This document shows positions 1 to 64,000 of a DNA stretch of 64,000 nucleotides, piece after piece. The notes under the pieces were generated by a model. The model made no database searches. It was not told the DNA's origin and saw nothing but the letters and a program-made list of their open reading frames with translations. The DNA comes from Gammaproteobacteria bacterium (GTDB taxonomy: Bacteria > Pseudomonadota > Gammaproteobacteria > Ga0077536). The stretch lies in assembly GCA_963662545.2 (NCBI GenBank), contig CAXXLL010000003.1:1312001-1376000 (forward strand). The letters run 5' to 3'. Both the position numbers and the translations under genes were made by a program. Numbering within the stretch: position 1 is the stretch's first letter; each line of letters begins with the position of its first letter.

Positions 1-274
1 TCGGTTCATGCTCCGTTTTCGCAAGCAGGCCAGCCGCAGATAAGCGCCGGGCGGCCGTATCGACTTCTTCAGCGTGAAAGACTTCGACGCCCAAGTGATT
101 CAGCCGCTCGTGCGCCTCCGGATTTTCTAACAGGACGAGTTTCAGCGGCGGCTCGTCGATCGCGAAGTTGGCGTAGCCGGGTCTCCGTTTATGCGGCTTT
201 GCATCGAACAGCTTTGAGTAATAGGCGACGGCTTGTTCCAGATCCGCCACGTTCAGCGCTAATTGTAATCGCAT
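1..274 (-). CDS. ArsI/CadI-family VOC (glyoxalase-fold) protein, 3' end runs off the window
   Basis: Not in the ORF track because it has no stop in the window. Manual translation from ATG at 274 gives MRLQLALNVADLEQAVAYYSKLFDAKPHKRRPGYANFAIDEPPLKLVLLENP...LNHLGVEV, the characteristic ArsI/CadI N-terminus. Confidence 0.85.
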   Translation of the reverse strand, partial: MRLQLALNVADLEQAVAYYSKLFDAKPHKRRPGYANFAIDEPPLKLVLLENPEAHERLNHLGVEVFHAEEVDTAARRLSAAGLLAKTEHEP

Positions 275-399
275 GTTTCTGCTCCTGTTGCTCCATCCAG
301 TCTATAAGACGCAGCAGCAGGGAAATGGACGCAAAATCTCGATGGATTCCGGGTGATCGTCTGCCGTTAAGTCCTACAGATCTGGCTCCAGATCGCCCG

Positions 400-702
400 T
401 TAAACCACGATATGTTCTTCGGTAAAGAGGATCGCCAGTTCGGAGGCGCCAAGGGTCGCGCTCTCGCGTGCCACCCCGCCCTCGGCCGTCGAGAAAACCC
501 GGTCCATCGCTTCGCGCGTTTCGAACCAGACTTCAGCGATGCCATCGAACGCCTGATCCGGTGTGGTGCAAAGATTGATTCGGTATTCCTTTAACCCAGG
601 CCATTGCTTGACCTTCGGAGCGTGGTCGTTAAGCCACCACGATTTGAATGCCTCGAAATCCATTCCTTCGGGCCTCTTGATAATACCCATGATCTTGTAC
701 AT
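400..702 (-). CDS. EthD-family dimeric alpha/beta barrel protein
   Basis: 100 aa with KRPEGMDFEAFKSWWLNDHAP and FDGIAEVWFET, typical EthD motifs. Confidence 0.85.
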   Translation of the reverse strand: MYKIMGIIKRPEGMDFEAFKSWWLNDHAPKVKQWPGLKEYRINLCTTPDQAFDGIAEVWFETREAMDRVFSTAEGGVARESATLGASELAILFTEEHIVV

Positions 703-733
703 TTCGTTCTGTCCTCAAACGTCGCTCATGATC

Positions 734-1137
734 TCAACCGGGCGATGCGCCGTCGATCTGGCCATGCAAAGGCCCCTGATGCCAGCAGATCATGGTCCAC
801 TCGCCCTTGCTCTTGTGCCAGGTCTGGGTGAACCCCATGAAGCGCTGCCGAAATCCGCAGTCCTTCGGCTTGCCACGGAAGGTCGCGTAACCCGATACGA
901 TGCCGACCGAGCCGCGAGACTGGAATCTGAGTTCGCGCGGGAGCCACGCAAAAGACTCCCAAAGGGAGACGTGGAAGGCGATGTGATCGATGAAATCGCC
1001 TTGTTGAAACGCCAGGGAATGTCCTCGTCGAAGATCACGATGTCCTCGTCCATGACTGCGTATACACCGTCGAGATCACCCCGGTTTAGCGCGTCGCGCC
1101 AGCCGTAGAAAAAGGCTTCGAATTCCTTAGCAGCCAT
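734..1137 (-). pseudogene. SnoaL/NTF2-like (DUF4440-type) protein with a 1-nt frameshift near 998
   Basis: MAAKEFEAFFYGWRDALNRGDLDG...IPWRFNK continues in another frame as DFIDHIAFHVSLWESFAWLPRELRFQSRGSVGIVSGYATFRGKPKDCGFRQRFMGFTQTWHKSKGEWTMICWHQG...SPG*. The span is 404 nt, one base short of a whole number of codons. Confidence 0.75.
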
Positions 1138-1340
1138 TATCTGTGCTCCTGTGTGTCTGTCTACCATCCTATGGTACACGGCTCCGGTATCAGTCTGAGC
1201 CGCGCTGCGGCGGCGGCCTGGTCTAGGCCCTTGTCAGGCGGGGTCATCGTCTGCCATATAGACTTGTATACTTTCGTGCACGCGTTGCCGGTATGCTTTG
1301 CGACTGGGACAGCCCACCTCACGAACGAGAAGCAGCGAAC

Positions 1341-1697
1341 ATGGATCAGAAATACCGCCGCAAGGTGATGACGAACCTCATCATCGGCGCGCCCCTCAAT
1401 CCGACGAAGAAAAACCGGCTTAAACTCCTGTCGAAGATGCTGTCTGATCTCGAAGAGGTCCGCGAAGCGCACCTGCCGCAGGTGAATCAACTGGGGTCGA
1501 ACAAACCGCCGGAACTGATATTTTTCGTGGTTATCGATCCGGAATCGGCAATACCCGGCGTGATGGAGAAGATTGATGCACGCTTGAAGGACGTTTTGCG
1601 CGCCGACGAGAAACTGGAGGTTCGCCCGCTCCTCAAGGATCACGAGCTGCTGCCGGCGATCAGGAATGCCGAGTGCGTGGTCGGCTGGCGCGACTAA
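1341..1697 (+). CDS. Hypothetical protein
   Basis: MDQKYRRKVMTNLIIG...; protein-like composition and fills the gap between genes; no family recognised. Confidence 0.6.
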   Translation: MDQKYRRKVMTNLIIGAPLNPTKKNRLKLLSKMLSDLEEVREAHLPQVNQLGSNKPPELIFFVVIDPESAIPGVMEKIDARLKDVLRADEKLEVRPLLKDHELLPAIRNAECVVGWRD

Positions 1698-1819
1698 TTT
1701 CCCGCGCGACCACGTTTTTCATTCGCGATCGACTGCGCCCCTGGATAGCTCGCCACCCATTTGCTAGGGTTGCGGGTGACCCCGAAGAATAGCAATTTCA
1801 GCCCTGCGGGAGGTACGCA

Positions 1820-3262
1820 ATGAGTATTTCGGAATACGGTGATCTCGACGGTATCGCGCTGGCTCAATTGGTGGCCAAAGGCGAAGTGACGGCCCTGGAA
1901 CTCGTCGAGGAAGCGATCACACGCGTCGAGGCAGTCAATCCCAAGCTCAATGCGGTCGTCTATGAAATGTACGACCATGCGCGCGAACTCGCGGGCGGCA
2001 CCTTACCGGCCGGCAGCTTCGCCGGCGTGCCCTTTCTACTCAAGGACATGACTTCGCATTACGCCGGCACCCCCACCACGCACGGCTGTAAATTCCTCGC
2101 GGACATCGGCCCGTCGGACTACGACACGGAAATCGTCAAGCGCTTCAAGAAAGCCGGCCTCGTCACCGTAGGCAGAACCAGTACACCGGAGCTCGCCTTG
2201 AGCGCGACGACGGAACCGAGCTTTCGCGGCCCGTGCCGCAATCCCTGGGATCCTGATCGCACGACCGGCGGCTCCAGCGGCGGCAGTGCCGCCTCGGTCG
2301 CCGCCCGCGTGGTCCCGATCGCGCACGGCGGCGACGGCGGCGGATCGCTGCGTATGCCGGGCTCGTGCTGCGGCATCGTCGGCTTCAAACCGTCGCGCAT
2401 GCGCACGCCGCACGGCCCGGACATCAGTTCGATCTGGGAATCCTGCTGCGGTGAATTCGTCATGAGCCGCTCGGTGCGCGATTCGGCGTATATGCTGGAT
2501 GCGGTCGCGGGTCAGGATGTCGGCGCCTACTATTCAGCGCCGGCTCAGGAACGGCCGTTCCGGGAAGAGATTGAATCCGATCCGGCGCCGCTCAAAATCG
2601 CATACTCGACCGGCGGCCCCGCAGACTACGACACCCATCCGGATTGCATCGCCGCGGTGGAGAACGCGGCGAAGCTCTGCGCGGATCTCGGTCATCATGT
2701 CGAACAGGCCTGCCCGCGACTGCCGGATGCCTTGATGGAAGCTATGGGCGAAGCCTTCCTCGGCGCGCTCGCCATCGAGACCGCCCGCGACGTCGATGAA
2801 TTGGCTGAACTGGTCGGCCGGACGGCGACCGCCGACGACTTCGAACCCGCCAACTGGTCGTATGTCGAATACGGACGCGGCTTTTCAGGTACCGATGCCG
2901 TGCGCTTTAGGCGCGTCCTGCACGAGGTCGCGCGCACAATCGGACCGTTCTTCGAGGATTACGACGTTTATCTCTCGCCGACACTCGGCAAGCCACCCGT
3001 CCCCATCGGTGAGATCGATCCGAAGATCCCGGACTGGAATGAATACTTCGGCATCATGTTCGACTTCATGCCGTTCACCGCCCTGTTCAATATCACGGGC
3101 GCGGCAGGCGTGTCGCTACCGCTGTGGTGGAACGAGGGAGATCTGCCGATCGGCTCCCAGTTCGTGACTCGCATGGGCCGCGACGGGTTGTTGCTCCAGC
3201 TCAGCGCGCAGCTCGAACGCGCGCAGCCGTGGGCGGACCGGCGGCCGCAGATTTGCAGCTGA
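1820..3262 (+). CDS. Amidase (amidase signature family)
   Basis: FLLKD catalytic Lys, GGSSGGSAA, GGDGGGSLRMP; SD GGAGG upstream. Confidence 0.95.
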   Translation: MSISEYGDLDGIALAQLVAKGEVTALELVEEAITRVEAVNPKLNAVVYEMYDHARELAGGTLPAGSFAGVPFLLKDMTSHYAGTPTTHGCKFLADIGPSDYDTEIVKRFKKAGLVTVGRTSTPELALSATTEPSFRGPCRNPWDPDRTTGGSSGGSAASVAARVVPIAHGGDGGGSLRMPGSCCGIVGFKPSRMRTPHGPDISSIWESCCGEFVMSRSVRDSAYMLDAVAGQDVGAYYSAPAQERPFREEIESDPAPLKIAYSTGGPADYDTHPDCIAAVENAAKLCADLGHHVEQACPRLPDALMEAMGEAFLGALAIETARDVDELAELVGRTATADDFEPANWSYVEYGRGFSGTDAVRFRRVLHEVARTIGPFFEDYDVYLSPTLGKPPVPIGEIDPKIPDWNEYFGIMFDFMPFTALFNITGAAGVSLPLWWNEGDLPIGSQFVTRMGRDGLLLQLSAQLERAQPWADRRPQICS

Positions 3263-3349
3263 AGCGACTGCGAAGGGCGGGGGGAATTTTGCCCGCTCCC
3301 GGGAAGCCTCGTCGACCGTCTCGGCCGACGGGCCGAGAAAAACACCTCC

Positions 3350-3485
3350 GGGCCGGCGCTGTAGAACCTCAAATCGCGGTTGACATCGACGTCGGCGCCC
3401 TTCTTATCAGCATATTCGTAGCTCGCCAGGAACGTCACGAACCACAAACCCCGATGCGTCATGCTGACGCGGTAGCGATCCTCTT
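3350..3485 (-). pseudogene. Isolated diverged fragment of the mtrB-like gene (homologous to 5547-5682)
   Basis: Ungapped 136-bp alignment with 26 mismatches by hand count (~81% identity). Translates EDRYRVSMTHRGLWFVTFLASYEYADKKGADVDVNRDLRFYSAGP versus EERYRVSVTNRGLWFATFLVSYEFADKKGDDFDVTRDFRFYSVGP. Confidence 0.9.
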
Positions 3486-3892
3486 TAAGTCTCTATCTTG
3501 TCGCCGCGTTCAACGTAACGCTTTCGACATAAATTCGGTGATTCAAGAGTTTATGCGGGGATCTTTAGAGGATATGTCATTTTCTCGATTCGACCGCGCG
3601 TATCGGTCGCTTTGTCGTGCCTGCGAACCCTAATGAACCAGCCTTTATGGGCTGGGAACCTACCTACTGTCAGATTAGTGCCTGAGACGCTGGATCACGA
3701 GAAATTATGAGAGTTCTTGAATGTGGGTGCGGGACGGGGCGCGACCAACTGTTAACATATGTCATTAATCCGACGCGCAACGTGATTCGAGACGGCGTCC
3801 TGCGCTAGTCTTATGGGTACCCGTGATAATTTGGGCTGGCAGTCATCGGTTCCAAAGATGACAAAGCCAAGAATCCGAAAAGGAAGGAACAC

Positions 3893-4619
3893 ATGAAATC
3901 ACGCAGCCTGGTACCTTTGCTTACGCTGATTTTGGGCACGTTTTTGACGGTGCGGGCGTTCGCGATATCAGTAGCTTCGCTAGACGACTTTCAGACCGGC
4001 ACCGTTGAAGGTTGGATGACGATGATCGGTCCGGCGCACGCGGTGCCGGCCAACAAAGGACCGCTAGGGGCCGGTGATTTCGCGCTCTTCGTCACGACCA
4101 CTGCAGCCGGCCCCGGCTCAAACTTGGCCACGACGAATACCACGGCTGAATGGACGGGTAACTACATCACCGCCGGTGTCGCGGGGATCATGGTCGATGC
4201 CCGCAATGTAAATGGCGCCAGCGGCAACTTTCCCATTGTGTTTGATATTGATTTAAGGCTTTCGGTGAACGGGGCAGGTGGTGCATTTTCGACTGCGGCG
4301 GCGCATATCCTGCCGAATGGGCCGTCGCCTTGGCAAACGTTACTGCTGTTCGATCTCAACACGCTGGTTCCCATTACGGACGCCGCGCCGGGGGGAGGCG
4401 GATCTATCGGGTTTGATCTTTCCGCGACCCTCGGCAACGTTAGCGAGATCCGGCTCGTGCACAACCCTGCGCCGGCCTGGCGCGGCCTTGCCGTTAACCT
4501 TGCGTTTAGACAATATCACGGCGGTCGCTGGTGTGCTCGTGCCGATTCCAGCGTCCCTACCTTTGCTCCTCTCCGCTGTCGCCGGGCTCGGTTTTGTCAC
4601 GAGACGCGCACGCGCATAA
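3893..4619 (+). pseudogene. Secreted VPLPA-CTERM (PEP-CTERM-like) surface protein with a frameshift near 4495
   Basis: N-terminal signal peptide (MKSRSLVPLLTLILG...AFA). The C-terminal sorting signal LRLDNITAVAGVLVPIPASLPLLLSAVAGLGFVTRRARA* lies in the +1 frame (ORF 4278..4619). Confidence 0.8.
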
Positions 4620-4647
4620 CTGCACTTTAAAGAACCTTACGAATTTA

Positions 4648-4670
4648 AGACCCGGCCTTGAGCCGGGTCT
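4648..4670. terminator. Probable bidirectional intrinsic terminator between convergent genes
   Basis: AGACCCGGC-CTTGA-GCCGGGTCT stem-loop followed by TTATTTT. Confidence 0.7.
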
Positions 4671-4681
4671 TTATTTTGGAA

Positions 4682-7204
4682 TCAGAATCGATAGCGGACG
4701 GTGGCGCCAAAAGTGCTTGCAGTGAAATCCTTGTCGCCGTGACCGAGCATCAGCAGGTGGCCGATGCGGGGTTTCAGGCCGCTGAGCTGGTAGTTGTCAA
4801 ACGTCGAGTACTGGTAACGGAAGAACAACCGCACCGCCCACTGGACGCTCGCCTCGTAGAGTAGGCTGCCCTCGATAATGCGATCGGTGTTCTGCAGATC
4901 GGGAAAGTCAGTGCCGACCTCTTCCCCCGTAAGACCAGCGGCTAAGGCACCATCGGATTCGAAGCTGTAATCGCGCTGTTCATTCGAGTGTAAATAGACG
5001 CCGTGCAGGTCGAGAGTCAGGCGGTCCCCTACTTGCATCTCAATGTCGAAGCCCAGCGTCCACGTCGTCGCTTCCGACTTCATCTGCCACGCGTTTTCGA
5101 ACGGATACACCGCGTCGGTCGACACGACGAACGGCGGGAAGGCCAGCGGGAAAACCGGGAAGCCCGCCTCGAAATCCTGCGGATCAAAATTATCGATGGT
5201 CGTCAAATTGAAGGGGGCGCGGAGCCTGATCCCGTTGATAGACCGCATCTGGCGCTAGCGCGCCTCAATGCTGGCGTAGGCGCTGGCGTTCAACTTGGGC
5301 GACGGCTGAAAGGCTAATTCGATATTGCCCTCACCCGAGCGATTGAAATCGAGGCCGAATTGCGCGTCGTAATCGTTGTCGATGAAGCGCGCGCTGGCCG
5401 AAACGTCGCCGATTTCGCCAACCGCCGCGTTGACGCGGGCGTTGATGATCTTTTGCTTGCGATCAGCCAGGTCGAACTGACGGAGTTCCGCGAGCGAGCG
5501 CAGGGGAGTTGCCGACAGAACCAGAAAGGGCAGCGCGAAATCGGGCGGGCCGACACTGTAGAACCGGAAGTCGCGGGTCACGTCGAAGTCGTCGCCCTTC
5601 TTGTCCGCAAATTCGTAGCTGACCAGAAACGTCGCGAACCATAAACCCCTGTTGGTGACGCTGACCCGGTAGCGTTCCTCTTCCGTTTTCTTTCGGGCCC
5701 GGTGGTCGCGCTCGAAGGTTTCACGCTCGTATTCGAACTCGACTGTGGTGCGCCAGCCGGGGTGCACAACGGCACCTCCCTTGAGGTTCCACTTGTCGTA
5801 ACCGTAGGGAATCGATTTGTAGCGGGGGATTGTAAAGAACGCCCTGAAGAAGCCGTCCTCAGGAAGGTAGCCGAAGAAATCGAGGGCGGGATTAAACGCT
5901 TCGTAATTCGTATCGCTGTCGCGATCGTAGTAGCGTAACTCGCCCTTTAGCCGAAGCTGGCGGAATGGGCGGAACTGGAGGCGCGAATGCGACAGGAAGG
6001 TCCTGACCTCGGCCCGCGCCGTCGGTTTGCCGAGCGCGGCGTCGGGATCGGGCCAGAACGGCGCAGCCGGGTTGACCGGCGGCGCGAGTAAGACCTCGTC
6101 CTGCTCGGCCCGGCTATACGAGACGGAGGTCGTGAAGCGCCCGGAGAACGGCACAATGAAACCGAGGTCGCCCTTTAGAGTGTGCCAGCGATTGTCGGGA
6201 TCGAGTGCAAGCTGGCCCACCTCGCTGCCGCTGAACGCAAAGGGGTTCTCCCAGCGCAGGGCTTCGTTGTCGTTGTCGAAGTAGGAAAAACCGTAGGAAA
6301 GGTTGAGCTGGAGCCACGGGTGTGCGAGTTGCAGACCCGCTGTCAGGTTCTGCGTCGTGTAGTCGACCGGCTCGATGGTCTCGATTACGCTCCCCGCGCC
6401 AGGAGACGGAAACGCGAACGCGAGTGACCCGCTCGACGGCTTCTCGCCCTTGCGCTCCTCAATGCGGTACTCGGCGAACAACCGCAGGATGCGAAACGGC
6501 TTAGCCTCGACCTCGATCCGGCCGCGCTCGCGTTTGACCAAGAGGCGTCGGAATGGCAGCTCGGCGAGCACCGCGTCGATCTCGGCGTCAGTGCTGGCGC
6601 CGGGCACAAGTTCGGGAGGCAGCCGCAGGCTGCTTGTGCCGATCCCTTCGTAAAGGCTCGTCGCGTCGTTCATCAGGCGATGGGGGATCTCGTCGTACGA
6701 GCCGCGCACGCGCAGCCAACCGAGAATCCCGGCCTCCACCGTATAATGCTGGTCGTCGCGCTTGACCGCGCCGCCGTCGATGTGCGCGTAGGCACCGTGT
6801 TCACCGCCACGCAGATCGACGAAGAAGTCATTTAGCACAAGGCTCGGACTGCGATCGAGGTAATCGTCCCAGTAGGCGCGGCGCGTGTCGTTGCCATTGT
6901 TGAAAAGCCCGAGTTCGAACGACCCGCGCGCGAGCAAGCCTTCACTCAGTACCGTGTAGTCCGGCGGCGCGAACGGAAATGGGTAGAGCGTGCCCGTAGG
7001 CGTGCGCCGGCGCGTCGGTCGATACAAGCTCAGACCGCGCGGATCGAGGCTGCGCGAGGCCTCGAGCGAGCGCACATTGATGCGCGTGCCCTCGCCCTCT
7101 CCGGCTGCGGCGGCGGCGAGCGCGATCGTGGCGAGCAGCACGGTCGCACGGAGGCCTCGACGCTTCGCCCCTCCCGGTGGCACCGGCGCAGGGTGTTCAA
7201 TCAT
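4682..7204 (-). CDS. mtrB: MtrB/PioB-family outer-membrane beta-barrel, interrupted by one in-frame TAG at 5255-5257
   Basis: ORFs 5255..7204 and 4682..5248 share a frame (…SIEAR*RQMRSING…). Signal peptide, EPVDYTT and LRWENPF segments, C-terminal beta-signal VRYRF; lies 8 bp downstream of the decaheme cytochrome. Confidence 0.9.
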
Positions 7205-7212
7205 CGTTCACC

Positions 7213-8184
7213 TCAGCGATGGAAGCGTGCCCCGGAGGGATGGTTGGAACCGTGGATTCGGACGTGGCAGTTGACGCAGCCGCGGTTGATCAGCCGCTCG
7301 TCCGGCCGGGCCCCATTGGCGAGGTTGCCGCGGGTCAGGAGCGCAGTCGGATGATCCAATACCCCGATTTGCACGTGACACTGTTGGCACAGGAAGGGCG
7401 GCGCAGTCACTAGTAGATTCTCGCGGTTTGATCCGTGCGGCAAATGACAGCTCAAGCAGTTCTCGGTGACCGGGGCGTGTTCCCACAGAAACGGGCCGCG
7501 CTTCTCGGCATGGCAGCCGAAGCAAAGCTGGTTGACCGAATCCGCTCGCAAAAGCGGATCGGTCGCGGAGCCGTGCGGGTTGTGACAGTCGACGCAATTC
7601 ATCTTACCCTCGAGCAAGGGCATATGGGAACGCTTGCGGAATTGCAGACGCTGAGTCTTGTGGCACGTGAAGCAGGTTTCGTTGACGGTCGCTTCGCGCA
7701 GCAGACCGGCGGCGGAGGTTCGCGTCATCGGATTGTGGCAATCGCTGCACCCGATATTCTGGGCTTCGTGCGTCGACCCCAGCCAGTGGAAACGGTCGCC
7801 GCCGACGTGACACTCGAGGCACACTGCATTTTGCGTCGTGACGGCTTGGGCTGAGCGCCGCGTAAACGCGATGATCGAGTCGGGGACCGTGGCATTCGCA
7901 AAATGTGCCGAGCCCGGGCCGTGGCAAGCCTCGCATCCGCGCGCCTGCTGTTCGCCACGGGGATGATTCTTGAAAACCCGTGCGTGCACTGTGTCGTCCC
8001 AGTGCTCCGCTTCGACCTGGTGACAGATACGGCATTTTGCCTCGCCGATATAGGTGCGTTCCTGGCCGCTGGCGCCCTCATTGCCCGGGTCGGCGCCTGA
8101 TTCCTTTGCTTGTGCCAGGCTGATCCACGCGCCGAGGACGATGACGATACTGGACAATGTCGTCAATGAACGATAGGCGGGCAC
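7213..8184 (-). CDS. mtrA: DmsE/MtrA/PioA-family periplasmic decaheme cytochrome c
   Basis: Signal peptide plus ten CxxCH motifs (CRICH, CEACH, CLECH, CSDCH, CFTCH, CVDCH, CFGCH, CLSCH, CQQCH, CVNCH), KRGPFLWEHAPV and the IHGSNHPSG terminus. Confidence 0.96.
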   Translation of the reverse strand: MPAYRSLTTLSSIVIVLGAWISLAQAKESGADPGNEGASGQERTYIGEAKCRICHQVEAEHWDDTVHARVFKNHPRGEQQARGCEACHGPGSAHFANATVPDSIIAFTRRSAQAVTTQNAVCLECHVGGDRFHWLGSTHEAQNIGCSDCHNPMTRTSAAGLLREATVNETCFTCHKTQRLQFRKRSHMPLLEGKMNCVDCHNPHGSATDPLLRADSVNQLCFGCHAEKRGPFLWEHAPVTENCLSCHLPHGSNRENLLVTAPPFLCQQCHVQIGVLDHPTALLTRGNLANGARPDERLINRGCVNCHVRIHGSNHPSGARFHR

Positions 8185-8392
8185 GAACTTCCCCTTTCAC
8201 CAAATCTGGATTAGCAAGCGCGCAAACGGATAGCGCTCCCGGAGTGTTGAGTTCCATCATGAGTGCCAACCGTTCAAATCACGACCGCATGGTACGACGA
8301 ATTTTTCTATCGCGGCACGGCGCTCGGCAGTGAAAAAAATACCTCGAAGGCCGCGAGCCTTGGTATCCACACCCCGAATCGAAGAGAGTGCT

Positions 8393-9232
8393 CTAGTCCT
8401 TTACGATCCGGAGCCGTGCGCCCAGTGCCCGGCCCGGTTCGATCTCGATCGAGTCCGCGCTCACGTTGGTCGCTGCTGCACCGATTATTGCCGCGGTCGC
8501 GGCGAGATCAGGCGATCGTAGTTGAAGCCTGAAAGGCCCCGGTCCCCACCGCTCCAGCTCTTCTGTCCGGATGTATTCGGAAGGCTCACAAAGCTCGAGT
8601 TCGAATCCGCCGACGCGATAGCTCAGGGCCGGCGGTTCCGGCGGGCGTCCCGATGGCGAGAGACCGAAGGCTTTCTCGTAGAGCGTCGCCGCCGCGTCGA
8701 TATCATCGACGAGTAATTCCATCCCGCTGACACCGGTCACCCGATTCGGGTGACTCCCTATCGGGTCCCACCTCAAGCGATCGGCATCGGGGGTTTCCCA
8801 TTCGATCAAAAATGGCCACGGTTTGCGCCAGGGTGACGATCCGGGGATGACCAGCCGCCAGGTCAGAATATGCCCGTCCGGGCGCTCGCGTTCCATGGCG
8901 AACGGTCCCTCGGCTGCGAGCCCGATGTTCGCCAGCCCTTCTGCTTCATCTTCGAGCCGGCTGCTCGCGAAGACGAACCCGACCAGGCCCATCGACTGCT
9001 CCAGAAACGCTGCCAGTTCGGCACCGAATGAACCACGCGTCCGCGCCTGATCGGCGTCTTCGACCGCGAGCAGTTCCAGGTAATCGAGTCCGAAACGCAC
9101 GATCGCGTTGCGGGTACCGAGCGATGGGTGACGCCCGCCGGCAGCGACCTCGAATCCGAGCGCGGTATAAACCTCGATCGCCGTATCGATATCGGGTACC
9201 GCAATCACCGCGTGGTCGAAACGGACGATCAT
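8393..9232 (-). CDS. VOC-family (glyoxalase_3-like) protein
   Basis: FDHAVIAV, GGRHPSLGTRNAIVRFGLDYLEL, WPFLIEW; overlaps the upstream LLM gene by 4 bp. Confidence 0.85.
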   Translation of the reverse strand: MIVRFDHAVIAVPDIDTAIEVYTALGFEVAAGGRHPSLGTRNAIVRFGLDYLELLAVEDADQARTRGSFGAELAAFLEQSMGLVGFVFASSRLEDEAEGLANIGLAAEGPFAMERERPDGHILTWRLVIPGSSPWRKPWPFLIEWETPDADRLRWDPIGSHPNRVTGVSGMELLVDDIDAAATLYEKAFGLSPSGRPPEPPALSYRVGGFELELCEPSEYIRTEELERWGPGPFRLQLRSPDLAATAAIIGAAATNVSADSIEIEPGRALGARLRIVKD

Positions 9233-10215
9233 GTCACGAGCGCCGGCAGAACTTCGTTCGAGACGCGCTCGAACTGAGCCGTTTCGTCATGGCCGATCAG
9301 ACGCAAGGTGACGGTCGTCGCACCGGCGTCGATGAACCGCCTGATCTCGTCGACGCAGCGCTGCGGATCGCCAACGGCCACCCAACGCTCGAGAAACTCG
9401 CGCTCGTAGTCGACGCCGTAGTAGTCCCGCAGATAGCCGGCCGTGACGGTCAGGCCGGCCTCGCGGTCGTCGTCCACGCGGATGTTGTAATAGAGGCATA
9501 CTTCGAAGTCATCCGGCAGAGTCCGCGATTGTTCTTCGGCATACCTACGTATTGCGTCGAGATTCTCGCCGAGGCTGTCGATGGTGTTGGCGGTCGTCAT
9601 CCAGCCGTCGCCATAATGCGCGACACGGCGCAGCGCGGATTCGCGGCGTTTCGGAAACGCCGCGTTGGGGTTCGCCGTCACCCAGATGGGTAAGGGCTGC
9701 TGCACCGGACGCGGCAGCACGGTAACACCCTTGAATCGATTGAACTCGCCTTCGTAGCTCGCGTTTTCCTCAACGGAGATGAGCCGCATGATCTCCATTG
9801 CCTCCTCCATGCGGCGGCTGCGAGAGGCCGGATCGATACCGAAGGCTGCAAATTCCTCGGCGAAGCGCCCGCCGCCCGCCTCGCGCTGGCCCTGGCAGGC
9901 AACGAAGATCGAACGCCCCTGACACATGTAGTCGAAACTCGCCCATTGGTAGGCGAGCAGCAAGGCATCTCTCAGCGGGGTGCTGGCCATGCACGCGACG
10001 CCGAGCTTGACCCGGCTGGTAACGGCGGCGAGCCCGCCCAGCGCCACCATAACGTCGAGCCGCGGCTTGGCGAAGATAGAATCCCCCAGCCACACCGAAT
10101 CCCACACGGGCGCGCGGTCGGCGGCTTTGGCGAGGCCCAGCATACCGGGCACGTCGGACATTCCGAGCACGACGCTGCGGTTGGAAAGGGTCAGACCGAA
10201 CTTCGTTCGACTCAT
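9229..10215 (-). CDS. LLM-class flavin-dependent oxidoreductase
   Basis: DSVWLGDS, AAVTSRVKLG, PRPVQQPLPIWV, RVAHYGDGW. Confidence 0.9.
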   Translation of the reverse strand: MSRTKFGLTLSNRSVVLGMSDVPGMLGLAKAADRAPVWDSVWLGDSIFAKPRLDVMVALGGLAAVTSRVKLGVACMASTPLRDALLLAYQWASFDYMCQGRSIFVACQGQREAGGGRFAEEFAAFGIDPASRSRRMEEAMEIMRLISVEENASYEGEFNRFKGVTVLPRPVQQPLPIWVTANPNAAFPKRRESALRRVAHYGDGWMTTANTIDSLGENLDAIRRYAEEQSRTLPDDFEVCLYYNIRVDDDREAGLTVTAGYLRDYYGVDYEREFLERWVAVGDPQRCVDEIRRFIDAGATTVTLRLIGHDETAQFERVSNEVLPALVT

Positions 10216-10403
10216 GTACGCAGACTCCCAAACATCGGCGGGCTCAACGAATCATACCGGAAGCGGGGTGGGCGCCGGATCATGGCAGACGATTTCTCCG
10301 CATAGCGCCTGGTGTACATCGAGCGCCGTTAGCCATCGCGTCCAACGGCAACCGCAGAACCGTATACTGTCGGCCGCTTTTTCATTCACCTTGGAGGTAG
10401 CCT

Positions 10404-11030
10404 ATGACAAGCCTGCTCTATATCGAAGCCTCGCCCCGCAAGAAACGATCCCATTCGATCCGCGTGACCGATGCTTTTCTTAGTGCCTACGGGTCCGCCA
10501 ACCCCGATCACCGCATCGATAAGCTCGACCTCTGGGCCGAACCCCTCCCCGCCTTCGACGGCGACATGATCGACGCGAAGTACGCCGTCATGCACGGCCA
10601 GGACCCTTCCGCGAGCGAACTCGAGGCCTGGCGTGAGGTCGAAAATATCTTCAGTCGCTTCGGCGATGCCGACAAATACGTTTTCAGCGTGCCCATGTGG
10701 AATTTCGGCATCCCGTATATTCTCAAGCACTATATTGACATCATCACCCAGCCCGGCATGGCGTGGAGCTTTGATCCTGACGCGGGATACAGCGGCCTCG
10801 TCAAAGGACCGGTGGTGGCAATTTACTCCAGTGGCGGCGCCTACCACGACGGCAGCGGCGCCGAAGCGTTCGATCTGCAGAAACCCTACCTGGAAAACTG
10901 GCTCGGGTTCATCGGCCTGACCGACGTCAAACGCGTCGTCGTTGCCGGCACGCTGGAAGCGCCGGAGGCGGTGAAACAGTCGGCGCAACAGGCCGTTGAG
11001 GAAGCGGCGCGCCTCGGGGCGATTTTCTAG
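10404..11030 (+). CDS. azoR: FMN-dependent NADH-azoreductase
   Basis: LYIEASPR, PMWNFGIPYILKHYID, SSGGAY; SD GGAGG. Confidence 0.9.
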   Translation: MTSLLYIEASPRKKRSHSIRVTDAFLSAYGSANPDHRIDKLDLWAEPLPAFDGDMIDAKYAVMHGQDPSASELEAWREVENIFSRFGDADKYVFSVPMWNFGIPYILKHYIDIITQPGMAWSFDPDAGYSGLVKGPVVAIYSSGGAYHDGSGAEAFDLQKPYLENWLGFIGLTDVKRVVVAGTLEAPEAVKQSAQQAVEEAARLGAIF

Positions 11031-11049
11031 AACGTGCCGGGGACCGTCC

Positions 11050-11619
11050 ATGAAGGTGCGTGAAAGCGGCATGCCCGAGCAGGCGTACTGGGAATCGCTC
11101 ATCGACCATTGCGGGCTGCTTGAGGAAATGAGTTTGCGTGACTGTGCGAGTGTGTTCGAATTCGGCGTTGGCTTTGGCTCAATACTGCAATGCTTTCACG
11201 GTGGAGACACCTCGGTCGCCGGCATCGATATCGACGAGAGCATGGTTAAGGTAACTCAGCAACGCCTCGACCGCCTGGGTATGGCGTCATCGATTCATCA
11301 AGGCGATTTTTTCGATGGCGCGCTGCTCGATTCGCTCGGGAAATTCAGTGTCTGCCTGTTGATGAACATCCTTCATCATACGGATCCACGCGCATTGACC
11401 GCGAGGGCCTCGCGCATGTTGATCCCCGACGGACGGATCGGGATCTGTCACTGGCGCGATGACATCGACACCCCCCGCGGACCGCCCATGGCAATCCGCA
11501 TCGGCATGGCCCAGGCCGAAGAGCTCGTCCGCAGTGAGGGTTTGTCCATATTGAAGTCGGGAAATTCGTTGAGCTCGCCCTACCATTATTACGTCGTTGG
11601 GGGCGTAACGCCGGCCTGA
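11050..11619 (+). CDS. Class I SAM-dependent methyltransferase
   Basis: EFGVGFG motif I, GIDID, NILH, TPRGPP. Confidence 0.8.
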   Translation: MKVRESGMPEQAYWESLIDHCGLLEEMSLRDCASVFEFGVGFGSILQCFHGGDTSVAGIDIDESMVKVTQQRLDRLGMASSIHQGDFFDGALLDSLGKFSVCLLMNILHHTDPRALTARASRMLIPDGRIGICHWRDDIDTPRGPPMAIRIGMAQAEELVRSEGLSILKSGNSLSSPYHYYVVGGVTPA

Positions 11620-11628
11620 CCAGGCGCT

Positions 11629-11652
11629 GTAGGAGCCTGCTTGCGGGCGAAC
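11629..11652 (+). repeat. GTAG-family REP-like element (single copy)
   Basis: GTAGGAGCCTGCTTGCGGGCGAAC, nearly identical to the arm at 31279-31302. Confidence 0.7.
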
Positions 11653-11667
11653 CTGCACATCGACTCT

Positions 11668-12873
11668 TTAGAATGACACTTCGACCCGCTCATAGCCGAG
11701 CACGAATGTCCCAAAGCGCTTCGGAATCGGTTCCACGTCGGCGCGTTTCAGCTCCGGCATCCGGCCCAGCATTTCTTCCAACATCACTCGGATCTCGAGT
11801 CTCGCGAGATGCGCGCCGAGACAATGATGTCTGCCGTACCCGCCGAAACTCAAATGGCGATTGGGATTCCGGCCGATGTCGAATTCATGCGGCCGGTCGA
11901 ACACTGAATCGTCCCGGTTGCCCGACTCGAACAGGGTAATGAGCTTGTCGTCCGCACCGATCTTCTGTCCGCCGAGATCCACCGCTTTCAGGGCTTTACG
12001 AGCGATCGTCTTCACCGGCGTAACCCACCGTAGCATTTCCTCGACGGCGGTTGGAATGCGTGAGAAGTCCGATTTCAATGCGTCAAACTGTTCACGGTTC
12101 TCAAGCAGCGCAACCACGCCGCCCGTGATGACGTGACGCGTCGTTTCATCGCCGCCCACCAGCAACAGCAGGGCCTCATGCATCCGATCCTTATCGCGCA
12201 GCGGGCGTCCAAGCACCTTGGCCTGCACGATCGCCGACAGAATATCGTCGCCGGGATCTTCGCGGCGGCGCTGGAACCATTCATCAATGTAACGCTCGAA
12301 CTCGCCGGCCGCTGCACGCACCTCCTCTGCGAAGCCAACGGGCATGTTGATGAATCCCGTGGCAATCAAATCCGACCAGTGCAGAAGACGTTCGTAGTCT
12401 GCATCGGGAAGATCCATCATCTTGCCGATGATCATCATCGGCAGCGGCATGGCGAGGTCTCTGACCAGGTCACAAGTGCCCTCAGGGCGCACGCCTTCGA
12501 TTAGATCAATCGCGACCTCCCTGACATAGGCTTCGTAACGTTTGACGGCGGTCGGCGTGAAACGCTGGCGGTTGATAGCGCGCCGCGCGAGGTGTTCAGG
12601 AGCGTCGTGGTTGATCATCGAGGGGACGGGGGGCGCATCGGGTCGCGAACCGCCGCGCACCGAGAAGAGATCATGGCGTGATGATACTTCCCGGATATCG
12701 TCATAGCGCGTAATGCCCCAAGCTCCCCGTCCGTCCCAGGTGTCAGCGTCCGCATCCCAGTACACCGGTGCATGCTTGCGCATCCATGCGTAGGCTTCAT
12801 GCGGATCTGCGTGAAAAGATGGATCCATGATGCGAATGTCTTCGCGGATCGGATGAGTCGGAGCAGCGGTCAT
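11668..12873 (-). CDS. Cytochrome P450 (resembles CYP125/142-type lipid/steroid P450s)
   Basis: I-helix GGDETT, ExxR (EMLR), heme motif FGGYGRHHCLG. The start codon is uncertain. Confidence 0.93.
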   Translation of the reverse strand: MTAAPTHPIREDIRIMDPSFHADPHEAYAWMRKHAPVYWDADADTWDGRGAWGITRYDDIREVSSRHDLFSVRGGSRPDAPPVPSMINHDAPEHLARRAINRQRFTPTAVKRYEAYVREVAIDLIEGVRPEGTCDLVRDLAMPLPMMIIGKMMDLPDADYERLLHWSDLIATGFINMPVGFAEEVRAAAGEFERYIDEWFQRRREDPGDDILSAIVQAKVLGRPLRDKDRMHEALLLLVGGDETTRHVITGGVVALLENREQFDALKSDFSRIPTAVEEMLRWVTPVKTIARKALKAVDLGGQKIGADDKLITLFESGNRDDSVFDRPHEFDIGRNPNRHLSFGGYGRHHCLGAHLARLEIRVMLEEMLGRMPELKRADVEPIPKRFGTFVLGYERVEVSF

Positions 12874-13033
12874 AAGGGGTTGTCGCGCCGCCGGGCGCGA
12901 CTTTTCTGGAAAACGCGAACGGAAACCGGATTTACCCACGACACGCGCGAGGATCCGAATCCCGTCGATAGGGCGTCCGAAAGCAGCGTTTTGCTGCTTC
13001 CGCTCTTAGTTAGAGCCAGTGAGTTTGCTCGAC

Positions 13034-14122
13034 TCAGGCAGCGCGGCCTGTCGCCTCCATTCCCCAGCTCTTGAGTTCCGGAAGAACCTCTTTGCCGAGC
13101 AGGCGCAGACTTGCTTCGACGTCTTCGAACGGCATTCCGGCATAGCTCGCTATCACCGTCCACTCGAAATCGCCCAGTGCCTTCTGACGTTTTTCAAGCT
13201 TGTCGAGGATCTGCTGCGGCGTGCCATAGGCCTGCACGTCGACGTAGTCCTCGAGCGACTGTTCTTTACCCGCCGCTTTGAGAATGTCCGCAGCCGCCGC
13301 GTAGGACTCGTACCCCTTGGTATCGCGATGGTAGTCATCGAGGAACTCGTAGTGCTCGAGCACCGAAAGGTAATAACCGGCGATGTACTTGCGCGCCATT
13401 TCCTCGGCGCGGCCGGCATCACGATCGCAGTAGGTCACATCGATGCAAAGTGGCGGCGGCGGCGGCGATTTATGGGCTTTCTTGAACGCATCGCGGTAGA
13501 GTTCGACCCCCGGTATGTGTTTTTCGATATCAAACTGGAGGAAGAACATCATCGTCGCGCCGAGATCAGCAATGATTGGCGCAGATTCGGGAGACATGGC
13601 GACACCGTAGGTCCGATCCTTGAACGAGCGGCTGGGGCGCGGACGGATCTCGGTACGTTTCTGCGGATAATAGGGACCGTCGCCTTCGATGAATCCGGTT
13701 TCGAGCGCCTTCAGTATCATGCTTGCCGCCTCGTCGAAACGCCCGCGGGCTTCCTCCATGTCGATACCAAAGGATTCGTATTCCATACGCGCGAGTCCTC
13801 GGCCAACGCCGAACACGAGTCGGCCGTCGCATAAGGCGTCCAGCATGGACAGCTTCTCGGCGACCCGGATCGGCGAGTTCCACGGTAGGATTACTGCGGC
13901 CGTGCCGAGTTTGATCTTCGAGGTGCGGCCGGCGAGATAGGTCAGGGCCTGGACGTTGTCAGGAACCATCGAGTATGAGTCGAAGTGATGTTCGGCTGAC
14001 CAACACACGTCAAACCCGCACTCTTCGGTGAGCTCGGCAAGCCGCATTTCATTTTTCACCATGTCCACGTCGGACAAGCCTTCGTGGGCGTTCTGAAACA
14101 GCATCAAGTATCCAGTCTGCAT
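13034..14122 (-). CDS. LLM-class (luciferase-like) flavin monooxygenase
   Basis: WSAEHHF, PIRVAEKLSMLD, FGVGRG. Confidence 0.92.
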   Translation of the reverse strand: MQTGYLMLFQNAHEGLSDVDMVKNEMRLAELTEECGFDVCWSAEHHFDSYSMVPDNVQALTYLAGRTSKIKLGTAAVILPWNSPIRVAEKLSMLDALCDGRLVFGVGRGLARMEYESFGIDMEEARGRFDEAASMILKALETGFIEGDGPYYPQKRTEIRPRPSRSFKDRTYGVAMSPESAPIIADLGATMMFFLQFDIEKHIPGVELYRDAFKKAHKSPPPPPLCIDVTYCDRDAGRAEEMARKYIAGYYLSVLEHYEFLDDYHRDTKGYESYAAAADILKAAGKEQSLEDYVDVQAYGTPQQILDKLEKRQKALGDFEWTVIASYAGMPFEDVEASLRLLGKEVLPELKSWGMEATGRAA

Positions 14123-14544
14123 ATTCGTTTTCTCCGTAAGTCAACGACCGTATTCACACGATTGGCGTCCGGTCTCGGAACTGCTCGAAGCAAGCGCGAT
14201 TTGCATAGTGTGAACCAAACGCGCCGGCAAGGAAAATCCGACTTTTGACGAGCGTCTGCGCCGGGCATTTTGCGGCACTCCTGCTTTGCTCGAAACGCTT
14301 ATACGGCGGTCGTCGTTCGATCGTTCAACTATAAAAAGTGTCGTGCGTTTGCATCGTATCGAGGTACTCCCGCACCCGGCGGATCCTGCCGTCGGCGACT
14401 TCGAAATGGCGAAAATGTCAAAACTTACCGGCCCATCAAATCGATCCGGAAGCAATAACACGCGATCGGTATTACGCCGATACCGACGACGAATTTCCAT
14501 TTGCACCATAATCGCCGCCGGATGAAACCGCTATACTTCGCCGC

Positions 14545-15324
14545 ATGAATACCCAGACGACTGAACACCGCATTCTGATCGTCAATGACGACGGCATCCA
14601 CTCCCGCGGTATCGCGCTCCTCGAAAACATCGCGCGCGGCATTACGGACGACGTGTGGGTGGTCGCACCGGACCACGAAAAAAGCGGCGCCAGCCATTCG
14701 ATCTCACTGACCATTCCGATCCGCATGCGCCAGCTCGGCGAAAAGCGCTACCAGATCACGGGCACTCCGACCGACTGCGTCCTGATGGCCGTGTCGGTAT
14801 TCATGCGCGATGCACCGCCGACCGTCATTCTTTCAGGTATCAACAGCGGCGCCAACCTGGCGGAGGACGTTAGCTATTCCGGAACGACGGCCGCCGCCAT
14901 GGAAGGGACTTTACTCGGAATACGGTCCATTGCCTTGAGTCAAATTCGCGCGCTCGACAGCCAGGCCGACTTCGCTCCCACGGAAAAGTACGGTCCTGAA
15001 CTCGTCAGGAAGCTGATCGATCTAAAACAGTGGCCTGAAGGCTCTTTTATCAACATTAATTTTCCGAACGTATCTCCGGATGAAGTGACCGGCATCAGGC
15101 TGACGAAACAGGGCCAACGTCCCCCGGGCTCGTTTTCGATCGACGCGCGGATCGATGCGCGATCGCAACCCTATTACTGGGTGAAGATCGCCTACCCACC
15201 CGGCAATGAGTACCCCGGTACCGACCTCCACGCGATTGCCGCCAAGGCCGTATCAATCACGCCGATCAAGATGGACTTCTCCGATCACGACTGGCGCCAA
15301 GCTCTCGACCCAGTCATCGCCTAA
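14545..15324 (+). CDS. surE: 5'/3'-nucleotidase SurE
   Basis: ILIVNDDGIHS, SGASHS, GTPTDCV, SGINSGANL, YSGT. Confidence 0.96.
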   Translation: MNTQTTEHRILIVNDDGIHSRGIALLENIARGITDDVWVVAPDHEKSGASHSISLTIPIRMRQLGEKRYQITGTPTDCVLMAVSVFMRDAPPTVILSGINSGANLAEDVSYSGTTAAAMEGTLLGIRSIALSQIRALDSQADFAPTEKYGPELVRKLIDLKQWPEGSFININFPNVSPDEVTGIRLTKQGQRPPGSFSIDARIDARSQPYYWVKIAYPPGNEYPGTDLHAIAAKAVSITPIKMDFSDHDWRQALDPVIA

Positions 15325-15486
15325 GGAACCTCTGAATAAGTCATGGTGCTTCTGAATGGTTCATGAAATTGTGCAGATCAAGGCACGAATCGCAGGCCAT
15401 AGCGGGGACTAGGGCTAAGGTTCGTAACGCCGAGCTGCGCGATTTCATGGGCAAGGCAGATGTGCCATGATTTATTCAGAGGTTCC
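15325..15486. mobile_element. 162-bp non-autonomous MITE, IS5-like, copy 1
   Basis: Terminal inverted repeats GGAACCTCTGAATAA...TTATTCAGAGGTTCC, flanked by a CTAA direct repeat (15321-24 and 15487-90). Confidence 0.88.
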
Positions 15487-15512
15487 CTAATTACTCGAAG
15501 ACGGAAATTCTT

Positions 15513-16235
15513 GTGAAAGGCGTTTTTTTCGACCTCGGGGGCACCTTATACAGCTACCGCAACGTACCTCGCGCGACCGCACCCCTGTTGATAGAAGCGG
15601 CCGAGCGGCTCGGCCTGATGGCGGATTTCGAAGACATCAAGCGCGCGTACAACCAGGCAGCAAGCGACATGACGGCCGCGTATGCGGCAAAGTCCTATTA
15701 CCTGCACCGAGATTTTTTTCGCGACACCTTCATGCGCTTCGCCGAACTTGTCGGCGGCAAGCCCGATGACTCGGTGCATGCCTGGTATCACGACGCACAT
15801 CGCACCGCGATCATCGATTGCCTGGTATTGAAAGACGATTGCATCGATACGCTGTCACACCTAAAGGATCAAGGGTATTACCTTTCGATCGTGTCGAACA
15901 TTGATGACGACATGCTGCAGCCACTCGTCGTACGCGAGGGATTGGATAAATTTTTCGATCATTGGATGAGTTCGGAAGCTGCGCAGTCCTGTAAACCCGA
16001 CCGCCGGTTCTTCGATGCGGCGCTGGATAAGTCCGGGCTCAATTCGAAGTCGGTGTTATTCGTCGGAGATTCGCCGGAACACGATGTAGCCGGCGCGAAA
16101 GCCGCCGGCATGAACGCCGCACTGATCATCGACGGCGGCATGGAACCGCCGCTGCAGACCGGGCGTGACACCGTGGCACCCGACTATACGATTCATAACT
16201 TGAACGAGTTAAAGGAATTGCTACCCAGGCGGTAA
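15513..16235 (+). CDS. HAD-family hydrolase
   Basis: FFDLGGTL, IVSN, KPD, FVGDSPEHDVAGA. Confidence 0.9.
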   Translation: MKGVFFDLGGTLYSYRNVPRATAPLLIEAAERLGLMADFEDIKRAYNQAASDMTAAYAAKSYYLHRDFFRDTFMRFAELVGGKPDDSVHAWYHDAHRTAIIDCLVLKDDCIDTLSHLKDQGYYLSIVSNIDDDMLQPLVVREGLDKFFDHWMSSEAAQSCKPDRRFFDAALDKSGLNSKSVLFVGDSPEHDVAGAKAAGMNAALIIDGGMEPPLQTGRDTVAPDYTIHNLNELKELLPRR

Positions 16236-16571
16236 CGCACGGTTCCCCCTCTGAATCTCAGCTCGTGCGGATACGGCGAATCTGCCAAGCCATGGGGACA
16301 TCGTCATCAACAGCCGAATCCGAAATCGAATGGTCTCAATCCCCCGATAAACGGACGGCAGTATTTGATCTAATATGAGCAGGATGGTGAATAATGCCTC
16401 TCTGACATTATTGACCTCTCGGCGACGAAAACCGACGTCGCGTTGCGCTCCTTCCATCAAGCACTGGCATGTTAGAGGGATGCCGGTACCGCTGGTTCTG
16501 GAAAGACGCTGGCGATAAACCGATTTTTGCAGCGCTTTGTATACGGACGAATCAACAATGGAGAACAAAAC

Positions 16572-16961
16572 ATGTCTAAAGCATCCGCGAATCTCGTCGC
16601 CGCCATCAAGGCGGCGAACAAAGTGCTCAGTGCGGCATTCGCCTCCGGCGACATGAAGAAGACCGCGGCTTGTTATACGAAGAACGCGAGATTGCTGGCG
16701 CCAAATACGCCGGCATGCAATGGCCAGGCCGCGATCGCGCGCTTCTGGACAGGCGCCCGCGATATGGGTATCGGACGGGTGGCGCTGCGCACGATTGAAA
16801 TCGATTCTCACGGTACGACGGCGATCGAAACCGGCGCCTACACCTTGAAAACTGCGCGGGGAACAAATCTCGATAAGGGCAAGTATGTGGTCGTTTGGAA
16901 AAGCCAGCGGGGAAAATGGAAACTGCACTGGGACATCTTCAACAGCAACAATCCATCCTGA
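16572..16961 (+). CDS. DUF4440/SnoaL-like NTF2-fold protein
   Basis: YTKNARLLAP, GKYVVVWK, WKLHWDIFNS; SD GGAG. Confidence 0.85.
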   Translation: MSKASANLVAAIKAANKVLSAAFASGDMKKTAACYTKNARLLAPNTPACNGQAAIARFWTGARDMGIGRVALRTIEIDSHGTTAIETGAYTLKTARGTNLDKGKYVVVWKSQRGKWKLHWDIFNSNNPS

Positions 16962-17027
16962 TCGCTTGACGAGAAGCGGAGGCGCCCGTGCGGCGCTTTC
17001 GCAAATCCCAGAAACCGCCTTCGACAA

Positions 17028-17432
17028 ATGCCCGCTACGCTGACACATCTCGCACTCCACGTCGCCGACCTGGACCGTTGTCTTGCGTTCTACCAGGACT
17101 ACTGCAAGCTCCGCATCGTGCACGATCGGCTCGACCGGGGTAACCGCATCGTCTGGCTCGCGGAGCCCGGCAAGGAAGAAGAATTCATCCTGGTGTTCAT
17201 TCCCGGCGGACCACGCCGCGATCAAAGCTCCGACGATTTCTCACATCTCGGCTTCGCTCTCGATAGCCGCGAGGCCGTCGACGAGATCGCTACACGCGCT
17301 CGCGCGGACGACATTATTGAATGGGAACCGCGCGATGAACCCTACCCCGTCGGTTATTACTGCGGGGTCAGGGATCCCGACGGTAATTTTGTGGAGTTCA
17401 GTTTCGGCCAGCCGCTCGGCGCCGGCGCCTGA
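17028..17432 (+). CDS. VOC/glyoxalase protein
   Basis: LTHLALHVADL, HLGF, RDPDGNFVEFS. Confidence 0.9.
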   Translation: MPATLTHLALHVADLDRCLAFYQDYCKLRIVHDRLDRGNRIVWLAEPGKEEEFILVFIPGGPRRDQSSDDFSHLGFALDSREAVDEIATRARADDIIEWEPRDEPYPVGYYCGVRDPDGNFVEFSFGQPLGAGA

Positions 17433-17497
17433 AGGTAGGCGCCTTCATTCGAAACCGCTGATATCACCCTTGCCGTCGTAGCCTGGTCAGGCTTCGA

Positions 17498-18235
17498 TCA
17501 CGATGATCGCTTCCTCTTTCTACGTCTTTCCCTTCGCGGGCGGTCGCTTTCGCGATCCTCCTTTAATTCGATCGGTGCCAGATTATCCTCCGCGATCTGA
17601 TTTTCACGGCGGCGTTTGAGACGGCGCCGCGTACGTCTCCCCGCGATATAAAGAATCGGAAGTACGACCAGCCCCATGATGGGATAGGACCAGGCTGCCA
17701 CGATCAATGGCAAAAACCCTGTCTGGAAGCTGATCGGCAAGATCAAATCGGGAGAAACATCGTATACCGTGGTACGGAATCTACCGCTATCGGTTTCGCA
17801 ACGGGCTCGGATCCGCTGCGAATCCTCCCCGTCCGTACTCAGAATCCGATAGCTAAATTGATTGTCATAACTTTTTAGCATTTCTCCCTGCCGCTCCGCC
17901 GGCAGGATGAACCTCGCTCCTTCTTCGATGCGCTTTAGCAGGTTTTCCTGCAGCGCTACGAAACCGCTGCCGCGCGAATCCTCGATGTCGCGCAGACGCC
18001 TGTCCGTATTGACGTAGATAATGCAGAGTTCGACGTAGTCGTGAGGGGGTGGCCAACCTGATTCACCCACCAGATTATTCGTGCACCAGAGAATCGCGGA
18101 GAGACCAGCGGGCAGAACGACGAATGCCGTCAAGAACGGATGACTCAAGGGCCCGGCAAAAGTGTACTCAAACGGTGTCCGTCGCTGCTTGCGCCGACGC
18201 TTGGCTCCCTTGGTTTCTCCTGTCTGCTTCATCAT
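17498..18235 (-). CDS. Hypothetical membrane protein
   Basis: Two hydrophobic segments with basic N- and C-terminal tails; no family recognised. Confidence 0.6.
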   Translation of the reverse strand: MMKQTGETKGAKRRRKQRRTPFEYTFAGPLSHPFLTAFVVLPAGLSAILWCTNNLVGESGWPPPHDYVELCIIYVNTDRRLRDIEDSRGSGFVALQENLLKRIEEGARFILPAERQGEMLKSYDNQFSYRILSTDGEDSQRIRARCETDSGRFRTTVYDVSPDLILPISFQTGFLPLIVAAWSYPIMGLVVLPILYIAGRRTRRRLKRRRENQIAEDNLAPIELKEDRESDRPRRERRRKRKRSS

Positions 18236-18419
18236 GCCGTCGTCACTCGGATCTCGATCTGGCCCGCTGACGGAAAACGCCAGTCTTTACCGATGTGTGT
18301 CCGTTAGCTACTCGTATCAGCGGCCCTTTGGCGCCCAATCTTTAAACCGATCGAACGCGAAGTAATAGGCGAACCGCCCCACGGACGCAGCCGGTGATTC
18401 AGCGTCTGGAACGGCCTCC

Positions 18420-19328
18420 TTACCCGACCGGACCCAACTCTTTGGTAAAGAAATCGATCGCCAGCTTGTTCGATTGCGTCAACCCGGGCTCCGAATAAAG
18501 CCCCGTTTGGTCGAACGGCAAAAATTCAAGCCGTTTGGGCTCGCGCGCACGCTCGAACAGTTCAGCGACGCTCCACGCCGGGTGGACGATGTCGCGGCCG
18601 GAAGTGCTGATGATGAGATAGGGACGCGGCGTGATGCGATGGACGAAGGACAGCGGGCTGAATTCGATAATTTTTTCTATGGACTCAAGCGTAATCGAAT
18701 CCTTCCAGGTTGGAAACGCTTCCGGTACACCCTCGAAAAATTCCATGATCCCCGCGTCCGAAGGCATGCCACACAGGCTTCCTTGCGGGCCGAGCACCGG
18801 AATTCGATCGCCTCTGCCACCGGCAAAGCGCTTCGCACGGTCGGCTTCGACCGCCGCTAGTAATTCATCGAAGTTGACTTCGCTACGCAGAAGTTTCATC
18901 CACGTATAGCCATCCGTCACGGGCACCATGGCACAGACTGCTTTGGCACGGCGATCAATGGCCCCTACATAGCTCACCACAGCTCCAGCAAAACTCGCGC
19001 CCCAGATACCGATGCGTTTGGGATCGACGTTGCGTCGCGATTGCAGATAACTGATGCCGTTGCGGAAGTCCTCCGCTTCGTTAAGCGGGAATAACTGGCC
19101 GCGCGGTTTACCACCCGCTTTGCCGAACGTGCGGTAGTCGATTGCAAGCACGATGAAGCCGGCCTCACAAAAGGCGGTAGCCTGTTGAGTCAGAAACGAT
19201 TTGTTCAGCGAAAAACCATGGCCGATGACGAGGCCGGGGCGGCGCTCGCTGCGCGCAAGGCCTGACGGTTTGTATAGATCTGCGGTGCAATCAACGCCGC
19301 CGCTCTTGAAAGAAATCTCTTTTACCAT
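18420..19328 (-). CDS. Alpha/beta hydrolase (peptidase S15/CocE-like N-terminus)
   Basis: IGHGFS, IDYRTFG, nucleophile elbow GIWGASFAG. Confidence 0.88.
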   Translation of the reverse strand: MVKEISFKSGGVDCTADLYKPSGLARSERRPGLVIGHGFSLNKSFLTQQATAFCEAGFIVLAIDYRTFGKAGGKPRGQLFPLNEAEDFRNGISYLQSRRNVDPKRIGIWGASFAGAVVSYVGAIDRRAKAVCAMVPVTDGYTWMKLLRSEVNFDELLAAVEADRAKRFAGGRGDRIPVLGPQGSLCGMPSDAGIMEFFEGVPEAFPTWKDSITLESIEKIIEFSPLSFVHRITPRPYLIISTSGRDIVHPAWSVAELFERAREPKRLEFLPFDQTGLYSEPGLTQSNKLAIDFFTKELGPVG

Positions 19329-19379
19329 TTTGGCTTCTCCTCGCAACACGTAGTGTCGAAAATATTTTTGAAAGGGGTG

Positions 19380-19829
19380 TCAGCCCGATTCCTCGAGGCG
19401 GAACACCGGATACATTTCGGCAATTTCGTTGAACGATTCGAGATCCGCATCGGCGCCGATCGGGAAGTAGCGCCTGACCTCGGTTTGATATGCATTTAGA
19501 TACGCCTTGAGCAAAGGCGCCCTCTCGTCGGTGCCGAGCTCCGTCACGGGATAGGTCCGGGCCGAGGCGCCGCGCCGCAAGACGACCGCCCCCGCGGCTC
19601 TCGCGTTTCGCACCCATTGTGTTTGACCGCGTGGTGCGACGAGATAAGTGCAGCCATCCACCTCGATCGGATCAACCGGCGTTGCATATCGACGACCGGA
19701 GCGCCGTCCCCGCACTTCCAATACGCGCATGTGGCCCGGGCCAATACCGAGGCTGATGAGTTTACCAAGCATCTTGTTGAAGAATGCTTCAATGACGGTG
19801 GCACACCTGAACTCAGTCGACCTATTCAT
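19380..19829 (-). CDS. Ddn-like deazaflavin-dependent nitroreductase-family (split beta-barrel) protein
   Basis: LEVRGRRSG...TPV, WVRNARAAG, C-terminal YPVFRL. Confidence 0.8.
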   Translation of the reverse strand: MNRSTEFRCATVIEAFFNKMLGKLISLGIGPGHMRVLEVRGRRSGRRYATPVDPIEVDGCTYLVAPRGQTQWVRNARAAGAVVLRRGASARTYPVTELGTDERAPLLKAYLNAYQTEVRRYFPIGADADLESFNEIAEMYPVFRLEESG

Positions 19830-19859
19830 CGCCAGCGAGCGGTTCTCTGTACGGTCATG

Positions 19860-20645
19860 CTACTGGCGGGCGGCGGTGCCGCCGTCAATCGGCAGCACCA
19901 CTCCGTTGCAATAGGTCGCCTCGTCGGATGCGAGATAAAGACAACCGTAAGCCATTTCCATCGGCGTGCCGGCCCGCGCCATCGGCGTGAGATGTTCGGC
20001 GATCACGGGATCGTCGAAGATGTTCATGACGTCGGCGATCATCGGTGTATCGGTATAGCCCGGGCAAACGCAGTTCGTACGGATATTTTCCTTGGCATAG
20101 GTCGTCGCCATCGCGCGGGTGAGGTTGATCACGCCGCCTTTGGACGCGCAGTAAGTGTGCGCGGTCGTCATGCCGAACATGCCCGAAAGGCTGGCGACGT
20201 TAACGATCGAGCCCCCGCCCTGCTTCTGCATGATGGGGATTATGCCGTGACACAAGTAGTAGCATGCATCGAGATTGATGCCGATCACTTCGTGCCACTT
20301 TTCAGGCGGCGTTGTCGCGATATCGTTCATCGAGTTTTCGCTTTTGTGGCTCCAACTCCAACCGACGCTTGCGGCGTGAACGAGAATATCGATGCGGCCA
20401 TAGGCGCTCATGGTCGCGTCGATTACGTTTTGCGCCTCGGCCTCCGATGAAAGATCCGCGGCCACTACCATGCCCTCGCTACCCGCCTTACGGACTTTAA
20501 TCAACGTATCGTCCAGTGCCGACTGCGTTCTCGATACACCGACTGTCGTCGCGCCTTCCTCGGCAAAGAGCATCATGCACGCCTCACCGATACCCGATCC
20601 GGCGCCGGTGATGATTGCGATCTTTCCTTCTACTCGTCCCGCCAT
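19860..20645 (-). CDS. SDR-family NAD(P)-dependent oxidoreductase
   Basis: TGAGSGIG, YCASKGG, NCVCPG. Confidence 0.93.
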   Translation of the reverse strand: MAGRVEGKIAIITGAGSGIGEACMMLFAEEGATTVGVSRTQSALDDTLIKVRKAGSEGMVVAADLSSEAEAQNVIDATMSAYGRIDILVHAASVGWSWSHKSENSMNDIATTPPEKWHEVIGINLDACYYLCHGIIPIMQKQGGGSIVNVASLSGMFGMTTAHTYCASKGGVINLTRAMATTYAKENIRTNCVCPGYTDTPMIADVMNIFDDPVIAEHLTPMARAGTPMEMAYGCLYLASDEATYCNGVVLPIDGGTAARQ

Positions 20646-20656
20646 CTTAGTTTCCC

Positions 20657-21844
20657 CTAGATCATTTCGATCAACGTGGCATTCGCCATGCCGCCGCTCT
20701 CGCACATCGTCACCAGACCGCAACGCCCGCCCCGTGCTTCGAGCGCGCGCAGCAGGTTGGCAACCAGGCGCCCGCCCGAAGCGCCGACCGGGTGGCCGTG
20801 CGCGATGGCGCCTCCAAACACATTGAGCTTTTCGGGATCGGTACCAAATTCCTTCGCCCACGCCAAGGGTACGGAGGCAAAGGCCTCGTTGACTTCATAG
20901 GCATCCACCTGGTCGAGCCCGATTCCGGCCCGCTCCAGAAGTTTAGTCGTCGCGGGGATGACGCCGGTCAACATCATGACCGGGTCGTCGCCGGCGACGG
21001 CGAAATGCGTCACGGCGGCGCGCGGTGCGAGCCCGAGCCGTACGGCGATCTTCTCTTCGGCGATGAGCATCGCGCTCGCGCCGTCGGTCACCAGGCTCGA
21101 ATTGCCTGCCGTGACACGCCATTCGATTTCCGGAAACCGCTGTTTCATTTCCTCGTTCTCGAAAGCCGGCTTCAAGCTGGCAAGTTTTTCCAGGGTCGAG
21201 CCCGAGCGAATGCCTTCGTCTTCGGCAACGATCCGCTTGACGCTTGCGTCGGTGTCGATTTCGATCGGTGCGATGTCTCCGGCGGCGCCGCCTCGATCGC
21301 CCTCGGCGAGTTGATGGGATCGCAAAGAAAAGCGATCGAGTGCCTCGCGGTCAAGCCGCCAGCGTGCCGCGATCAGTTCCGCGGAGATACCCTGCCGTAC
21401 CAGCCCTGCGGGGTAACGCGCGTGAAAACGGCCGCCCTCATTGTCCTTACCCATCCGATTGACGCGCATGGGGACGACGCTCATCATCTCGACGCCGCCC
21501 GCAATGACAAGATCGTAGGCGCCGGCGATGACGCCTTGCGCCGCAAAATCCATCGCCTGCTGCGCGGAGCCGCACTTGCGATCGAGCGTGACGGCCGGCA
21601 CCGATTCGGGCAGGCCCGCTGCCAGGACCGCCTGTCTCCCGATGTTGCCCGCCTGTTCCGCGACCTGGATCACGCAGCCGGTGATGACGTCCTCGATCAG
21701 GACCGGGTCGATCCCCGTCCGCTGGACGAGTGCCTCGAGCACGTGCGCGTATAGATTAACCGGGTGCAGCGAAGCCAGAGCGCCCGTGTCGCGACCGCGC
21801 CCGAACGGCGATCGCACGATATCGATGATGACCGCGCGGCGCAT
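20657..21844 (-). CDS. Thiolase (acetyl-CoA C-acyltransferase)
   Basis: DRKCGS catalytic Cys, NEAF, GHPVGASG, TMCESGG. Confidence 0.94.
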   Translation of the reverse strand: MRRAVIIDIVRSPFGRGRDTGALASLHPVNLYAHVLEALVQRTGIDPVLIEDVITGCVIQVAEQAGNIGRQAVLAAGLPESVPAVTLDRKCGSAQQAMDFAAQGVIAGAYDLVIAGGVEMMSVVPMRVNRMGKDNEGGRFHARYPAGLVRQGISAELIAARWRLDREALDRFSLRSHQLAEGDRGGAAGDIAPIEIDTDASVKRIVAEDEGIRSGSTLEKLASLKPAFENEEMKQRFPEIEWRVTAGNSSLVTDGASAMLIAEEKIAVRLGLAPRAAVTHFAVAGDDPVMMLTGVIPATTKLLERAGIGLDQVDAYEVNEAFASVPLAWAKEFGTDPEKLNVFGGAIAHGHPVGASGGRLVANLLRALEARGGRCGLVTMCESGGMANATLIEMI

Positions 21845-21967
21845 GTCTAATTTGCTGTCCCGCAATAAGCCTTCATAATTCGCTGGTCCTCGCGCCTTGT
21901 ATCGCACCACGAGTCCTGCGGGACCCAATGACAAATATTATTGGGAAGTTTATTACGGGACAGTACA

Positions 21968-23428
21968 TTAGCTCGACTTGCGTAGCGACAGTTCGAGATC
22001 GCTAGATATGACCTCGATCACGGGCGAAGTCGCGAGCTGCATGAGTCGCCGCACCTGATCGAGTTCGGGCGAGGAGAGATACGGATAAGTCGTCTTGACC
22101 GGGCCGGAGGTCCGCATTTTTTCGAGGCCTTCGCCGGCGACGAGCGCACATAGGATCAGTTCGTCATCGTCGTCGGTACCGTACTCCTTGCGCAGGTCCT
22201 CTATGCTCGGTTGTGGCGGGGGATTCGCTAATACCTCCTTCGCGCGTGCCGAGGACATGATCATGTCCATGACACTTTCATCGATTGGGCCGGCGGTTTC
22301 TCCATAATAACCGGCGGCATACTGAATGACTTGGTCCGGGATCGAGGAATAGCGCTTGCCGGTTACGATGTTCAGCACCGCCTGGGTGCCCACGAGTTGG
22401 CTAAAGGGTGTCGCCATTCCAGGATAACCGAGTTCGCGGCGAACCACCGCGGTTTCCTCGAGCACTTCGTCGATGCGCTCTCGCATGCCGTGCTGCACGA
22501 GTTGCGCCTTAAGCGTGCCGATCATGCCGCCCGGGATCTGATGCCGGATCGAGAGCACGTCGTACTCCGAATACTGATTGACCAGAAAACCTGCCGCTTT
22601 GCCGACTTTTTCGAAGTGCTCCGCCACCGGCGGCAGCAGACTGATATCGAGATCGTGAGTGTGTCCCAGCAGTTCAACGTTGCGCACCATGATCTCAGTG
22701 GAGGGCACGGAAGGGCCGTTAGCCAGCGGACGGATAGCGGTGTGCAGAATACGCACCCCCAGATCGATGGCATCGAGGTAGGCTTTGGCAGACTGTCCAA
22801 GCAGATTATTCGAATGGAATTCGATGGGCTTGCCCCGCGCTTTCTCGCGGATGGCCGGCAGCAAGGTCGCCATGCGCTCCTTCTCCAGCACACCGGCCGT
22901 ATCGTAGAGCAGGAGCGTGTCGATGTCCGGTGACGCCGACAGCTTGTCCGCCTTATCCGCGTAGTATTCGTCCGAATGTACCGGGCTCAAGGTGAACATG
23001 ATCGCACCCGCGATATCCGATCCAAACTCCTTGGCAAGCTTCGCCAGCCGCAGCGTCTTATCGATATTGAACAAAACGTCGTAGATCCAGAAGCTGCGCA
23101 CGCCGTGCACGTTCAACTGCCGCATCCACGCATCCATCAATGCGTCCGGCGTTACGCCGAAAGTGACCGAGGCGTTGGAGCGCATGCCGGCGCGGATCCG
23201 CGTGCGCGGCATCGAGGCCACGATCAGGTCGAGGCCCTCCCAGGGATTTTCATAAGAATACTTGATGAGAACCTCGAACATGGACGAACCGGTCAGGTCG
23301 ACGACCCAGTAGCCCGTGCGATCGATTATCGGTGTCACGGGCAGCGCCATGCCCGCCTGCATGCGCATGCCCCAAAGGCTTTGCTGCCCGTCGCGCATGG
23401 TTTCATCGAGAAAATTAATGTGGGCCAT
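21968..23428 (-). CDS. Pyruvate-carboxylase/OadA-type carboxyltransferase subunit (XccA-like), stand-alone
   Basis: DETMRDGQQSL, HQIPGGM, LGYPGMATPFSQLVGTQA; no biotinyl domain fused. Confidence 0.88.
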   Translation of the reverse strand: MAHINFLDETMRDGQQSLWGMRMQAGMALPVTPIIDRTGYWVVDLTGSSMFEVLIKYSYENPWEGLDLIVASMPRTRIRAGMRSNASVTFGVTPDALMDAWMRQLNVHGVRSFWIYDVLFNIDKTLRLAKLAKEFGSDIAGAIMFTLSPVHSDEYYADKADKLSASPDIDTLLLYDTAGVLEKERMATLLPAIREKARGKPIEFHSNNLLGQSAKAYLDAIDLGVRILHTAIRPLANGPSVPSTEIMVRNVELLGHTHDLDISLLPPVAEHFEKVGKAAGFLVNQYSEYDVLSIRHQIPGGMIGTLKAQLVQHGMRERIDEVLEETAVVRRELGYPGMATPFSQLVGTQAVLNIVTGKRYSSIPDQVIQYAAGYYGETAGPIDESVMDMIMSSARAKEVLANPPPQPSIEDLRKEYGTDDDDELILCALVAGEGLEKMRTSGPVKTTYPYLSSPELDQVRRLMQLATSPVIEVISSDLELSLRKSS

Positions 23429-24827
23429 CGACGGTTTCTCTCTCGTTCATTTTAAGTTCGGGTAAATAAGTGTGTTCGAGCCAGCGGGTATGAATGGTAT
23501 TGGCTTCGAAATCGGGGTGGGCGGTGATGCCGCGCAAAATTGGCAGATTCGTAACCAGGCCTTCGATCTGAAACGCGTCCAGCGCAAGGCGCAACCGCGC
23601 CACGGTCGCGCGCCGATCCGCGGCAGTGACGATCAGCTTCGCGATCATTGAATCGTAAAATGGGGGCACCTGGTAGCCGTCGTGACAATGGCTGTCGACG
23701 CGGATCCCGGCTCCCTCGGGCGGCCGCCACCGCGTGATGCGGCCCGGACACGGCTGGAATCCGCGGGAGGGATCTTCGGCATTGATGCGGCATTCGATCG
23801 CATGCCTGGTAACGTGGATCTGATCCTGTCGACCCAGGACGCGTTCGCCACCGGCGATACGGAACTGCGCCTGAACGAGATCGACGCCTGTCACCTGTTC
23901 ACTGACCGGATGCTCGACCTGAATGCGGGTATTGACCTCGATGAAATAATAAGCTTCACGACCGGCGTCGTAGATGAACTCCACGGTCCCGGCGTTCATG
24001 TATTTCATCGACGACAGCAAGTCCACGGCGGCTTGATGGAGCTCATGGCGGACATGTGGGGGCATTGCAGCGCAGGGCGCTTCCTCGATGACCTTCTGGT
24101 AGCGACGCTGCACCGAACAGTCGCGTTCACCGTAATGCACGACGCGCCCCTTGCCGTCACCGATCACCTGCACCTCCACGTGCCGCGCGTTCTCGATATA
24201 GCGCTCCATGTACATCGTGCCGTCGCCGAAGACCTCCTCGGCCTCGGCGCTGGCTTTGTCGAATGAGGATTCGATATCACTCGCCTCGCGAGCCACGAAC
24301 ATGCCGCGACCGCCACCGCCGGCAGACGCCTTGATGACGACTGGATAGCGGATTTCTTTCGCGGCGACGACGGCCGCGCCCGCATCGGCAATTTGATCGG
24401 TGCCGGGGGCCAGCGGCACGCCCGCCGCCGCGGCAATTTCTCGCGCGCGGAGCTTGTCACCCAAGGCGTCGATGGTGCTGGCGCTGGGCCCAATGAAAGT
24501 GATCCCGTTATCCGCGCACAGGGTTGCGAGCTCGGCGCGCTCCGCAAGAAAGCCGTAACCGGGATGGAGCGCATCACAGCCCGTCGCCTTCGCCGCGTGT
24601 ACAACAAGCCTGGCGTCGAGGTAGCTTTGCCGGGAAGGCGCCGGTCCGATAACCACGACCCGGTCGGCCATACGTGCGGCTACGCTGTCGCGGTCCGCTT
24701 GGGATACCGCCTGCACGGTTTCGATGCCGAGCGCCTGCGCGGCCCGGATTACCCGTACCGCGATCTCACCGCGATTGGCCACCAGAGTGCGCTTGACGGC
24801 CACTGTTCCGGGATTACCTGATGGCAC
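23415..24827 (-). CDS. Biotin carboxylase subunit
   Basis: ANRGEIA, HPGYGFLAE, GGGGRGM, ERDCSVQRR, EVNTRIQVEH, YDSMIAK. Confidence 0.96.
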   Translation of the reverse strand: MPSGNPGTVAVKRTLVANRGEIAVRVIRAAQALGIETVQAVSQADRDSVAARMADRVVVIGPAPSRQSYLDARLVVHAAKATGCDALHPGYGFLAERAELATLCADNGITFIGPSASTIDALGDKLRAREIAAAAGVPLAPGTDQIADAGAAVVAAKEIRYPVVIKASAGGGGRGMFVAREASDIESSFDKASAEAEEVFGDGTMYMERYIENARHVEVQVIGDGKGRVVHYGERDCSVQRRYQKVIEEAPCAAMPPHVRHELHQAAVDLLSSMKYMNAGTVEFIYDAGREAYYFIEVNTRIQVEHPVSEQVTGVDLVQAQFRIAGGERVLGRQDQIHVTRHAIECRINAEDPSRGFQPCPGRITRWRPPEGAGIRVDSHCHDGYQVPPFYDSMIAKLIVTAADRRATVARLRLALDAFQIEGLVTNLPILRGITAHPDFEANTIHTRWLEHTYLPELKMNERETVDGPH

Positions 24828-24865
24828 CGTTTGGGCGGTGGCGAAAAAAGAAATTTTTCACCCGT

Positions 24866-25330
24866 TCATCGGGCACTTGGATCGATGATGGCCAGGGGTT
24901 GATCGAATTCAACCATCTCCGCATCGTTGACGCAGATCTCGTGCACCACGCCCGCCACTCCGGCCCTGACCGGGGTGAATAGTTTCATGACCTCGATGAG
25001 GCAGATCTCGGTGTCCTCCTCGATCGCCTGCCCGATTTCGACGTACGACGGTGAGCCGGGCTTAGGTGCGCGGAAAAACGTCCCCAAGTTCGGCGCGCAC
25101 ACGACCACCATGCCCTCAGGAATCACCACCGGGGCCGGCGCTGCGGGCTCATGGGGCGTCTCACCCGTGGACGCGGCTGCCTCCAACGCTACGGCACGCG
25201 GACCTCGGGCTCCTGGGACGTTGGACAGAAAGAGTTCCAGGCCCTCGATCTTGAGGTGCATTTCCTCCCAGTCGGATTGATTAAAAAGGTCGACGAGGGT
25301 CTCGATGTCCTCGGCGCTCGGCTTGGTCAT
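24866..25330 (-). CDS. Biotin carboxyl carrier protein
   Basis: APNLGTFFRAP, biotinylation motif EVMKL, VEFDQPL. Confidence 0.93.
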   Translation of the reverse strand: MTKPSAEDIETLVDLFNQSDWEEMHLKIEGLELFLSNVPGARGPRAVALEAAASTGETPHEPAAPAPVVIPEGMVVVCAPNLGTFFRAPKPGSPSYVEIGQAIEEDTEICLIEVMKLFTPVRAGVAGVVHEICVNDAEMVEFDQPLAIIDPSAR

Positions 25331-25363
25331 GGTCGATTTCCTCGATTGCAGATTCTTGATTCA

Positions 25364-25525
25364 GGAACCTCTGAATAAGTCATGGTGCGTCTGAATTGTT
25401 CATGCAATTGTGCAGATCAAGGCACGAATCGCAGGTAATAGCGGGGACTAGGGCTAAGGTTCGTAACGTAAGGCTCCGCGCTTTCATGGGCAAGGCAGAT
25501 GTGCCATGATTTATTGAGAGGTTCC
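25364..25525. mobile_element. 162-bp non-autonomous MITE, IS5-like, copy 2
   Basis: Same length as copy 1 with only scattered substitutions; TIR GGAACCTCTGAATAA...TTATTGAGAGGTTCC; TTCA direct repeat (25360-63 and 25526-29). Confidence 0.88.
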
Positions 25526-25526
25526 T

Positions 25527-27284
25527 TCAGTCGTCCAGCGTACCGGCTCGCGCATGGATGGCCGCAAGCATCACCACCAGCGGATGCCGCGCAACGATCG
25601 ACTCGACGCCGCACGACAGCGCCGCCTTAACGCCCGCGTCGGTCTCGATGGCGCCGCCCCGCACGGCGCGGCAACCGTTCAACAAGCCCGCAAGCTTCTC
25701 CGGATCCTCCGCGCCGTCAATGCCATCCAGATCGAGCAACTCATGCTCCACGGTCACGTTGGTGGCGAGCACGCGTAGTGGACACGCCTGTGCAGCCCAA
25801 TCGGCTAGTTTGCGCAAGCACGGATCATCGGCTTCGCTGGGCGAAATCATGTCGAGTTCACCGGCGAATACCCGCCCCTCGTTGGCATCGACCGTCACCA
25901 TCTCGCCGGCGAGCGCTGTGACTGAGCCATCGCCGCAACCGACGATACTCGGTTTACCGAGGTCACGGCTGACGAGCGCCGCGTGCGAGGTCGAACCGCC
26001 CCGCTCGGTGATCACGGCTTGGCTCGCGATGATGCCGTGAATGTCTTCCGGACTTGTCGTCGCGCGCGCGAGTACGACGTCTTTACCGGCAGCCTGTAGT
26101 TTTTCCGCTTCATCGGAGTCGATCACCACGACGCCACGCCCCACCCCCTGGCAGGCCGGTTCGCCTTGCGCGAGAACGCGCGCGCCCTCCTCGGCCCGCT
26201 GCGCGAGCCGCGGTTTGAGCAAGGACCGGACCTGCTCCGCCGTGACCCGTGACAAGGCGGTCGCCGGCTCGATTCTCCCCTCGTCCACCATGTCGACGGC
26301 GCAGCGGACCGCCGCCTGCGGTGCACGCTTGGCCGAACGGGTCTGCAATAAAAACAATGTCCCTTGCTGCACGGTGAATTCTATATCCTGAACGTCATTG
26401 TTCGCGTCTTCGAGCGTCCGCGCGGCGCGCACCAGTTGATCGTAAACTTCGGGCAGTGCTTCGCCGAGCGCGCTCAAGGGTTCAGGCGTAAATTTTCCCG
26501 ACACCACATCCTCGCCCTGCGCGCAATGAAGGTATTCACCATAAGGGGCTAAATCGCCCGTCAACGGATTGCGGCTGAACAGGACGCCCGTCCCGGAACG
26601 ATCGTCGAGATTGCCGAACACCATGGACTGTATCGTCACGGCCGTACCGAGGTTGTCTGCAATGCCGTGATGCTTGCGATAGCGCTTGGCGCGTCGGGAA
26701 TTCCAGGATGCGAAGACCGCCTCGATCGCGGCCCTTAACTGCACGCGCGGATCCTCGGGAATCTTCCCTGCGCCGAGTTTTTCGATGACGGCCCTGAGCG
26801 TCCGTAGATCGCCGTCACCGAGGTCCGGCAAGGTCTGCCTGAGCACGATGCTCGCATAGAGTTCGAGGAATCGACGGTGGGTATCGCGCGCGAAGGCGTC
26901 GTCACCGGACTCCGCTGCCAGTGCGCGCTCGGTGGTATCGTTGATGCCGAGGTTCAGCACGGTATCCATCATGCCGGGCATGGAAATCGCAGCGCCCGAA
27001 CGCACCGACACGAGCAGCGGCCGATCGCCCGCCCCGAAATCCCGTGCCGTGGCGGACTCGAGCCAGGCGATGGCCGCGTCGAGTTCCGCCTCCAGCTTTT
27101 CCGGAAGCGCCGAGGATTCGAGATAAACCTGGCAAGCAGCCGTCGTAATGACCACCGCAGGCGGTACCGGCAGGTCCAGGCTTCGCATGTGCGCGATCGA
27201 CCACGCCTTACCACCGATCACTGCGCGCGTGGGTAGCGCACTCCCATCGATCGCCAGGATGAATTGACCGAACTCGTGTGCCAC
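25527..27284 (-). CDS. PPDK-like protein (ATP-grasp plus phospho-His domains, lacking the C-terminal pyruvate/PEP-binding barrel)
   Basis: LLVSVRSGAAISMPGMMDTVLNLG, AQGEDVVSG, QDIEFT, LQTR, GGSTSHAA; only ~100 aa follow the His domain. Confidence 0.88.
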   Translation of the reverse strand: MAHEFGQFILAIDGSALPTRAVIGGKAWSIAHMRSLDLPVPPAVVITTAACQVYLESSALPEKLEAELDAAIAWLESATARDFGAGDRPLLVSVRSGAAISMPGMMDTVLNLGINDTTERALAAESGDDAFARDTHRRFLELYASIVLRQTLPDLGDGDLRTLRAVIEKLGAGKIPEDPRVQLRAAIEAVFASWNSRRAKRYRKHHGIADNLGTAVTIQSMVFGNLDDRSGTGVLFSRNPLTGDLAPYGEYLHCAQGEDVVSGKFTPEPLSALGEALPEVYDQLVRAARTLEDANNDVQDIEFTVQQGTLFLLQTRSAKRAPQAAVRCAVDMVDEGRIEPATALSRVTAEQVRSLLKPRLAQRAEEGARVLAQGEPACQGVGRGVVVIDSDEAEKLQAAGKDVVLARATTSPEDIHGIIASQAVITERGGSTSHAALVSRDLGKPSIVGCGDGSVTALAGEMVTVDANEGRVFAGELDMISPSEADDPCLRKLADWAAQACPLRVLATNVTVEHELLDLDGIDGAEDPEKLAGLLNGCRAVRGGAIETDAGVKAALSCGVESIVARHPLVVMLAAIHARAGTLDD

Positions 27285-27318
27285 GGTGATGGTTGATGGG
27301 GTCGGTTGAAGGCTACAT

Positions 27319-27391
27319 TGAAGGGGTCAAGTCTTCAACTTTCTACATGACGTTTTACGTCATGTAGAAAGTTGAAGACTTGACCCCTTCA
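27319..27391. repeat. Perfect 35-bp-arm palindrome with GGGGTCA ends
   Basis: TGAAGGGGTCAAGTCTTCAACTTTCTACATGACGT-TTT-ACGTCATGTAGAAAGTTGAAGACTTGACCCCTTCA, followed by an extra half-site AGACCTGACCCC. Confidence 0.92.
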
Positions 27392-27416
27392 GGCCCCAGA
27401 CCTGACCCCGTTTTTA

Positions 27417-28655
27417 TCAACGCCCGAGCAGCGTGATGCAGGCTACCGCCTCCTCGAAACCGCAGATGCCGCCGCCGTTCTGGGCGATGGCGATTTTTGC
27501 ACCCTCGACCTGGCGTTTACCGGCTTCGCCGCGCAGGTGGGTCACGAGTTCATAAATCTGTCCGAGACCCGTCGCACCGATCGGATGGCCCTTGGATTCC
27601 AGACCACCGGATGGGTTGACCGGGATACGGCCACCGAGGCTGGTGTCGCCACGTTCGCCCGCGACGCCGCCTTCACCGATGGGACACAGACCGATAGCCT
27701 CGGTTTCCATGACCTCGCCGGTCGCAGTGGCGTCGTGTACCTCGGCGACATCGACATCTTCAGGTCCGACACCCGCCTGCTCGTAGGCCTTGAACGCGCC
27801 GAGCCGACTGGCGTGTTTTTCGAGATCGGCCGCGGCGCGATTGCTGCCCCCCTGTAGCACGCTCGCCAGCACGCGCATCGTGCGCGACCCCGACGCACCG
27901 ATGCGCTTAAGCCCGGCCTCGTTGCATACGATGGCGGCAGCAGCGCCGTCGCTCACGGGAGAGCACATCGGCACGGTTAGAGGATAGGTGATAGGCGCGG
28001 CTGCCAGGATCTCGTCTACGGTAAACGCTTTTTGGTATTGCGAAAGCGGATTCATGGTCGAATGGTTGTGGTTCTTCGAGGCGATCGCGGCGAGCTGGCG
28101 CTGCGTCGTTCCGAATTCGCGCATGTGCATGCGAGAAAATCCGGCGTAGACGTCCATGAATACCGAGTACGGGCGCGGCGAGGTGGACCCTTCGGGTACC
28201 TCGACCCCTTCGCCCAGTTGCAGCAACTGGTTCTTGACGTTCTCTACGTCGTTCACGTCCCAGGCGCCGTCGAAGGCGCTGAACATGAGTTCCTTATCCT
28301 CGGAAAACATCTTCTCGACGCCGATGGCGAGCGCGATGTCCGCGGCGCCGGCCTTGACGTAATTCACTGCCATGTGGAAAGCGGTGCTGGCGGTCGCACA
28401 GGCGTTTTCGACGTTGACCACCGGGATACTCTCGATACCGAAGGCCCGGAGCGCAATCTCGCCGCGCACCATGTCCTGGCCCTCCATGTGACCCTGAACG
28501 CAATTGCCGAAAAAGACCGCCTCAAGGGCTTTGACGTCGCAACCGGCATCTTTGAGCACGCCGGCTAGGGCTTCGCCGGCGAGGTCTTTCAGACTGCGAT
28601 CGAGGTGTTTACCGAAATGCGTCATGCTGACGCCGGCCACGTACATTTCACTCAT
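27417..28655 (-). CDS. SCP2-type thiolase (BbsB/lipid-transfer-like)
   Basis: [32 protein letters not shown]. Confidence 0.92.
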   Translation of the reverse strand: MSEMYVAGVSMTHFGKHLDRSLKDLAGEALAGVLKDAGCDVKALEAVFFGNCVQGHMEGQDMVRGEIALRAFGIESIPVVNVENACATASTAFHMAVNYVKAGAADIALAIGVEKMFSEDKELMFSAFDGAWDVNDVENVKNQLLQLGEGVEVPEGSTSPRPYSVFMDVYAGFSRMHMREFGTTQRQLAAIASKNHNHSTMNPLSQYQKAFTVDEILAAAPITYPLTVPMCSPVSDGAAAAIVCNEAGLKRIGASGSRTMRVLASVLQGGSNRAAADLEKHASRLGAFKAYEQAGVGPEDVDVAEVHDATATGEVMETEAIGLCPIGEGGVAGERGDTSLGGRIPVNPSGGLESKGHPIGATGLGQIYELVTHLRGEAGKRQVEGAKIAIAQNGGGICGFEEAVACITLLGR

Positions 28656-28862
28656 GATCCTGTTCCTCTCAACTTTTCACCGCATACCGCAGGCGCGGGA
28701 TTTTTCGGAGCCGACTATGTTACTGGGCTTGGGACGTTCTTTGCCACTCGGAACGGCAGGATACGGCTGCACCCCTGCTAAGCCCGGAAATCTCACCGGG
28801 AATCGGGATCCTGGTCCAAGCCCGCCTCGTGAGATATCCAGGCCAGGCCAACGGCGGCATGG

Positions 28863-28891
28863 TTGACAAGGGACGCCGTGTCGCAGAGATT
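28863..28891 (+). promoter_or_regulatory. Possible sigma70 promoter for the acx-like operon
   Basis: TTGACA, 17-bp spacer, then GAGATT; the -10 match is weak. Confidence 0.3.
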
Positions 28892-29063
28892 GTGTTTAGC
28901 GCGCCCGATCGCGCCAATAACAATGAAAGAGCTCAATCGCCCGAACCGTTTGAACTAAGCAATTGCTGCGCACCCGTACGGTAACGCCGGGAATCCGCAT
29001 CCAATACAAAAAGAGCCCTGCGGGGTCACAACTCCGCGGGACGACCATCGAGGAGCAGGAAAT

Positions 29064-31211
29064 ATGGCTGCGAGAAGGCCACGCGCCCGCAAAGGCACTA
29101 ACTGGATAGCGCTCGACGCCGGCGGCACCCTGACTGACGCCGTCATCGTTGATAAGCAAGGGCAGTTTCTGGTCGGCAAACATCTGACCAACAAACAGGA
29201 CGAATCACAAAGTTTCCTCGGCGCGATCAGAGACGCTACCGACACCGCGGATCGCGACCTCGACCAGACGCTTGGCGCAAGCGACGTCATCGTCTACGCC
29301 GGTACCATCATGTTGAATACCCTGCTCAGCAAGACCGGTGCCAAAGTCGGTCTCATGGTCAGCCAGGGCTTCGAAGACTATCTGCTGATGGAGAAAGGCG
29401 AAGGCTCCTGGATCAGCTATCCGTATTCCGATCGCCTGCATACCGTGACACACCACCACGCGGATCCCACGATCCCGCGCAACCGTATCGTCGGCATCCA
29501 GGGGCGGCTCGATATGTTCGGCGGCGAAGTCATCCCGCTGCGGAAATCCGATGTCGAAGAACAGACCCGGGTGCTAATCGATGAAGGCGCCGAATCGATC
29601 GCGGTGATGTTCCTGTTCTCACACATGGATCCAGTGCATGAACAACTCGCCGCCAAACTCATCCGTAAGATCGATAAAAAAATTCCGATCATTCTCTCTT
29701 CCGAAATCGCCCCCACGCACAAGGAATACACCCGTCTGTCGAGCGTGGTCGCGCAGGCCTATGCGGGTGAGCGTGCGCGAACCCATTTCAAGCGGGTCGA
29801 GGCGCAAGCGCGCGCCCATGGGTTCAACAAGGAAGTGTCCACGCTTCTCGCACACGGTGGAACCGTTCCGATCAGCACCAAGCGACTCTACGAATCCTAC
29901 GTCTCGGGTCCCGTGGGAGGGGTACTGGGCGGTCACTACGTGGGCGAAATCATGGGCTCGGGCAACGTCGTCGGCTGTGATATCGGCGGCACCAGTTTCG
30001 ACGTCGGCATCATTCGCGACGGTATCATCCCGATCATCCGCGAACCGACCTTGCTCAGTTTCCGTACCAACATCCCGATGATCCATACCGAGTCGATCGG
30101 CGCCGGCATGGGCTCAGAACTCGACGTGCATCCGCTGACCGGCAAATTGACGGTCGGGCCGAAAAGCGCGGGCTCCGACGTCGGACGCTGTCTCAATTGG
30201 GACTTACCGACCGTCACGGACTGCCACATCCTGCTCGGCTACCTCGACCCGAACAATTTTCTCGGCGGCGACGTGCCGCTGGATCTGGATGCCGCGGTCA
30301 AAGCGCTCGAACCGATGGCCAAGCATTTCAACACCAAGACCTACGAATTCGCGGAACGCGCCCATCTGCTGGTGTGCGACTACATGAAGGAATTTCTGGT
30401 CAACATGCTGCGCGGACGCGGCTACGACATCCACGAATACGTTCTGATGATGTACGGCGGTGGCGGACCGCTAGGCCTTGCCGACGTCGTCGAGGGACTG
30501 GAATTCAAGGACATCGTCACGTTTCCGTTCGCCGCCGTATTCTCCGCCTTCGGCGTGCTATGCGCGCCGCGGCGCTACCGCTACCACCACAGCATCGTAG
30601 CGGGCTGCCCGCCGGGCGTGGACGATCACATCGTGGGGGTCAAGCAAGCGGCGATCGAATCCATCAACGCCACCTGGAAGCAACTGGAGGCGCGCGCCAA
30701 AGCCGATTTCAAAGGGCATGGCTGGAACTTCAGCGACGCCAAGCTCAACCATTTTGTCTACGTCCGCTTCACCAACCAGTTATCGGACTTCGAGGTGTTG
30801 TGGGACAGCCCGCGGCTCAAGTCGACCGCCGAGCTCGACCAGTTGATGAAACGTTTCGAATCGGTCTACACCACGATCTATCCCGAACAGGCACTGGAGT
30901 CGGAATCCGGCTACCAGATTCTCGAGGTGGCGCTTGCGGCCGACATCGACACGCCTAAGCCGAAGATCCCGATCATGACGATGTCCCGCAAAAAGCCGCC
31001 TTCGGCATCCGAAAAAGGATCGCGCAAGGTTTACTATCGGGGCAAACGCCGCGAATTCCGCGTTTACGAAATGGACGAGCTCAAGGCCGGCAACGTGGTC
31101 AACGGTCCCGGCATTATCGAGCATCCGGCGACGACGTTTTATATACCGCCCGGGCATCACGCCGCATTCGACAAGCGGCGCCTGATTCACTATCGCAAAG
31201 GCACGAAATAG
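29064..31211 (+). CDS. acxA: Acetone-carboxylase beta-subunit-like protein (hydantoinase A/oxoprolinase family)
   Basis: LDAGGTLTD, SGPVGGVLG, DIGGTSFDV, YGGGGPL, GPGIIEHPATT; 715 aa. Confidence 0.88.
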   Translation: MAARRPRARKGTNWIALDAGGTLTDAVIVDKQGQFLVGKHLTNKQDESQSFLGAIRDATDTADRDLDQTLGASDVIVYAGTIMLNTLLSKTGAKVGLMVSQGFEDYLLMEKGEGSWISYPYSDRLHTVTHHHADPTIPRNRIVGIQGRLDMFGGEVIPLRKSDVEEQTRVLIDEGAESIAVMFLFSHMDPVHEQLAAKLIRKIDKKIPIILSSEIAPTHKEYTRLSSVVAQAYAGERARTHFKRVEAQARAHGFNKEVSTLLAHGGTVPISTKRLYESYVSGPVGGVLGGHYVGEIMGSGNVVGCDIGGTSFDVGIIRDGIIPIIREPTLLSFRTNIPMIHTESIGAGMGSELDVHPLTGKLTVGPKSAGSDVGRCLNWDLPTVTDCHILLGYLDPNNFLGGDVPLDLDAAVKALEPMAKHFNTKTYEFAERAHLLVCDYMKEFLVNMLRGRGYDIHEYVLMMYGGGGPLGLADVVEGLEFKDIVTFPFAAVFSAFGVLCAPRRYRYHHSIVAGCPPGVDDHIVGVKQAAIESINATWKQLEARAKADFKGHGWNFSDAKLNHFVYVRFTNQLSDFEVLWDSPRLKSTAELDQLMKRFESVYTTIYPEQALESESGYQILEVALAADIDTPKPKIPIMTMSRKKPPSASEKGSRKVYYRGKRREFRVYEMDELKAGNVVNGPGIIEHPATTFYIPPGHHAAFDKRRLIHYRKGTK

Positions 31212-31244
31212 ATCGCTGTGCCGAGTTACGAGACGATTAATGAA

Positions 31245-31302
31245 TCGCCCGCAAGCCGGCCCCTACAACATTGCCTCCGTAGGAGCTCGCTTGCGGGCGA
31301 AC
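31245..31302. repeat. Inverted doublet of GTAG-family REP elements
   Basis: TCGCCCGCAAGCCGGCCCCTAC...GTAGGAGCTCGCTTGCGGGCGAAC, between acxA and acxB. Confidence 0.75.
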
Positions 31303-31330
31303 AACGCTACCAGATGAAGGAAATCCTTCC

Positions 31331-33562
31331 ATGACCAAGCACATGACCTTATTGGAACGCCTCGACCTGTCCGAAAAGCTTTACGAGCAGACCGGTCATT
31401 ACCAGGGTCTTAAAAAGCTCGCCGTACACGACAAGGATCCGCTCAAGTTCGAGGCGTTTCACTCGCGCCTTCTCTCGACCATCATATCGGTGCGTGAAAC
31501 GATGAAGTACATCGCCTCGTCGCCGGCCATTCGCGACTTCGAGGAGTTCGTCATCGGCCTGTATACACCCGAAGGCGATGCCATCGCACTTTCGACCGGC
31601 ATCATGGTGCACGTGCACACCCTGTCTGAATTCATCAAGTTCATGATCCGCAACGACTACGAGGACGACCCCTGTATCCGGCCCGGCGATATATTCGAGA
31701 ATAATGAATCATGGGCGGGCGGCGTGCACACCCCGGACGTCATGACTTGCATCCCCGTCTACCACGAGGGCGAACACATCGCGTGGATCGGATCGGTGTC
31801 GCACGAGCTCGAATCGGGGACCTACGAAGGTCCGGGCATGACCGTATTCTCGCCCGATCGTTTCGGCGAGGGCCTGCACATCAGCGCCGAGAAGGTCGGC
31901 GAGAACGACCATTTCAGGAAAGACTATTTCATGCGCCTGAAGATGGGCCTGCGCAATTCGAATTGGTGGCGGCTGGACGACAAGGCCAAGCTCTCCGGCT
32001 GCCTCATGATCCGCGAGGCGCTCGGCAAGATCATTGCGCAGTTCGGGATCGACTATTACAACCGGGGCACCAAAGAACTCATCGAGGAAGGTCGCCGGAA
32101 TTTTATCAAGCGCGTTAAAACGACGATGGTGCCGGGAACGTATCGCGGTATGACCATGCCGGTACACCGCCGCTCGCACCTGCCTTTTACCCATCCCCTG
32201 GCGAAGGGTGATTTCATCGACCTGGTACCGAACGAGATGACCATCACGAAGGACGGCCACATCGAGCTCGACTTCGAGGGCGCCACGAGCTGGAGTTTCC
32301 ATCCCTTTAACTGTGCTGTCGGCCCCATGAACGGGGGCTTCTGGATCACCCTGACCCAGTTGTTGAACTACGACGGGCGCGTCAACGACGGCGCCTACCT
32401 CGCCGTCACGCAGTATCTCCCGGAAGGCTCGATCGTGAACGCCAATTACGCCGGCGCCGCGACCTCGCTGGCGTGGTGGACGCTGATCCCGATTTTCGCG
32501 CAGGTCTGGCGGATGTTCGGCATCAGCTGGTTTGCGCGCGGGTTCACCGAGGAGATCATCATGTCGACCCCGACCTGCATCGTCGGCGTCGCCGGCTTCG
32601 ATCAATACGGCGAGCAGCATGGCTTCCAGAATTTTGAGATGGCCGCCGAATCCTGCGGCGCGCGCGGCGTCGCGGACGGCGTCGACTGCGGCAGCCCGAT
32701 CTGGAACTCCGAAGGGATACAGGGTGACGCGGAAGTCTGGGAGATGACCGGGCCCAACGTGTACCTCGGCCGCAGCTTCGTACCAAACCACCATGCGCTC
32801 GGACGCTTCCGCGGCGGTGTGGCCTGGGAGTCACTGTGGGTGGTGCGCGGTTCGCGCTTGGTCAACGTAACACTGTCGGCCTCGGGCGTGCATAACGGCG
32901 GCATCTTCCACAAGGGTCTGTTCGGCGGCTACCCGGCGCCCGGCTGGAAATGCCTGTGGGTAAGGGGTTCGAACCTCGCAGAGATCATCGCCCGCGACGA
33001 CAAGGTTCCGAGCAGCATCAACGAAGCCGAAGCGATGCTAAAGGACGGGACTTTGACCGCCGAGGAATGGTATTGCGGGCCGCTCAACACCTGGTCGCCC
33101 AACCTGTCCGATGGCGATTTATTCGGGGTGAACTACAACGGCGGCTGCGGATACGGCGATCCGATCGAACGCGACCGTGCTCTGATCGAAAAGGACCTCT
33201 TCAACGGCCTGACCACGCCGGCATTCGCGCGCAAAGCCTACGGCTATGCCAAGACCGAGAAAAAGACGGCGGAGCTGCGGGCGGCAATTCGCAAGAAGCG
33301 CTTGGCCGAGTCGGTGCCGGCTTCGCAATGGTGGCGAAACGAGCGTAAACGCGCGCGCACAGGCGAGGTCGGCAAGATTGCCGCGCAGACCTTTGCACGT
33401 TCAGCGCAGATGTCCGACATGATCAAGGACAAATATCTGAAATTCTGGCAGCTCAAGAAATTCCCTTATACCGACGCGGGCAACATCGACTTCCGTACGA
33501 CGGCGCCGACGGGATTTTATTACCCGAAATCGCCCGTAAAGCAATACCAGAAACCGGCCTAA
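31331..33562 (+). CDS. acxB: Acetone-carboxylase alpha-subunit-like protein (hydantoinase B family)
   Basis: LSTGIMVHVHT, metal ligands HTPD and SHELE, GGCGYGDPIER. Confidence 0.88.
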   Translation: MTKHMTLLERLDLSEKLYEQTGHYQGLKKLAVHDKDPLKFEAFHSRLLSTIISVRETMKYIASSPAIRDFEEFVIGLYTPEGDAIALSTGIMVHVHTLSEFIKFMIRNDYEDDPCIRPGDIFENNESWAGGVHTPDVMTCIPVYHEGEHIAWIGSVSHELESGTYEGPGMTVFSPDRFGEGLHISAEKVGENDHFRKDYFMRLKMGLRNSNWWRLDDKAKLSGCLMIREALGKIIAQFGIDYYNRGTKELIEEGRRNFIKRVKTTMVPGTYRGMTMPVHRRSHLPFTHPLAKGDFIDLVPNEMTITKDGHIELDFEGATSWSFHPFNCAVGPMNGGFWITLTQLLNYDGRVNDGAYLAVTQYLPEGSIVNANYAGAATSLAWWTLIPIFAQVWRMFGISWFARGFTEEIIMSTPTCIVGVAGFDQYGEQHGFQNFEMAAESCGARGVADGVDCGSPIWNSEGIQGDAEVWEMTGPNVYLGRSFVPNHHALGRFRGGVAWESLWVVRGSRLVNVTLSASGVHNGGIFHKGLFGGYPAPGWKCLWVRGSNLAEIIARDDKVPSSINEAEAMLKDGTLTAEEWYCGPLNTWSPNLSDGDLFGVNYNGGCGYGDPIERDRALIEKDLFNGLTTPAFARKAYGYAKTEKKTAELRAAIRKKRLAESVPASQWWRNERKRARTGEVGKIAAQTFARSAQMSDMIKDKYLKFWQLKKFPYTDAGNIDFRTTAPTGFYYPKSPVKQYQKPA

Positions 33563-33573
33563 GGGGACGAACA

Positions 33574-34083
33574 ATGGCAACACAAGCACAAAGCGATAAA
33601 GAAGTGACCCGCGCGCTCGTCCGCCGCGAGCTGGGCTGGCCGGAACTGTTCAAGCTGATGCGCGAACCAAAATCCGAAAACCGCTTCGACGATATGCTCG
33701 CGGCGATGCAGGAGATCGTGCCGTGGAAAGAGAAGATCCTGATTCCGCTTGGTGAAAACCTCTTCATCGTCGCCAAGAACGGCAAGGCCATCATCAAGAC
33801 CATGGCGGGCGCCGAACTCTGCGCCTGGAACGAGAACTGGAAGATGAAATGCCGTGTCATCATCAGAAAGACGACGGCGGATCTGAAAAAGGTGTTCCCG
33901 GCGGAACACCTCACCATCGATAGCAAGCTGGTCGAGATCCGCGAGTGGATCTGTCCCAAGAGCGGCATGCTGCTCGACGTCGACTGCGTGCCGCCGACCT
34001 ATCCGGTCGAGATCGACTTCACGCCGGATTTAAAGACGTTCTATGAAGATTGGCTGGGCCGGAAACTTCCCGTAAAACTCTGA
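33574..34083 (+). CDS. acxC: Acetone-carboxylase gamma-subunit-like protein
   Basis: 169 aa; ILIPLGENLFIV, ENWK, REWICP, DFTPDLKTFYEDWLG. Confidence 0.85.
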   Translation: MATQAQSDKEVTRALVRRELGWPELFKLMREPKSENRFDDMLAAMQEIVPWKEKILIPLGENLFIVAKNGKAIIKTMAGAELCAWNENWKMKCRVIIRKTTADLKKVFPAEHLTIDSKLVEIREWICPKSGMLLDVDCVPPTYPVEIDFTPDLKTFYEDWLGRKLPVKL

Positions 34084-34092
34084 CATTAAGGG

Positions 34093-35349
34093 TCAGCCGC
34101 TACAGTGAGGCTCCAGATTGACGACCAGTTCCGATGCAGTCTTAAATCGACCGTCGGGATCCTTGGCCAGGAGTTTCTCGATGATCGGCTGATATTGCGC
34201 CATTTCGTCCGGCAGCTTCGGGACTTCTGCATATAGGTGCTGGTAGATGAGCGCGCCGGGCGAGGAAGCGTGAAACGCCTTCTTGCCCGTCAACATTTCG
34301 AACAGCACCATGCCTAGCGCGTAGAGATCCGTGCGTGCATCCACCTTGTGGCCCAGGCCCTGCTCCGGGCTCAGGTAGCTCAATGTTCCGATCACAGCGC
34401 CCGTCTTGGTCAGGTTCCAGGAGTCGTCGAGATGCTTGGAAATGCCGAAATCAGCCAGCGCCATGCTGTCATCCGAACGGAACATGATGTTGCCGGGCTT
34501 GAGATCGCGGTGCACGATGTCGAGTGAATGAATTGCCTCCAGGCCGTATGCGATGTTAAGCCCGTAGATGAGTGCTTCTTCGGTGCCGATGCCATTTTCA
34601 ATCCGGTGCTTCAGATCGCCGCGCGTGAAAAACTCGACCGCGATATAGCCGTACGACGGCGTGAAGCCGTGATCGAAAAACTTGATGACGTAGGGGCTGT
34701 CAATGCTCGCGATCAGGTCCGCCTCCCGCGCAAAACGCTTGACGAACGAAGGGTCGTCGATGCCTTCGAGGTTGAGTATCTTTAAGACCATGGTCTGCTG
34801 GTCCCGCAGCCGTTCGGCGAGGTAAACCCGGGAATGCGCGCCCTGGCCGATGAGCCGCACGAACTTGTAGCCGTCGGTATCGCCCCCGTCGGATGTCTCG
34901 GCAAGCTTGCGAACGATCTCGGTGTCCCGTTCGAATGCCATCGTGGCAATTGATATTGGCCGGGTCGGCGGCGTCTCGCCCACACCGAGACCCGCGAGCA
35001 GTTTATGCAGCCGCTCGGCGTCGAGTTCCGCGCGTAGCACGTACGCCGTCGCGTCCATCTCGTGAACCTTGCTTTCGATGAAGGTATCGTCGTGTTCCGC
35101 GATGAGGATCGTGGGCGGCAGCTTGGCGCGCTGCCTGAAGGAAGCCAGCCAGGCGAGACCGCTTTCGGTTCCATCCAGGCGATCCTCGATCAGGAGCAGA
35201 TCATAGATCGACCAATCGAAATCCGGGCCCGGCTTACCGATCTGATCCGGATCGTGCTCGGTGACTTCGATGTCCGGCAGACGATCGGCCAGCATGCGCC
35301 GCAATCGACCCATGTAGTCCTTGGAATCGCTGATGATGATGACACGCAC
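34093..35349 (-). CDS. Hanks-type Ser/Thr kinase with an N-terminal receiver-like domain
   Basis: IGQGAHSRVY, VLK, HRDLKPGN, DFG, YLSPEQ, DLYALG. Confidence 0.92.
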   Translation of the reverse strand: MRVIIISDSKDYMGRLRRMLADRLPDIEVTEHDPDQIGKPGPDFDWSIYDLLLIEDRLDGTESGLAWLASFRQRAKLPPTILIAEHDDTFIESKVHEMDATAYVLRAELDAERLHKLLAGLGVGETPPTRPISIATMAFERDTEIVRKLAETSDGGDTDGYKFVRLIGQGAHSRVYLAERLRDQQTMVLKILNLEGIDDPSFVKRFAREADLIASIDSPYVIKFFDHGFTPSYGYIAVEFFTRGDLKHRIENGIGTEEALIYGLNIAYGLEAIHSLDIVHRDLKPGNIMFRSDDSMALADFGISKHLDDSWNLTKTGAVIGTLSYLSPEQGLGHKVDARTDLYALGMVLFEMLTGKKAFHASSPGALIYQHLYAEVPKLPDEMAQYQPIIEKLLAKDPDGRFKTASELVVNLEPHCSG

Positions 35350-35398
35350 CGCGCTTACCTAGTCCGGTTTTCCGACCAGGCCGGTCTGTTGATGGACG

Positions 35399-35608
35399 TT
35401 AATCGGCTGCATGCAAAAAGTAAGCTCTGTTTTCACCATTGCCCTTAAAGAACACGCCGCCATTTTCGATTTTTAGCTCAAGCTGCTTCGACAGCGCAGG
35501 CCAATATTCCGAATCCTGGTAGCAAATCCGGGGTAGTTCAAAACGCTCTTTGTCGTACCTTCGAATGGCCTGACTATACGGGGACAATCGCGAGTAGCAA
35601 TGAACCAC
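35399..35608 (-). CDS. Possible small hypothetical protein or gene remnant
   Basis: 69-aa ORF in an otherwise intergenic region; no motif. Confidence 0.25.
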   Translation of the reverse strand: MVHCYSRLSPYSQAIRRYDKERFELPRICYQDSEYWPALSKQLELKIENGGVFFKGNGENRAYFLHAAD

Positions 35609-35935
35609 GGCTCATTTCAGGCCCGTCGCCGACTGCGGACGCGCGGCTAGTAATGCTAGCGGCCCGAGGGCGTTATTGCTTGAAAATTGGTTTTAGTGGG
35701 GCGCCCCGACGCACGGAAATCCCTGATATGTGGTACGCCGTGACATCGCGCGAAATATCCGGGAATCCGGTGTAGCCGGCTTTTTCCGGCGGCATCGCTG
35801 CAAAACAAAGACAAACGCGCTCTGCAATAAGGGAACACCGGCCCGCGAATCGCACCGGATTCACCTTGATCGGGAGTCAGCTACGTCATATGTTCGGTCT
35901 GGTCGACCCGCGGGCCCAATTTTTAGGAGACCTGG

Positions 35936-37219
35936 ATGATTTCTGAAGGCCGCCCCAGACAGAATGCCTCGCAACTCGATCTCGATCACTTTCAGTGGAC
36001 GGATAGTGAAGCCCGGACAGTACCTTACGCCGTGTTTACTGATCCCGGGATCTTCGAACGCGAACAACAGCGGATCTTTCGAGGGCGGACCTGGAGCTTT
36101 GTCGCGCTGGAAGATGAAATCAAATCATCGGGCGATTTCAAATCCACCTTCATCGGCACGACACCCGTGGTCGTGACGCGCACACGTGAAGGCAGTATTG
36201 CAGCGTGGATCAACCGGTGCGCCCACCGCGGTGCTCTGGTCTGCCGCGAGCTGCGCGGCAATTCCCGCGCACACCGCTGCGTCTATCACCAGTGGACTTA
36301 CGACGAAAGCGGGCGCCTGCGCGGCGTGCCGTTTCAAAAAGGCCTCGGCGACAAGAGCGGCATGCCCGAGGATTTCGACATGGCGCAGCACAGCTTGACG
36401 CCGGTTCGCGTAGAGAGTTATCGCGGGCTCATTTTCGGCACCTTGAGCGATGACAGTGAATCATTGACGGATTACATCGGCCCGGAAATGCTGCCCTGGG
36501 TCGACCGCATTTTTCACAAACCGGTCGAATATCTCGGTTGCACGCGTCAGTACTCGTATTCCAACTGGAAGCTCTACTACGAGAACGTCAAGGATCCCTA
36601 CCACGCCAGCCTGCTGCACCTGTTCCATACGACCTTCAACATCTACCGGTCAAACATGCAAGGCCGCACGATCACTAATTCTCGCAACGGCCTGCACTCG
36701 ATCATCACGACCGTCCCGCTGGCAGACGACGAAACCGCGGAAGAATATAAAAAGCAGGACATCTCGACCTACCAGGATAATGTCAAACTCGCCGACCCGA
36801 GCGTGCTCACGGTTCGCACGGAACTCGAGGAGCAGACCAGCAACAATATCCATACGCTCTTTCCAAGTACGGTCATCCAGCAGATCCACAACACCCTGGC
36901 AGTCCGCCAGGTCCTGCCGAAAAGTGCGTCGGAGTTCGAACTCATCTTTCATTTCTTCGGTTATGCCGATGACGATGCGGAGCTACGCGCAATGCGTCTC
37001 AAGCAGGCCAACCTGGTGGGACCGGCCGGCTACATTTCGATGGAAGACACCGAGGCCACCGAACTCGTGCAACGGGGCATCGAATCCGCCGGTCCCGAGG
37101 CGGCCTCGTATCTCGGTATGGGTGACGAATCGCGAGACCAGCAGGCAAGCCTCATTACCGAGCACATGATTCGAAGCTTCTGGTCGGGTTACCGGGAATT
37201 GATGGGATGGGCGCATTGA
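35936..37219 (+). CDS. Rieske aromatic-ring-hydroxylating oxygenase alpha subunit (salicylate/anthranilate-type)
   Basis: CAHRG...CVYH Rieske motif; ENVKDPYHASLLH and SMEDTE mononuclear Fe ligands. Confidence 0.93.
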   Translation: MISEGRPRQNASQLDLDHFQWTDSEARTVPYAVFTDPGIFEREQQRIFRGRTWSFVALEDEIKSSGDFKSTFIGTTPVVVTRTREGSIAAWINRCAHRGALVCRELRGNSRAHRCVYHQWTYDESGRLRGVPFQKGLGDKSGMPEDFDMAQHSLTPVRVESYRGLIFGTLSDDSESLTDYIGPEMLPWVDRIFHKPVEYLGCTRQYSYSNWKLYYENVKDPYHASLLHLFHTTFNIYRSNMQGRTITNSRNGLHSIITTVPLADDETAEEYKKQDISTYQDNVKLADPSVLTVRTELEEQTSNNIHTLFPSTVIQQIHNTLAVRQVLPKSASEFELIFHFFGYADDDAELRAMRLKQANLVGPAGYISMEDTEATELVQRGIESAGPEAASYLGMGDESRDQQASLITEHMIRSFWSGYRELMGWAH

Positions 37220-37692
37220 CGCTTGACGGCGATCTCTACTTCCGCGTCGATCGTCTGTTCGCAGAATACTGCGCCTGTCTCGACGAAGGCGAGCTCGAAA
37301 GTTGGCCGGATTTATTCGTCGAGGACAGTCTCTACCAGATGATCTCCCGCGAGAACTATGCTCAAGGCCACCCCATTTCGTTGATGCTGCTGGATTCGAA
37401 AGGCATGATGCTCGACCGCGTCTATTCCCTACGTAATGCCAATATTTACCAACCGCACCGATACCGGCACGCTATCTCTGGCGTACGGATCACCCAGCAG
37501 GATGACGAGGCGATCGACGTGTCGTCATCCTACATCGTCGCCCAGACCCTGACCGACGGCACCACGGACCTCTACCAGGCCGGCAGTTACTATGATCGAC
37601 TGGTCGACGTCGAAGCCGGCTTGCGCTTCAAGGAACGCATCGTCGTCTACGACACGTCGCGCGTCAAAACGCTGTTGGCGACACCGATATAG
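37207..37692 (+). CDS. Ring-hydroxylating oxygenase beta subunit
   Basis: WPDLF, RENY, MMLDRV, LLATPI terminus; overlaps the alpha subunit. Confidence 0.92.
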   Translation: MGALTLDGDLYFRVDRLFAEYCACLDEGELESWPDLFVEDSLYQMISRENYAQGHPISLMLLDSKGMMLDRVYSLRNANIYQPHRYRHAISGVRITQQDDEAIDVSSSYIVAQTLTDGTTDLYQAGSYYDRLVDVEAGLRFKERIVVYDTSRVKTLLATPI

Positions 37693-37772
37693 TTAGGGGT
37701 CAGGCGATTAATGACGGCTGGCGCGCGACGCGCCAGCCTTATCGAATTATTTCATCAAACGGGAGAATCACC

Positions 37773-38678
37773 ATGGCGAGCCCCCAGGCGCAACAACTCA
37801 AGGAAACTTTTCGTGAATTTCGCGATGCGAACTTCGCGAACCCCGATGCGACGCTCGAGGAAATGCGTGCGAATGCCGTGGGATTCGGTGAACTGACCAG
37901 CGAACCGGACGGCGTTCGCAGCGAACCGGTAGATGCCGGAGGCGTACCGGCGCAATGGGTCATTCCCGACGGCGCGGCCGAAGACCGGGTGTTGCAGTAC
38001 GTACACGGCGGCGGCTACGTGCTGATGTCAGCCGAAACCCATCGCAAGATGGTCGGCCACATCGCCAAGGCGACGGGCTGCCGCGCGCTCAATGTCGATT
38101 ACCGCCTCGCCCCGGAGCATGCACATCCGGCGGCAGTAGAAGATTCCGTCACCGCCTATCGCTGGCTGCTCGCGCAGGGTTTCGAACCCGGGCATATCGC
38201 CATCTCCGGCGACTCCGCCGGCGGCGGCCTGTGCATTGCAACGGCGCTCAAGATCCGGGACCTTGACCTTCCCCTGCCGGCCGCGATCGTACCGATCTCG
38301 CCCTGGACCGACATGGAAGGCACCGGCGAGTCGATGAAAACGCGCGCCGACGTCGACATGATCGTGTCGCCCGATGCGATCATGCAATTGTCCGGCGTAT
38401 TCCTGGGCGGCGCCGATCCGCGCGATCCTTATGCCGCGCCCCACCACGCCGACCCGGCGGGCTTACCGCCCACCTACATTCAGGTCGGCGACGAGGAAGT
38501 CTTGCTGGACGACGCGGTCCGTTTCGCCGACAAGGCCAAGCAGGCCGGCGTCGACGTCACCCTGGAAATATTTCCCGAAATGCAGCATGTCTTCCAGATC
38601 GCGGCGGGCAATCTGCCGGAGGCGGATGAAGCGATCGCCAAGATCGGCGCCTGGTTGAGAATGAAACTTGATCTTTAG
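37773..38678 (+). CDS. HSL-family (family IV) esterase
   Basis: HGGGY, DYRLAPEH, GDSAGG, HVF. Confidence 0.93.
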   Translation: MASPQAQQLKETFREFRDANFANPDATLEEMRANAVGFGELTSEPDGVRSEPVDAGGVPAQWVIPDGAAEDRVLQYVHGGGYVLMSAETHRKMVGHIAKATGCRALNVDYRLAPEHAHPAAVEDSVTAYRWLLAQGFEPGHIAISGDSAGGGLCIATALKIRDLDLPLPAAIVPISPWTDMEGTGESMKTRADVDMIVSPDAIMQLSGVFLGGADPRDPYAAPHHADPAGLPPTYIQVGDEEVLLDDAVRFADKAKQAGVDVTLEIFPEMQHVFQIAAGNLPEADEAIAKIGAWLRMKLDL

Positions 38679-38704
38679 GGACGATCGAGATCTGAAGCGG
38701 AGCA

Positions 38705-38781
38705 GAAAAGGGATAGATTTAATTGAATCAAGACGGAGCCAACCATACGGGACGAACTTGCCAAATAAATCTATCCCCTTT
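38705..38781. repeat. Inverted pair of GGG(G)ATAGATTTA REP-like arms
   Basis: AAAGGGATAGATTTAATTG ... CAAATAAATCTATCCCCTTT. Confidence 0.65.
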
Positions 38782-38861
38782 GGACGCCCCGCAAGTAATG
38801 GGCCTGCCATACCGCGACGGGATCACCCTCGTACGCAAAGGGCCCGTCCTATAAGCCAATC

Positions 38862-39922
38862 GTGCTCTGGGCCGTCACCAGCTACTTCAACCCGATGGGT
38901 TATGCGCGTCGCCTGGCCAACTATCGGATGTTTAGGCGACATCTGGGGGTGCCGCTCGTCACCGTGGAATGGGCATGGGCCGGCGGTGTCGAACTAACGG
39001 TATCGAATCCATATGGCCTGTGACCTGTACCTGGTGAAGAAGAAAAAGCGTGGCCGTCAACAACTGACCTGCCGCGGCAGCCTTAGCTGTGAACGACGCC
39101 ACCCTGGGGCGTCGCGCGCGGCCCAGCGATGGGTATCAACTAGACCCGGGCGACGCCGACGTGCTGATCCAACTCTCGAGCCCGGATTTGATGTGGCAGA
39201 AGGAACGGCTGCTCAATGTCGCCTTGCGATCCTTACCGGCCGAGTGCCGATATGTGGCCTGGCTTGATTGCGACCTTGTCTTTGAGGACGCCGAGTGGCC
39301 GCAGCGCACGATCGAGTTATTGGATCGATTCCCCGTGTTGCAGATGTTCGAACATGCCTATGACCTGGAGCCCGACGCGCTCCTCGATGGCGACGACCGC
39401 CGACTTGGTAGTCGTCTGACCGCGGCTACCCACGCGGAGGCAACCGGTGTCACCGTTCCGGATCTGAGGCGCAGCGGTTTACGTCCGGCCGGGTTCTTAA
39501 CGGGGCTCGCATGGGCGGCCCGGTTCGACCTGCTCCGCCGGCACGGCTTCTACGACGCATGCATAATGGGCAGCGGCAATCGGGCATTGTACAGCGCGAT
39601 TTATGGCCGGCTTGACGACGTGCTGGCATATGTCCGCATGAAACCCCTTTGGCAGGAACACTACCTCGCTTGGGCTCGGCCTTACTACGATGATGTACGC
39701 GGCCAGGTGGGCTGTGTGCCAGGTTGTATCTACCACCTCTGGCACGGCGACATCAAACTGCGCCGGTACGCCGAGCGGCACCTCGACTTCGAGCCCTTTG
39801 GGTTTGATCCTATATCGGACCTGTTAGTGGACGCCGCCGGCTGCTTCCGGTGGAAAGCCGATAACCCGGAGATGCGTCACTTCGTTGAATCCTACTTCGC
39901 CTCCCGCCGGGAAGACGGGTGA
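38862..39922 (+). pseudogene. Split GT-A-fold (glycosyltransferase-like) gene
   Basis: The piece VLWAVTSYFNPMGYARRLANYRMFRRHLGVPLVTVEW (from 38862) is in a different frame from DGYQLDPGDADVLIQL...WQKERLLN...WLDCD...HLWHG (ORF 39089..39922), with ~130-150 bp between them. Confidence 0.65.
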
Positions 39923-39937
39923 GCACTCGCCCAGGGA

Positions 39938-39992
39938 GTAAAAGGGGACATTCATCTTTTCCTATCGGAGAAAGATGAATGTCCCCTTTTAC
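39938..39992. repeat. GGGGACA-type REP-like hairpin
   Basis: GTAAAAGGGGACATTCATCTTT...AAAGATGAATGTCCCCTTTTAC. Confidence 0.85.
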
Positions 39993-40091
39993 CTTTTACT
40001 CTAGATTGCTTTCTTGCGCGGCAGGAATATTGATCAACTAACCTAGTCGTCAATGATTTCCACCGCTACCTGCACAATCCGAAGGTAGACT

Positions 40092-41390
40092 CTATCCCGC
40101 AAGATTTCGAACCGCTGACGAAGCGGCGATCTTGCCGTCGTTGACAAAGGCTTCGTGATTACGAAGAACCGACTTGAGGTCGTAGGCGTAGTTGACCATC
40201 ATCGTGGCCGACTCGCGGAGTCCCTTTTCGGATTTGTCTGCCAGCCAGTTGATGCGTTCGAGGCGCGCACCATTGCGTAGATGGAATCTGGCTACGGGAT
40301 CGTGCGGTTGCATGCCGCTTTTTACGCTCAGGAAGTAATGTGCGCAGAGCCTGCACAACAATGACTTGAGTTTTTTAGTCGTCGCTTTGTCTAGGTGCCA
40401 GTTCCCGATCTTGAGCGCGTCAAGGCGCTCGAGCTCGGCGGATTTCAAGGGTAGGGTCGAAGGTGCGTGGACCAAAGTGTCGTTTAACCACCGGCAGAAA
40501 CCGGGGATGGGCGACAGGGTCGCGTAATGCTTTAGACTCGGAATCTCGGCGGCGAGCATCTCCGTGACCTGTTTGATCAGAAAATTTCCGAATGAAACAT
40601 TCGCGAGCCCGCGCTGGCAGTTGCTGATCGAATAGAAAATCGCGGTATCGGGTTGGGGGCCTGCTTCGTCCACCGGGGTTTCGATCAACTGCTCTATGCT
40701 GCTGGCGAGCCCTTTGACGAGCGCGACCTCGACAAACATCAACGGTTCATCGGGCAGCGCGGGATGGAAAAATGCGAAGCAGCGCCGATCGCTCGCGAGG
40801 CGTCGGCGCAGATCGTCCCACCCGCGAATCTCGTGTACGGCCTCGTAGGCGATCAGCTTCTCGAGGATGTAGGCCGGCGTTTCCCAGTCGATCCTGCGCA
40901 GGCTCAAAAAACCGCGATTGAACCACGAGCGGAATAAGTACAAAAAATCCAAATCGACAGGTTTGAGCTGCGGTTCTTCTTTCAATGCCTCCAGCAGATC
41001 TTCGCGCATCCTGACCAGAGCTAGCGTACCGTCCGGCGCCATGTTCAGCGCGCGCAGCAGATCGCGGCGCGGTGATTCCGCCGCCGCGCAGAGATTCATC
41101 AGCGTATGCGGCGCCGGCAATTCCTGGTACTCGCGAATCGCTCGTTCGATCTCCTTGTCGGCCGGCTGCATTTCGTCCAGCAGCATCACGAAAAACTGCG
41201 TCCGGGAATCGGTGTCCAGGTCTGCGTAGTGCGCGAGGAGATCGTCTGCCAGCGCGACTGCTGAGGCCTCGCCCTTGAGTTTGAGCAGTTCACTGCACAG
41301 CGAATTGAATTCCTTGACCCGGCCACGATCGCCCGTGAGTCCGATCAATTCTCGGCCTGCCTTGGCGATCCCGGTGAGAAAGTTTTTCAA
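40092..41390 (-). CDS. Malonyl-CoA decarboxylase
   Basis: SWFNRGFL, YEAVHEI, FYSISNCQRGL, SFGNFLIK, TLSPIPGF, DPVARFHLRNGA. Confidence 0.95.
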   Translation of the reverse strand: MKNFLTGIAKAGRELIGLTGDRGRVKEFNSLCSELLKLKGEASAVALADDLLAHYADLDTDSRTQFFVMLLDEMQPADKEIERAIREYQELPAPHTLMNLCAAAESPRRDLLRALNMAPDGTLALVRMREDLLEALKEEPQLKPVDLDFLYLFRSWFNRGFLSLRRIDWETPAYILEKLIAYEAVHEIRGWDDLRRRLASDRRCFAFFHPALPDEPLMFVEVALVKGLASSIEQLIETPVDEAGPQPDTAIFYSISNCQRGLANVSFGNFLIKQVTEMLAAEIPSLKHYATLSPIPGFCRWLNDTLVHAPSTLPLKSAELERLDALKIGNWHLDKATTKKLKSLLCRLCAHYFLSVKSGMQPHDPVARFHLRNGARLERINWLADKSEKGLRESATMMVNYAYDLKSVLRNHEAFVNDGKIAASSAVRNLAG

Positions 41391-41475
41391 TGCTCAAACA
41401 GCCAAATGAGGTCAGACCTCTATCGTCACTAACGCGAGTTTCTGCTTCGTCATGGCGTAAGCCCGGCTTCACGAT

Positions 41476-41625
41476 GTGCCCCTCATTGTAGGCCGCGACG
41501 AAGATGAACGCGCGGGCAACTCGGTGCGCGAACTCTTGGACGTGGGATTCGAGAACGTGAGCCTGATGAAGGCGGGATTGCCGGGCTGGCGGACCTGCGG
41601 ACTGCCGGTCGCCGGTGACAAGCGC
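41476..41625 (+). pseudogene. Rhodanese-domain C-terminal remnant
   Basis: LLDVGFENVSLMKAGLPGWRTCGLPV resembles the rhodanese C-terminus; the N-terminal half is missing. Confidence 0.5.
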
Positions 41626-41707
41626 AACGGCGTCAGCTACGTGTCGTTGTCAACGCCGGCGAAGCGGGAAAAAACGGGTTTAAGGCGGCTGATTCGGAGC
41701 CAGAATT

Positions 41708-41986
41708 TCAGAATTTCTTGTTCCGCATCGGCGAGACGGTCGCGCCGTGCGAAAGCCACTTGGTGGCCTGTGGCAGCTTGGCGTTTTCCTTGGCCATGGT
41801 GACCGGGCTGTTCGCCCAGTTGCCGCCGCCGATCAACCGTTTCACCGGCGCATCGGCCGGGGTATCTCCCAGGGAACGTTTCGCGTGTTCGCAGATTTCG
41901 CCCCAGGTTTTGTACCGTATCGACATCCCGTGTACGGCTTCGATCACCTCGCCGTTCGCTTCGCAAAGATATTCGTACATGGGCAT
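41708..41986 (-). CDS. FmdB-like zinc-ribbon-family protein
   Basis: MPMYEYLCEANG..., TWGEIC, APVKRLIGG. Confidence 0.75.
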   Translation of the reverse strand: MPMYEYLCEANGEVIEAVHGMSIRYKTWGEICEHAKRSLGDTPADAPVKRLIGGGNWANSPVTMAKENAKLPQATKWLSHGATVSPMRNKKF

Positions 41987-42257
41987 GATCTCATTCCTCT
42001 GTCTGTTCAGCGCCACACTCAAGGGCATCATGGTATGAGTCCCCGTTCGCGCAGACAAGTTCATCTGCCACCTTAATCCGCACGCAAAGCGCCGCTTTTG
42101 CTGGCCAGTTCAGCAAAAATTGGAACCAGACTATTCATTATCCGACGGGTGAAATCGGAAAAACTGGTTGGCCCGCCATCGAAACACGCGGTTTTAATCA
42201 GCCTGTTAGCTCCACTTGAAATGAATATACTGTCACCGAACTTGCGGATGAGAACCC

Positions 42258-43553
42258 ATGAATTCGACACCTGAAGCGGGGATGACGGCCATTTCGGGGC
42301 CCGGCTGGCAACGGCGTTATACCATCGTGGCGCTCTGCATTTGCGCGGTGTTCGTGTGCTATATCGACCGCGTCAACATCTCGGTCGCCGTCATTGCCAT
42401 ACAGGAGGAGTTCGGCTGGTCGGAAACCACTAAAGGCTGGGTGCTCTCCGCCTTTTTCATCGGCTATATGCTGTTAATGGCGCCGAGCGGCTGGTTCGCC
42501 AATCGCATCGGCGGAAAATTCGTACTCGGCGCCGCGGTGATGTGGTGGTCGATATTCACGATCCTGACGCCGACCGCGGCCTACGTGTCGCTGGGCATTC
42601 TGATTGCCGTGCGCATTGCCATGGGCATGGGCGAAGCGGCCATGTTTCCCGCCGCCTACAATCTGTACGGGCGCTGGGTGCCGCCGGCGGAGCGCTCACG
42701 CGCGGTATCGCTTTTGATCGGCGGCATCCCGCTGGGCACCTTGTTCGCCCTCACGACCACCGGTTGGATCATCGAACGCTTCGGCTGGCCAAGCGTTTTC
42801 TACATTTTCGGCGTGAGCGGGTTCTTCTGGTGCATCGTCTGGTATCTACTGGCGCACGACGATCCCGCGACCGACCCGAAGATCTCGCCGGCCGAACGGG
42901 AGATGCTCATCGCGAGCACCCCCAAAGCCCGCGATTCCGATACCGTGCCGTGGCGCAAATTGATGTCGACGCCCGCCGTGTGGGCCTTGATCATCAATCA
43001 TTTCTGCGCCAACTGGGGCTTTTACATGCTGCTCGCCTGGCTACCGAGTTATTTCCGCGGCGCCTTGGGCTTGAGCATCATTAACGCCGGCCTTTTTTCG
43101 GCCGCGCCCTGGCTCACCATGTTCGTCGTCGGCAACCTCGGTGGCATTGTTGCCGACAAGGCGGTCAAGGCCGGCATGGACCTGACGACACTGCGTAAAT
43201 GCATGCAGATTACCGGGCTCGTCGGATCGGCGCTGTTTCTGCTCGCCGCGCGCGACGTGCAGTCCGCCAACGTGGCGATGGGCCTCATGTGCGGCGCGCT
43301 CGGTTTTCTGGCCTTGACCTGGTCCGGCTTTGTTCCCAATCACCTCGATCTCGCGCCGCGGTACGCGGATGTCCTGATGGGGATCACCAATACCGCCGGC
43401 ACCGTGCCCGGGATCATCGGCGTCGTCATCACGGGATGGCTGGTCGATACAACCGGGACCTATACTTCGGCTTTCGCCCTGTGCGCCGTGCTCAATTTTT
43501 TCGGTGCGCTCGTCTGGCTACTGTTCGCGAGCGCCAAACGCGTCGTCGATTGA
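42258..43553 (+). CDS. MFS transporter, anion:cation symporter (ACS) family
   Basis: YIDRVNIS, MGMGEA, WVPPAERSR, WLPSYF; many TM segments. Confidence 0.93.
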   Translation: MNSTPEAGMTAISGPGWQRRYTIVALCICAVFVCYIDRVNISVAVIAIQEEFGWSETTKGWVLSAFFIGYMLLMAPSGWFANRIGGKFVLGAAVMWWSIFTILTPTAAYVSLGILIAVRIAMGMGEAAMFPAAYNLYGRWVPPAERSRAVSLLIGGIPLGTLFALTTTGWIIERFGWPSVFYIFGVSGFFWCIVWYLLAHDDPATDPKISPAEREMLIASTPKARDSDTVPWRKLMSTPAVWALIINHFCANWGFYMLLAWLPSYFRGALGLSIINAGLFSAAPWLTMFVVGNLGGIVADKAVKAGMDLTTLRKCMQITGLVGSALFLLAARDVQSANVAMGLMCGALGFLALTWSGFVPNHLDLAPRYADVLMGITNTAGTVPGIIGVVITGWLVDTTGTYTSAFALCAVLNFFGALVWLLFASAKRVVD

Positions 43554-43556
43554 ATA

Positions 43557-43610
43557 GGGGTCAGGTCTTTCATCGCCACATCGTGATTTGGCGATGAAAG
43601 ACCTGACCCC
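43557..43610. repeat. 54-bp GGGGTCAGGTCT palindromic element
   Basis: 22-bp perfect arms GGGGTCAGGTCTTTCATCGCCA / TGGCGATGAAAGACCTGACCCC. Confidence 0.9.
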
Positions 43611-43704
43611 ACCGGCCAAGGCGTGCTACATTTTCCTTAAATGCCAGGGCTGCATTGACGATCCGGCAGGCCCTTTCGATATGAGATAAACCAGGAGAAG
43701 TACT

Positions 43705-44853
43705 TTGGCAGAAGCATACATAATCGATGCCACGCGCAGCCCCACGGGTAAACGCCGCGGCAGCTTGCAGGACGTCCACGCGGCGGACCTGGGCGCGCAT
43801 GTGATCAAGGCGCTGGTCGATCGCAACCCGATCCCCGATAAAGATTACGACGACGTCATTTTCGGCGCGATCGATGCGCTCGGTCCGCTCGCGGGCGACG
43901 TCGCCCGTACGTGCTGGTTGACGGCCGGCTTCGACGAAGCCGTCCCCGGCGTCACGATCGACCGCCAATGCGGCTCCTCACAGCAGTCGGTACATTTTGC
44001 GGCACAGGCCGTGATGTCAGGCGTCAACGACGTCGTCATTGCGGGGGGCGTTCAGACCATGTCTAAAATCCCCATCGGTTCGGCCGCCGTGGCGGGCGGC
44101 GCGTTCGGATTCGAAGACCCTTTTACCGGCTCACAAGCCTGGGTCGAGCGCTATGGCGAAGATCCGCCGACGCAGTTCAAGGGCGCCCAGATGATGTGCG
44201 ACCGTTGGGGTTTCTCGCGTGAAGACCTTGAAGTCTATTCGCTGGAATCCCACCGCCGTGCGTTGCAGGCGATCGAGGATGGCCGTTTCGATCGCGAGAT
44301 CGTTCCCTACGACGGTTGCAAGATGGACGAGACACCGCGCGAGACCTCGCTCGAGAAGATGGCCGAGCTCGATCCGATATTCGGTTTGAAGAGCATCACC
44401 GCAGGAGTGTCCAGCCAGGTCTGCGACGCCTCCTCGGCCATCTTGATCGCGTCCGAAGACGCCGTGAAACGTTACGACCTGAAACCCCGCGCACGCATTC
44501 ACCACATGAGCGTACGCGCGGAAGACCCTATGATCATGCTGACGGCGCCGATCATGACGACCCGCTACGCGCTCGATAAGGCGGGCATGACACTCGATGA
44601 CATCGATCTGGCCGAAGTCAACGAAGCCTTCGCTCCGGTGCCGATGGCGTGGTTGAAAGAGATCGGCTACCCACATGAGAAGCTCAACGTCAACGGCGGT
44701 GCCATCGCGCTCGGCCACCCGATCGGGGCGACCGGCACCAAGCTCATGACGACCTTGCTGCACGAACTGGAACGAACCGGCGGCCGCTACGGTCTGCAGA
44801 CCATGTGCGAAGGCGGCGGTCAGGCCAATGTGACGATTATCGAACGCTTGTAG
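43705..44853 (+). CDS. Thiolase (acetyl-CoA C-acyltransferase)
   Basis: [26 protein letters not shown]; TTG start after AGGAG. Confidence 0.94.
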
Positions 44854-44891
44854 AACGAAGCTCCGGCCAGGCGCCGGAGGAGGATGAAATC

Positions 44892-45578
44892 ATGTCAACA
44901 CTGAACGGCGTACACCACCTCGCCATCATGACGTCCGACGTCAAACAGCAGATCGAGTTCTTTTCCGACGTGCTCGGGATGAAGCTCAAAGCACTGTACT
45001 GGATGCACAACGTCGACGGCTATTTTCACGCGTTCATGGAATTGAACCCGAGCTGCTCGGTGGCGTTCGTCCAGTCCCCCGAAGTCAAGGACATTCCCGT
45101 CGAAATGGGCGCTTCGCACGCCGGCAATCCAACGAAGCCCTGTGCGCCCGGCGCCATGCAGCACGTTGCCTTCAACTGCGACAACGACGAGGAACTCTAC
45201 GCGATGCGCGACCGCATCCGGGCGAAGGGCGTGCGCGTGCTGGGACCGCTGGATCACGGTTTCTGCAAGTCGATTTACTTCGGCGGCCCGGAAAACCTCG
45301 TGCTCGAAGTGTCGACCAGCGAGGCCGGCATCAACCAGGAAGCCTGGATCGATCCCGAAGTGGTCGAGCTCAACGGCATCTCGGTGGAAGAACTCGTCCG
45401 CTACAAGAACCCCCCCGGCTTCGATCACATCGGGGACCCGGTGCCGCAACCAGCCGCCGGCACGGGGCGTCCTGAGTACAGCAACATGGACGAGGAGTTC
45501 GCCGCGGCATTTGACCTGCCCGACGAAGTCGTTACGCGCGAACTGAGCGAAAGTACGCCGCCCGTGAAGGTAGCCTGA
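44892..45578 (+). CDS. VOC-family protein
   Basis: GVHHLAI, MQHVAF, HGFCKSIYF, LVLE. Confidence 0.88.
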   Translation: MSTLNGVHHLAIMTSDVKQQIEFFSDVLGMKLKALYWMHNVDGYFHAFMELNPSCSVAFVQSPEVKDIPVEMGASHAGNPTKPCAPGAMQHVAFNCDNDEELYAMRDRIRAKGVRVLGPLDHGFCKSIYFGGPENLVLEVSTSEAGINQEAWIDPEVVELNGISVEELVRYKNPPGFDHIGDPVPQPAAGTGRPEYSNMDEEFAAAFDLPDEVVTRELSESTPPVKVA

Positions 45579-45596
45579 TCCGAAAAGGATTTCTAG

Positions 45597-47681
45597 ATGA
45601 AGCAAATTCGCGCCGCGATGATCGCCGTCGGTCTGGGTTTCGCGAGTACCGCCGGCGCCGATATAGTCGTCGACGATGCAGCGCTCAGCAACGAAGCCGA
45701 TAGAGAAAACTGGCCCGGCTACGGCCGCACTTACAGCGAGCAGCGCTTCAGTCCGCTCGATCAGATCAATCCGAGCAACGTAGGAAAGCTCGGTATCGAA
45801 TGGGTTTTGGACCTGCCCAGGGATCGCTCCCTGACCGGCACCCCGCTCGTCATCGACGGCGTGCTCTATTTCAACGGCAGTTACAACGTCGTGCGCGCGG
45901 TCGAGGCCCGCACCGGCAAGCTACTGTGGGAATACGACCCCCAGGTGATCGAGCATTCAGGCGATCGATTGAAGATCCTGTGGGACTGGAACCGCGGCAT
46001 CGCGTTCTGGAAGGGAAGGATCTTCAACGCGACGATCGACGGACGGCTCATCGCGATCGATGCCAAGACGGGCAAGGAGATCTGGACCCGGCAGACCTTC
46101 GATCCCAAGCTGCCGTTGTTCATCACCGGCGCGCCGAAGGTTTTCAAGGATAAGGTGATCATCGGCAACGGCGGCACCGAGTGGGGTGCCGCGCGCGGCT
46201 TCGTCGTCGCTTACGATACCGAAACGGGCGAACAAGCCTGGAAGTTCTACACGGTTCCGGGCAATCCGGCCGACGGCTTCGAGAACAACGCCATGAAGAT
46301 GGCCGCCAAGACCTGGACCGGCGAATGGTGGAAGCACGGCGGGGGCGGCACCGTGTGGCACGGCATTACCTACGATCCCGAATACAACCACCTCTACATC
46401 GGAACGGGCAATGGCTCGCCCTGGAATCCGAAGATCCGCAGCCCCGAGGGCGGTGACAACCTCTTCCTCTGTTCCATCGTCGCGCTCGATGCGGACACCG
46501 GCCGCTACAAGTGGCATTACCAGACGACGCCGGGTGAAGCCTGGGACTACAACTCCAACATGGACATCGTCCTGGTCGACCTCAAGGTCCGCGATCGCGA
46601 CGTCAAGGCCATACTGCATGCGCCGAAAAACGGTTTCTTCTACATCATCAACCGCTCGAACGGCAAGCTGTTGTCGGCCGAGAAATACGCCAAGGTCGAC
46701 TGGGCCAGTGAAGTCGACATGAAGACCGGCCGGCCGGTCGAGCGCGCCGGCGCGCGTTACGAAGATGGCGAGGAACTGGTCTGGCCGAGCCCCTTTGGCG
46801 CACATAACTGGCACGCGATGTCTTACAACCCGCAGACCGGCCTCGTTTACCTGCCCATCATCGAGATGCCGGGCTTGTTCTCCGACAAGCACATCGAGAT
46901 CAAGGCCTGGGAGTCGCCTTTCTGGAACTTCGATCCGGCCATTGCTTTCGGCGAGCAATTCGTGCCCGATGACGCCGGTACGGGCGCCTTGCGCGCCTGG
47001 GATCCGCTACGCCAGCAGACTGTGTGGGAAGTACCGCTGCCCGGGGTATGGAATCCGGGGACGGTAACGACAGCGGGTAATCTCGTGTTTCAGGGCCGGG
47101 CTGACGGCACTTTCTACGCCTACCGCGCCGACAACGGCGAAGTCCTGTGGCGCACCGACTTGGGCAGCGGCATCTCAGCGCCCCCGATCACTTATTCGAT
47201 CGACGGCAAGCAGTACCTATCGATACTCGTCGGCTGGGGCGGCGCGGGTGCGGCGACCGCCGGGTTCACCGGCTCCCAGCACGGTTGGGCCTACCGCGCC
47301 CATCCCCGGCGCCTCGTGACGTTTGCACTTGGCGGTGAAGTACAACTACCGCAATCCCCACCCCCGTTCTATCCAAAACCACTCGCCGCGCCGGATTTCA
47401 AGGTCGATGACAACCTGGCGCGCACCGGCGGCGAAATCTACACGGACTGGTGCATGATGTGCCACGGCGCCGGCGCGGCTTCAGCGGGACAGGCTCCCGA
47501 TCTCCGGGCTTCTTCGATCATGCTGTCGATGGATGCGATCAAGAAGGTCGTACTCGACGGCAGCAACCGCTCGATGGGTATGCCCCGGTTCAAGGACTTC
47601 ACCGACGACGAACTCCTCGCCGTACAACATTTTGTCCGGCGGCAGGCCAAGCTTCCGGAACCGTGCAAGGCTTGCAAATAG
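45597..47681 (+). CDS. Type II quinohemoprotein (PQQ plus heme c) dehydrogenase
   Basis: Signal peptide, YGRTYSEQRFSPL, GTGNGSPW, WHYQTTPG..WDY, C-terminal CMMCH. Confidence 0.94.
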   Translation: MKQIRAAMIAVGLGFASTAGADIVVDDAALSNEADRENWPGYGRTYSEQRFSPLDQINPSNVGKLGIEWVLDLPRDRSLTGTPLVIDGVLYFNGSYNVVRAVEARTGKLLWEYDPQVIEHSGDRLKILWDWNRGIAFWKGRIFNATIDGRLIAIDAKTGKEIWTRQTFDPKLPLFITGAPKVFKDKVIIGNGGTEWGAARGFVVAYDTETGEQAWKFYTVPGNPADGFENNAMKMAAKTWTGEWWKHGGGGTVWHGITYDPEYNHLYIGTGNGSPWNPKIRSPEGGDNLFLCSIVALDADTGRYKWHYQTTPGEAWDYNSNMDIVLVDLKVRDRDVKAILHAPKNGFFYIINRSNGKLLSAEKYAKVDWASEVDMKTGRPVERAGARYEDGEELVWPSPFGAHNWHAMSYNPQTGLVYLPIIEMPGLFSDKHIEIKAWESPFWNFDPAIAFGEQFVPDDAGTGALRAWDPLRQQTVWEVPLPGVWNPGTVTTAGNLVFQGRADGTFYAYRADNGEVLWRTDLGSGISAPPITYSIDGKQYLSILVGWGGAGAATAGFTGSQHGWAYRAHPRRLVTFALGGEVQLPQSPPPFYPKPLAAPDFKVDDNLARTGGEIYTDWCMMCHGAGAASAGQAPDLRASSIMLSMDAIKKVVLDGSNRSMGMPRFKDFTDDELLAVQHFVRRQAKLPEPCKACK

Positions 47682-47684
47682 GGT

Positions 47685-47742
47685 TTGGGGTCAGGTCTAT
47701 CATTCCCACAACGCGATGTGGCAACGATAGACCTGACCCCAA
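47685..47742. repeat. GGGGTCAGGTCT palindromic element (same family as 43557)
   Basis: TTGGGGTCAGGTCTATC...GATAGACCTGACCCCAA. Confidence 0.88.
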
Positions 47743-48876
47743 TTAAGCCTGGTAGTTCGTTAGCTTTGGAATTGAACTGGTGGCGATTAAAAAATAATTC
47801 CGGTCTTTCTCGATCCCGATACTTTGATACGAAATCGCGTTACCCGCCGCGAGTGTGGATCCTGCCCCGGCAAACGGATCGAGGATCACACCTTTGCCGA
47901 GCGGCAACACGCCTCTCACTAATTGTCGAAGAAACGACTGGGGTTTCAGGCTGGGGTGCGGTGCTAGTTCTCGCTCCGCGCGCCGGGTTGGCGCTGACGC
48001 GATGACATCCCCGAAAGGTCTGCCACGCCCGGGACGACGGAACCCTCCGGTTTGCCACTTTCGTAGGTTGTCCTGAACCCGGCCTTCCACGGGCTTTCTG
48101 AACAACAGCCACGGCTCCCACATTGATCGCGGCATGACGCTTATGCCGCGGAACTCATCGTGTGCTCCCTTAGGTCTGTCGCCGCCCCGCATGGTCATCG
48201 TCAGCCGTATGATTTCACCTCTGCGCTCCAGGCCCGCTTCGGATAATGCGATCGCGACAATGTGAGATACGAGAGGATTCGAAGCCACCACGACGTTAGC
48301 GCCAGGCACCAACACCGGCAAAAGTATTTTCGCCCAAACGAGGAAAAATTCCCTGATCTCACCGAGCTGATTCTCGTCCAGAGTCGTAAATCGGGGAAGC
48401 GGCGATCGCTGATGGCCATCAAATGAAGGCGGGATCCGCCAAACCCCGCCTTTTCCAACACGCAGTTTGCGTTGCTGTTCTTCGGTATATTCATACAACC
48501 CATAGGGGGGATCGGTCACAACCGCGTGAATCGAATTGTGTGACTGCCGCGCGATCCACGAGAAACAATCGTCGTGATGCAATACGGATTTTTGAAAGGA
48601 GAATTTTTCTTCCCGCGAGTCGATTTGAGCAAAGAATTTATATTGTCGGCTCGCTGGCCTAATGCGTGCGCGGTACACGCCCCGCGCTTCCCGAACGAAG
48701 AGCTCGGGCGTGTTGAGCCTTAGATACGATCGGATAGATGATGAAGGTGTTTTGCCAATCTGCTTTTGAACGCTTGCCACTATCTGCGAAACGCTCAGGG
48801 AAACAGGAGATCCGGCCAGCGCTTTAATAATGGCGTCGCGGACATGGCCTGGAGAATTCTTTGCGGAGTTTTGCAT
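47743..48876 (-). CDS. Beta-class N6-adenine/N4-cytosine DNA methyltransferase with an N-terminal HTH-like domain
   Basis: TDPPY precedes HPSLKP and DPFAGAGST; ~75-aa basic helical N-terminal extension; visibly more AT-rich than its neighbours. Confidence 0.9.
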   Translation of the reverse strand: MQNSAKNSPGHVRDAIIKALAGSPVSLSVSQIVASVQKQIGKTPSSSIRSYLRLNTPELFVREARGVYRARIRPASRQYKFFAQIDSREEKFSFQKSVLHHDDCFSWIARQSHNSIHAVVTDPPYGLYEYTEEQQRKLRVGKGGVWRIPPSFDGHQRSPLPRFTTLDENQLGEIREFFLVWAKILLPVLVPGANVVVASNPLVSHIVAIALSEAGLERRGEIIRLTMTMRGGDRPKGAHDEFRGISVMPRSMWEPWLLFRKPVEGRVQDNLRKWQTGGFRRPGRGRPFGDVIASAPTRRAERELAPHPSLKPQSFLRQLVRGVLPLGKGVILDPFAGAGSTLAAGNAISYQSIGIEKDRNYFLIATSSIPKLTNYQA

Positions 48877-48884
48877 TTGTGTAA

Positions 48885-48906
48885 TTTAGACGTCTGGACG
48901 TCTAAA
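48885..48906. promoter_or_regulatory. Candidate operator palindrome upstream of the MTase
   Basis: TTTAGACGTC-TG-GACGTCTAAA, 8 bp upstream of the MTase start codon. Confidence 0.65.
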
Positions 48907-49022
48907 GTCGACAATTTAAAAGTACGCAAAGCAACGGGTGTCCACTTTTTCTTAGGAACTCTTACGCGTTAAAAACCACAAGAGGGCTTCTGCGAGCATC
49001 AGGGATCTATTGAGCGGCGCAC

Positions 49023-49685
49023 TCAGCGTATCGTCATGCTCTCGCCCATGCGCGTCTGTTTTTCGGCGCTGCCCGCAGGCGGCGGTATCTCGATGCCGCG
49101 TTGACAGGGCGGCCGGGCGGCCAATCTATCGACCCAGCGTTCGAGATGCTCGAGGCCCTCGATCGGAACGCGCGCCCAACGGTGCGCCTTGACCCAGGCC
49201 CAGTTGGCGATGTCGGCGATGCTGTATTCGTCGGCCAGATATTCACGCTCAGCAAGGCGTGAATTCAACACCTCGTACAGGCGCCGCGTCTCGTTGCGGT
49301 AACGGCTGCGCGCGGCGGGCAGGTCTTCGTCGAAATAGCGTTCAAAGACCACGGCCTGCCCCTGCATCGGGCCGATACCGCCCATTTGAAACATCAACCA
49401 CTGCAGCACGCAAAACCGGCCCTTGGTATCCAGCGGCATCAGCCGGCCGGTTTTCTCCGCGAGATAGACGAGGATTGCCCCGGATTCGAAAATCGTAAGG
49501 TCCCCCGCCTCGCGATCGACGATCACCGGGATGCGCCCGTTGGGGTTGAGCCTCACGAATTCGGGACGGTGCTGCTCGCCGGCGGCCAGGTCAACCGCGT
49601 GAACCGTGTAAGCCAACTCGAGTTCTTCGAGGGCAATGGTCGCTTTCCAGCCATTGGGCGTCGCCGCCGTATACAGATCGATCAT
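49023..49685 (-). CDS. Glutathione S-transferase, YfcG/YghU (Nu) type
   Basis: [38 protein letters not shown]. Confidence 0.93.
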
Positions 49686-49827
49686 CGTTCAGGCGCTCAG
49701 TGTAAATGAGCTCTCAGCATAGGAGCGCATGGCGCATCGCCGCAAGTCAGTGGAATCCGCGTGGAAGCGGAGGGATAATCAGCGACGTTCCCGATGCGAA
49801 AATCGCGCGAATGGAGGATTCCCGGCC

Positions 49828-50988
49828 ATGAAGATAGCTGCCTTCCACCTCATGCCCTACCGCAACCTCGCCCCTGATTTCGAAAAGAAATACAAGTCCG
49901 CGTGGTTCGACCTGCCATTCAGGGAAGTGGCCGATCCGAATCTCTGTGCGCAGTACTACAACTGGACCCTGGACGAACTCACGTTTTGCGCGGAATCGGG
50001 TTTCGACGGGGTGTGCACGAACGAGCACCACCAAAACGCCTACGGCTTCATGGTCAATCCGAACATGATGGGCTCGGTGCTCGCGCGCGCCACCCGCGGT
50101 ACGGACACCGCCATCATCCAGCTCGGCGAGACGGCCGTTTTCCTGAATCCGCCGATCCGGGTCGCCGAAGAATACGCCATGCTGGACTGCATTTCCGAGG
50201 GACGGGTAGTGGCAGGGTTCCCGGTTGGTCTGGGCGGCGATTTTGCCTACAGCTACGGGATGGCACCGATGACGCAGCGCGGCCGCTACCGCGAAGCGCA
50301 CGACCTGATCAAGAAGGCCTGGACCGCGGATGAGATCTTCGCCTGGAACGGCAAGTATTATCAGCTGCCGATGGTGAACATCTGGCCGCGCCCGGTGCAG
50401 CAACCCCATCCGCCGATCTGGGTTCCGGGGAACGCCAGTCCGAGTACCTGGGATTTCGTCATCAACAATGATTACTCCTATTGCTACCTGACCTATTTCG
50501 GCGCCAAGGGTGCCACACACATGGTCGAGGGTTATTGGAACCGCGTCGAGGAACTCGGCCGGGATCGAAACCCTTACCGCATGGGCTTTCTCGTTCCGGT
50601 GGGGGTGTCGGAAACCGACGAGCAGGCCGAAGCCGAGTTCGGGCGCCACATCGAATATTTTTATCACAAGGGTTTACGCCTGCCCGAGCAGTATCTCTTG
50701 CCGCCGGGGCACATGACCCACAGCAGCCTGACGCATCTGCTCACGAAACGCCCCTTCCCCCCGTACGAAGATCTACAGAAAATGCGCTTCCGGCATTTCG
50801 ACGAGAATGACTTTCTCGTGGCCGGCAGTGCCGCGACCGTCGTCGACCGTCTGCTGCACATCATTAAAACGCTGAACGTCGGACACCTCATGATCCTGCC
50901 GCAATATGGATCGATGTCCCACGAGCAAACCATGGAAAACATCGAGCGTATCGCCAAGGGCGTATTACCGCATCTCCGGAATGTGTAG
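49828..50988 (+). CDS. LLM-class flavin-dependent oxidoreductase
   Basis: NEHHQNAYG, PIRVAEEYAMLD, WPRPVQQPHPPIW; SD GGAGG. Confidence 0.92.
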   Translation: MKIAAFHLMPYRNLAPDFEKKYKSAWFDLPFREVADPNLCAQYYNWTLDELTFCAESGFDGVCTNEHHQNAYGFMVNPNMMGSVLARATRGTDTAIIQLGETAVFLNPPIRVAEEYAMLDCISEGRVVAGFPVGLGGDFAYSYGMAPMTQRGRYREAHDLIKKAWTADEIFAWNGKYYQLPMVNIWPRPVQQPHPPIWVPGNASPSTWDFVINNDYSYCYLTYFGAKGATHMVEGYWNRVEELGRDRNPYRMGFLVPVGVSETDEQAEAEFGRHIEYFYHKGLRLPEQYLLPPGHMTHSSLTHLLTKRPFPPYEDLQKMRFRHFDENDFLVAGSAATVVDRLLHIIKTLNVGHLMILPQYGSMSHEQTMENIERIAKGVLPHLRNV

Positions 50989-51085
50989 GATGACGCAGGC
51001 TGGGAAGATCACTGGTGGCCGCAGACTCGCGAGAAAGCGCAACGCGCGGCGGCGTGAACCACGTCACAAGCAGAGGCACACCATA

Positions 51086-51889
51086 ATGAAAAAAATCCGT
51101 CAAAAGGTCGTGCCCGTACTCGGCGGAGCACTGGACATCACCGTCAACATAGCGGGCAAGGGCAAACCGCTGGTGTTTCTGCATTCGGCCGGCGGGTTCT
51201 ACTGGGACGACTTTCTCGACAGCCGGGCCGATCACTACAAGGTTTACGCGCCTTACTTCCCCGGCACCGCGCCGGGGAAACCGGACGAGCTCGAGCAGCT
51301 CGACACGATGTGGGATGCGGTGCTCGCCTATGACGACATGCTCGATGCGCTCAAGCTCAAGAAGGTCCGGCTCATGGGCCATTCGTTCGGCGGCCTGCTC
51401 GCCGCCGAACTCGCCGCGCAAAGGCCCAAGAGCATCGAAAAACTGGTGCTCATCGCGCCCATAGGATTATGGCGCGAGGATGCGCCCTACACCGTCGCGA
51501 ATTGGACCGCGCTGGATTTCGAGGGGATCATGAACGTGCTGTTTTACGACCGCAATGCGCCGCGCGTGCAGCGACGTATGGCGGTGCCGGAAGATGTCGC
51601 CGAAGCGGCGCTTTGGAACCGGGATTTCATCTGGACCATCGGTTGCACCGCCAAGCTCATCTGGCCCATTCCGGACAAAGGGCTCAAAAAGCGGATTCAC
51701 CGCGTGACCGCACCGAGCCTCGTCGTCTGGGGCGAGAATGACAAGCTCATTCCGCCGGTCTACGCAGAGGAGTTCGGCAAGTCCCTGCCCGAAGCCGATG
51801 TCTTCATGATTCCACAATGCGGCCATGAACCAGCGCTGGAGCAATGCGAGTTGCTACAGGAGCGAGTAGGCTCGTTTCTTGCGGCCTGA
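51086..51889 (+). CDS. Alpha/beta-fold hydrolase
   Basis: FLHSAGG, GHSFGG, WGENDK, CGH. Confidence 0.9.
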   Translation: MKKIRQKVVPVLGGALDITVNIAGKGKPLVFLHSAGGFYWDDFLDSRADHYKVYAPYFPGTAPGKPDELEQLDTMWDAVLAYDDMLDALKLKKVRLMGHSFGGLLAAELAAQRPKSIEKLVLIAPIGLWREDAPYTVANWTALDFEGIMNVLFYDRNAPRVQRRMAVPEDVAEAALWNRDFIWTIGCTAKLIWPIPDKGLKKRIHRVTAPSLVVWGENDKLIPPVYAEEFGKSLPEADVFMIPQCGHEPALEQCELLQERVGSFLAA

Positions 51890-51950
51890 ATGCGGACTGC
51901 AGCACGAGCTAAGCTGGTTCGCTTAGCTGTAATCGCGGGAGGATATTCAC

Positions 51951-53009
51951 ATGGCACAGCTTGCACCCGTTGCTGAAATGCAATCCTCGTTCGTCGAGGT
52001 ACTGGAACTTTGCGGCGTTAATTCGAACGAAAAAGTCGCCGTACTTTCGGAAGGCCGGCTGGCACAGGAATATTCGGCCGCCTTTATCGCCGCCGCGGCG
52101 GCGCTCGGCGCCGAGCCCCTTCGTGTAAACGTCGCCGCGACGGGCAACGCCGGTGCCGAAGCGCGCATTGCTGAACTCGGCAGGTCGGCCTTGAGTACTG
52201 ATCCGGCGGCCATGCAATCGCTCAAAGGCGCCGACCTCGTCATCGACTTGATGCTACTGCTCTTCTCACGCGAACAGATCGAGATTCAAAAGGCCGGAGC
52301 GCGCGTATTGATGGTGGTCGAGCCGTTCGAGGTGCTGCAACGCCTGATGCCAAAACCTTCCATGCGCGCACGCGTGGAAGCCGCGGAGCGGCGCATGCAG
52401 GGCGCCAAGACTTTACGGTTTACCAACGACGCCGGTACCGACCTTCGCTACGAACTGAAAGTGCTCAACGGTCCGCCGCCCGCATGCATTCTGACCGAGT
52501 ACGGCTACACCGACACGCCGGGTCGCTGGGATCACTGGCCGAGCGGGTTTCTCGCGTCGACCGGTACGGCGACGGGCGTCGAGGGAACCGTGGTCATGGA
52601 TGCGGGCGACATCGTGCTGCCGTGGAAGGAATTCCTTAAGACCCCCGTCGAATTCAAGATCAGCGGTGGCAAGGTCACCGACATCAACGGCGAAGAGGAC
52701 GCCCGGCGATTACGGGATTACATCGAGGGATTCGCCGACCCGCGCGCCTACGCCGTATCGCACATCGGCTGGGGATTGAATGAGGATGCGTTGTGGGAGG
52801 TCGACCTCCCCGGCATCGCGATGGACAGCCGCGCATACCAGGGCAACGTGTTGTTCTCGCTGGGCCCGGACACCGAGTTCGGCGGCGATAATGATACGCC
52901 CTGTCATCTCGATCTACCGATGAAGAACTGCTCGCTGTGGCTGGACGACGAATTGATCGTGAGCCGCGGAGAAGTCGTACCCGAGGACATGCGTGCTCCG
53001 GGGCATTGA
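51951..53009 (+). CDS. NicX-like 2,5-dihydroxypyridine dioxygenase (M29 aminopeptidase-like fold)
   Basis: GRWDHWPSGF, AVSHIGWG, LFSLGP, CHLD (His/His/Asp Fe ligands). Confidence 0.8.
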   Translation: MAQLAPVAEMQSSFVEVLELCGVNSNEKVAVLSEGRLAQEYSAAFIAAAAALGAEPLRVNVAATGNAGAEARIAELGRSALSTDPAAMQSLKGADLVIDLMLLLFSREQIEIQKAGARVLMVVEPFEVLQRLMPKPSMRARVEAAERRMQGAKTLRFTNDAGTDLRYELKVLNGPPPACILTEYGYTDTPGRWDHWPSGFLASTGTATGVEGTVVMDAGDIVLPWKEFLKTPVEFKISGGKVTDINGEEDARRLRDYIEGFADPRAYAVSHIGWGLNEDALWEVDLPGIAMDSRAYQGNVLFSLGPDTEFGGDNDTPCHLDLPMKNCSLWLDDELIVSRGEVVPEDMRAPGH

Positions 53010-53051
53010 CCGGCTGGTGAACTCGAACGCCGCTTCTAAAAGAGAGAGAAA

Positions 53052-55439
53052 ATGAAAACCCTGCACGGCATCGGGAAACCGGTGCGCCGTAAGGAGGACT
53101 TGCGGTTCATCACCGGGAACGGACGCTACACGGGCGATATTTCACTTCCCCATCAACTTTATCTCGCCGTGTGTCGCTCGCCGGTTGCGCACGCAAACAT
53201 TCTGGGTATCGACACGGCCGCCGCGCAGGCGGCCGAGGGTGTGGCCGCGGTGATCACGCCCGCAGATCTGAAACGGGCCGGCATCGGAAATATCCCCTGC
53301 ACACAGCAGATGGTGAACGCCGACGGCAGCGCGATGTATTTGCCGGATCATCCGATATTGCCGAGCGACCGGGTTGTCTATGCCGGTGAACCCGTTGCTG
53401 CGGTGATTGCCGAGAGCGCATTGCTGGCCAAGGATGCGGCGGAACTCATTGCCGTCGATTACGAGGCGCTGCCCGCCGTGGCTGAGGCAAGCGATGCGCT
53501 CGCGCCGAGTGCTCCGCAAATCTGGGATCAGTGCCCCGGCAATCTCGGCTGCGACTGGGTGTTCGGCGATAAGGCTGCCGTCGATGAGGCGTTCGACCGG
53601 GCGGCGCATATCGTCGCCCTGGACGCGATACAGAATCGTCTGTCACCGAATTCCATGGAACCGCGCGCGACGCTCGCAAGCTATGACGCTGGCCGCGATG
53701 AATACACGCTTTACCTGGCCAGCCAGAATCCGCATCTGATCCGCCATTTGACCTCGCACACGACCATGAAACAGGTTCCGGAAACGAAACTGCGGGTTAT
53801 TGCGCCCGATGTCGGCGGCGGTTTCGGGTCCAAATCACCTCAATACAACGAGGAGTACTTGTGCCTCTATGGCGCCAGGCTGACCGGGCGACCGGTCAAA
53901 TGGGTCAGTGATCGAAGCGAAGCCTTTCTCTCCGACGCGCACGGGCGCGACCATGTGACGCATGCCGAAATGGCGGTAGACGCGGACGGTAAGATCCTGG
54001 CCATTCGCAGCTCTCACGTGGCCAACCTCGGCGCCTACGCGCAGATGTTCGGGCCGTTGGTTCCCACGGTCCTGTATTCCACCATGCTGTCCGGTGTCTA
54101 TCGCATCGGCGCCGTTTACTCCGAGGCCAGGATCGCCTACACCAACACCGTGCCGACGGACGCCTATCGCGGCGCCGGGCGTCCCGAAGCCGCTTACACC
54201 GTCGAGCGCCTGGTCGAACTGGCGGCTGCAAAACTCGGCATCGATTCGGTCGAATTCAGGCGGCGCAATTTCATTCCCAAGAACGCCTTTCCCTACGAGG
54301 TCTGCACGGGCCATATATATGATTCCGGCGATTACGACCAATGCATGGATCTGGCGCTGGCCGCCATTGATTTCGATTCGTTCGCGAAGCGCCGGGACCT
54401 GTCTCGCGAGCGCGGCAAATTGCGCGGCATCGGCTTATCGGTTTACACCGAGCTCGCCGGTGTGGGACCGACGCCGATAGCGATCCAAGGCGGCTCGCAG
54501 GTCCCTTTCTACGAAGTGACGACCGTGCGCGTCAATCCGGACGCCAGCGTCACCGTACTGACCGGCGCCCACAGTCACGGCCAGGGACACGAGACCTCCT
54601 TCGCCCAGGTCGTCGCCGAGAAACTCAACGTCTCGATTGAGAACGTGGAGGTGGTGCACGGCGATACCGGCAAGGTCCCCTTCGGCGTCGGCACCTTTGG
54701 CTCACGATCGATCAGCCTTGCCGGCGGTGCGCTCAGCGTGGGGCTCGACAAAGTCGTGGCGAAGGGGAAAAGAATCGCCGCACACGTGCTCGAAGCTGGC
54801 GCCGATGAAATCGACTTCATCGACGGGTATTTCAAGGTCCGGGGCTCGGACCGCATCCTGGCCTTCGCCGATATGGTCGAGATCGCCTATCTACCGGGCA
54901 ACTACCCCCTCGAAGAACTCGAACCCGGGCTCGAGGAGATGACCTATTTCGACCCGCCCAATTACACTTTCCCGGCCGGCTGCCACATTTGCGAAGTCGA
55001 AATCGATCCCGAAACCGGCACCACGGATATCGTTAATTACTGCATCGGCGATGATTTCGGCGTCGTCATCAACCCGATGATCGTCGAAGGCCAGGTTCAC
55101 GGCGGCGTAGCGCAAGGCGTGGGGCAGGCGCTCATGGAACATGCCGTCTACGATCCGGACACCGCACAGTTGATCAGCGGGACATTTCTCGATTACTGCA
55201 TGCCGCGCGCGCACGATCTGCCGATGATGACCGTCGAGTCGATCGACAACACCACACCCTCCAATCCGCTGGGTGCCAAGGGCTGCGGTGAAGCAGGCGC
55301 GATCGGCGCACCGGTCGCCGTCATGAACGCGGTGTTCGACGCCCTCAAACCCGCGGGCGTAACGCAGCTCACGATGCCGGCCACGCCGCACAAAATCTGG
55401 GCGGCGATCGAGAAAGCGGCGTCGGGATCTTCTAACTGA
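53052..55439 (+). CDS. Xanthine-dehydrogenase-family Mo-binding large subunit (CoxL form II-like)
   Basis: RRKED, VGGGFGSK, AYRGAGRPEA, HGQGHET, GQVHGG, KGCGEAG. Confidence 0.92.
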   Translation: MKTLHGIGKPVRRKEDLRFITGNGRYTGDISLPHQLYLAVCRSPVAHANILGIDTAAAQAAEGVAAVITPADLKRAGIGNIPCTQQMVNADGSAMYLPDHPILPSDRVVYAGEPVAAVIAESALLAKDAAELIAVDYEALPAVAEASDALAPSAPQIWDQCPGNLGCDWVFGDKAAVDEAFDRAAHIVALDAIQNRLSPNSMEPRATLASYDAGRDEYTLYLASQNPHLIRHLTSHTTMKQVPETKLRVIAPDVGGGFGSKSPQYNEEYLCLYGARLTGRPVKWVSDRSEAFLSDAHGRDHVTHAEMAVDADGKILAIRSSHVANLGAYAQMFGPLVPTVLYSTMLSGVYRIGAVYSEARIAYTNTVPTDAYRGAGRPEAAYTVERLVELAAAKLGIDSVEFRRRNFIPKNAFPYEVCTGHIYDSGDYDQCMDLALAAIDFDSFAKRRDLSRERGKLRGIGLSVYTELAGVGPTPIAIQGGSQVPFYEVTTVRVNPDASVTVLTGAHSHGQGHETSFAQVVAEKLNVSIENVEVVHGDTGKVPFGVGTFGSRSISLAGGALSVGLDKVVAKGKRIAAHVLEAGADEIDFIDGYFKVRGSDRILAFADMVEIAYLPGNYPLEELEPGLEEMTYFDPPNYTFPAGCHICEVEIDPETGTTDIVNYCIGDDFGVVINPMIVEGQVHGGVAQGVGQALMEHAVYDPDTAQLISGTFLDYCMPRAHDLPMMTVESIDNTTPSNPLGAKGCGEAGAIGAPVAVMNAVFDALKPAGVTQLTMPATPHKIWAAIEKAASGSSN

Positions 55440-55446
55440 AGAAAGA

Positions 55447-56511
55447 ATGGCGATGAAATTCGGCATCGCATTTACTTCGCGGATCGGTGATTACGATCTC
55501 GTCCAGCTGGCGGAATCGCTCGGCTTCAGCCAGGTCTGGTTTTTCGATTCGCAGATGATCTATTCGGACGTCTACGCGACGATGGCCCTCGCCGCTCACA
55601 AGACCAAGCGCATACGCCTCGCCACGGGCGTTGCGGTTCCCAGCACGCGCATGGCGCCCGTCATCGCACATTCCATCGCGACCATCGCCGAACTCGCGCC
55701 GGGCCGGGTCGAACTCGGCGTCGGCAACGGCAACACGGCGCGCCTCACAATGGGGCTGCGCCCGGTGCCGCTAGCCCGCATGAAGCAGGAGATCCGGTTG
55801 ATCCAAACCTTGCTCAAGGGTGACGCCGGCGTGCACGAATGCGAAGGAGAATCACACCTGGTACAGCTACTGCACCGCGATGAAGGCTTCATCAATCTCG
55901 AACACGCGATTCCGGTCACCTTGTCCGCGTTCGGGCCCAAGACCCTCGCGTACTGCGGCGCCGAATGCGACGGACACCTCACTTGGAACGCATCGCTGGA
56001 CATGATGCGCAATGCTCGCGAAAAAATAGCGAGCGCCGCGCAGGACGCCGGCCGCTCTGCAGCGGACGTCCCGAGCAAGGCGATCTATCCACTGGCGGTA
56101 TTGCGGCCCGGCGAAACCTCGTCGAGTCCGGGCGTCCTCGAGAGCCTCGCCCCCTTCATTACCAACCTGCTGCACGTCATGTGCGAATGGGACGAACAGT
56201 TGTTGCCGTCCGACGCCACTATCACCGAACACGTCAAGCGGTATCGCGACTACGTCGCGACCCTGCCCTCAGAAAGACGTCATCTCATTCTGCACAAAGG
56301 GCACCTCGTCTACACCCGTGAAGACGAGCGTGAATTTCTAGTACCCGAAGTTGCAGAGGTCGCTGCGATGATCGGCGAGCCGGACGCCGTGATCGAAAAT
56401 ATTCGCGCGCTCGAAGCGCAAGGGCTCAGCCATTTTGCATTCCAGGTGACCGACGACCCGGTCGCGCAAATGCGCTATTTCGCCGAAACCGTCATGCTGC
56501 GCTACCACTGA
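55447..56511 (+). CDS. LLM-class oxidoreductase (Mer-like)
   Basis: VWFFDSQ, IRLATGV, APGRVELGVG, GPKTL. Confidence 0.88.
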   Translation: MAMKFGIAFTSRIGDYDLVQLAESLGFSQVWFFDSQMIYSDVYATMALAAHKTKRIRLATGVAVPSTRMAPVIAHSIATIAELAPGRVELGVGNGNTARLTMGLRPVPLARMKQEIRLIQTLLKGDAGVHECEGESHLVQLLHRDEGFINLEHAIPVTLSAFGPKTLAYCGAECDGHLTWNASLDMMRNAREKIASAAQDAGRSAADVPSKAIYPLAVLRPGETSSSPGVLESLAPFITNLLHVMCEWDEQLLPSDATITEHVKRYRDYVATLPSERRHLILHKGHLVYTREDEREFLVPEVAEVAAMIGEPDAVIENIRALEAQGLSHFAFQVTDDPVAQMRYFAETVMLRYH

Positions 56512-56526
56512 CGGCGCCCGGGGTTT

Positions 56527-57729
56527 TTATTTTTCGGCGCTCACCAGAACGCCGGCATCTCGTAATTCGTCGATTCTGTTCTCGCCGTAACTGAGCACGC
56601 TGCCGAGAATCTCGGAGTTATGCTGGCCTAGCAGAGGCGCCTCGAAGTCGGGCAGATCCGGCTGGGCGGAAAACCTGAACGGGAATCCGGGGATCTGGAT
56701 CTCGCCCAGGATCGGATCGGTCACGGTGCGCACGGTGCCGCGATCCAGAAAGTATTCGTGCTCGAGCGCGTCGGTTGGATTCAGCACTGGCCCGGCAGGT
56801 ACGCGATGCGCTTCGAGTACCTCCAGCACCGCTTCGTTGGTCTCGAAGGACGCGGTCCACGATTCGATCATTTCGATCAGAGTCTCCTGATGCCGGGCGC
56901 GCGTCTCGCCGTCGATGAAGCGGGAGTCTTCGGCAAGCTCGGGACGCCCCATGGCTTCACACAAGCCCTTCCACTGAAGTTGTAGCACGGCGATCACCAA
57001 AAACCCGGTCGGCCCTTTGAACACGCCAAACGGCGCGACCAGCTCGTGGTGGGCGCCCATGGGGCCGGGTCTGAAGGACTTGCCGATCACCGAACGTCCG
57101 TGGACGTTGTACTCATGCATGTGGAACATCGTATCGACCATGGACAGGTCTAGATACTGACCCTCACCGGTGCGTAGCCGGTGGTACAGGGCGTAACCGA
57201 TCGCCGCAAAGCCGTGCACGCCGGCATTGGAGTCGCACACGCCGATACCGACCGGGTGCGGGGTACCGCCCCGCGGGCCGGTCACGTCCATCAGCCCGCT
57301 GAAACCCTGGACGATCCAGTCGTAACCCGTTTTGTGCGATAGCGTGCTCTGCCGACCGAAGGCCGAGACGGACGCCATGATGAGGCGCGGGTTGATGCCG
57401 GCGAGCGAGGTGTAATCGAAGCCGCGCTTTTCCATGACACCGGGTCCCGCATTCTCAACCACGATGTCGACCTCGCGGACGAGATCGAGCACGATCTTTT
57501 TCGCCTCCGGTTTCGAGAGATCGAGACACAGGCTTTTCTTGCCCCGATTTTGCTGCACGAAAAACCCGCTACGGCCGTCGCGAACGAACGGCAGCAGACG
57601 ACCGGGATCGCCGCCGGGGGCCTGCTCGACCTTGATGATTTCCGCGCCCATCTCGGCCATCAGCCGGGTGATCGAGGGGCCGGCGAGATACTGGGTGAAA
57701 TCAAGTACGCGTATGTCGTCGAGAATCAT
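56527..57729 (-). CDS. Family III CoA-transferase (CaiB/BaiF)
   Basis: VLDFTQYLAGP, KVE, NRGKKS, GYD, APLLGQH. Confidence 0.94.
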   Translation of the reverse strand: MILDDIRVLDFTQYLAGPSITRLMAEMGAEIIKVEQAPGGDPGRLLPFVRDGRSGFFVQQNRGKKSLCLDLSKPEAKKIVLDLVREVDIVVENAGPGVMEKRGFDYTSLAGINPRLIMASVSAFGRQSTLSHKTGYDWIVQGFSGLMDVTGPRGGTPHPVGIGVCDSNAGVHGFAAIGYALYHRLRTGEGQYLDLSMVDTMFHMHEYNVHGRSVIGKSFRPGPMGAHHELVAPFGVFKGPTGFLVIAVLQLQWKGLCEAMGRPELAEDSRFIDGETRARHQETLIEMIESWTASFETNEAVLEVLEAHRVPAGPVLNPTDALEHEYFLDRGTVRTVTDPILGEIQIPGFPFRFSAQPDLPDFEAPLLGQHNSEILGSVLSYGENRIDELRDAGVLVSAEK

Positions 57730-57923
57730 GGTTGTGCTCTCCAAGAATCGTGCGCGAGAAGCCGGCGCCAGCCGGCAATCAGACGCCCCTTATAAAACGC
57801 GACGCGATCGGAGTCGAGCGCGGCACGATCATCGGTCATGTTCGCCGTGCAAGTCTCGGTCACGCGTAGTCGGCGGATCTGGCATGATGCGCGCAGCAGG
57901 ATGACTCAACCATACCGACGGAT

Positions 57924-59492
57924 TTGATCGTGAGCTGGGACAAGGAAATCGAAGAAACCGGCAAACGGCGCGCACTGGCGGCCGCCATGGGCGGTGAGGA
58001 AGGGATCGAAAAACAGCACGCCCGCGGCAAACTGACCGTGCGCGAGCGAATCGATTACCTGCTCGACCCCGGATCGTTTCGCGAGCATGGGCAACTTGCA
58101 GGCGGCGCCATTCTCGACGACGAGGGTGAGATCGTCTCATTCACGCCCGCCAATTACGTCGTCGGTTTCGGTCGCATCGATGGAAGGCAGATCGTGGTCG
58201 GCGGTGAAGACTTCACGCTCAAGGGCGGTTCGCCCAACGCGGCGGGCCTGCGCAAAAGCATTTACGCCGAGCACCTGGCCGTCAAGCACCGCACACCCCT
58301 GGTCCGGCTACTCGAAGGTGGCGGCGGCAGCGTTTCGACCGGCGACGATGACCCTCGAAAACCGCACACCGTCGGCGAACCCGTTTACGCGGCGCCGCGC
58401 TTCGCCATCATCGCCGAAGCCATGGGCCTGGTCCCGGTCGCTTCCGCCGCGCTCGGACCGGTGGCGGGTTTTCCCGCGGGAAGGCTGGTCGCGTCTCATT
58501 TTTCCGTCATGGCACGCGGTACCGCCCAAGTGATGATCGGCGGCCCGGCGCTGGTCAAGCGCGCGCTCGGCCGCGACTTTTCCAAAGAAGAACTCGGCGG
58601 CGTCGCCGTCCACGCCAAATCCGGGGTGGTCGACAATATTGCCGACGACGAAGGCGCCGCGCTCGATCAGATCCGCCGGTTTCTGAGTTATATGCCGCAG
58701 AGCGTGTGGCATCGCGCGCCACGCATCAAATCCAGCGATCCAAGCGACCGCTGCGAGGACGAACTCGCTTCGATCGTGCCACGTAACCGCCGCCATGCCT
58801 TCGACATGGGTGTCTTGATCAAACTGGTCGTCGACCGGGACTCGTTCTTTCCGATCGCCTCCGCCTACGGCCCCGGACTGATCGTGGGCTTCGCGCGTCT
58901 GCAGGGCCAGGCCATCGGCGTCACCGGCAACGACTGCCGTCATCTTGCGGGCGCCATGACCGCCGAAGCTGCTCAGAAAATGCGCCGCATGATCGAAATC
59001 TGCGACACCTTTCATCTCCCGCTGGTCAACTTCGTCGACGAACCGGGCTTCATGATCGGACCGGAAGCCGAGAGCGCGGCCACCATTCGATATGGCATGG
59101 CGGCGGTCTCCGCGGCCGCGCAAGCAAAGATCCCCTGGGCATCAGTACGCGTTCGCAAATCCTTCGGCGTCGCTGCAGCTGCGCATTTCGGCCCGGACGC
59201 CTATGTCCTCGACTGGCCTTCGGCCGAGTCGGGCCCGCTGCCGCTAGAGGGCGGTGTTGCCGTAGCGTTTGGGCGGGAGATCGCGAGCGCGGCCGACCCC
59301 GCGGCGAAACGTCTCGAACTCGAGGAAAAGCTCGCGAAGGCGCGCTCGCCTTACCGGGCCGCCGAGTCGTTCGCGACGCACGAGATGATCGATCCCCGAG
59401 AAACGCGTCCGCTACTCTGCGATTGGATCGAATGGAACGAGACACGCCTGGACGGACTGCTGGGTCCGAGCGGATTTCCGATGCGGCCTTAA
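57924..59492 (+). CDS. Acyl-CoA carboxylase carboxyltransferase (beta) subunit
   Basis: QHARGKLTVRERI, DFTLKGGS, ELGG, VDEPGF, IDPRETR. Confidence 0.9.
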   Translation: MIVSWDKEIEETGKRRALAAAMGGEEGIEKQHARGKLTVRERIDYLLDPGSFREHGQLAGGAILDDEGEIVSFTPANYVVGFGRIDGRQIVVGGEDFTLKGGSPNAAGLRKSIYAEHLAVKHRTPLVRLLEGGGGSVSTGDDDPRKPHTVGEPVYAAPRFAIIAEAMGLVPVASAALGPVAGFPAGRLVASHFSVMARGTAQVMIGGPALVKRALGRDFSKEELGGVAVHAKSGVVDNIADDEGAALDQIRRFLSYMPQSVWHRAPRIKSSDPSDRCEDELASIVPRNRRHAFDMGVLIKLVVDRDSFFPIASAYGPGLIVGFARLQGQAIGVTGNDCRHLAGAMTAEAAQKMRRMIEICDTFHLPLVNFVDEPGFMIGPEAESAATIRYGMAAVSAAAQAKIPWASVRVRKSFGVAAAAHFGPDAYVLDWPSAESGPLPLEGGVAVAFGREIASAADPAAKRLELEEKLAKARSPYRAAESFATHEMIDPRETRPLLCDWIEWNETRLDGLLGPSGFPMRP

Positions 59493-59558
59493 TCCGGATT
59501 TTTTAACGCCTTCCTGCCGCGGGCGTCAATCCGTGGTGAGAAATGCGGGTAAACCCGG

Positions 59559-60308
59559 TCAGGCGATTCCTACCGCGCGGCCCAAAGTATTCCCGATTTC
59601 GGCATGGAGCACGAGGTCGGCCGCGCCATCCTGATCGGTCGGTTCTCGATTGACGATGACGAGTTTCGCGCCGTTGCGTTTGGCAAGTACCGGAAACGCG
59701 GCGGCCGGATACACGACCAGCGACGACCCGAGCGCGATGAACAGATCGCACGCCAGAGTTTCCTCTTCGGCACGATCCATAGCGGCCGCCGGCATCGACT
59801 GACCGAAAGAAATCGTAGCCGTCTTCACGAGCCCCCCGCAAGCGCCGCACACAGGCAGGGTCTCGTCGCGTTCGAAGGCTTCGAAAATCGGTTCGAGTTC
59901 ATAGCGCTTCTTGCAGTCCAGGCAGGCAGCGTAAGTTGAGTTGCCGTGCAGTTCGATCACTTTGGCGTCGCTAACGCCCGATGCCTGGTGCAGACCGTCG
60001 ATATTCTGGGTAATGATCGCACTCATCGTGCCGCGCTCGATCAACGCCGCCAGGGCGCGATGCCCGCGGTTGGGTCGTGCTGCTTTGAAATCGCGATCGA
60101 TCACCCGCTTTCTTCGCCATGACTCCCTGCGCATTTCTTCGGACGACACGAAATCGTCGAATTCGATCGGCTGCATTCGCGTCCAGATGCCGCCGGGACT
60201 CCGAAAATCCGCAATGCCCGATTCCGTGCTGATGCCGGCTCCAGTAAAGGCGACCGTGCGCTTTGAATTCGCGATTAGTTCTGCCAAGCGCTCGATTTCA
60301 TCAGTCAT
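59559..60308 (-). CDS. cobB: Sir2-family NAD-dependent protein deacylase
   Basis: FTGAGISTESGIADFRS, TQNIDGLH, ELHG, two CxxC pairs, GSSL. Confidence 0.93.
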   Translation of the reverse strand: MTDEIERLAELIANSKRTVAFTGAGISTESGIADFRSPGGIWTRMQPIEFDDFVSSEEMRRESWRRKRVIDRDFKAARPNRGHRALAALIERGTMSAIITQNIDGLHQASGVSDAKVIELHGNSTYAACLDCKKRYELEPIFEAFERDETLPVCGACGGLVKTATISFGQSMPAAAMDRAEEETLACDLFIALGSSLVVYPAAAFPVLAKRNGAKLVIVNREPTDQDGAADLVLHAEIGNTLGRAVGIA

Positions 60309-60426
60309 CGTTCAGATCCGTCGTTCATTTTAAGCCGGGGCATTCACGAATGTGAGGCTGGATACTGGTACCATTGGATGGATATACAGTTTATCCAGAG
60401 CACGCTCTTAACGCACCACAAAAAGC

Positions 60427-61404
60427 ATGATCGAAAACACCGGCCCCCGAATTCCTACCGAGCTTCAACCGCAGCCGGGTGACTTCGACTACGACTTGCA
60501 CGATGCCCTCGCCGCGATCGTATCGCTGAGAGCGCGTATCCCCGACGATGCCTTCACCGCACCGATACTCGGCACCGAGCGCGGCGGTCACGGCGTGATG
60601 ATCGGCGACACGAGCTTGATCGTAACGATTGGTTATCTGATCACCGAAGCCGAAGAGATCTGGCTGGTCACACAATCCGGTCACGCCGTACCCGGACATG
60701 TCGTCGGCTACGACTACGAATCAGGCTTAGGTCTGGTGCAGCCGCTGGGCCCACTGGAAGCACCGTCGATGCAGGTCGGAACCACGCGTGCGTTAACGGT
60801 TGGCGAAGACGTGGTCGTCGCTGGATTCGGTGGGCTCGACCAGTCGATCAAGGCGCGCATATCGTCCAAGCGTGAGTTTGCCGGGTATTGGGAATACGTG
60901 CTGGACGAGGCGATTTTCACATCGCCTCCGCATCCGAACTGGGGAGGTGCCGCGCTGATTTCCTCGGCAGGTCATCTCTGCGGCATTGGATCCCTTTACA
61001 TCGATCACGTACTGGCGGAGATTTCGTCGCTGGACGGAAACATGTGCGTTCCCATCGATTTGCTGGAGCCGATAAAAAATGAACTCATGACCTATGGACG
61101 GACGCTCAAGCCCGCACGGCCTTGGCTCGGTGTTTTCATATCCGAAGCGGCTGACAAGTTGATGGTGGCGGGCGCCTATGAGGACGCACCCGCCGCGCAG
61201 GCCGAACTCAGGGCAGGCGACATCGTCGTTGCCGTCGCCGGTGAACCGGTCGCAGGCCTGGCGACGCTGTTTCGAAGCATCTGGGCACTGGGTCCGGCCG
61301 GTACGGAGGTTCCCCTGACCGTGCATCGCGAAGGAAATACCTTCGAGGCGCTGGTGCAGTCGGTCGATCGGCGGGACTTCTGGCGGACCCCCAGCCTTCA
61401 CTGA
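60427..61404 (+). CDS. S1C (HtrA-like) protease-fold plus PDZ protein with a degenerate catalytic triad
   Basis: Trypsin-like fold segments TIGYL, GLGLV, PNWGG, followed by a PDZ domain (RPWLG, APAAQAELRAGD). Confidence 0.8.
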   Translation: MIENTGPRIPTELQPQPGDFDYDLHDALAAIVSLRARIPDDAFTAPILGTERGGHGVMIGDTSLIVTIGYLITEAEEIWLVTQSGHAVPGHVVGYDYESGLGLVQPLGPLEAPSMQVGTTRALTVGEDVVVAGFGGLDQSIKARISSKREFAGYWEYVLDEAIFTSPPHPNWGGAALISSAGHLCGIGSLYIDHVLAEISSLDGNMCVPIDLLEPIKNELMTYGRTLKPARPWLGVFISEAADKLMVAGAYEDAPAAQAELRAGDIVVAVAGEPVAGLATLFRSIWALGPAGTEVPLTVHREGNTFEALVQSVDRRDFWRTPSLH

Positions 61405-61483
61405 CGTCCCGGTTTAGAGATGAACAGATGTTCCGTCGATTTATCCGCGAAACGGCCCACGTTTGAATTACGCATCGGGGGTT

Positions 61484-63016
61484 ATGACCATGCCAGATGA
61501 CAACGATCACAATATCGTAGCGCAACCGAATATCGACGAGCTACGCGCCGCCGCCGCGCGGCTGCATTTCGAATTGAGCGATGATGAACTCGAGATGTAT
61601 GCCGGTCTCATGGAAGGCATGGTCGGGGATTTCAATCTCATCGACTCTCTGGAAGCGCCGAAACTACCGGTTAAATATCCGCGCGATGCAGGTTATCGAC
61701 CGGATGCCGGTGAAAACCCGCTGAATGCCTGGTGTTGGAAAGCTTCAATCAAGGGTGCGGCGAGCGGCAAACTCGCCGGCAAAAAACTGGTCGTGAAGGA
61801 CAATATCGGCGTCGCGGGGATACCGATGTCCAACGGCTCGAAAGTATTCGAAGGTTTCATTCCCGACGAAGACGCGACGGTCGTTACCCGCGTGCTCGAC
61901 GCCGGCGGGGAAATTCTGGGCAAAGCCGTGTGTGAAAATTTCTGTTTTTCAGGCGGCAGTCATACGTCTGCCACAGGCCCCGTACTGAATCCCCATAATT
62001 CGGACTATATGAGCGGCGGTTCGTCGAGCGGCTGCGCGGCGCTCATTGTCGCGGGCGAGTGCGACATGGCGATCGGCGGCGATCAAGGCGGCTCCATCCG
62101 CATGCCGAGTTCATTTTCTGGATGTTACGGGATCAAGCCGAGTTACGGTCTCGTACCCTATACGGGCGCCTGCCCCATCGAGCAGAGTGTCGATCACCTG
62201 GGGCCGATGGCGGGAAACAGCGCCGACTGCGCGCTGCTGCTCGAAGTGCTCGCCGGTTACGACGACGGGCTCGATCCCCGCCAGCCGGCAAACCTGCAGC
62301 CAAAACCCTATGTCAGCGCGCTGGAGAAGGGCGCGGATGGATTGCGCCTGGGCATAGTTAAGCAGGGTTTCGGCACGCCGCTATCAGAACCGGACGTCGA
62401 CGAGATGGTACGCGAGGCGGCGCATCGCATGGAAAAGGCCGGCGCCGTCGTCGAAGAGGTCTCCATCCCCATGCATGTCCAGGCGGCCAGCATCACACTC
62501 ACCAGCATGCTCGATGGCACGCTTTCGACGTTTACGGACCAGGGTACCAACGGACCCAATCCCAAGGGCCATAACGTCATGGAGGCGATCCGGTTCTTCC
62601 AGAAGGCGCGCAAGAAACGCGCAGCCGATTTTCCGGTTACCGTCAAAACCGTGTTGCTGTTTGCCCAGGCCATGCGTGAACGCTATGGAAACTATTATTC
62701 CGCCAAGGCGCAGAACCTGATCCGCAACGTCCGCGCCGCCTACGAAAAAGCATTCACTCATTACGACATCCTCGTGATGCCAACGACCGTAATGAAAGCT
62801 CACCGCATTCCGCCGTCGGATGCGCCCGCTGAGATCATCTGGACCCTCGCGCTCGACATGATCGGCAATACGGCGCCGTTTGATGGAACGGGGCACCCCT
62901 CGATGAGCGTACCGGCCGGGATGTCTAACGGACTGCCGGTCGGCATGATGTTCACGGGACGCTACGGCGAGGACGATGTCGTTTTGCGAACGGGGCATGC
63001 GTTCGAGAAGATCTGA
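61484..63016 (+). CDS. Amidase (amidase signature family)
   Basis: VVKD, GGSSSG, GGDQGGSIRMPS. Confidence 0.94.
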   Translation: MTMPDDNDHNIVAQPNIDELRAAAARLHFELSDDELEMYAGLMEGMVGDFNLIDSLEAPKLPVKYPRDAGYRPDAGENPLNAWCWKASIKGAASGKLAGKKLVVKDNIGVAGIPMSNGSKVFEGFIPDEDATVVTRVLDAGGEILGKAVCENFCFSGGSHTSATGPVLNPHNSDYMSGGSSSGCAALIVAGECDMAIGGDQGGSIRMPSSFSGCYGIKPSYGLVPYTGACPIEQSVDHLGPMAGNSADCALLLEVLAGYDDGLDPRQPANLQPKPYVSALEKGADGLRLGIVKQGFGTPLSEPDVDEMVREAAHRMEKAGAVVEEVSIPMHVQAASITLTSMLDGTLSTFTDQGTNGPNPKGHNVMEAIRFFQKARKKRAADFPVTVKTVLLFAQAMRERYGNYYSAKAQNLIRNVRAAYEKAFTHYDILVMPTTVMKAHRIPPSDAPAEIIWTLALDMIGNTAPFDGTGHPSMSVPAGMSNGLPVGMMFTGRYGEDDVVLRTGHAFEKI

Positions 63017-63176
63017 GATATTTTCATCGGAAAGACGTCCGGAACTCGCGCGAGGCGAAGGGCTGGACCCCGTTTCCCCCGGCATTCGAGGGTGCCGCCG
63101 AACGACCGTCTACCCCGATGGTAACCATGGCCGAAAACGGCCAGTATCGAACGCCTTGGTGCGCTAGGATCGTTCC

Positions 63177-64000
63177 ATGTTGAACGACCACGAAGCCTGC
63201 TACCGCGTTATTGAAACAGGCGATTCGCGGTTCGACGGCCGCATCTATACCGGCGTCAAAACGACCGGGATCTATTGCCGGCCGGTGTGCCCGGCGCGCA
63301 CGCCGAGCCGTCGGAGCGTCGAATTCTTCCCCAGTGCAGCTGCCGCACAAAACGCCGGCTACCGGCCTTGTCTGCGATGCCGCCCAGAACTGTCGCCGGC
63401 GCCCGGTAACACCGGGGAGTTTCCGGATGTCGTGACCCGCGCGCTGGACTTGATTACGGACGGCGCACTTGACGAAGACGGCATTCCGGCGCTGGCCGCG
63501 CGGGTCGGGATCAGTGAACGTCAACTGCGCCGGCTGTTCCTTGAGCACCTCGGCGCCTCACCGTTGAAGATCGTCCAGACGCGTCGAGTCTTGTTCGCGA
63601 AACAATTGCTGCACGATACGAAACTATCGATGGCGGAAGTTGCGATGGCTGCCGGTTTTGGCAGCATTCGCCGGTTCAACGCGACTTTCACAACACTGTT
63701 CGGCAGGCCGCCGCGCTCGCTGCGGCGCGAAACGACGAACCGAGGTGCGCATGCGCGTAGCCACCATGACGGCAATTGGATCGAATTGCGCCTCGGCTTT
63801 CGCCCCCCATTAGACTGGGATTTCTTTTTGAGCTTCTACCGCGCCCGCGCGATACCGGGGCTCGAAACGATTGTAGACGAGTGCTATCGCCGCGTGATCG
63901 CGCTGAACGGAGGCGTCGGTCAGATCGAAGTGCGTCCGGGCGGCGCCGACTATCTAATCGGCGCGATCCGTTTCGATGATGTCACCGCCCTGCCTGCCAT
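63177..64000 (+). CDS. alkA: Ada/AlkA fusion (Ada Zn-binding, AraC HTH, AlkA), runs off the window
   Basis: Not in the ORF track. Manual translation gives MLNDHEACYRVIETGDSRFDGRIYTGVKTTGIYCRPVCPARTP...AGYRPCLRCRPE...ERQLRRLF...GFGSIRRFN. Confidence 0.9.
   Translation, partial: MLNDHEACYRVIETGDSRFDGRIYTGVKTTGIYCRPVCPARTPSRRSVEFFPSAAAAQNAGYRPCLRCRPELSPAPGNTGEFPDVVTRALDLITDGALDEDGIPALAARVGISERQLRRLFLEHLGASPLKIVQTRRVLFAKQLLHDTKLSMAEVAMAAGFGSIRRFNATFTTLFGRPPRSLRRETTNRGAHARSHHDGNWIELRLGFRPPLDWDFFLSFYRARAIPGLETIVDECYRRVIALNGGVGQIEVRPGGADYLIGAIRFDDVTALPA

Follow-up and report, generated by a model that had tools for sequence, protein, structure and literature searches.

The window analyzed here, a 64,000-nucleotide stretch of a contig from a gammaproteobacterium of soil or water, carries two gene arms that diverge from one intergenic region, and it raises the question of whether the carboxylases of the two arms belong to a single undescribed pathway of ketone degradation or to separate systems. 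The first-pass annotation of this DNA had proposed the former. Its positions and family assignments for 12 genes match the ORFs and our domain searches (Table 1), both arms encode carboxylases of the kinds it named, and the divergent region that it put at ~400 bp measures 408 bp.

Table 1. Features of the two arms and of a neighboring phosphatase gene (window coordinates).
Feature	Position	Strand	Supporting evidence
SurE phosphatase	14545-15324	+	NF001490 315 bits; 3.1 kb off left arm
Alpha/beta hydrolase (esterase or lactonase-like)	18420-19349	-	Peptidase_S9 39 bits
Ddn/F420H2_quin_red-like small protein	19380-19829	-	PF04075 30.8 bits (cut-off 22)
Classical SDR oxidoreductase	19860-20645	-	adh_short_C2 185 bits
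Thiolase II (acetyl-CoA C-acyltransferase type)	20657-21844	-	TIGR01930 401 bits (cut-off 240)
PycB/OadA-family carboxyltransferase (CT), altered active site, without BCCP domain	21968-23428	-	PYC_OADA 98 bits
Biotin carboxylase (BC), ATP-grasp	23415-24827	-	NF006367 607.7 bits (cut-off 597)
Biotin carboxyl carrier protein (BCCP)	24866-25330	-	Biotin_lipoyl 58.5 bits
Truncated PPDK-like protein (PPDKt), VadK family	25527-27284	-	NF004531 735 bits (cut-off 456)
SCP2-type (lipid-transfer-like) thiolase, first gene of left arm	27417-28655	-	Thiolase_C_1 125 bits, Thiolase_N 79 bits
Divergent intergenic region, 408 bp	28656-29063	.	Sequence read
Acetone-carboxylase beta-like subunit (Hydantoinase_A, ATP-binding)	29064-31211	+	Three Hydantoinase_A domains
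Acetone-carboxylase alpha-like subunit (Hydantoinase_B)	31331-33562	+	437 bits to 5m45_A
Acetone-carboxylase gamma-like subunit	33574-34083	+	Acetone_carb_G 100 bits

With intergenic gaps of at most 196 nt and a 14-nt overlap between the BC and CT genes, the left arm is compatible with an operon. For the SDR and thiolase II, internal ATG codons (20645 and 21844, respectively) are the most likely starts, and with these their apparent overlap in the mechanical ORF list disappears. Catalytic motifs are retained in the SDR (TGxxxGIG and YxxxK), in thiolase II (the Cys, His, and Cys motifs), and in the SCP2-type thiolase (the nucleophilic cysteine of NACATAS); BC has all three BC Pfam domains, and BCCP carries the biotin motif EVMKL, with a TIGR00531 score of 98.7 bits that lies below the cut-off of 115. 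The Ddn-like protein falls slightly short of the TIGR00026 cut-off (44.9 bits against 46.35) and the hydrolase far short of that of the UilS lactonase model (92.5 bits against 400). As the first-pass annotation had stated, the cluster contains neither a CoA ligase nor a regulator: the domain scan found no AMP-binding or DNA-binding domain in the 12 proteins, and no AMP-binding domain in any scanned ORF of the window. The divergent region holds one 15-nt imperfect inverted repeat (28782-28796/28829-28843) and yielded no sigma-70-like site and no Rfam family match.

The left-arm core is conserved and widespread. PPDKt and CT occur together in four of the 80 genome loci that were fetched (L001, L002, L003, and L008), the remainder being mostly full-length PPDKs picked up by a generic motif, and also in three plasmid loci (L081, L082, and L090). 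Synteny was compared across these seven distant loci from Alphaproteobacteria and Actinomycetota, and the core of PPDKt, BCCP, BC, CT, and thiolase recurs in every one. The order PPDKt-BCCP-BC-CT-thiolase is colinear in L001-L003 and slightly changed in L082 and L090, which argues that the arrangement of the core is not due to chance. PPDKt-BCCP-BC-CT is contiguous in the window and in five of the seven loci, BC adjoins BCCP in six, and a thiolase follows CT in the window, as had been noted for this locus, and within two genes in six of the seven. Thiolase II is 64-68% identical to the post-CT thiolases of L001-L003, the SCP2-type thiolase shares 55% and 49% identity with those of L002 and L081, and the SDR is 50% identical to one downstream of the thiolase in L003. 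No counterpart of the Ddn-like protein or the alpha/beta hydrolase was found in the related loci.

The best solved relatives of the right-arm proteins are the three acetone carboxylase subunits. The beta-like subunit scores 462 bits to Acx beta (5m45_B) and 298 bits to Apc gamma, and the alpha-like subunit scores far lower to Apc delta (138 bits) than to its Acx counterpart. In the latter subunit, H-x-x-D and a downstream histidine line up with Acx residues; the gamma-like subunit scores 110 bits to 5svb_C and keeps two of five cysteines in two aligned Cys motifs. The right arm encodes a divergent homologue of acetone carboxylase, its alpha-like subunit being ~40% identical to ordinary, plasmid-borne acetone carboxylases.

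Whether the arms belong together depends on where else they are paired. We found an Acx-like alpha gene and a CT or PPDK-like gene on one contig in at least nine cases, all in close relatives of the window, with the shared contig inferred indirectly from coinciding contig sizes (48050, 15136, 25916, 5809490, 38786, 5915696, 2958668, 2590748, and 6297714 bp). On the 48,050-bp MAG contig, the accession numbers of the two arms' proteins lie six apart, matching the gene order of the window. The arms thus do co-occur elsewhere. Outside this lineage, however, acx genes are absent from all seven distant loci, so the pairing does not define the system, contrary to the proposal that both chemistries characterize one pathway; the dual-chemistry pairing is specific to the gammaproteobacterial lineage.

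These data bear on the possibility that the arms are independent catabolic modules, adjacent by chance in a gene-rich catabolic region, with the Acx-like enzyme acting on acetone or butanone and the left arm working, or failing, on a substrate of its own. The window has a high density of genes for oxygenases, hydrolases, and thiolases, and a regulatory element common to both arms was looked for in the window and not found. The Acx-like clade (≥70% identity) extends to Streptomyces, Pseudonocardia, Frankia, Nitriliruptor, Binataceae, and a Sterolibacterium MAG, and the CT clade is much the larger of the two (>120 clusters at ≥80% identity against ~45 Acx clusters at ≥65%). Among the matches listed, a minority of the contigs of at least 100 kb with PPDKt or CT also have an Acx match (5915696, 2958668, 2590748, and 6297714 bp, as opposed to 5706739, 401168, 471487, and ~20 others). 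Chance adjacency is nevertheless at odds with the persistence of the pairing in relatives that have diverged to 73-89% protein identity, with the immediate spacing wherever it can be judged (the accessions above and contigs of 15-39 kb), and with the head-to-head layout around a shared control region. Divergent layouts of this sort are typical of co-regulated modules. On these grounds we regard chance adjacency as possible but unlikely.

PPDKt comprises PPDK_N and PEP-utilizers domains, that is, an ATP-grasp and a swivelling phospho-histidine domain, and lacks the PEP/pyruvate TIM barrel; its alignment to solved PPDKs breaks off near chain residue 543 of 874. PPDKt retains an intact TERGGSTSHAA motif with the catalytic histidine. 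GGxTSHA[AS] is found in 116 of 120 close homologues, all of which are 553-619 residues long, and the protein groups within a clade of truncated PPDKs (100/100) separate from the full-length enzymes. Family models place it in the family of Rv1127c, for which VadK is the current name (PMC13400623). The first-pass annotation had treated the truncated dikinase as an oddity, but a kinase paired with a biotin carboxylase is an established design. In the Hpe system, HpeHI is the kinase and HpeCBA the biotin carboxylase, which carboxylates only the phosphorylated ketone (PMC9618137). AcvAB/AcvCDE is another such system (bioRxiv 10.1101/2022.04.28.489975), and MarK represents a second type of kinase (PMC12624787).

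The distant loci encode further components that the window lacks. A ~520-residue protein without a solved structural relative, a ~200-residue VadK partner, and an AMP-binding (CoA) ligase are present in all seven, and a small swivel-His protein is present in six, L003 being cut at its end. None of the three non-ligase proteins turned up when the 64 kb were searched in all six frames with tblastn and profiles. With the acceptor-binding part of the kinase and the CoA ligase missing, an Hpe-like scheme is incomplete here unless the genes lie elsewhere in the genome. Related clusters also contain phosphatases, namely Y_phosphatase3 in L002, L082, and L090, His_Phos_1 in L008, and SurE embedded in L002 and L081 (NF001490, 296 and 305 bits), which fits a logic of phosphorylation followed by dephosphorylation. 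There is no phosphatase inside the left arm. The window SurE is 48-51% identical to those of L002 and L081 and is a possible accessory of the system; a nearby HAD gene showed no similarity at E ≤ 1e-3 to the HAD genes of L083 and L084, the loci serving as proxies for MarK-type and hpeHI-type clusters, respectively.

The absence of these partners from the window would also suit a regulatory dikinase, in which PPDKt autophosphorylates on histidine and tunes the neighboring carboxylase or thiolases rather than phosphorylating a small-molecule substrate. PPDKt scores above the cut-off of NF004531, a model centered on this family, and has no acceptor domain, and Mycobacterium tuberculosis VadK autophosphorylates on histidine, has no known small-molecule acceptor, pulls down methylcitrate-cycle enzymes, and is proposed to bind and tune metabolic enzymes (PMC13400623). 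That regulatory model is itself based on pull-downs and medium-confidence predictions. Members of the same clade in the distant loci, moreover, sit with the swivel-His protein, the acceptor-like ~520-residue protein, and phosphatases, an anatomy of a multicomponent small-molecule dikinase. Among 15 scanned distant relatives of the ~520-residue protein, 3 are fusions with a PEP-utilizers domain, and the ~200-residue partner resembles segments of longer PPDK-like proteins in structure. A purely regulatory role is therefore doubtful.

The CT departs from its characterized relatives at the metal site. Its HMGL-like domain scores 19 bits, all NCBIfam equivalogs are under cut-off (PycB/OadA models gave, for instance, 318.6 where 402 is required and 272 where 734 is), and its best solved relative is the beta chain of a two-subunit pyruvate carboxylase (5ks8, 227 bits). 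Alignment with 5ks8 and 2nx9 reveals RDGQQS in place of RDGHQS, Tyr175 in place of the KCX lysine, and H205-S-N207 in place of HxH, so that two of the four canonical metal ligands are replaced. The tyrosine and HSNN are found in 120 of 120 close homologues and RDGQQS in 116, and the same residues are invariant in the 18 rows of a second alignment, which argues that the altered site is conserved rather than decayed. In an 11-row tree, the window CT and other PPDKt-linked CTs form one clade (99/98), whose sister group (100/97) comprises the CTs of L084 and L083, proxies chosen by synteny and annotation and not the characterized proteins; PycB and a Burkholderia split CT branch outside. The proxies retain two metal ligands that the window CT lacks, and its chemistry may therefore differ from that of HpeCBA.

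The altered site could instead point to a hybrid mechanism. The swivelling histidine of the dikinase would phosphorylate the enolate oxygen of the ketone at the modified CT site, as opposed to a remote hydroxyl, or would hand over to, or take over from, the Acx-like enzyme; carboxybiotin would then carboxylate the enol phosphate with loss of phosphate, and the Acx genes would replace the acceptor module (swivel-His and ~520-residue proteins) found elsewhere. Phosphorylation of an enolate oxygen is the chemistry of PPDK and PEP synthase, and acetone carboxylase is thought to proceed through phosphoenolacetone. The lost lysine and histidine normally hold the enolate-stabilizing metal, and acxABC stands where the four kinase-accessory and ligase genes are absent, beside the same contiguous core. 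The missing genes may, however, lie outside the 64-kb window, and the Tyr/HxN substitutions also occur in alphaproteobacterial and Thermoleophilia loci with the full accessory set and so are not tied to the reduced form. The phosphatases of relatives speak for a stable phospho-intermediate, and the hybrid would spend more ATP than Acx alone; we consider it very doubtful. That these are ordinary anaplerotic enzymes, as the public names "pyruvate carboxylase," "oxaloacetate decarboxylase alpha," and "pyruvate, phosphate dikinase" and the 5ks8 match would have it, is scarcely credible given the sub-threshold PycB/OadA scores, the replacement of two metal ligands and of the histidine of RDAHQS, the dikinase's lack of a PEP/pyruvate domain, and neighbors that are thiolases and an SDR, not central metabolism.

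We favor, with about even confidence, the reading that the left arm represents a reduced form of an uncharacterized, widespread operon family, probably Hpe-like, and that the right arm is a separate carboxylase. The family appears to couple a VadK-type truncated dikinase to a three-subunit biotin-dependent carboxylase whose product is acted on by a thiolase, and by analogy it probably works like the Hpe, Acv, and MarK systems. ATP-driven phosphoryl transfer via the dikinase phospho-histidine would ready the ketone, which the SDR could supply from a secondary alcohol; BC and BCCP would make carboxybiotin, and the modified CT would put CO2 on the carbon beside the carbonyl to give a beta-keto acid. 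CoA activation, for which the window has no gene, would precede cleavage by the thiolases. The right arm would carboxylate ketones directly, as an ATP-consuming Acx-family enzyme.

How new the system is can be judged against known ones. The first-pass annotation's view of an undescribed pathway holds insofar as the CT, PPDKt, and the Acx-like subunits fall in uncharacterized clades rather than grouping with ordinary characterized enzymes, but it overlooked the phosphorylate-then-carboxylate precedent. In Hpe-, Acv-, and MarK-type systems, an aryl ketone is phosphorylated before biotin-dependent carboxylation, and the Hpe authors point out that the Xcc genes, too, lie clustered with homologues of hpeHI (PMC9618137). 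As the sister of these systems in the CT tree, the left arm seems to be a third, undescribed variant of phosphorylate-then-carboxylate ketone breakdown. Most likely, the two carboxylases of this gammaproteobacterial lineage serve different ketones and share downstream thiolysis. Such a division would have a parallel in Aromatoleum, where acetophenone is handled by Apc and 4-hydroxyacetophenone by Xcc.

The cluster and its relatives in other genomes point to a third kinase type for ketone carboxylation, built on a truncated PPDK of the VadK family (the dikinase) and accompanied by a carboxyltransferase (CT) without two of the canonical metal ligands. Biotin-driven ketone carboxylation that depends on phosphorylation was discovered only in 2022; the kinases known for it are of two types, and in both cases the substrates are hydroxyphenyl ketones derived from lignin. 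Open reading frames and family matches place all 12 genes of the cluster where the first-pass annotation had drawn them, in two divergent arms spaced 408 bp apart, as listed in the table. Intergenic gaps in the left arm do not exceed 196 nt, and the genes for biotin carboxylase (BC) and CT overlap by 14 nt. The cluster had also been described as lacking a CoA ligase and a regulator, and this was confirmed: a domain scan found no AMP-binding or DNA-binding domain in the 12 cluster proteins, nor in 37 other ORFs of the window, and neither a HAD phosphatase nor a CoA ligase lies within 18420-34083.

Positions of the cluster genes and of other features of the window, relative to the start of the stretch
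Feature	Position	Strand	Description
Left arm	28655 down to 18420	minus	first gene, SCP2-type thiolase
Dikinase, second gene of left arm		minus	585 aa; PPDK_N and PEP-utilizers domains
BCCP, third gene of left arm		minus	EVMKL biotin motif
BC, fourth gene of left arm		minus	biotin carboxylase
CT, fifth gene of left arm		minus	486 aa; PycB/OadA-type, without carrier domain
Left-arm genes 6-9		minus	thiolase II; classical SDR; small Ddn/F420H2_quin_red-like protein; alpha/beta hydrolase
BCCP, BC and PycB-type CT	21968-25330		separate, contiguous genes of one operon
Right arm	29064-34083	plus	Hydantoinase_A, Hydantoinase_B and Acetone_carb_G proteins
Inverted repeat	28782-28796 / 28829-28843		15 nt, 87% complementary, 32 nt between its arms
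Perfect sigma-54 consensus	29328-29343	minus	TGGCAC-N5-TTGCW; sole occurrence in 64 kb
SurE and HAD genes	14545-16235		HAD gene at 15513-16235
Luciferase-like monooxygenase genes	9229-14122, 49729-50988, 55447-56511		five genes
Malonyl-CoA decarboxylase	40092-41390
CoA-transferase and acyl-CoA carboxylase	56527-59492		family III CoA-transferase with adjoining acyl-CoA carboxylase beta subunit
Cytochrome and porin genes	4682-8184	minus	adjoining one another
Decaheme-type cytochrome	7213-8184	minus
MtrB/PioB porin, first ORF	5255-7204	minus	profile positions 25-493
MtrB/PioB porin, second ORF	4682-5248	minus	profile positions 503-635

The interpretation that we favor, in which every catalytic step is predicted and in which we place about half of our confidence, is that the cluster encodes two ketone-carboxylating modules, the left one resembling the kinase-coupled Hpe/Acv carboxylases and the right one resembling acetone carboxylase (Acx). 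In the left module, phosphoryl transfer via His434 of the dikinase, followed by the action of carboxybiotin and CT, would yield a beta-keto acid, which would be activated with CoA before thiolytic cleavage. Each module would probably act on ketones of its own, with the thiolases and the SDR used in common. The surrounding genes for P450, Rieske oxygenase, luciferase-like monooxygenases, and esterases offer no more than a hint that the substrates are hydrophobic or aromatic.

Several features outside the cluster were observed in passing. The family III CoA-transferase is the window's only candidate for activation of a beta-keto acid, and a malonyl-CoA decarboxylase is encoded elsewhere in the window. 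The five luciferase-like monooxygenase genes occur, together with the Ddn-like protein, in an apparent gammaproteobacterium, which the names of close homologues place among uncultured members of the class. The MtrB/PioB porin beside the decaheme-type cytochrome occupies two adjacent ORFs, a split that points to a frameshift, a stop codon, or an error in sequencing.

Conservation of the cluster was examined in a genome scan dominated by a generic PPDK motif, which gave at least 596 stretches; 80 loci were kept, 71/80 of them not close relatives. For the comparison of loci, tblastn hits with less than 50% query coverage and AMP-binding hits below 150 bits were dropped, and only loci with at least two different hits were counted. 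A truncated dikinase and a CT occur together in 4/80 genome loci, from three alphaproteobacterial MAGs (L001-L003) and a Thermoleophilia MAG (L008). Cultured carriers, which have the full version of the system, are Novosphingobium resinovorum SA1 (plasmid pSA1, L081), Rhodococcus pyridinivorans P23 (plasmid pA, L082), and R. oxybenzonivorans S2-17 (plasmid pRB98, L090). In L001-L003 the genes run dikinase-BCCP-BC-CT-thiolase, colinear with those of the window, and L082 and L090 have nearly the same order. The BC gene adjoins that of BCCP in 6/7 loci, and a thiolase follows CT within two genes in 6/7. The conserved synteny that the first-pass annotation had proposed to look for, with or without the acx genes, is thereby found for the core, which recurs in seven distant loci, but not for the acx homologue, which is present in 0/7 of the spans examined.

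Pairing of the two arms in close relatives was judged by equal contig sizes and accession spacing; as a control, the lists of dikinase and CT matches share at least 11 sizes. In these protein searches, the Acx alpha-like protein has the same contig size as CT or the dikinase in nine cases. On contigs of 48,050, 15,136, 25,916, and 5,809,490 bp, the proteins fall within 90% clusters of the window's own. More divergent pairs occur on contigs of 38,786 bp (Acx 89% and CT 83% to the window), 5,915,696 bp (Acx 84%, dikinase 73%), 2,958,668 bp (Acx 81%, CT 82%), 2,590,748 bp (Acx in an 82% cluster, dikinase 75%), and 6,297,714 bp (Acx in an 82% cluster, CT 86%). For the 48,050-bp contig, the accession numbers of the pair differ by 6, a spacing expected from the gene order of the window. 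Among the matches listed, many long contigs that bear the core, such as those of 5,706,739, 401,168, and 471,487 bp, have no Acx match, and the Acx clade is also present in Actinomycetota, Binataceae, and a Sterolibacterium MAG. The pairing of the arms is therefore real but confined to near relatives of the window.

No promoter, sigma-54, or RNA (Rfam) element that links the arms was detected. The intergenic region holds no sigma-70-like site (3 sites in 17.6 kb vs 6.2 expected), and sigma-54-like matches occur at the level of chance (29 vs 25 expected, with 2 mismatches allowed). The one perfect sigma-54 match lies about 270 nt inside acxA and is directed at the left arm, and no gene for a sigma-54 activator was recognized in the window. 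The inverted repeat listed in the table lies in the intergenic region and may be an operator. The reading in which the arms are unrelated neighbors is compatible with the acx-free distant loci and with the lack of a linking element, and it is at odds with the recurrence of both arms on contigs of nine sizes; we consider it unlikely.

The dikinase scores 735.4 bits against NF004531 (VadK/truncated PPDK), for which the curated cut-off is 456. Its alignment with solved PPDKs is confined to the domains for ATP-grasp and phospho-histidine. It has an unbroken TERGGSTSHAA motif with the catalytic His kept, and the PEP/pyruvate domain is absent. Only the first ~35 aa of its 108-aa tail resemble, weakly, the PPDK linker and first barrel strand (8/8 full-length PPDKs). 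Assignment of the tail to the last beta-alpha unit of the PPDK barrel was rejected, as comparison with full-length PPDKs gave no support for it. In a tree of 26 rows (8 of 120 homologue hits used, with the partial sequences of loci L005 and L009 omitted), the truncated PPDKs form one clade, 100/100, separate from the full-length PPDKs. The CT-linked dikinases are not cleanly monophyletic in this tree: those of Proteobacteria group together at 85/90, the Rhodococcus pair stands apart from that group, and the L008 dikinase falls among the non-linked dikinases.

This family is that of Mycobacterium tuberculosis Rv1127c, lately named VadK, for which ATP- and Mg-dependent autophosphorylation on the His equivalent to that of the window protein is reported, together with co-purification of its operonic partner Rv1126c (PMC13400623). 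VadK and the window dikinase have in common their domain architecture, the NCBIfam model, the catalytic His motif, and the truncated-PPDK clade. They differ in context, as VadK is found with Rv1126c and methylcitrate-cycle genes, whereas the window dikinase lies in a carboxylase operon without a ~200-aa partner. Kinases of this kind were also seen apart from carboxylases. The plasmids of Rhodococcus sp. ZPP (L087), Methylibium petroleiphilum PM1 (L088), and Diaphorobacter (L089) encode PPDK-like kinases, truncated in L087 and L089 and 843 aa long in L088, with no carboxylase alongside and with Rieske oxygenases, histidine or tyrosine-family phosphatases, and AMP-binding ligases as neighbors, which suggests that catabolic pathways in general make use of VadK-type dikinases. 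A role of the window dikinase as a VadK-like regulator is in keeping with its match to the family model, and sits less easily with the accessory genes that surround dikinases of this clade in the distant loci; we hold this role to be quite improbable.

The distant loci surround the core with a set of accessory genes. A ~200-aa protein is encoded directly upstream of the dikinase in 7/7 (L001:4929-5531), a ~520-aa protein of no known family is present in 7/7 (L001:1889-3451; partial in L003), and a ~250-aa protein with a PEP-utilizers swivel domain is found in 6/7, the L003 locus being truncated by the end of its contig. AMP-binding ligases, one or two per locus, are encoded in 7/7, and a phosphatase in 5/7, of the types Y_phosphatase3 (L002, L082, and L090), His_Phos_1 (L008), and SurE (L002 and L081). 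A "hypothetical 263-aa protein" of L002 proved to be an antisense reading of the SurE gene and was discarded. Taken as a whole, the set has the makeup of a small-molecule dikinase of several components, served by a phosphatase, a ligase, and a thiolase of its own.

The ~200-aa protein stands beside the dikinase in L001-L008, L081, L082, L087, L089, and L090, and thus also beside truncated dikinases with no carboxylase nearby (L004-L007, L087, and L089). Structural comparison of its Atlas model gives matches to parts of two PPDK-like proteins, of 757 and 787 aa (TM 0.86 and 0.81), and fused forms therefore exist. It probably corresponds to the VadK partner Rv1126c. The ~520-aa protein is modeled with a pLDDT of 92 and a pTM of 0.92. 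Searches of Pfam and NCBIfam gave no match for it, even with E = 1 allowed, and there was no Atlas match, no profile match in the PDB (best E 1.4), and 0 Foldseek matches to PDB entries at E <= 0.001 (best TM about 0.1); it has no detectable relatedness to the HpeH-like protein. Among 15 scanned relatives, 3, all distant, are fused to an N-terminal PEP-utilizers domain. We regard the ~520-aa protein as a candidate for the acceptor module of the new dikinase type.

A search of the window in six frames (tblastn and profile search) recovered no homologue of the ~520-aa, ~200-aa, or swivel-His protein. The core in the window is flanked by acxABC and the SCP2 thiolase in place of the accessory genes, which may lie elsewhere in the genome. 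About 3.1 kb to the left of the left arm is a SurE gene whose subtype, NF001490, is also that of the SurE genes inside the L002 and L081 clusters, with which it shares 48-51% identity. The HAD gene beside it has no similarity at E <= 1e-3 to the HAD genes of L083 and L084, plasmid clusters that serve as proxies for the MarK and Hpe types, respectively. The notion that the SurE and HAD genes provide the phosphatases of the system is suggestive only; they may be merely housekeeping genes.

The best solved relative of CT is the beta chain of a two-subunit pyruvate carboxylase (PC; 227 bits). Compared with its solved relatives, RDAHQS is changed to RDGQQS, the carbamylated Lys (KCX) to Tyr175, and HxH to H205-S-N207, at positions whose active-site roles we take from the structural literature on PC, 5S, and OAD. 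The Tyr and the motif HSNN are present in 120/120 of the closest CT homologues, and RDGQQS in 116/120 (motif counts). Given this conservation, the site has been remodeled under selection and is not decaying. An 11-sequence CT tree unites the seven dikinase-linked CTs in one clade (99/98), whose sister group (100/97) is the pair from L083 and L084; PycB and the Burkholderia split CT fall outside. The window CT thus lies in a sister clade and is not nested among the Hpe- and MarK-type CTs; it is 36% identical to those of L083 and L084, which are proxies and not characterized proteins, and both of which retain the Lys and HxH.

The Burkholderia CT belongs to another split CT/BCCP/BC set (L085, plasmid of Burkholderia sp. 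THE68, 116373-128839 of the record). It has canonical CT ligands, falls outside both kinase-linked CT clades, and is encoded near an acetoacetate decarboxylase, a carbonic anhydrase, and an acetate symporter.

The altered CT site bears on two further readings. In the first, the dikinase would be built into the carboxylase as its fourth subunit. A ketone not activated in any other way would receive phosphate from the phospho-His on its enolate oxygen, at a CT site devoid of metal, and carboxybiotin would displace the phosphate. In the lineage of the window this minimal four-protein form would then work alone, with the Acx-like neighbor covering a second ketone class. If true, this reading would merge acetone-carboxylase chemistry, with its enol-phosphate intermediate, and biotin chemistry in one enzyme, and would give the VadK family an ancestral catalytic role. 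The changed ligands and the contiguity of the dikinase, BCCP, BC, and CT genes in 5/7 distant loci and in the window are in its favor, and the phosphatases of the distant loci speak against it, for a stable phospho-intermediate; we give it a low probability, slightly below that of the regulator. In the second, the public annotation is correct and the genes encode a pyruvate carboxylase (PycB/OadA) and a PPDK. Since CT falls below the cut-off of 10/10 curated PycB, OadA, 5S, and PC models and has no fused BCCP, since the ligands are lost, and since the dikinase is missing the PEP/pyruvate domain, this is barely credible.

In the right arm, the best solved matches are to the alpha (437 bits), beta (462 bits), and gamma (110 bits) subunits of Xanthobacter acetone carboxylase. 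The match of the alpha-like protein to acetophenone carboxylase (Apc) is far weaker, at 138 bits against 437 for Acx. Its H-x-x-D...H residues align (VHTPD and SVSHE in the query vs VHPCD and GVTHV in 5m45_A), and they correspond to the metal-binding His, Asp, and His of the alpha subunit described in the Acx structure papers. The gamma-like protein keeps 2/5 cysteines in two aligned motifs and so does not have the cysteine-rich site, which we take to bind zinc in the Acx gamma subunit. Identity to ordinary acetone carboxylases (plasmid-borne, named homologues) is ~40%, short of orthologue-level similarity, and the window protein falls in a clade of its own, which comprises about 45 clusters at >=65% identity. 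The right arm shares the subunit order beta-alpha-gamma with AcxABC of Xanthobacter autotrophicus (5m45, 5svb) and is much nearer to Acx than to Apc (5l9w); in contrast to Acx systems, it has no sigma-54 activator gene nearby.

Uncultured Gammaproteobacteria are rich in the dikinase-CT type, which also occurs in cultured strains of Novosphingobium and Rhodococcus. A third kinase type would widen the range of compounds degraded by the phosphorylate-carboxylate route and would give a biochemical context for the targets of VadK-family kinases, and the ~520-aa protein, which has no solved structural relative, would stand out as the likely acceptor module. That an Acx homologue lies alongside is of less weight and specific to the lineage. 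A literature search found nothing on the combination of a truncated dikinase, a biotin-dependent carboxylase, and a ketone; the supplements of the key papers lay outside this search and may list other kinase types. The literature on marine acetone carboxylase and on R. oxybenzonivorans likewise yielded nothing on these genes.

The best described kinase-coupled system is the Hpe pathway of Rhodococcus rhodochrous GD02, in which HpeHI is reported to phosphorylate 4-hydroxyacetophenone or acetovanillone, HpeCBA to carboxylate the phosphorylated ketone only, and the phosphatase HpeD to remove the phosphate before the ligase HpeE and the hydrolase HpeF act (PMC9618137). HpeHI is described as an RPH-like two-component dikinase (PMC12167813), and the Acv genes of Sphingobium SYK-6 as homologous to Hpe (bioRxiv 10.1101/2022.04.28.489975). 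The window resembles Hpe/Acv in having a dikinase of the PEP-utilizing family beside a split BCCP/BC/PycB-type CT and, by analogy, in a product that would be cleaved as its CoA ester. The kinases differ: that of the window is a one-chain VadK-type protein (ATP-grasp and His domain), whereas that of Hpe consists of HpeH and HpeI, and similarity between the two is at the level of domains only (28-30% over 130-177 aa). The window CT, ~36% identical to the Hpe-type proxy, is without the KCX Lys and the second His that the proxy keeps. Unlike Hpe, the window arm has no HAD phosphatase or CoA ligase, and its thiolases stand where Hpe has a beta-ketoacyl-CoA hydrolase.

The second kinase type, MarK (UPF0261), was included with AcvAB/HpeHI in a survey of 17,510 genomes that is described as covering these two types only (PMC12624787). 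The two types are exemplified on plasmids by L083 (MarK-like) and L084 (hpeHI-like). The cluster has no UPF0261 domain and no HpeH-like protein, so that the VadK-type truncated PPDK is its only kinase. In MarK-acvCDEF of Novosphingobium aromaticivorans, the kinase (UPF0261/Tm-1-like) has a fold unrelated to that of the window kinase, a HAD phosphatase is present, and the CT ligands are canonical, the window differing in the latter two respects as well. MarK-acvCDEF shows that carboxylases of this family can have one kinase partner exchanged for another, and in the CT tree the MarK-type L083 groups with the Hpe type, adjoining the clade of the window.

In Aromatoleum aromaticum EbN1, a split biotin-dependent carboxylase, XccABC, is proposed for 4-hydroxyacetophenone, and Apc, of the Acx family, serves the non-hydroxylated ketone, with Xcc and Apc in different clusters. 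The window has a split biotin-dependent carboxylase as well, and the division of labor in EbN1 may be mirrored in its two arms. The Xcc genes are described as clustering with hpeHI homologues and not with a VadK-type protein (PMC9618137). Because the architecture and logic of the carboxylase are alike and the CTs form sister clades, while the kinase and the CT active site differ, the window system is a relative of the Hpe/Acv design and not a member of it.

Follow-up and report, generated by a model that had tools for sequence, protein, structure and literature searches.

A barrel-less pyruvate, phosphate dikinase-like protein encoded beside a biotin-dependent carboxylase, and its possible role in ketone phosphorylation

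The short pyruvate, phosphate dikinase (PPDK)-like protein P0001, found in the 64,000-nucleotide stretch of gammaproteobacterial DNA analyzed here (hereafter the window), is an intact, complete and conserved dikinase module without the barrel domain, and not a broken PPDK. On balance, and with modest confidence, we consider it to be the ATP-using subunit of a multi-protein small-molecule kinase, which feeds a pathway of biotin-dependent ketone carboxylation. The features concerned are listed in Table 1.

Table 1. Features of the window, and related genes elsewhere in the same genome
Feature	Location	Strand	Basis or remark
Short PPDK-like dikinase P0001, 585 aa	25527..27284 (incl. stop)	-	PF01326 + PF00391, NF004531
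ATP-grasp nucleotide-binding domain, ~residues 1-345	26250..27284	-	PF01326, structural alignment
Swivel phospho-His domain, residues 363-478	25851..26198	-	PF00391, structural alignment
His434 codon	25983-25985	-	catalytic His, swivel domain
C-terminal tail, residues 480-585	25530..25847	-	AF2 model, structural alignment
MITE-like repeat between dikinase and BCCP genes	25363..25526	.	inverted repeat arms, BLASTN
Biotin carboxyl carrier protein (BCCP)	24866..25330	-	PF00364
Biotin carboxylase (BC)	23415..24827	-	PF00289, PF02786, PF02785
PycB/OadA-type (5S) carboxyltransferase (CT)	21968..23428	-	PF02436
Thiolase, acetyl-CoA C-acyltransferase type	20657..21934	-	PF00108, PF02803
SDR oxidoreductase	19860..20861	-	PF13561
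SCP-x/"lipid-transfer" type thiolase-like protein	27417..28655	-	PF22691, PF00108; directly upstream of dikinase
SurE-type phosphatase (5'/3'-nucleotidase family)	14545..15324	+	PF01975; NF001490 315 bits
HAD gene	15513-16235		adjoins SurE gene; not conserved with operon
Trio (see text) + tyrosine-phosphatase-like gene + second SDR	contig C2, 1306417-1309454		away from dikinase
CoA ligase	C3:193787-195235		outside window

The P0001 reading frame has a GTG start codon in the ORF list. The Pfam search assigned PPDK_N (PF01326, E 1.3e-43) and the PEP-utilizers domain (PF00391, residues 401-470, E 5.2e-20) to the protein, and the barrel family PF02896 gave no match in it; the TIGR01828 match stops at residue 513. 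These assignments, together with the BCCP, BC and CT genes lying downstream on the same strand, confirm the original prediction of a PPDK-like module without a pyruvate-binding domain placed before a biotin carboxylase trio. In NCBIfam, the score for NF004531 was 735.4 bits against a cut-off of 456, residues 2-579 covering positions 5-531 of the 534 in the profile; since full-length PPDKs also pass this cut-off, the match does not define the short form. The protein carries GGSTSHAALV with the catalytic His434, and G429, G430, T432, S433, H434, A435 and A436 are invariant in the alignment of 66 family members including P0001.

The AF2 model of P0001 (pLDDT 91.6, pTM 0.87) was superposed by VIA-align on PPDK of Clostridium symbiosum (1kbl) over 572 of 585 residues, with Z 36.4, rmsd 4.4 A and 35% identity. 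The two proteins share the ATP-grasp domain, the linker and the swivel His with its Thr-Ser-His motif, but P0001 misses about 290 residues of the PEP/pyruvate TIM barrel of PPDK (EC 2.7.9.1). The same program aligned residues 363-478 with the PPDK phosphoryl carrier domain 2fm4 (Z 16.8, rmsd 1.7 A), residues 5-327 with HpeI 9goj (Z 15.6), residues 6-319 with the ATP domain of rifampin phosphotransferase 5hv6 (Z 18.1), and the model with RPH 5hv3 (Z 21.6).

The C-terminal tail had been taken for a coherent short domain rather than a product of frameshift, and the model agrees with this: the predicted fold is alpha-beta-beta-alpha-beta-alpha-beta-alpha, and the 10-residue blocks of residues 481-580 score 88-96 in AF2. 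The Pfam His domain is followed by 115 residues, the tail itself comprising about 105, and the tail consensus is conserved across the family, with the 476-aa operon copy of Sandaracinobacter (L005) lacking the tail. Structural alignments with full PPDKs reach P0001 residue 582 and chain residue 873, which is the C-terminus, and those with PEP synthase and rifampin phosphotransferase end at P0001 residues 475-476. Judging from the models, the tail is probably a vestige of the lost PEP/pyruvate TIM barrel. By hhalign, its N-terminal part was placed weakly on the linker and the first strand (E 0.022); a match of the last 40 residues to the final strand and helix of the barrel was not recovered by this program, which placed the C-terminal half on an unrelated region (E 0.079), and this match is a guess from consensus likeness seen by eye and from the structural alignment reaching the chain C-terminus.

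At least 120 homologues of the dikinase are present in public data. The 120 best are 553-619 aa long (median 582; 570-600 aa in 116), and the G.TSHA motif was found in 116 of them. Truncation by the MITE-like repeat, a proposed objection, did not occur: close homologues are about 580 aa long, and the element begins immediately past the stop codon of the dikinase gene. A separate barrel gene, the other objection, is absent, the PF02896 barrels of the genome lying only within a PtsI-like protein and PEP synthase. The scan of related loci gave mostly full-length PPDKs (71 of 80 loci have 38-47% identity, with the match ending by about residue 515), and only L003-L011 were informative, L007 and L011 being contig ends.

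Short forms are found also apart from the carboxylase. Two genomes in the sample of the class (G204 and G381) contain short open frames of 548-552 aa and lack the 516-aa protein described below, and in three actinobacterial loci (L006, L008 and L009) there is no carboxylase within 10 kb; therefore, short PPDKs function in other settings too. In the FastTree tree, the actinobacterial short forms with no carboxylase nearby group near the operon-linked ones, the support of the union being weak (0.235).

Comparison was made with nine other loci (L003, L004, L005, L010, L113, L114, L115, L118 and L119) from Alpha- and Gammaproteobacteria, Thermoleophilia and Rhodococcus, which represent Proteobacteria and Actinomycetota. 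The gene order PPDK-like, BCCP, BC, CT and thiolase recurs in most of them, the thiolase following CT in seven, and the operons are tightly packed with overlapping genes. The dikinase module is coupled to the carboxylase trio in a conserved operon; such co-occurrence had been proposed for checking. On a plasmid of Rhodococcus pyridinivorans, the annotated order is PEP-utilizing enzyme, hypothetical protein, AMP-binding protein, hypothetical protein, PPDK, BCCP, BC, CT, OB-fold protein, thiolase and tyrosine phosphatase. An SDR gene follows the thiolase also in L113, L114, L115 and L005, and homologues of the SCP-x type protein are present in L004, L119, L118 and L010. The SurE gene is near the operon here and in L113, L115, L004 and L119; Y_phosphatase3 adjoins both the trio and the CoA ligase gene in this genome and occurs elsewhere in L004, L006, L118 and L129. 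No HAD gene was found in the nine operon loci, which have Y_phosphatase3 and SurE instead, and no ring-cleavage or other diagnostic genes conserved beside the operon were seen in the window and the related loci.

Three further proteins accompany the short PPDK: a 245-aa second swivel-His carrier with a TRSH motif, a 516-aa protein and a 200-aa protein (hereafter the trio). All three are present, together with the short PPDK and CT, in all nine other loci, and the 200-aa gene is directly upstream of the short PPDK gene in every one of them, even though the order is shuffled in L119 and L010. Proteins of 722-729 aa fuse the 516-aa and 200-aa parts (58% identity to P0124, E 7e-80), and an ORF of Nocardia uniformis fuses a short PPDK to a domain like the 200-aa protein P0124 (34% identity, E 1e-28). 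At least 968 homologues of the 516-aa protein were found in public data; in the class it is present in 4 of 401 genomes, and the same four hold a tail-bearing short PPDK. Because of the co-occurrence, the constant adjacency of the 200-aa gene and the Nocardia fusion, the trio proteins appear, from sequence comparison, to be better candidates for the phosphotransfer partner than CT. A co-fold of the 516-aa and 200-aa proteins with dikinase residues 355-585 scored 0.00 against a mark of 0.32 and is counted neither for nor against this partnership.

The trio proteins belong to no Pfam family except for a weak PF00391 match. Searches with the 516-aa protein returned no usable match in the ESM Atlas and nothing below E 0.2 among PDB sequences; the best values were E 0.18 in Foldseek and Z 3.6 among 48,161 chains in the wide VIA-align search. 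Faint START/SRPBCC-like rows were seen for this protein at probability 0.04-0.06.

In the present genome the trio is encoded on another contig (C2). It is the orthologue of the stand-alone module of the relatives, the His carrier and the 516-aa protein being 77-79% identical and the 200-aa protein 61%, and not of their in-operon copies, to which identity is 55-66%. It follows that this genome has lost its in-operon trio, and the two loci are assumed to cross-talk. Since genomes with two modules have one dikinase, action in trans is plausible.

The CT is of the HMGL-like/PYC_OADA barrel type, which is metal-dependent and binds keto acids, and it is the only one of its type in the genome, no paralogue having been found by tblastn (G000). 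It is the best conserved protein of the set, with 58-80% identity in eight of the nine loci and 46% in Rhodococcus, and the dikinase has 50-63%. Its best named NCBIfam families are pyruvate carboxylase subunit B and oxaloacetate decarboxylase, but it stays under every cut-off (NF006761, 318.6 bits against 402). In a tree of 19 rows, the ten CTs of the short-PPDK system form a clade (100/99), separate from the OadA rows and sister to a clade of four CTs (100/100), with the union supported at 99/96. The gene context was viewed for three of these four sister CTs, and all three have genes of AcvAB-type or MarK-type kinases and of HAD phosphatases as neighbors; these loci were recognized from gene context and annotation, not by comparison with characterized proteins. 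Identity between the CT and the context-identified Acv/MarK-type CTs is 35-38%.

To our knowledge, kinase-coupled biotin ketone carboxylation has been known only since 2022, for lignin-derived aryl ketones and with two kinase types. The systems used for comparison were Hpe of Rhodococcus rhodochrous GD02 (hpeHI-CBA-D-E-F), Acv of Sphingobium sp. SYK-6 (acvABCDEF), Xcc of Aromatoleum aromaticum EbN1 and the MarK variant of Novosphingobium; for acv, a preprint gives the order acvAB-C-D-E (10.1101/2022.04.28.489975). The known systems resemble the window in having a kinase followed by BCCP, BC and a PycB-like CT, an order found also in a Rhizobium locus (L124). They share with the proposed pathway the logic of phosphorylation followed by biotin-dependent carboxylation, and also the later phosphatase, CoA ligase and C-C cleaving enzyme. 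HpeCBA is described as carboxylating the phosphorylated ketone only, and the phosphate of this sister system as being on a distal hydroxyl and surviving carboxylation (PMC9618137).

The kinases differ. Those described for the known systems are a two-component PpsAB-type dikinase (HpeHI/AcvAB) or the UPF0261 kinase MarK, whereas the present system has a barrel-less PPDK, a single chain with its own swivel, which is joined by the His carrier and by two proteins that fall into no known family. The phosphatase of the known systems is HAD, in contrast to the tyrosine-phosphatase-like or SurE enzymes of the short-PPDK system. The ending of the latter is thiolytic and no aromatic genes are conserved nearby, unlike in Hpe/Acv/Xcc/MarK. 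Phenylphosphate synthase and rifampin phosphotransferase have the same ATP-grasp and swivel-His domains as P0001, and transfer the phosphate to the hydroxyl of a substrate other than pyruvate, which is bound on a domain or subunit of its own; they have one swivel domain against two in the short-PPDK system, and the 516-aa and 200-aa proteins, the candidates for holding the substrate, show no detectable likeness to the rifampin-binding domain or any solved fold. A literature search for the short-PPDK gene set found no published account but only the Hpe/Acv/MarK and VadK papers.

The architecture alone is not new, as the original prediction had allowed. It matches NF004531/PRK05878 and resembles VadK (Rv1127c) of Mycobacterium tuberculosis, a truncated PPDK which likewise has ATP-grasp and swivel His without the barrel, autophosphorylates on this His, binds methylcitrate-cycle enzymes and tunes flux (PMC13400623). 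The two differ in that VadK is described as a methylcitrate-cycle regulator, and P0001 keeps a probable barrel vestige of about 105 residues and sits in a carboxylation operon.

In the mechanism which we prefer, the ATP-grasp domain would load phosphate from ATP onto the swivel His434, by analogy with the chemistry of PPDK and VadK. As the pyruvate barrel has apparently shrunk to a vestige, the phosphate would have to leave in trans, and its most likely acceptor would be the trio, which may bind the substrate and pass the phosphate on to it. Once phosphorylated, the ketone would be the substrate of BCCP/BC/CT, on the analogy of HpeCBA, and the carboxylated product may be dephosphorylated by the tyrosine-phosphatase-like enzyme or SurE, activated by the CoA ligase and cleaved by the thiolases; the SDR may make the ketone out of an alcohol. 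A candidate substrate is a methyl ketone whose hydroxyl, phenolic or of another kind, can be phosphorylated, or the enol of such a ketone. The system would be split in this genome, the window holding the dikinase, carboxylase, thiolases and SDR, with the trio on C2 and the CoA ligase on C3. Phosphorylation for the carboxylase fits the Hpe/Acv pathways, whose CTs, as identified by gene context, form the sister clade. Against this explanation stand the position of the trio away from the dikinase and its orthology to the stand-alone module, the MITE-like repeat before the carboxylase genes, the need for two swivel-His domains, the lack of conserved diagnostic genes beside the operon, and the short PPDKs of other contexts.

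If this explanation is right, kinase-coupled biotin ketone carboxylation would gain a third kinase type, structurally unrelated to the other two. It would combine a PPDK lacking its barrel with another phospho-His carrier and a pair of proteins outside all known families; the confident model of one of this pair matches no solved structure. It would give a role to many genes named "pyruvate, phosphate dikinase" or "hypothetical protein", show what may become of PPDK after the loss of its barrel, complementing the regulatory VadK, and point to an unrecognized catabolic route of soil and marine bacteria for an apparently common ketone.

A broader possibility, to which we give a rather low but real chance, is that the one dikinase per genome acts as a general "enzyme I", driven by ATP, in a small-molecule phosphorelay and charges several interchangeable substrate-specific modules. 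Each module would consist of a His carrier, a 516-aa and a 200-aa protein with its own phosphatase and SDR, and the genes of some would lie at a distance from the dikinase gene. The whole would amount to a PTS-like His-to-His relay, serving catabolic activation of ketones or alcohols, not sugar uptake, and built on a fold absent from solved structures. The window would then present a natural trans case, with the dikinase and the only module on different contigs.

The candidate partner named in the original prediction was CT. The idea of a kinase acting on the carboxylase substrate with a partner is favored by the sister CTs of Hpe/Acv, but the trio fits the part of the partner better, and we regard docking on CT as improbable. 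Here the phospho-His domain would dock on the CT TIM barrel and phosphorylate the enolate of the bound ketone. Carboxylation of the enol phosphate would follow at that site and release the phosphate, as happens in PEP carboxylase or acetone carboxylase, and the trio would have an accessory or regulatory part. The joint encoding of dikinase and CT in all nine other loci, the high conservation of CT, its metal-dependent keto-acid-binding barrel and the neighboring acetone-carboxylase-like operon speak for such docking. It leaves unexplained the strict co-occurrence of the trio and the fusions, and neither a fusion nor an adjacency was seen that would single out the dikinase-CT pair. The conserved phosphatases would be needless if carboxylation released the phosphate, and in the sister system the distal phosphate outlasts carboxylation (PMC9618137).

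Similarly small is the chance we assign to a regulatory kinase of the VadK type, which would control pathway enzymes such as the carboxylase or thiolases by protein phosphorylation or binding, with no phosphorylated metabolite. VadK is a precedent, as a truncated autophosphorylating PPDK tuning flux (PMC13400623); the actinobacterial short forms without a nearby carboxylase group near the operon-linked ones, although weakly, and the associated phosphatases are of a protein-tyrosine-phosphatase-like family. However, the gene lies inside tightly packed catabolic operons, as do the Hpe/Acv substrate kinases, the CT clade is sister to carboxylases described as needing a phosphorylated substrate, and the scan of the window ORFs turned up no methylcitrate synthase or dehydratase family.

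Slightly less probable still is that the family functions elsewhere and a decaying remnant is seen here, with four upstream genes lost, a MITE gained and no working set of partners. The in-operon trio genes are missing and the stand-alone module alone remains, the CoA ligase gene has been relocated, and a MITE-like element sits inside the operon. Against decay, all reading frames are intact, P0001 keeps every family-invariant residue, identity to orthologues is 62-80% without frameshifts, and the single dikinase of two-module genomes makes trans action plausible. An ordinary PPDK with a split pyruvate carboxylase at the PEP-pyruvate-oxaloacetate node is very improbable in spite of the NCBI family name "pyruvate, phosphate dikinase" and the best named families of CT, since P0001 has no PF02896 and the genome no free barrel, CT is below every NCBIfam cut-off in a clade apart from the OadA rows, and the operon also has thiolases, CoA ligase, SDR and phosphatases.

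Some details of the neighborhood may be added. The MITE-like repeat is 163 bp long with terminal inverted repeats of 45 nt, and has 240 BLASTN rows in the genome, of which 60 are listed at 81-100% identity; the dikinase-BCCP gap is 196 bp here versus about 60-130 bp in six other loci. Scanning 24800-29100 for sigma-70 promoters gave no candidates, and the coding (minus) strand showed no terminator-like site there. The BCCP scored 98.7 bits on TIGR00531, under the cut-off, and the BC 607.7 bits on NF006367. For the SCP-x type protein, the best NCBIfam families are thiolase-domain and lipid-transfer-protein families (299 bits), with a BbsB-like family at 196.7 bits, and no OB-fold (DUF35) gene was seen beside it in the window ORF list. 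An acetone-carboxylase-like operon lies divergently next door in the window. The true start of the thiolase is probably near residue 31, and that of the SDR probably near residue 70, because the listed SDR frame overlaps the thiolase.

The 585-aa protein (short PPDK, with catalytic His434) contains the PPDK ATP-binding domain PF01326 (E 1.3e-43) and, in residues 401-470, the swivel domain PF00391 (E 5.2e-20) with the phospho-His motif GGSTSHAALV, and the PEP/pyruvate barrel PF02896 gave no match to it in the Pfam search. This open reading frame and its domains, together with the biotin carboxyl carrier protein (BCCP), biotin carboxylase (BC) and carboxyltransferase (CT) genes listed below, confirm the original prediction of a PPDK-like module without a pyruvate-binding domain placed before a biotin carboxylase trio. 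The gene is untruncated. The NCBIfam profile NF004531 (PRK05878) matches residues 2-579 on profile positions 5-531 of 534 with 735 bits (cut-off 456), and the best 120 homologues from the protein collection range in length from 553 to 619 aa (median 582; identity 59-92%), have PF00391 and PF01326 as their sole Pfam domains and, in 116 cases, retain G.TSHA. In the genome of the window (G000), PF02896 matches only within a PtsI-type protein (585 aa) and a PEP synthase (788 aa). Because the profile match is near end-to-end, the homologues are equally short and no separate PF02896 gene is present, neither of the two explanations regarded beforehand as fatal to this reading, i.e., close homologues that are full-length PPDKs or a separate PPDK C-terminal gene elsewhere, holds.

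Features of the window around the short PPDK gene
Feature	Position	Strand	Remark
Short PPDK	25527-27284	-	ORF, GTG start, 585 residues
MITE-like element	25363-25526		163 bp, 45-nt inverted ends; starts directly after short PPDK stop codon
BCCP	24866-25330	-	downstream of short PPDK
Biotin carboxylase	23415-24827	-	downstream of short PPDK
Carboxyltransferase, PycB/OadA type	21968-23428	-	downstream of short PPDK
SurE orthologue	14545-15324		
Second MITE-like copy	15324-15486		immediately after SurE
Acetone-carboxylase-like three-gene set	29064-34083	+	divergent from operon
MtrB/PioB-type porin and multihaem cytochrome	5255-8184	-	adjoining genes
Dense catabolic region	35936-63016		rest of window

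The short PPDK gene has an SCP-x type thiolase-like gene upstream, and the CT gene is followed by a thiolase and then an SDR gene. The dikinase-BCCP gap of 196 bp houses the MITE-like element, for which 240 BLASTN match rows were obtained in G000, with 81-100% identity among the 60 matches listed.

The system was found in nine other loci: an alphaproteobacterial MAG (L003), Tepidamorphus (L004), Sandaracinobacter (L005), Thermoleophilia (L010), the genomes G302, G129 and G051 of our class sample (L113, L114 and L115, respectively), Rhodococcus pyridinivorans plasmid pA (L118), and a Novosphingobium resinovorum plasmid (L119). All nine encode the short PPDK, the CT and three partner proteins, namely a His carrier, which is about 245 aa long and matches the PF00391 swivel domain weakly, and two proteins of about 516 and 200 aa belonging to no Pfam family. 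In every locus the 200-aa gene immediately precedes that of the short PPDK on its upstream side. A CoA ligase and thiolases accompany these genes, often with SDR, SurE and tyrosine-phosphatase-like genes and sometimes with acyl-CoA dehydrogenases, and no conserved aromatic genes accompany the operon in the loci examined. Gene order differs in L119 and L010, and in L010, where the contig ends close by, neither BC nor BCCP was seen.

None of the three partners is encoded in the window. A tblastn search against the genome found them once in G000, together, on contig C2 (1306417-1309454), in the order Y_phosphatase3, His carrier (P0123, motif GGTTRSH), 516-aa protein (within P0122), 200-aa protein (P0124) and SDR, and a CoA ligase orthologue (70% identity) adjoins another Y_phosphatase3 gene on contig C3 (193787-195235). 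The C2 module is orthologous to one that stands alone in the related G129, with identical gene order and identities of 77, 79 and 61% for the His carrier, 516-aa and 200-aa proteins, respectively, whereas the C2 trio shares only 55-66% identity with the in-operon copies of relatives. Since the C2 trio is nearer to stand-alone than to in-operon copies, we infer that the in-operon partner set was lost from G000, where the stand-alone set persists. The stand-alone module of G129 has neither an ATP-grasp nor a carboxylase gene within about 8 kb. The divergent set in the window consists of Hydantoinase_A (715 aa), Hydantoinase_B (743 aa) and Acetone_carb_G (169 aa) genes, all with NCBIfam scores far below the caprolactamase and acetophenone carboxylase cut-offs, and a second, caprolactamase-like hydantoinase A/B pair (549 bits; cut-off 1000) is located just upstream of the C2 module (L116:12698-16677); both halves of the split system thus adjoin ATP-dependent hydantoinase-type enzymes.

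In the 401 genomes sampled from the class, the 516-aa protein was found in four (G000, G129, G302 and G051), the same four in which a short open frame carries an NF004531 match that extends to profile position 531. The short open frames of G204 and G381 (548-552 aa) end near profile position 485, and these two genomes lack the 516-aa protein; in the remaining 48 of the 54 genomes with NF004531 matches, the open frames are 740-1022 aa and are read as probable full-length PPDKs. With all candidates scored, the short PPDK is single-copy in all four of these genomes, and since G129 and G302 each have two copies of the 516-aa gene, partner modules outnumber dikinases in relatives. Proteins of 722-729 aa are fusions of the 516-aa and 200-aa parts (58% identity to P0124, E 7e-80), and a single open frame of Nocardia uniformis (L006:9974-12106, plus strand) unites a short PPDK with a domain resembling P0124 (residues 517-702; 34% identity, E 1e-28), followed downstream by a Y_phosphatase3 gene, with no biotin carboxylase within 10 kb. 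These Rosetta-stone arguments, which are not proof, suggest that the dikinase and the 200-aa and 516-aa proteins work as one enzyme. The model of the 516-aa protein is confident (pLDDT 89.6, pTM 0.90), and comparison with solved structures gave no convincing match (Foldseek best E 0.18; VIA-align best Z 3.6 against 48,161 chains). This protein has 968 homologues at E 1e-5 or better, and in the best 120 of them the named ones are all 'hypothetical protein' and none has a Pfam domain.

In the Hpe pathway of R. rhodochrous GD02, the two-component dikinase HpeHI is described as phosphorylating 4-hydroxyacetophenone and acetovanillone, the phosphorylated ketones as the only ones carboxylated by the biotin enzyme HpeCBA, and HpeD as stripping the phosphate before a CoA synthetase and a hydrolase complete the route (PMC9618137; PMC12167813). 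The acvAB-C-D-E-F genes of Sphingobium SYK-6 are reported in the order of Hpe with a PycB-like CT (preprint 10.1101/2022.04.28.489975), and in Novosphingobium the UPF0261 kinase MarK is reported in place of the dikinase (PMC12624787). Three plasmid records were assigned to these two known kinase types (Acv, MarK) by gene context: L124 of Rhizobium has a PEP-utilizing enzyme and a PEP/pyruvate-binding protein, and L120 and L122 a Tm-1-like ATP-binding protein, each followed by BCCP, BC, CT and HAD. In a maximum-likelihood tree of 19 CTs, each cut to the first 480 residues with all rows kept, the 10 CTs of the short-PPDK system form one clade (support 100/99), whose sister clade consists of four CTs, three of them from Acv- or MarK-type contexts (100/100; union 99/96); kinase-less PycB-accB-accC clusters branch next, and OadA rows are outside. 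From this sister position, the CT here is the nearest relative of the known phospho-ketone carboxylases, outside their clade. No description of this gene set was found in the literature searched. The kinase-less clusters of the Burkholderia sp. THE68 (L123, 5980-9392) and Cnuibacter (L125, 5926-9344) plasmids, whose CTs branch just outside the kinase-coupled clades, neighbour acetoacetate decarboxylase, or 3-oxoacid CoA-transferase, thiolase and BioY genes, and may serve the biotin-dependent carboxylation of acetone or other small ketones.

We propose that ATP would load His434 via the ATP-grasp domain, as shown for relatives, and that, with no barrel left, the phosphate would pass in trans to the His carrier and from it onto a substrate that the 516-aa and 200-aa proteins would hold as a pair. 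BCCP/BC/CT would carboxylate the phosphorylated ketone, the phosphate would be removed by the tyrosine-phosphatase-like enzyme or SurE, and the CoA ligase and thiolases would release acetyl-CoA and acyl- or aroyl-CoA. One of these phosphatase families is known for aryl phosphates, which gives a hint, and no more, of a phenolic phosphate as the phosphorylated group. The original interpretation, in which the protein phosphorylates an enol or phenolic substrate held by a partner, is supported in part. Direct phosphorylation of an enol on the CT, one candidate partner named there, is a less likely alternative that accounts for neither the three partner proteins nor the phosphatases. The short-PPDK system with its His carrier is a candidate for kinase-coupled ketone carboxylation.

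The AlphaFold2 model of the short PPDK, for which 66 sequences were used, has high confidence along its whole length (pLDDT 91.6, pTM 0.87) and predicts an alpha-beta-beta-alpha-beta-alpha-beta-alpha fold for the C-terminal tail. With VIA-align, 572 of its 585 residues superpose on the PPDK of C. symbiosum (1kbl; Z 36.4, rmsd 4.4 A), spanning model residues 6-582 and residues 2-873 of the 1kbl chain, which is longer by about 290 residues, and alignments to PEP synthase and rifampin phosphotransferase end at model residues 475-476. Because the 1kbl alignment reaches the chain end, the tail coincides with portions of the PPDK barrel as far as the C-terminus. With hhalign, the first half of the tail matches the linker and first barrel strand of PPDK weakly (E 0.022) and the second half gave nothing against PPDK; the end of the tail resembles the PPDK C-terminus by eye, a lead only. 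The tail is probably what is left of the barrel after deletion of its catalytic core, for which sequence support is weak. It is conserved within the family (W496 invariant, about 20 positions at least 90% conserved); the Sandaracinobacter operon copy (476 aa) is without it, and the Nocardia protein has another domain in its place.

VadK (Rv1127c) of M. tuberculosis is described as a truncated PPDK that autophosphorylates on the swivel His and regulates the methylcitrate cycle (PMC13400623), and resembles the short PPDK by this published description. In a FastTree of the first 478 positions, whose midpoint root is distorted by a single long-branch row, the short forms, both operon-linked and actinobacterial, group apart from full-length PPDKs; support is 0.894 for nine operon-linked rows including that of the window, with the Rhodococcus row outside, 0.956 for three actinobacterial rows, and only 0.235 for the union of the two groups.

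An orphan 381-aa protein (L132:1462-2607, minus strand; C2 near 308.8 kb), the fifth PEP-utilizer-type phosphocarrier of G000, carries a strongly matching swivel-His domain (PF00391, E 4.9e-21) at its C-terminus, and its N-terminal portion of about 300 residues is assigned to no family. In the window, the outer-membrane porin and the cytochrome, which has paired CXXCH motifs, look like an extracellular electron-transfer module. The catabolic region includes a Rieske oxygenase alpha subunit, esterases, malonyl-CoA decarboxylase, a PQQ alcohol dehydrogenase with a cytochrome c domain, luciferase-like monooxygenases, a molybdopterin hydroxylase, a family III CoA-transferase, an acyl-CoA carboxyltransferase and two amidases.
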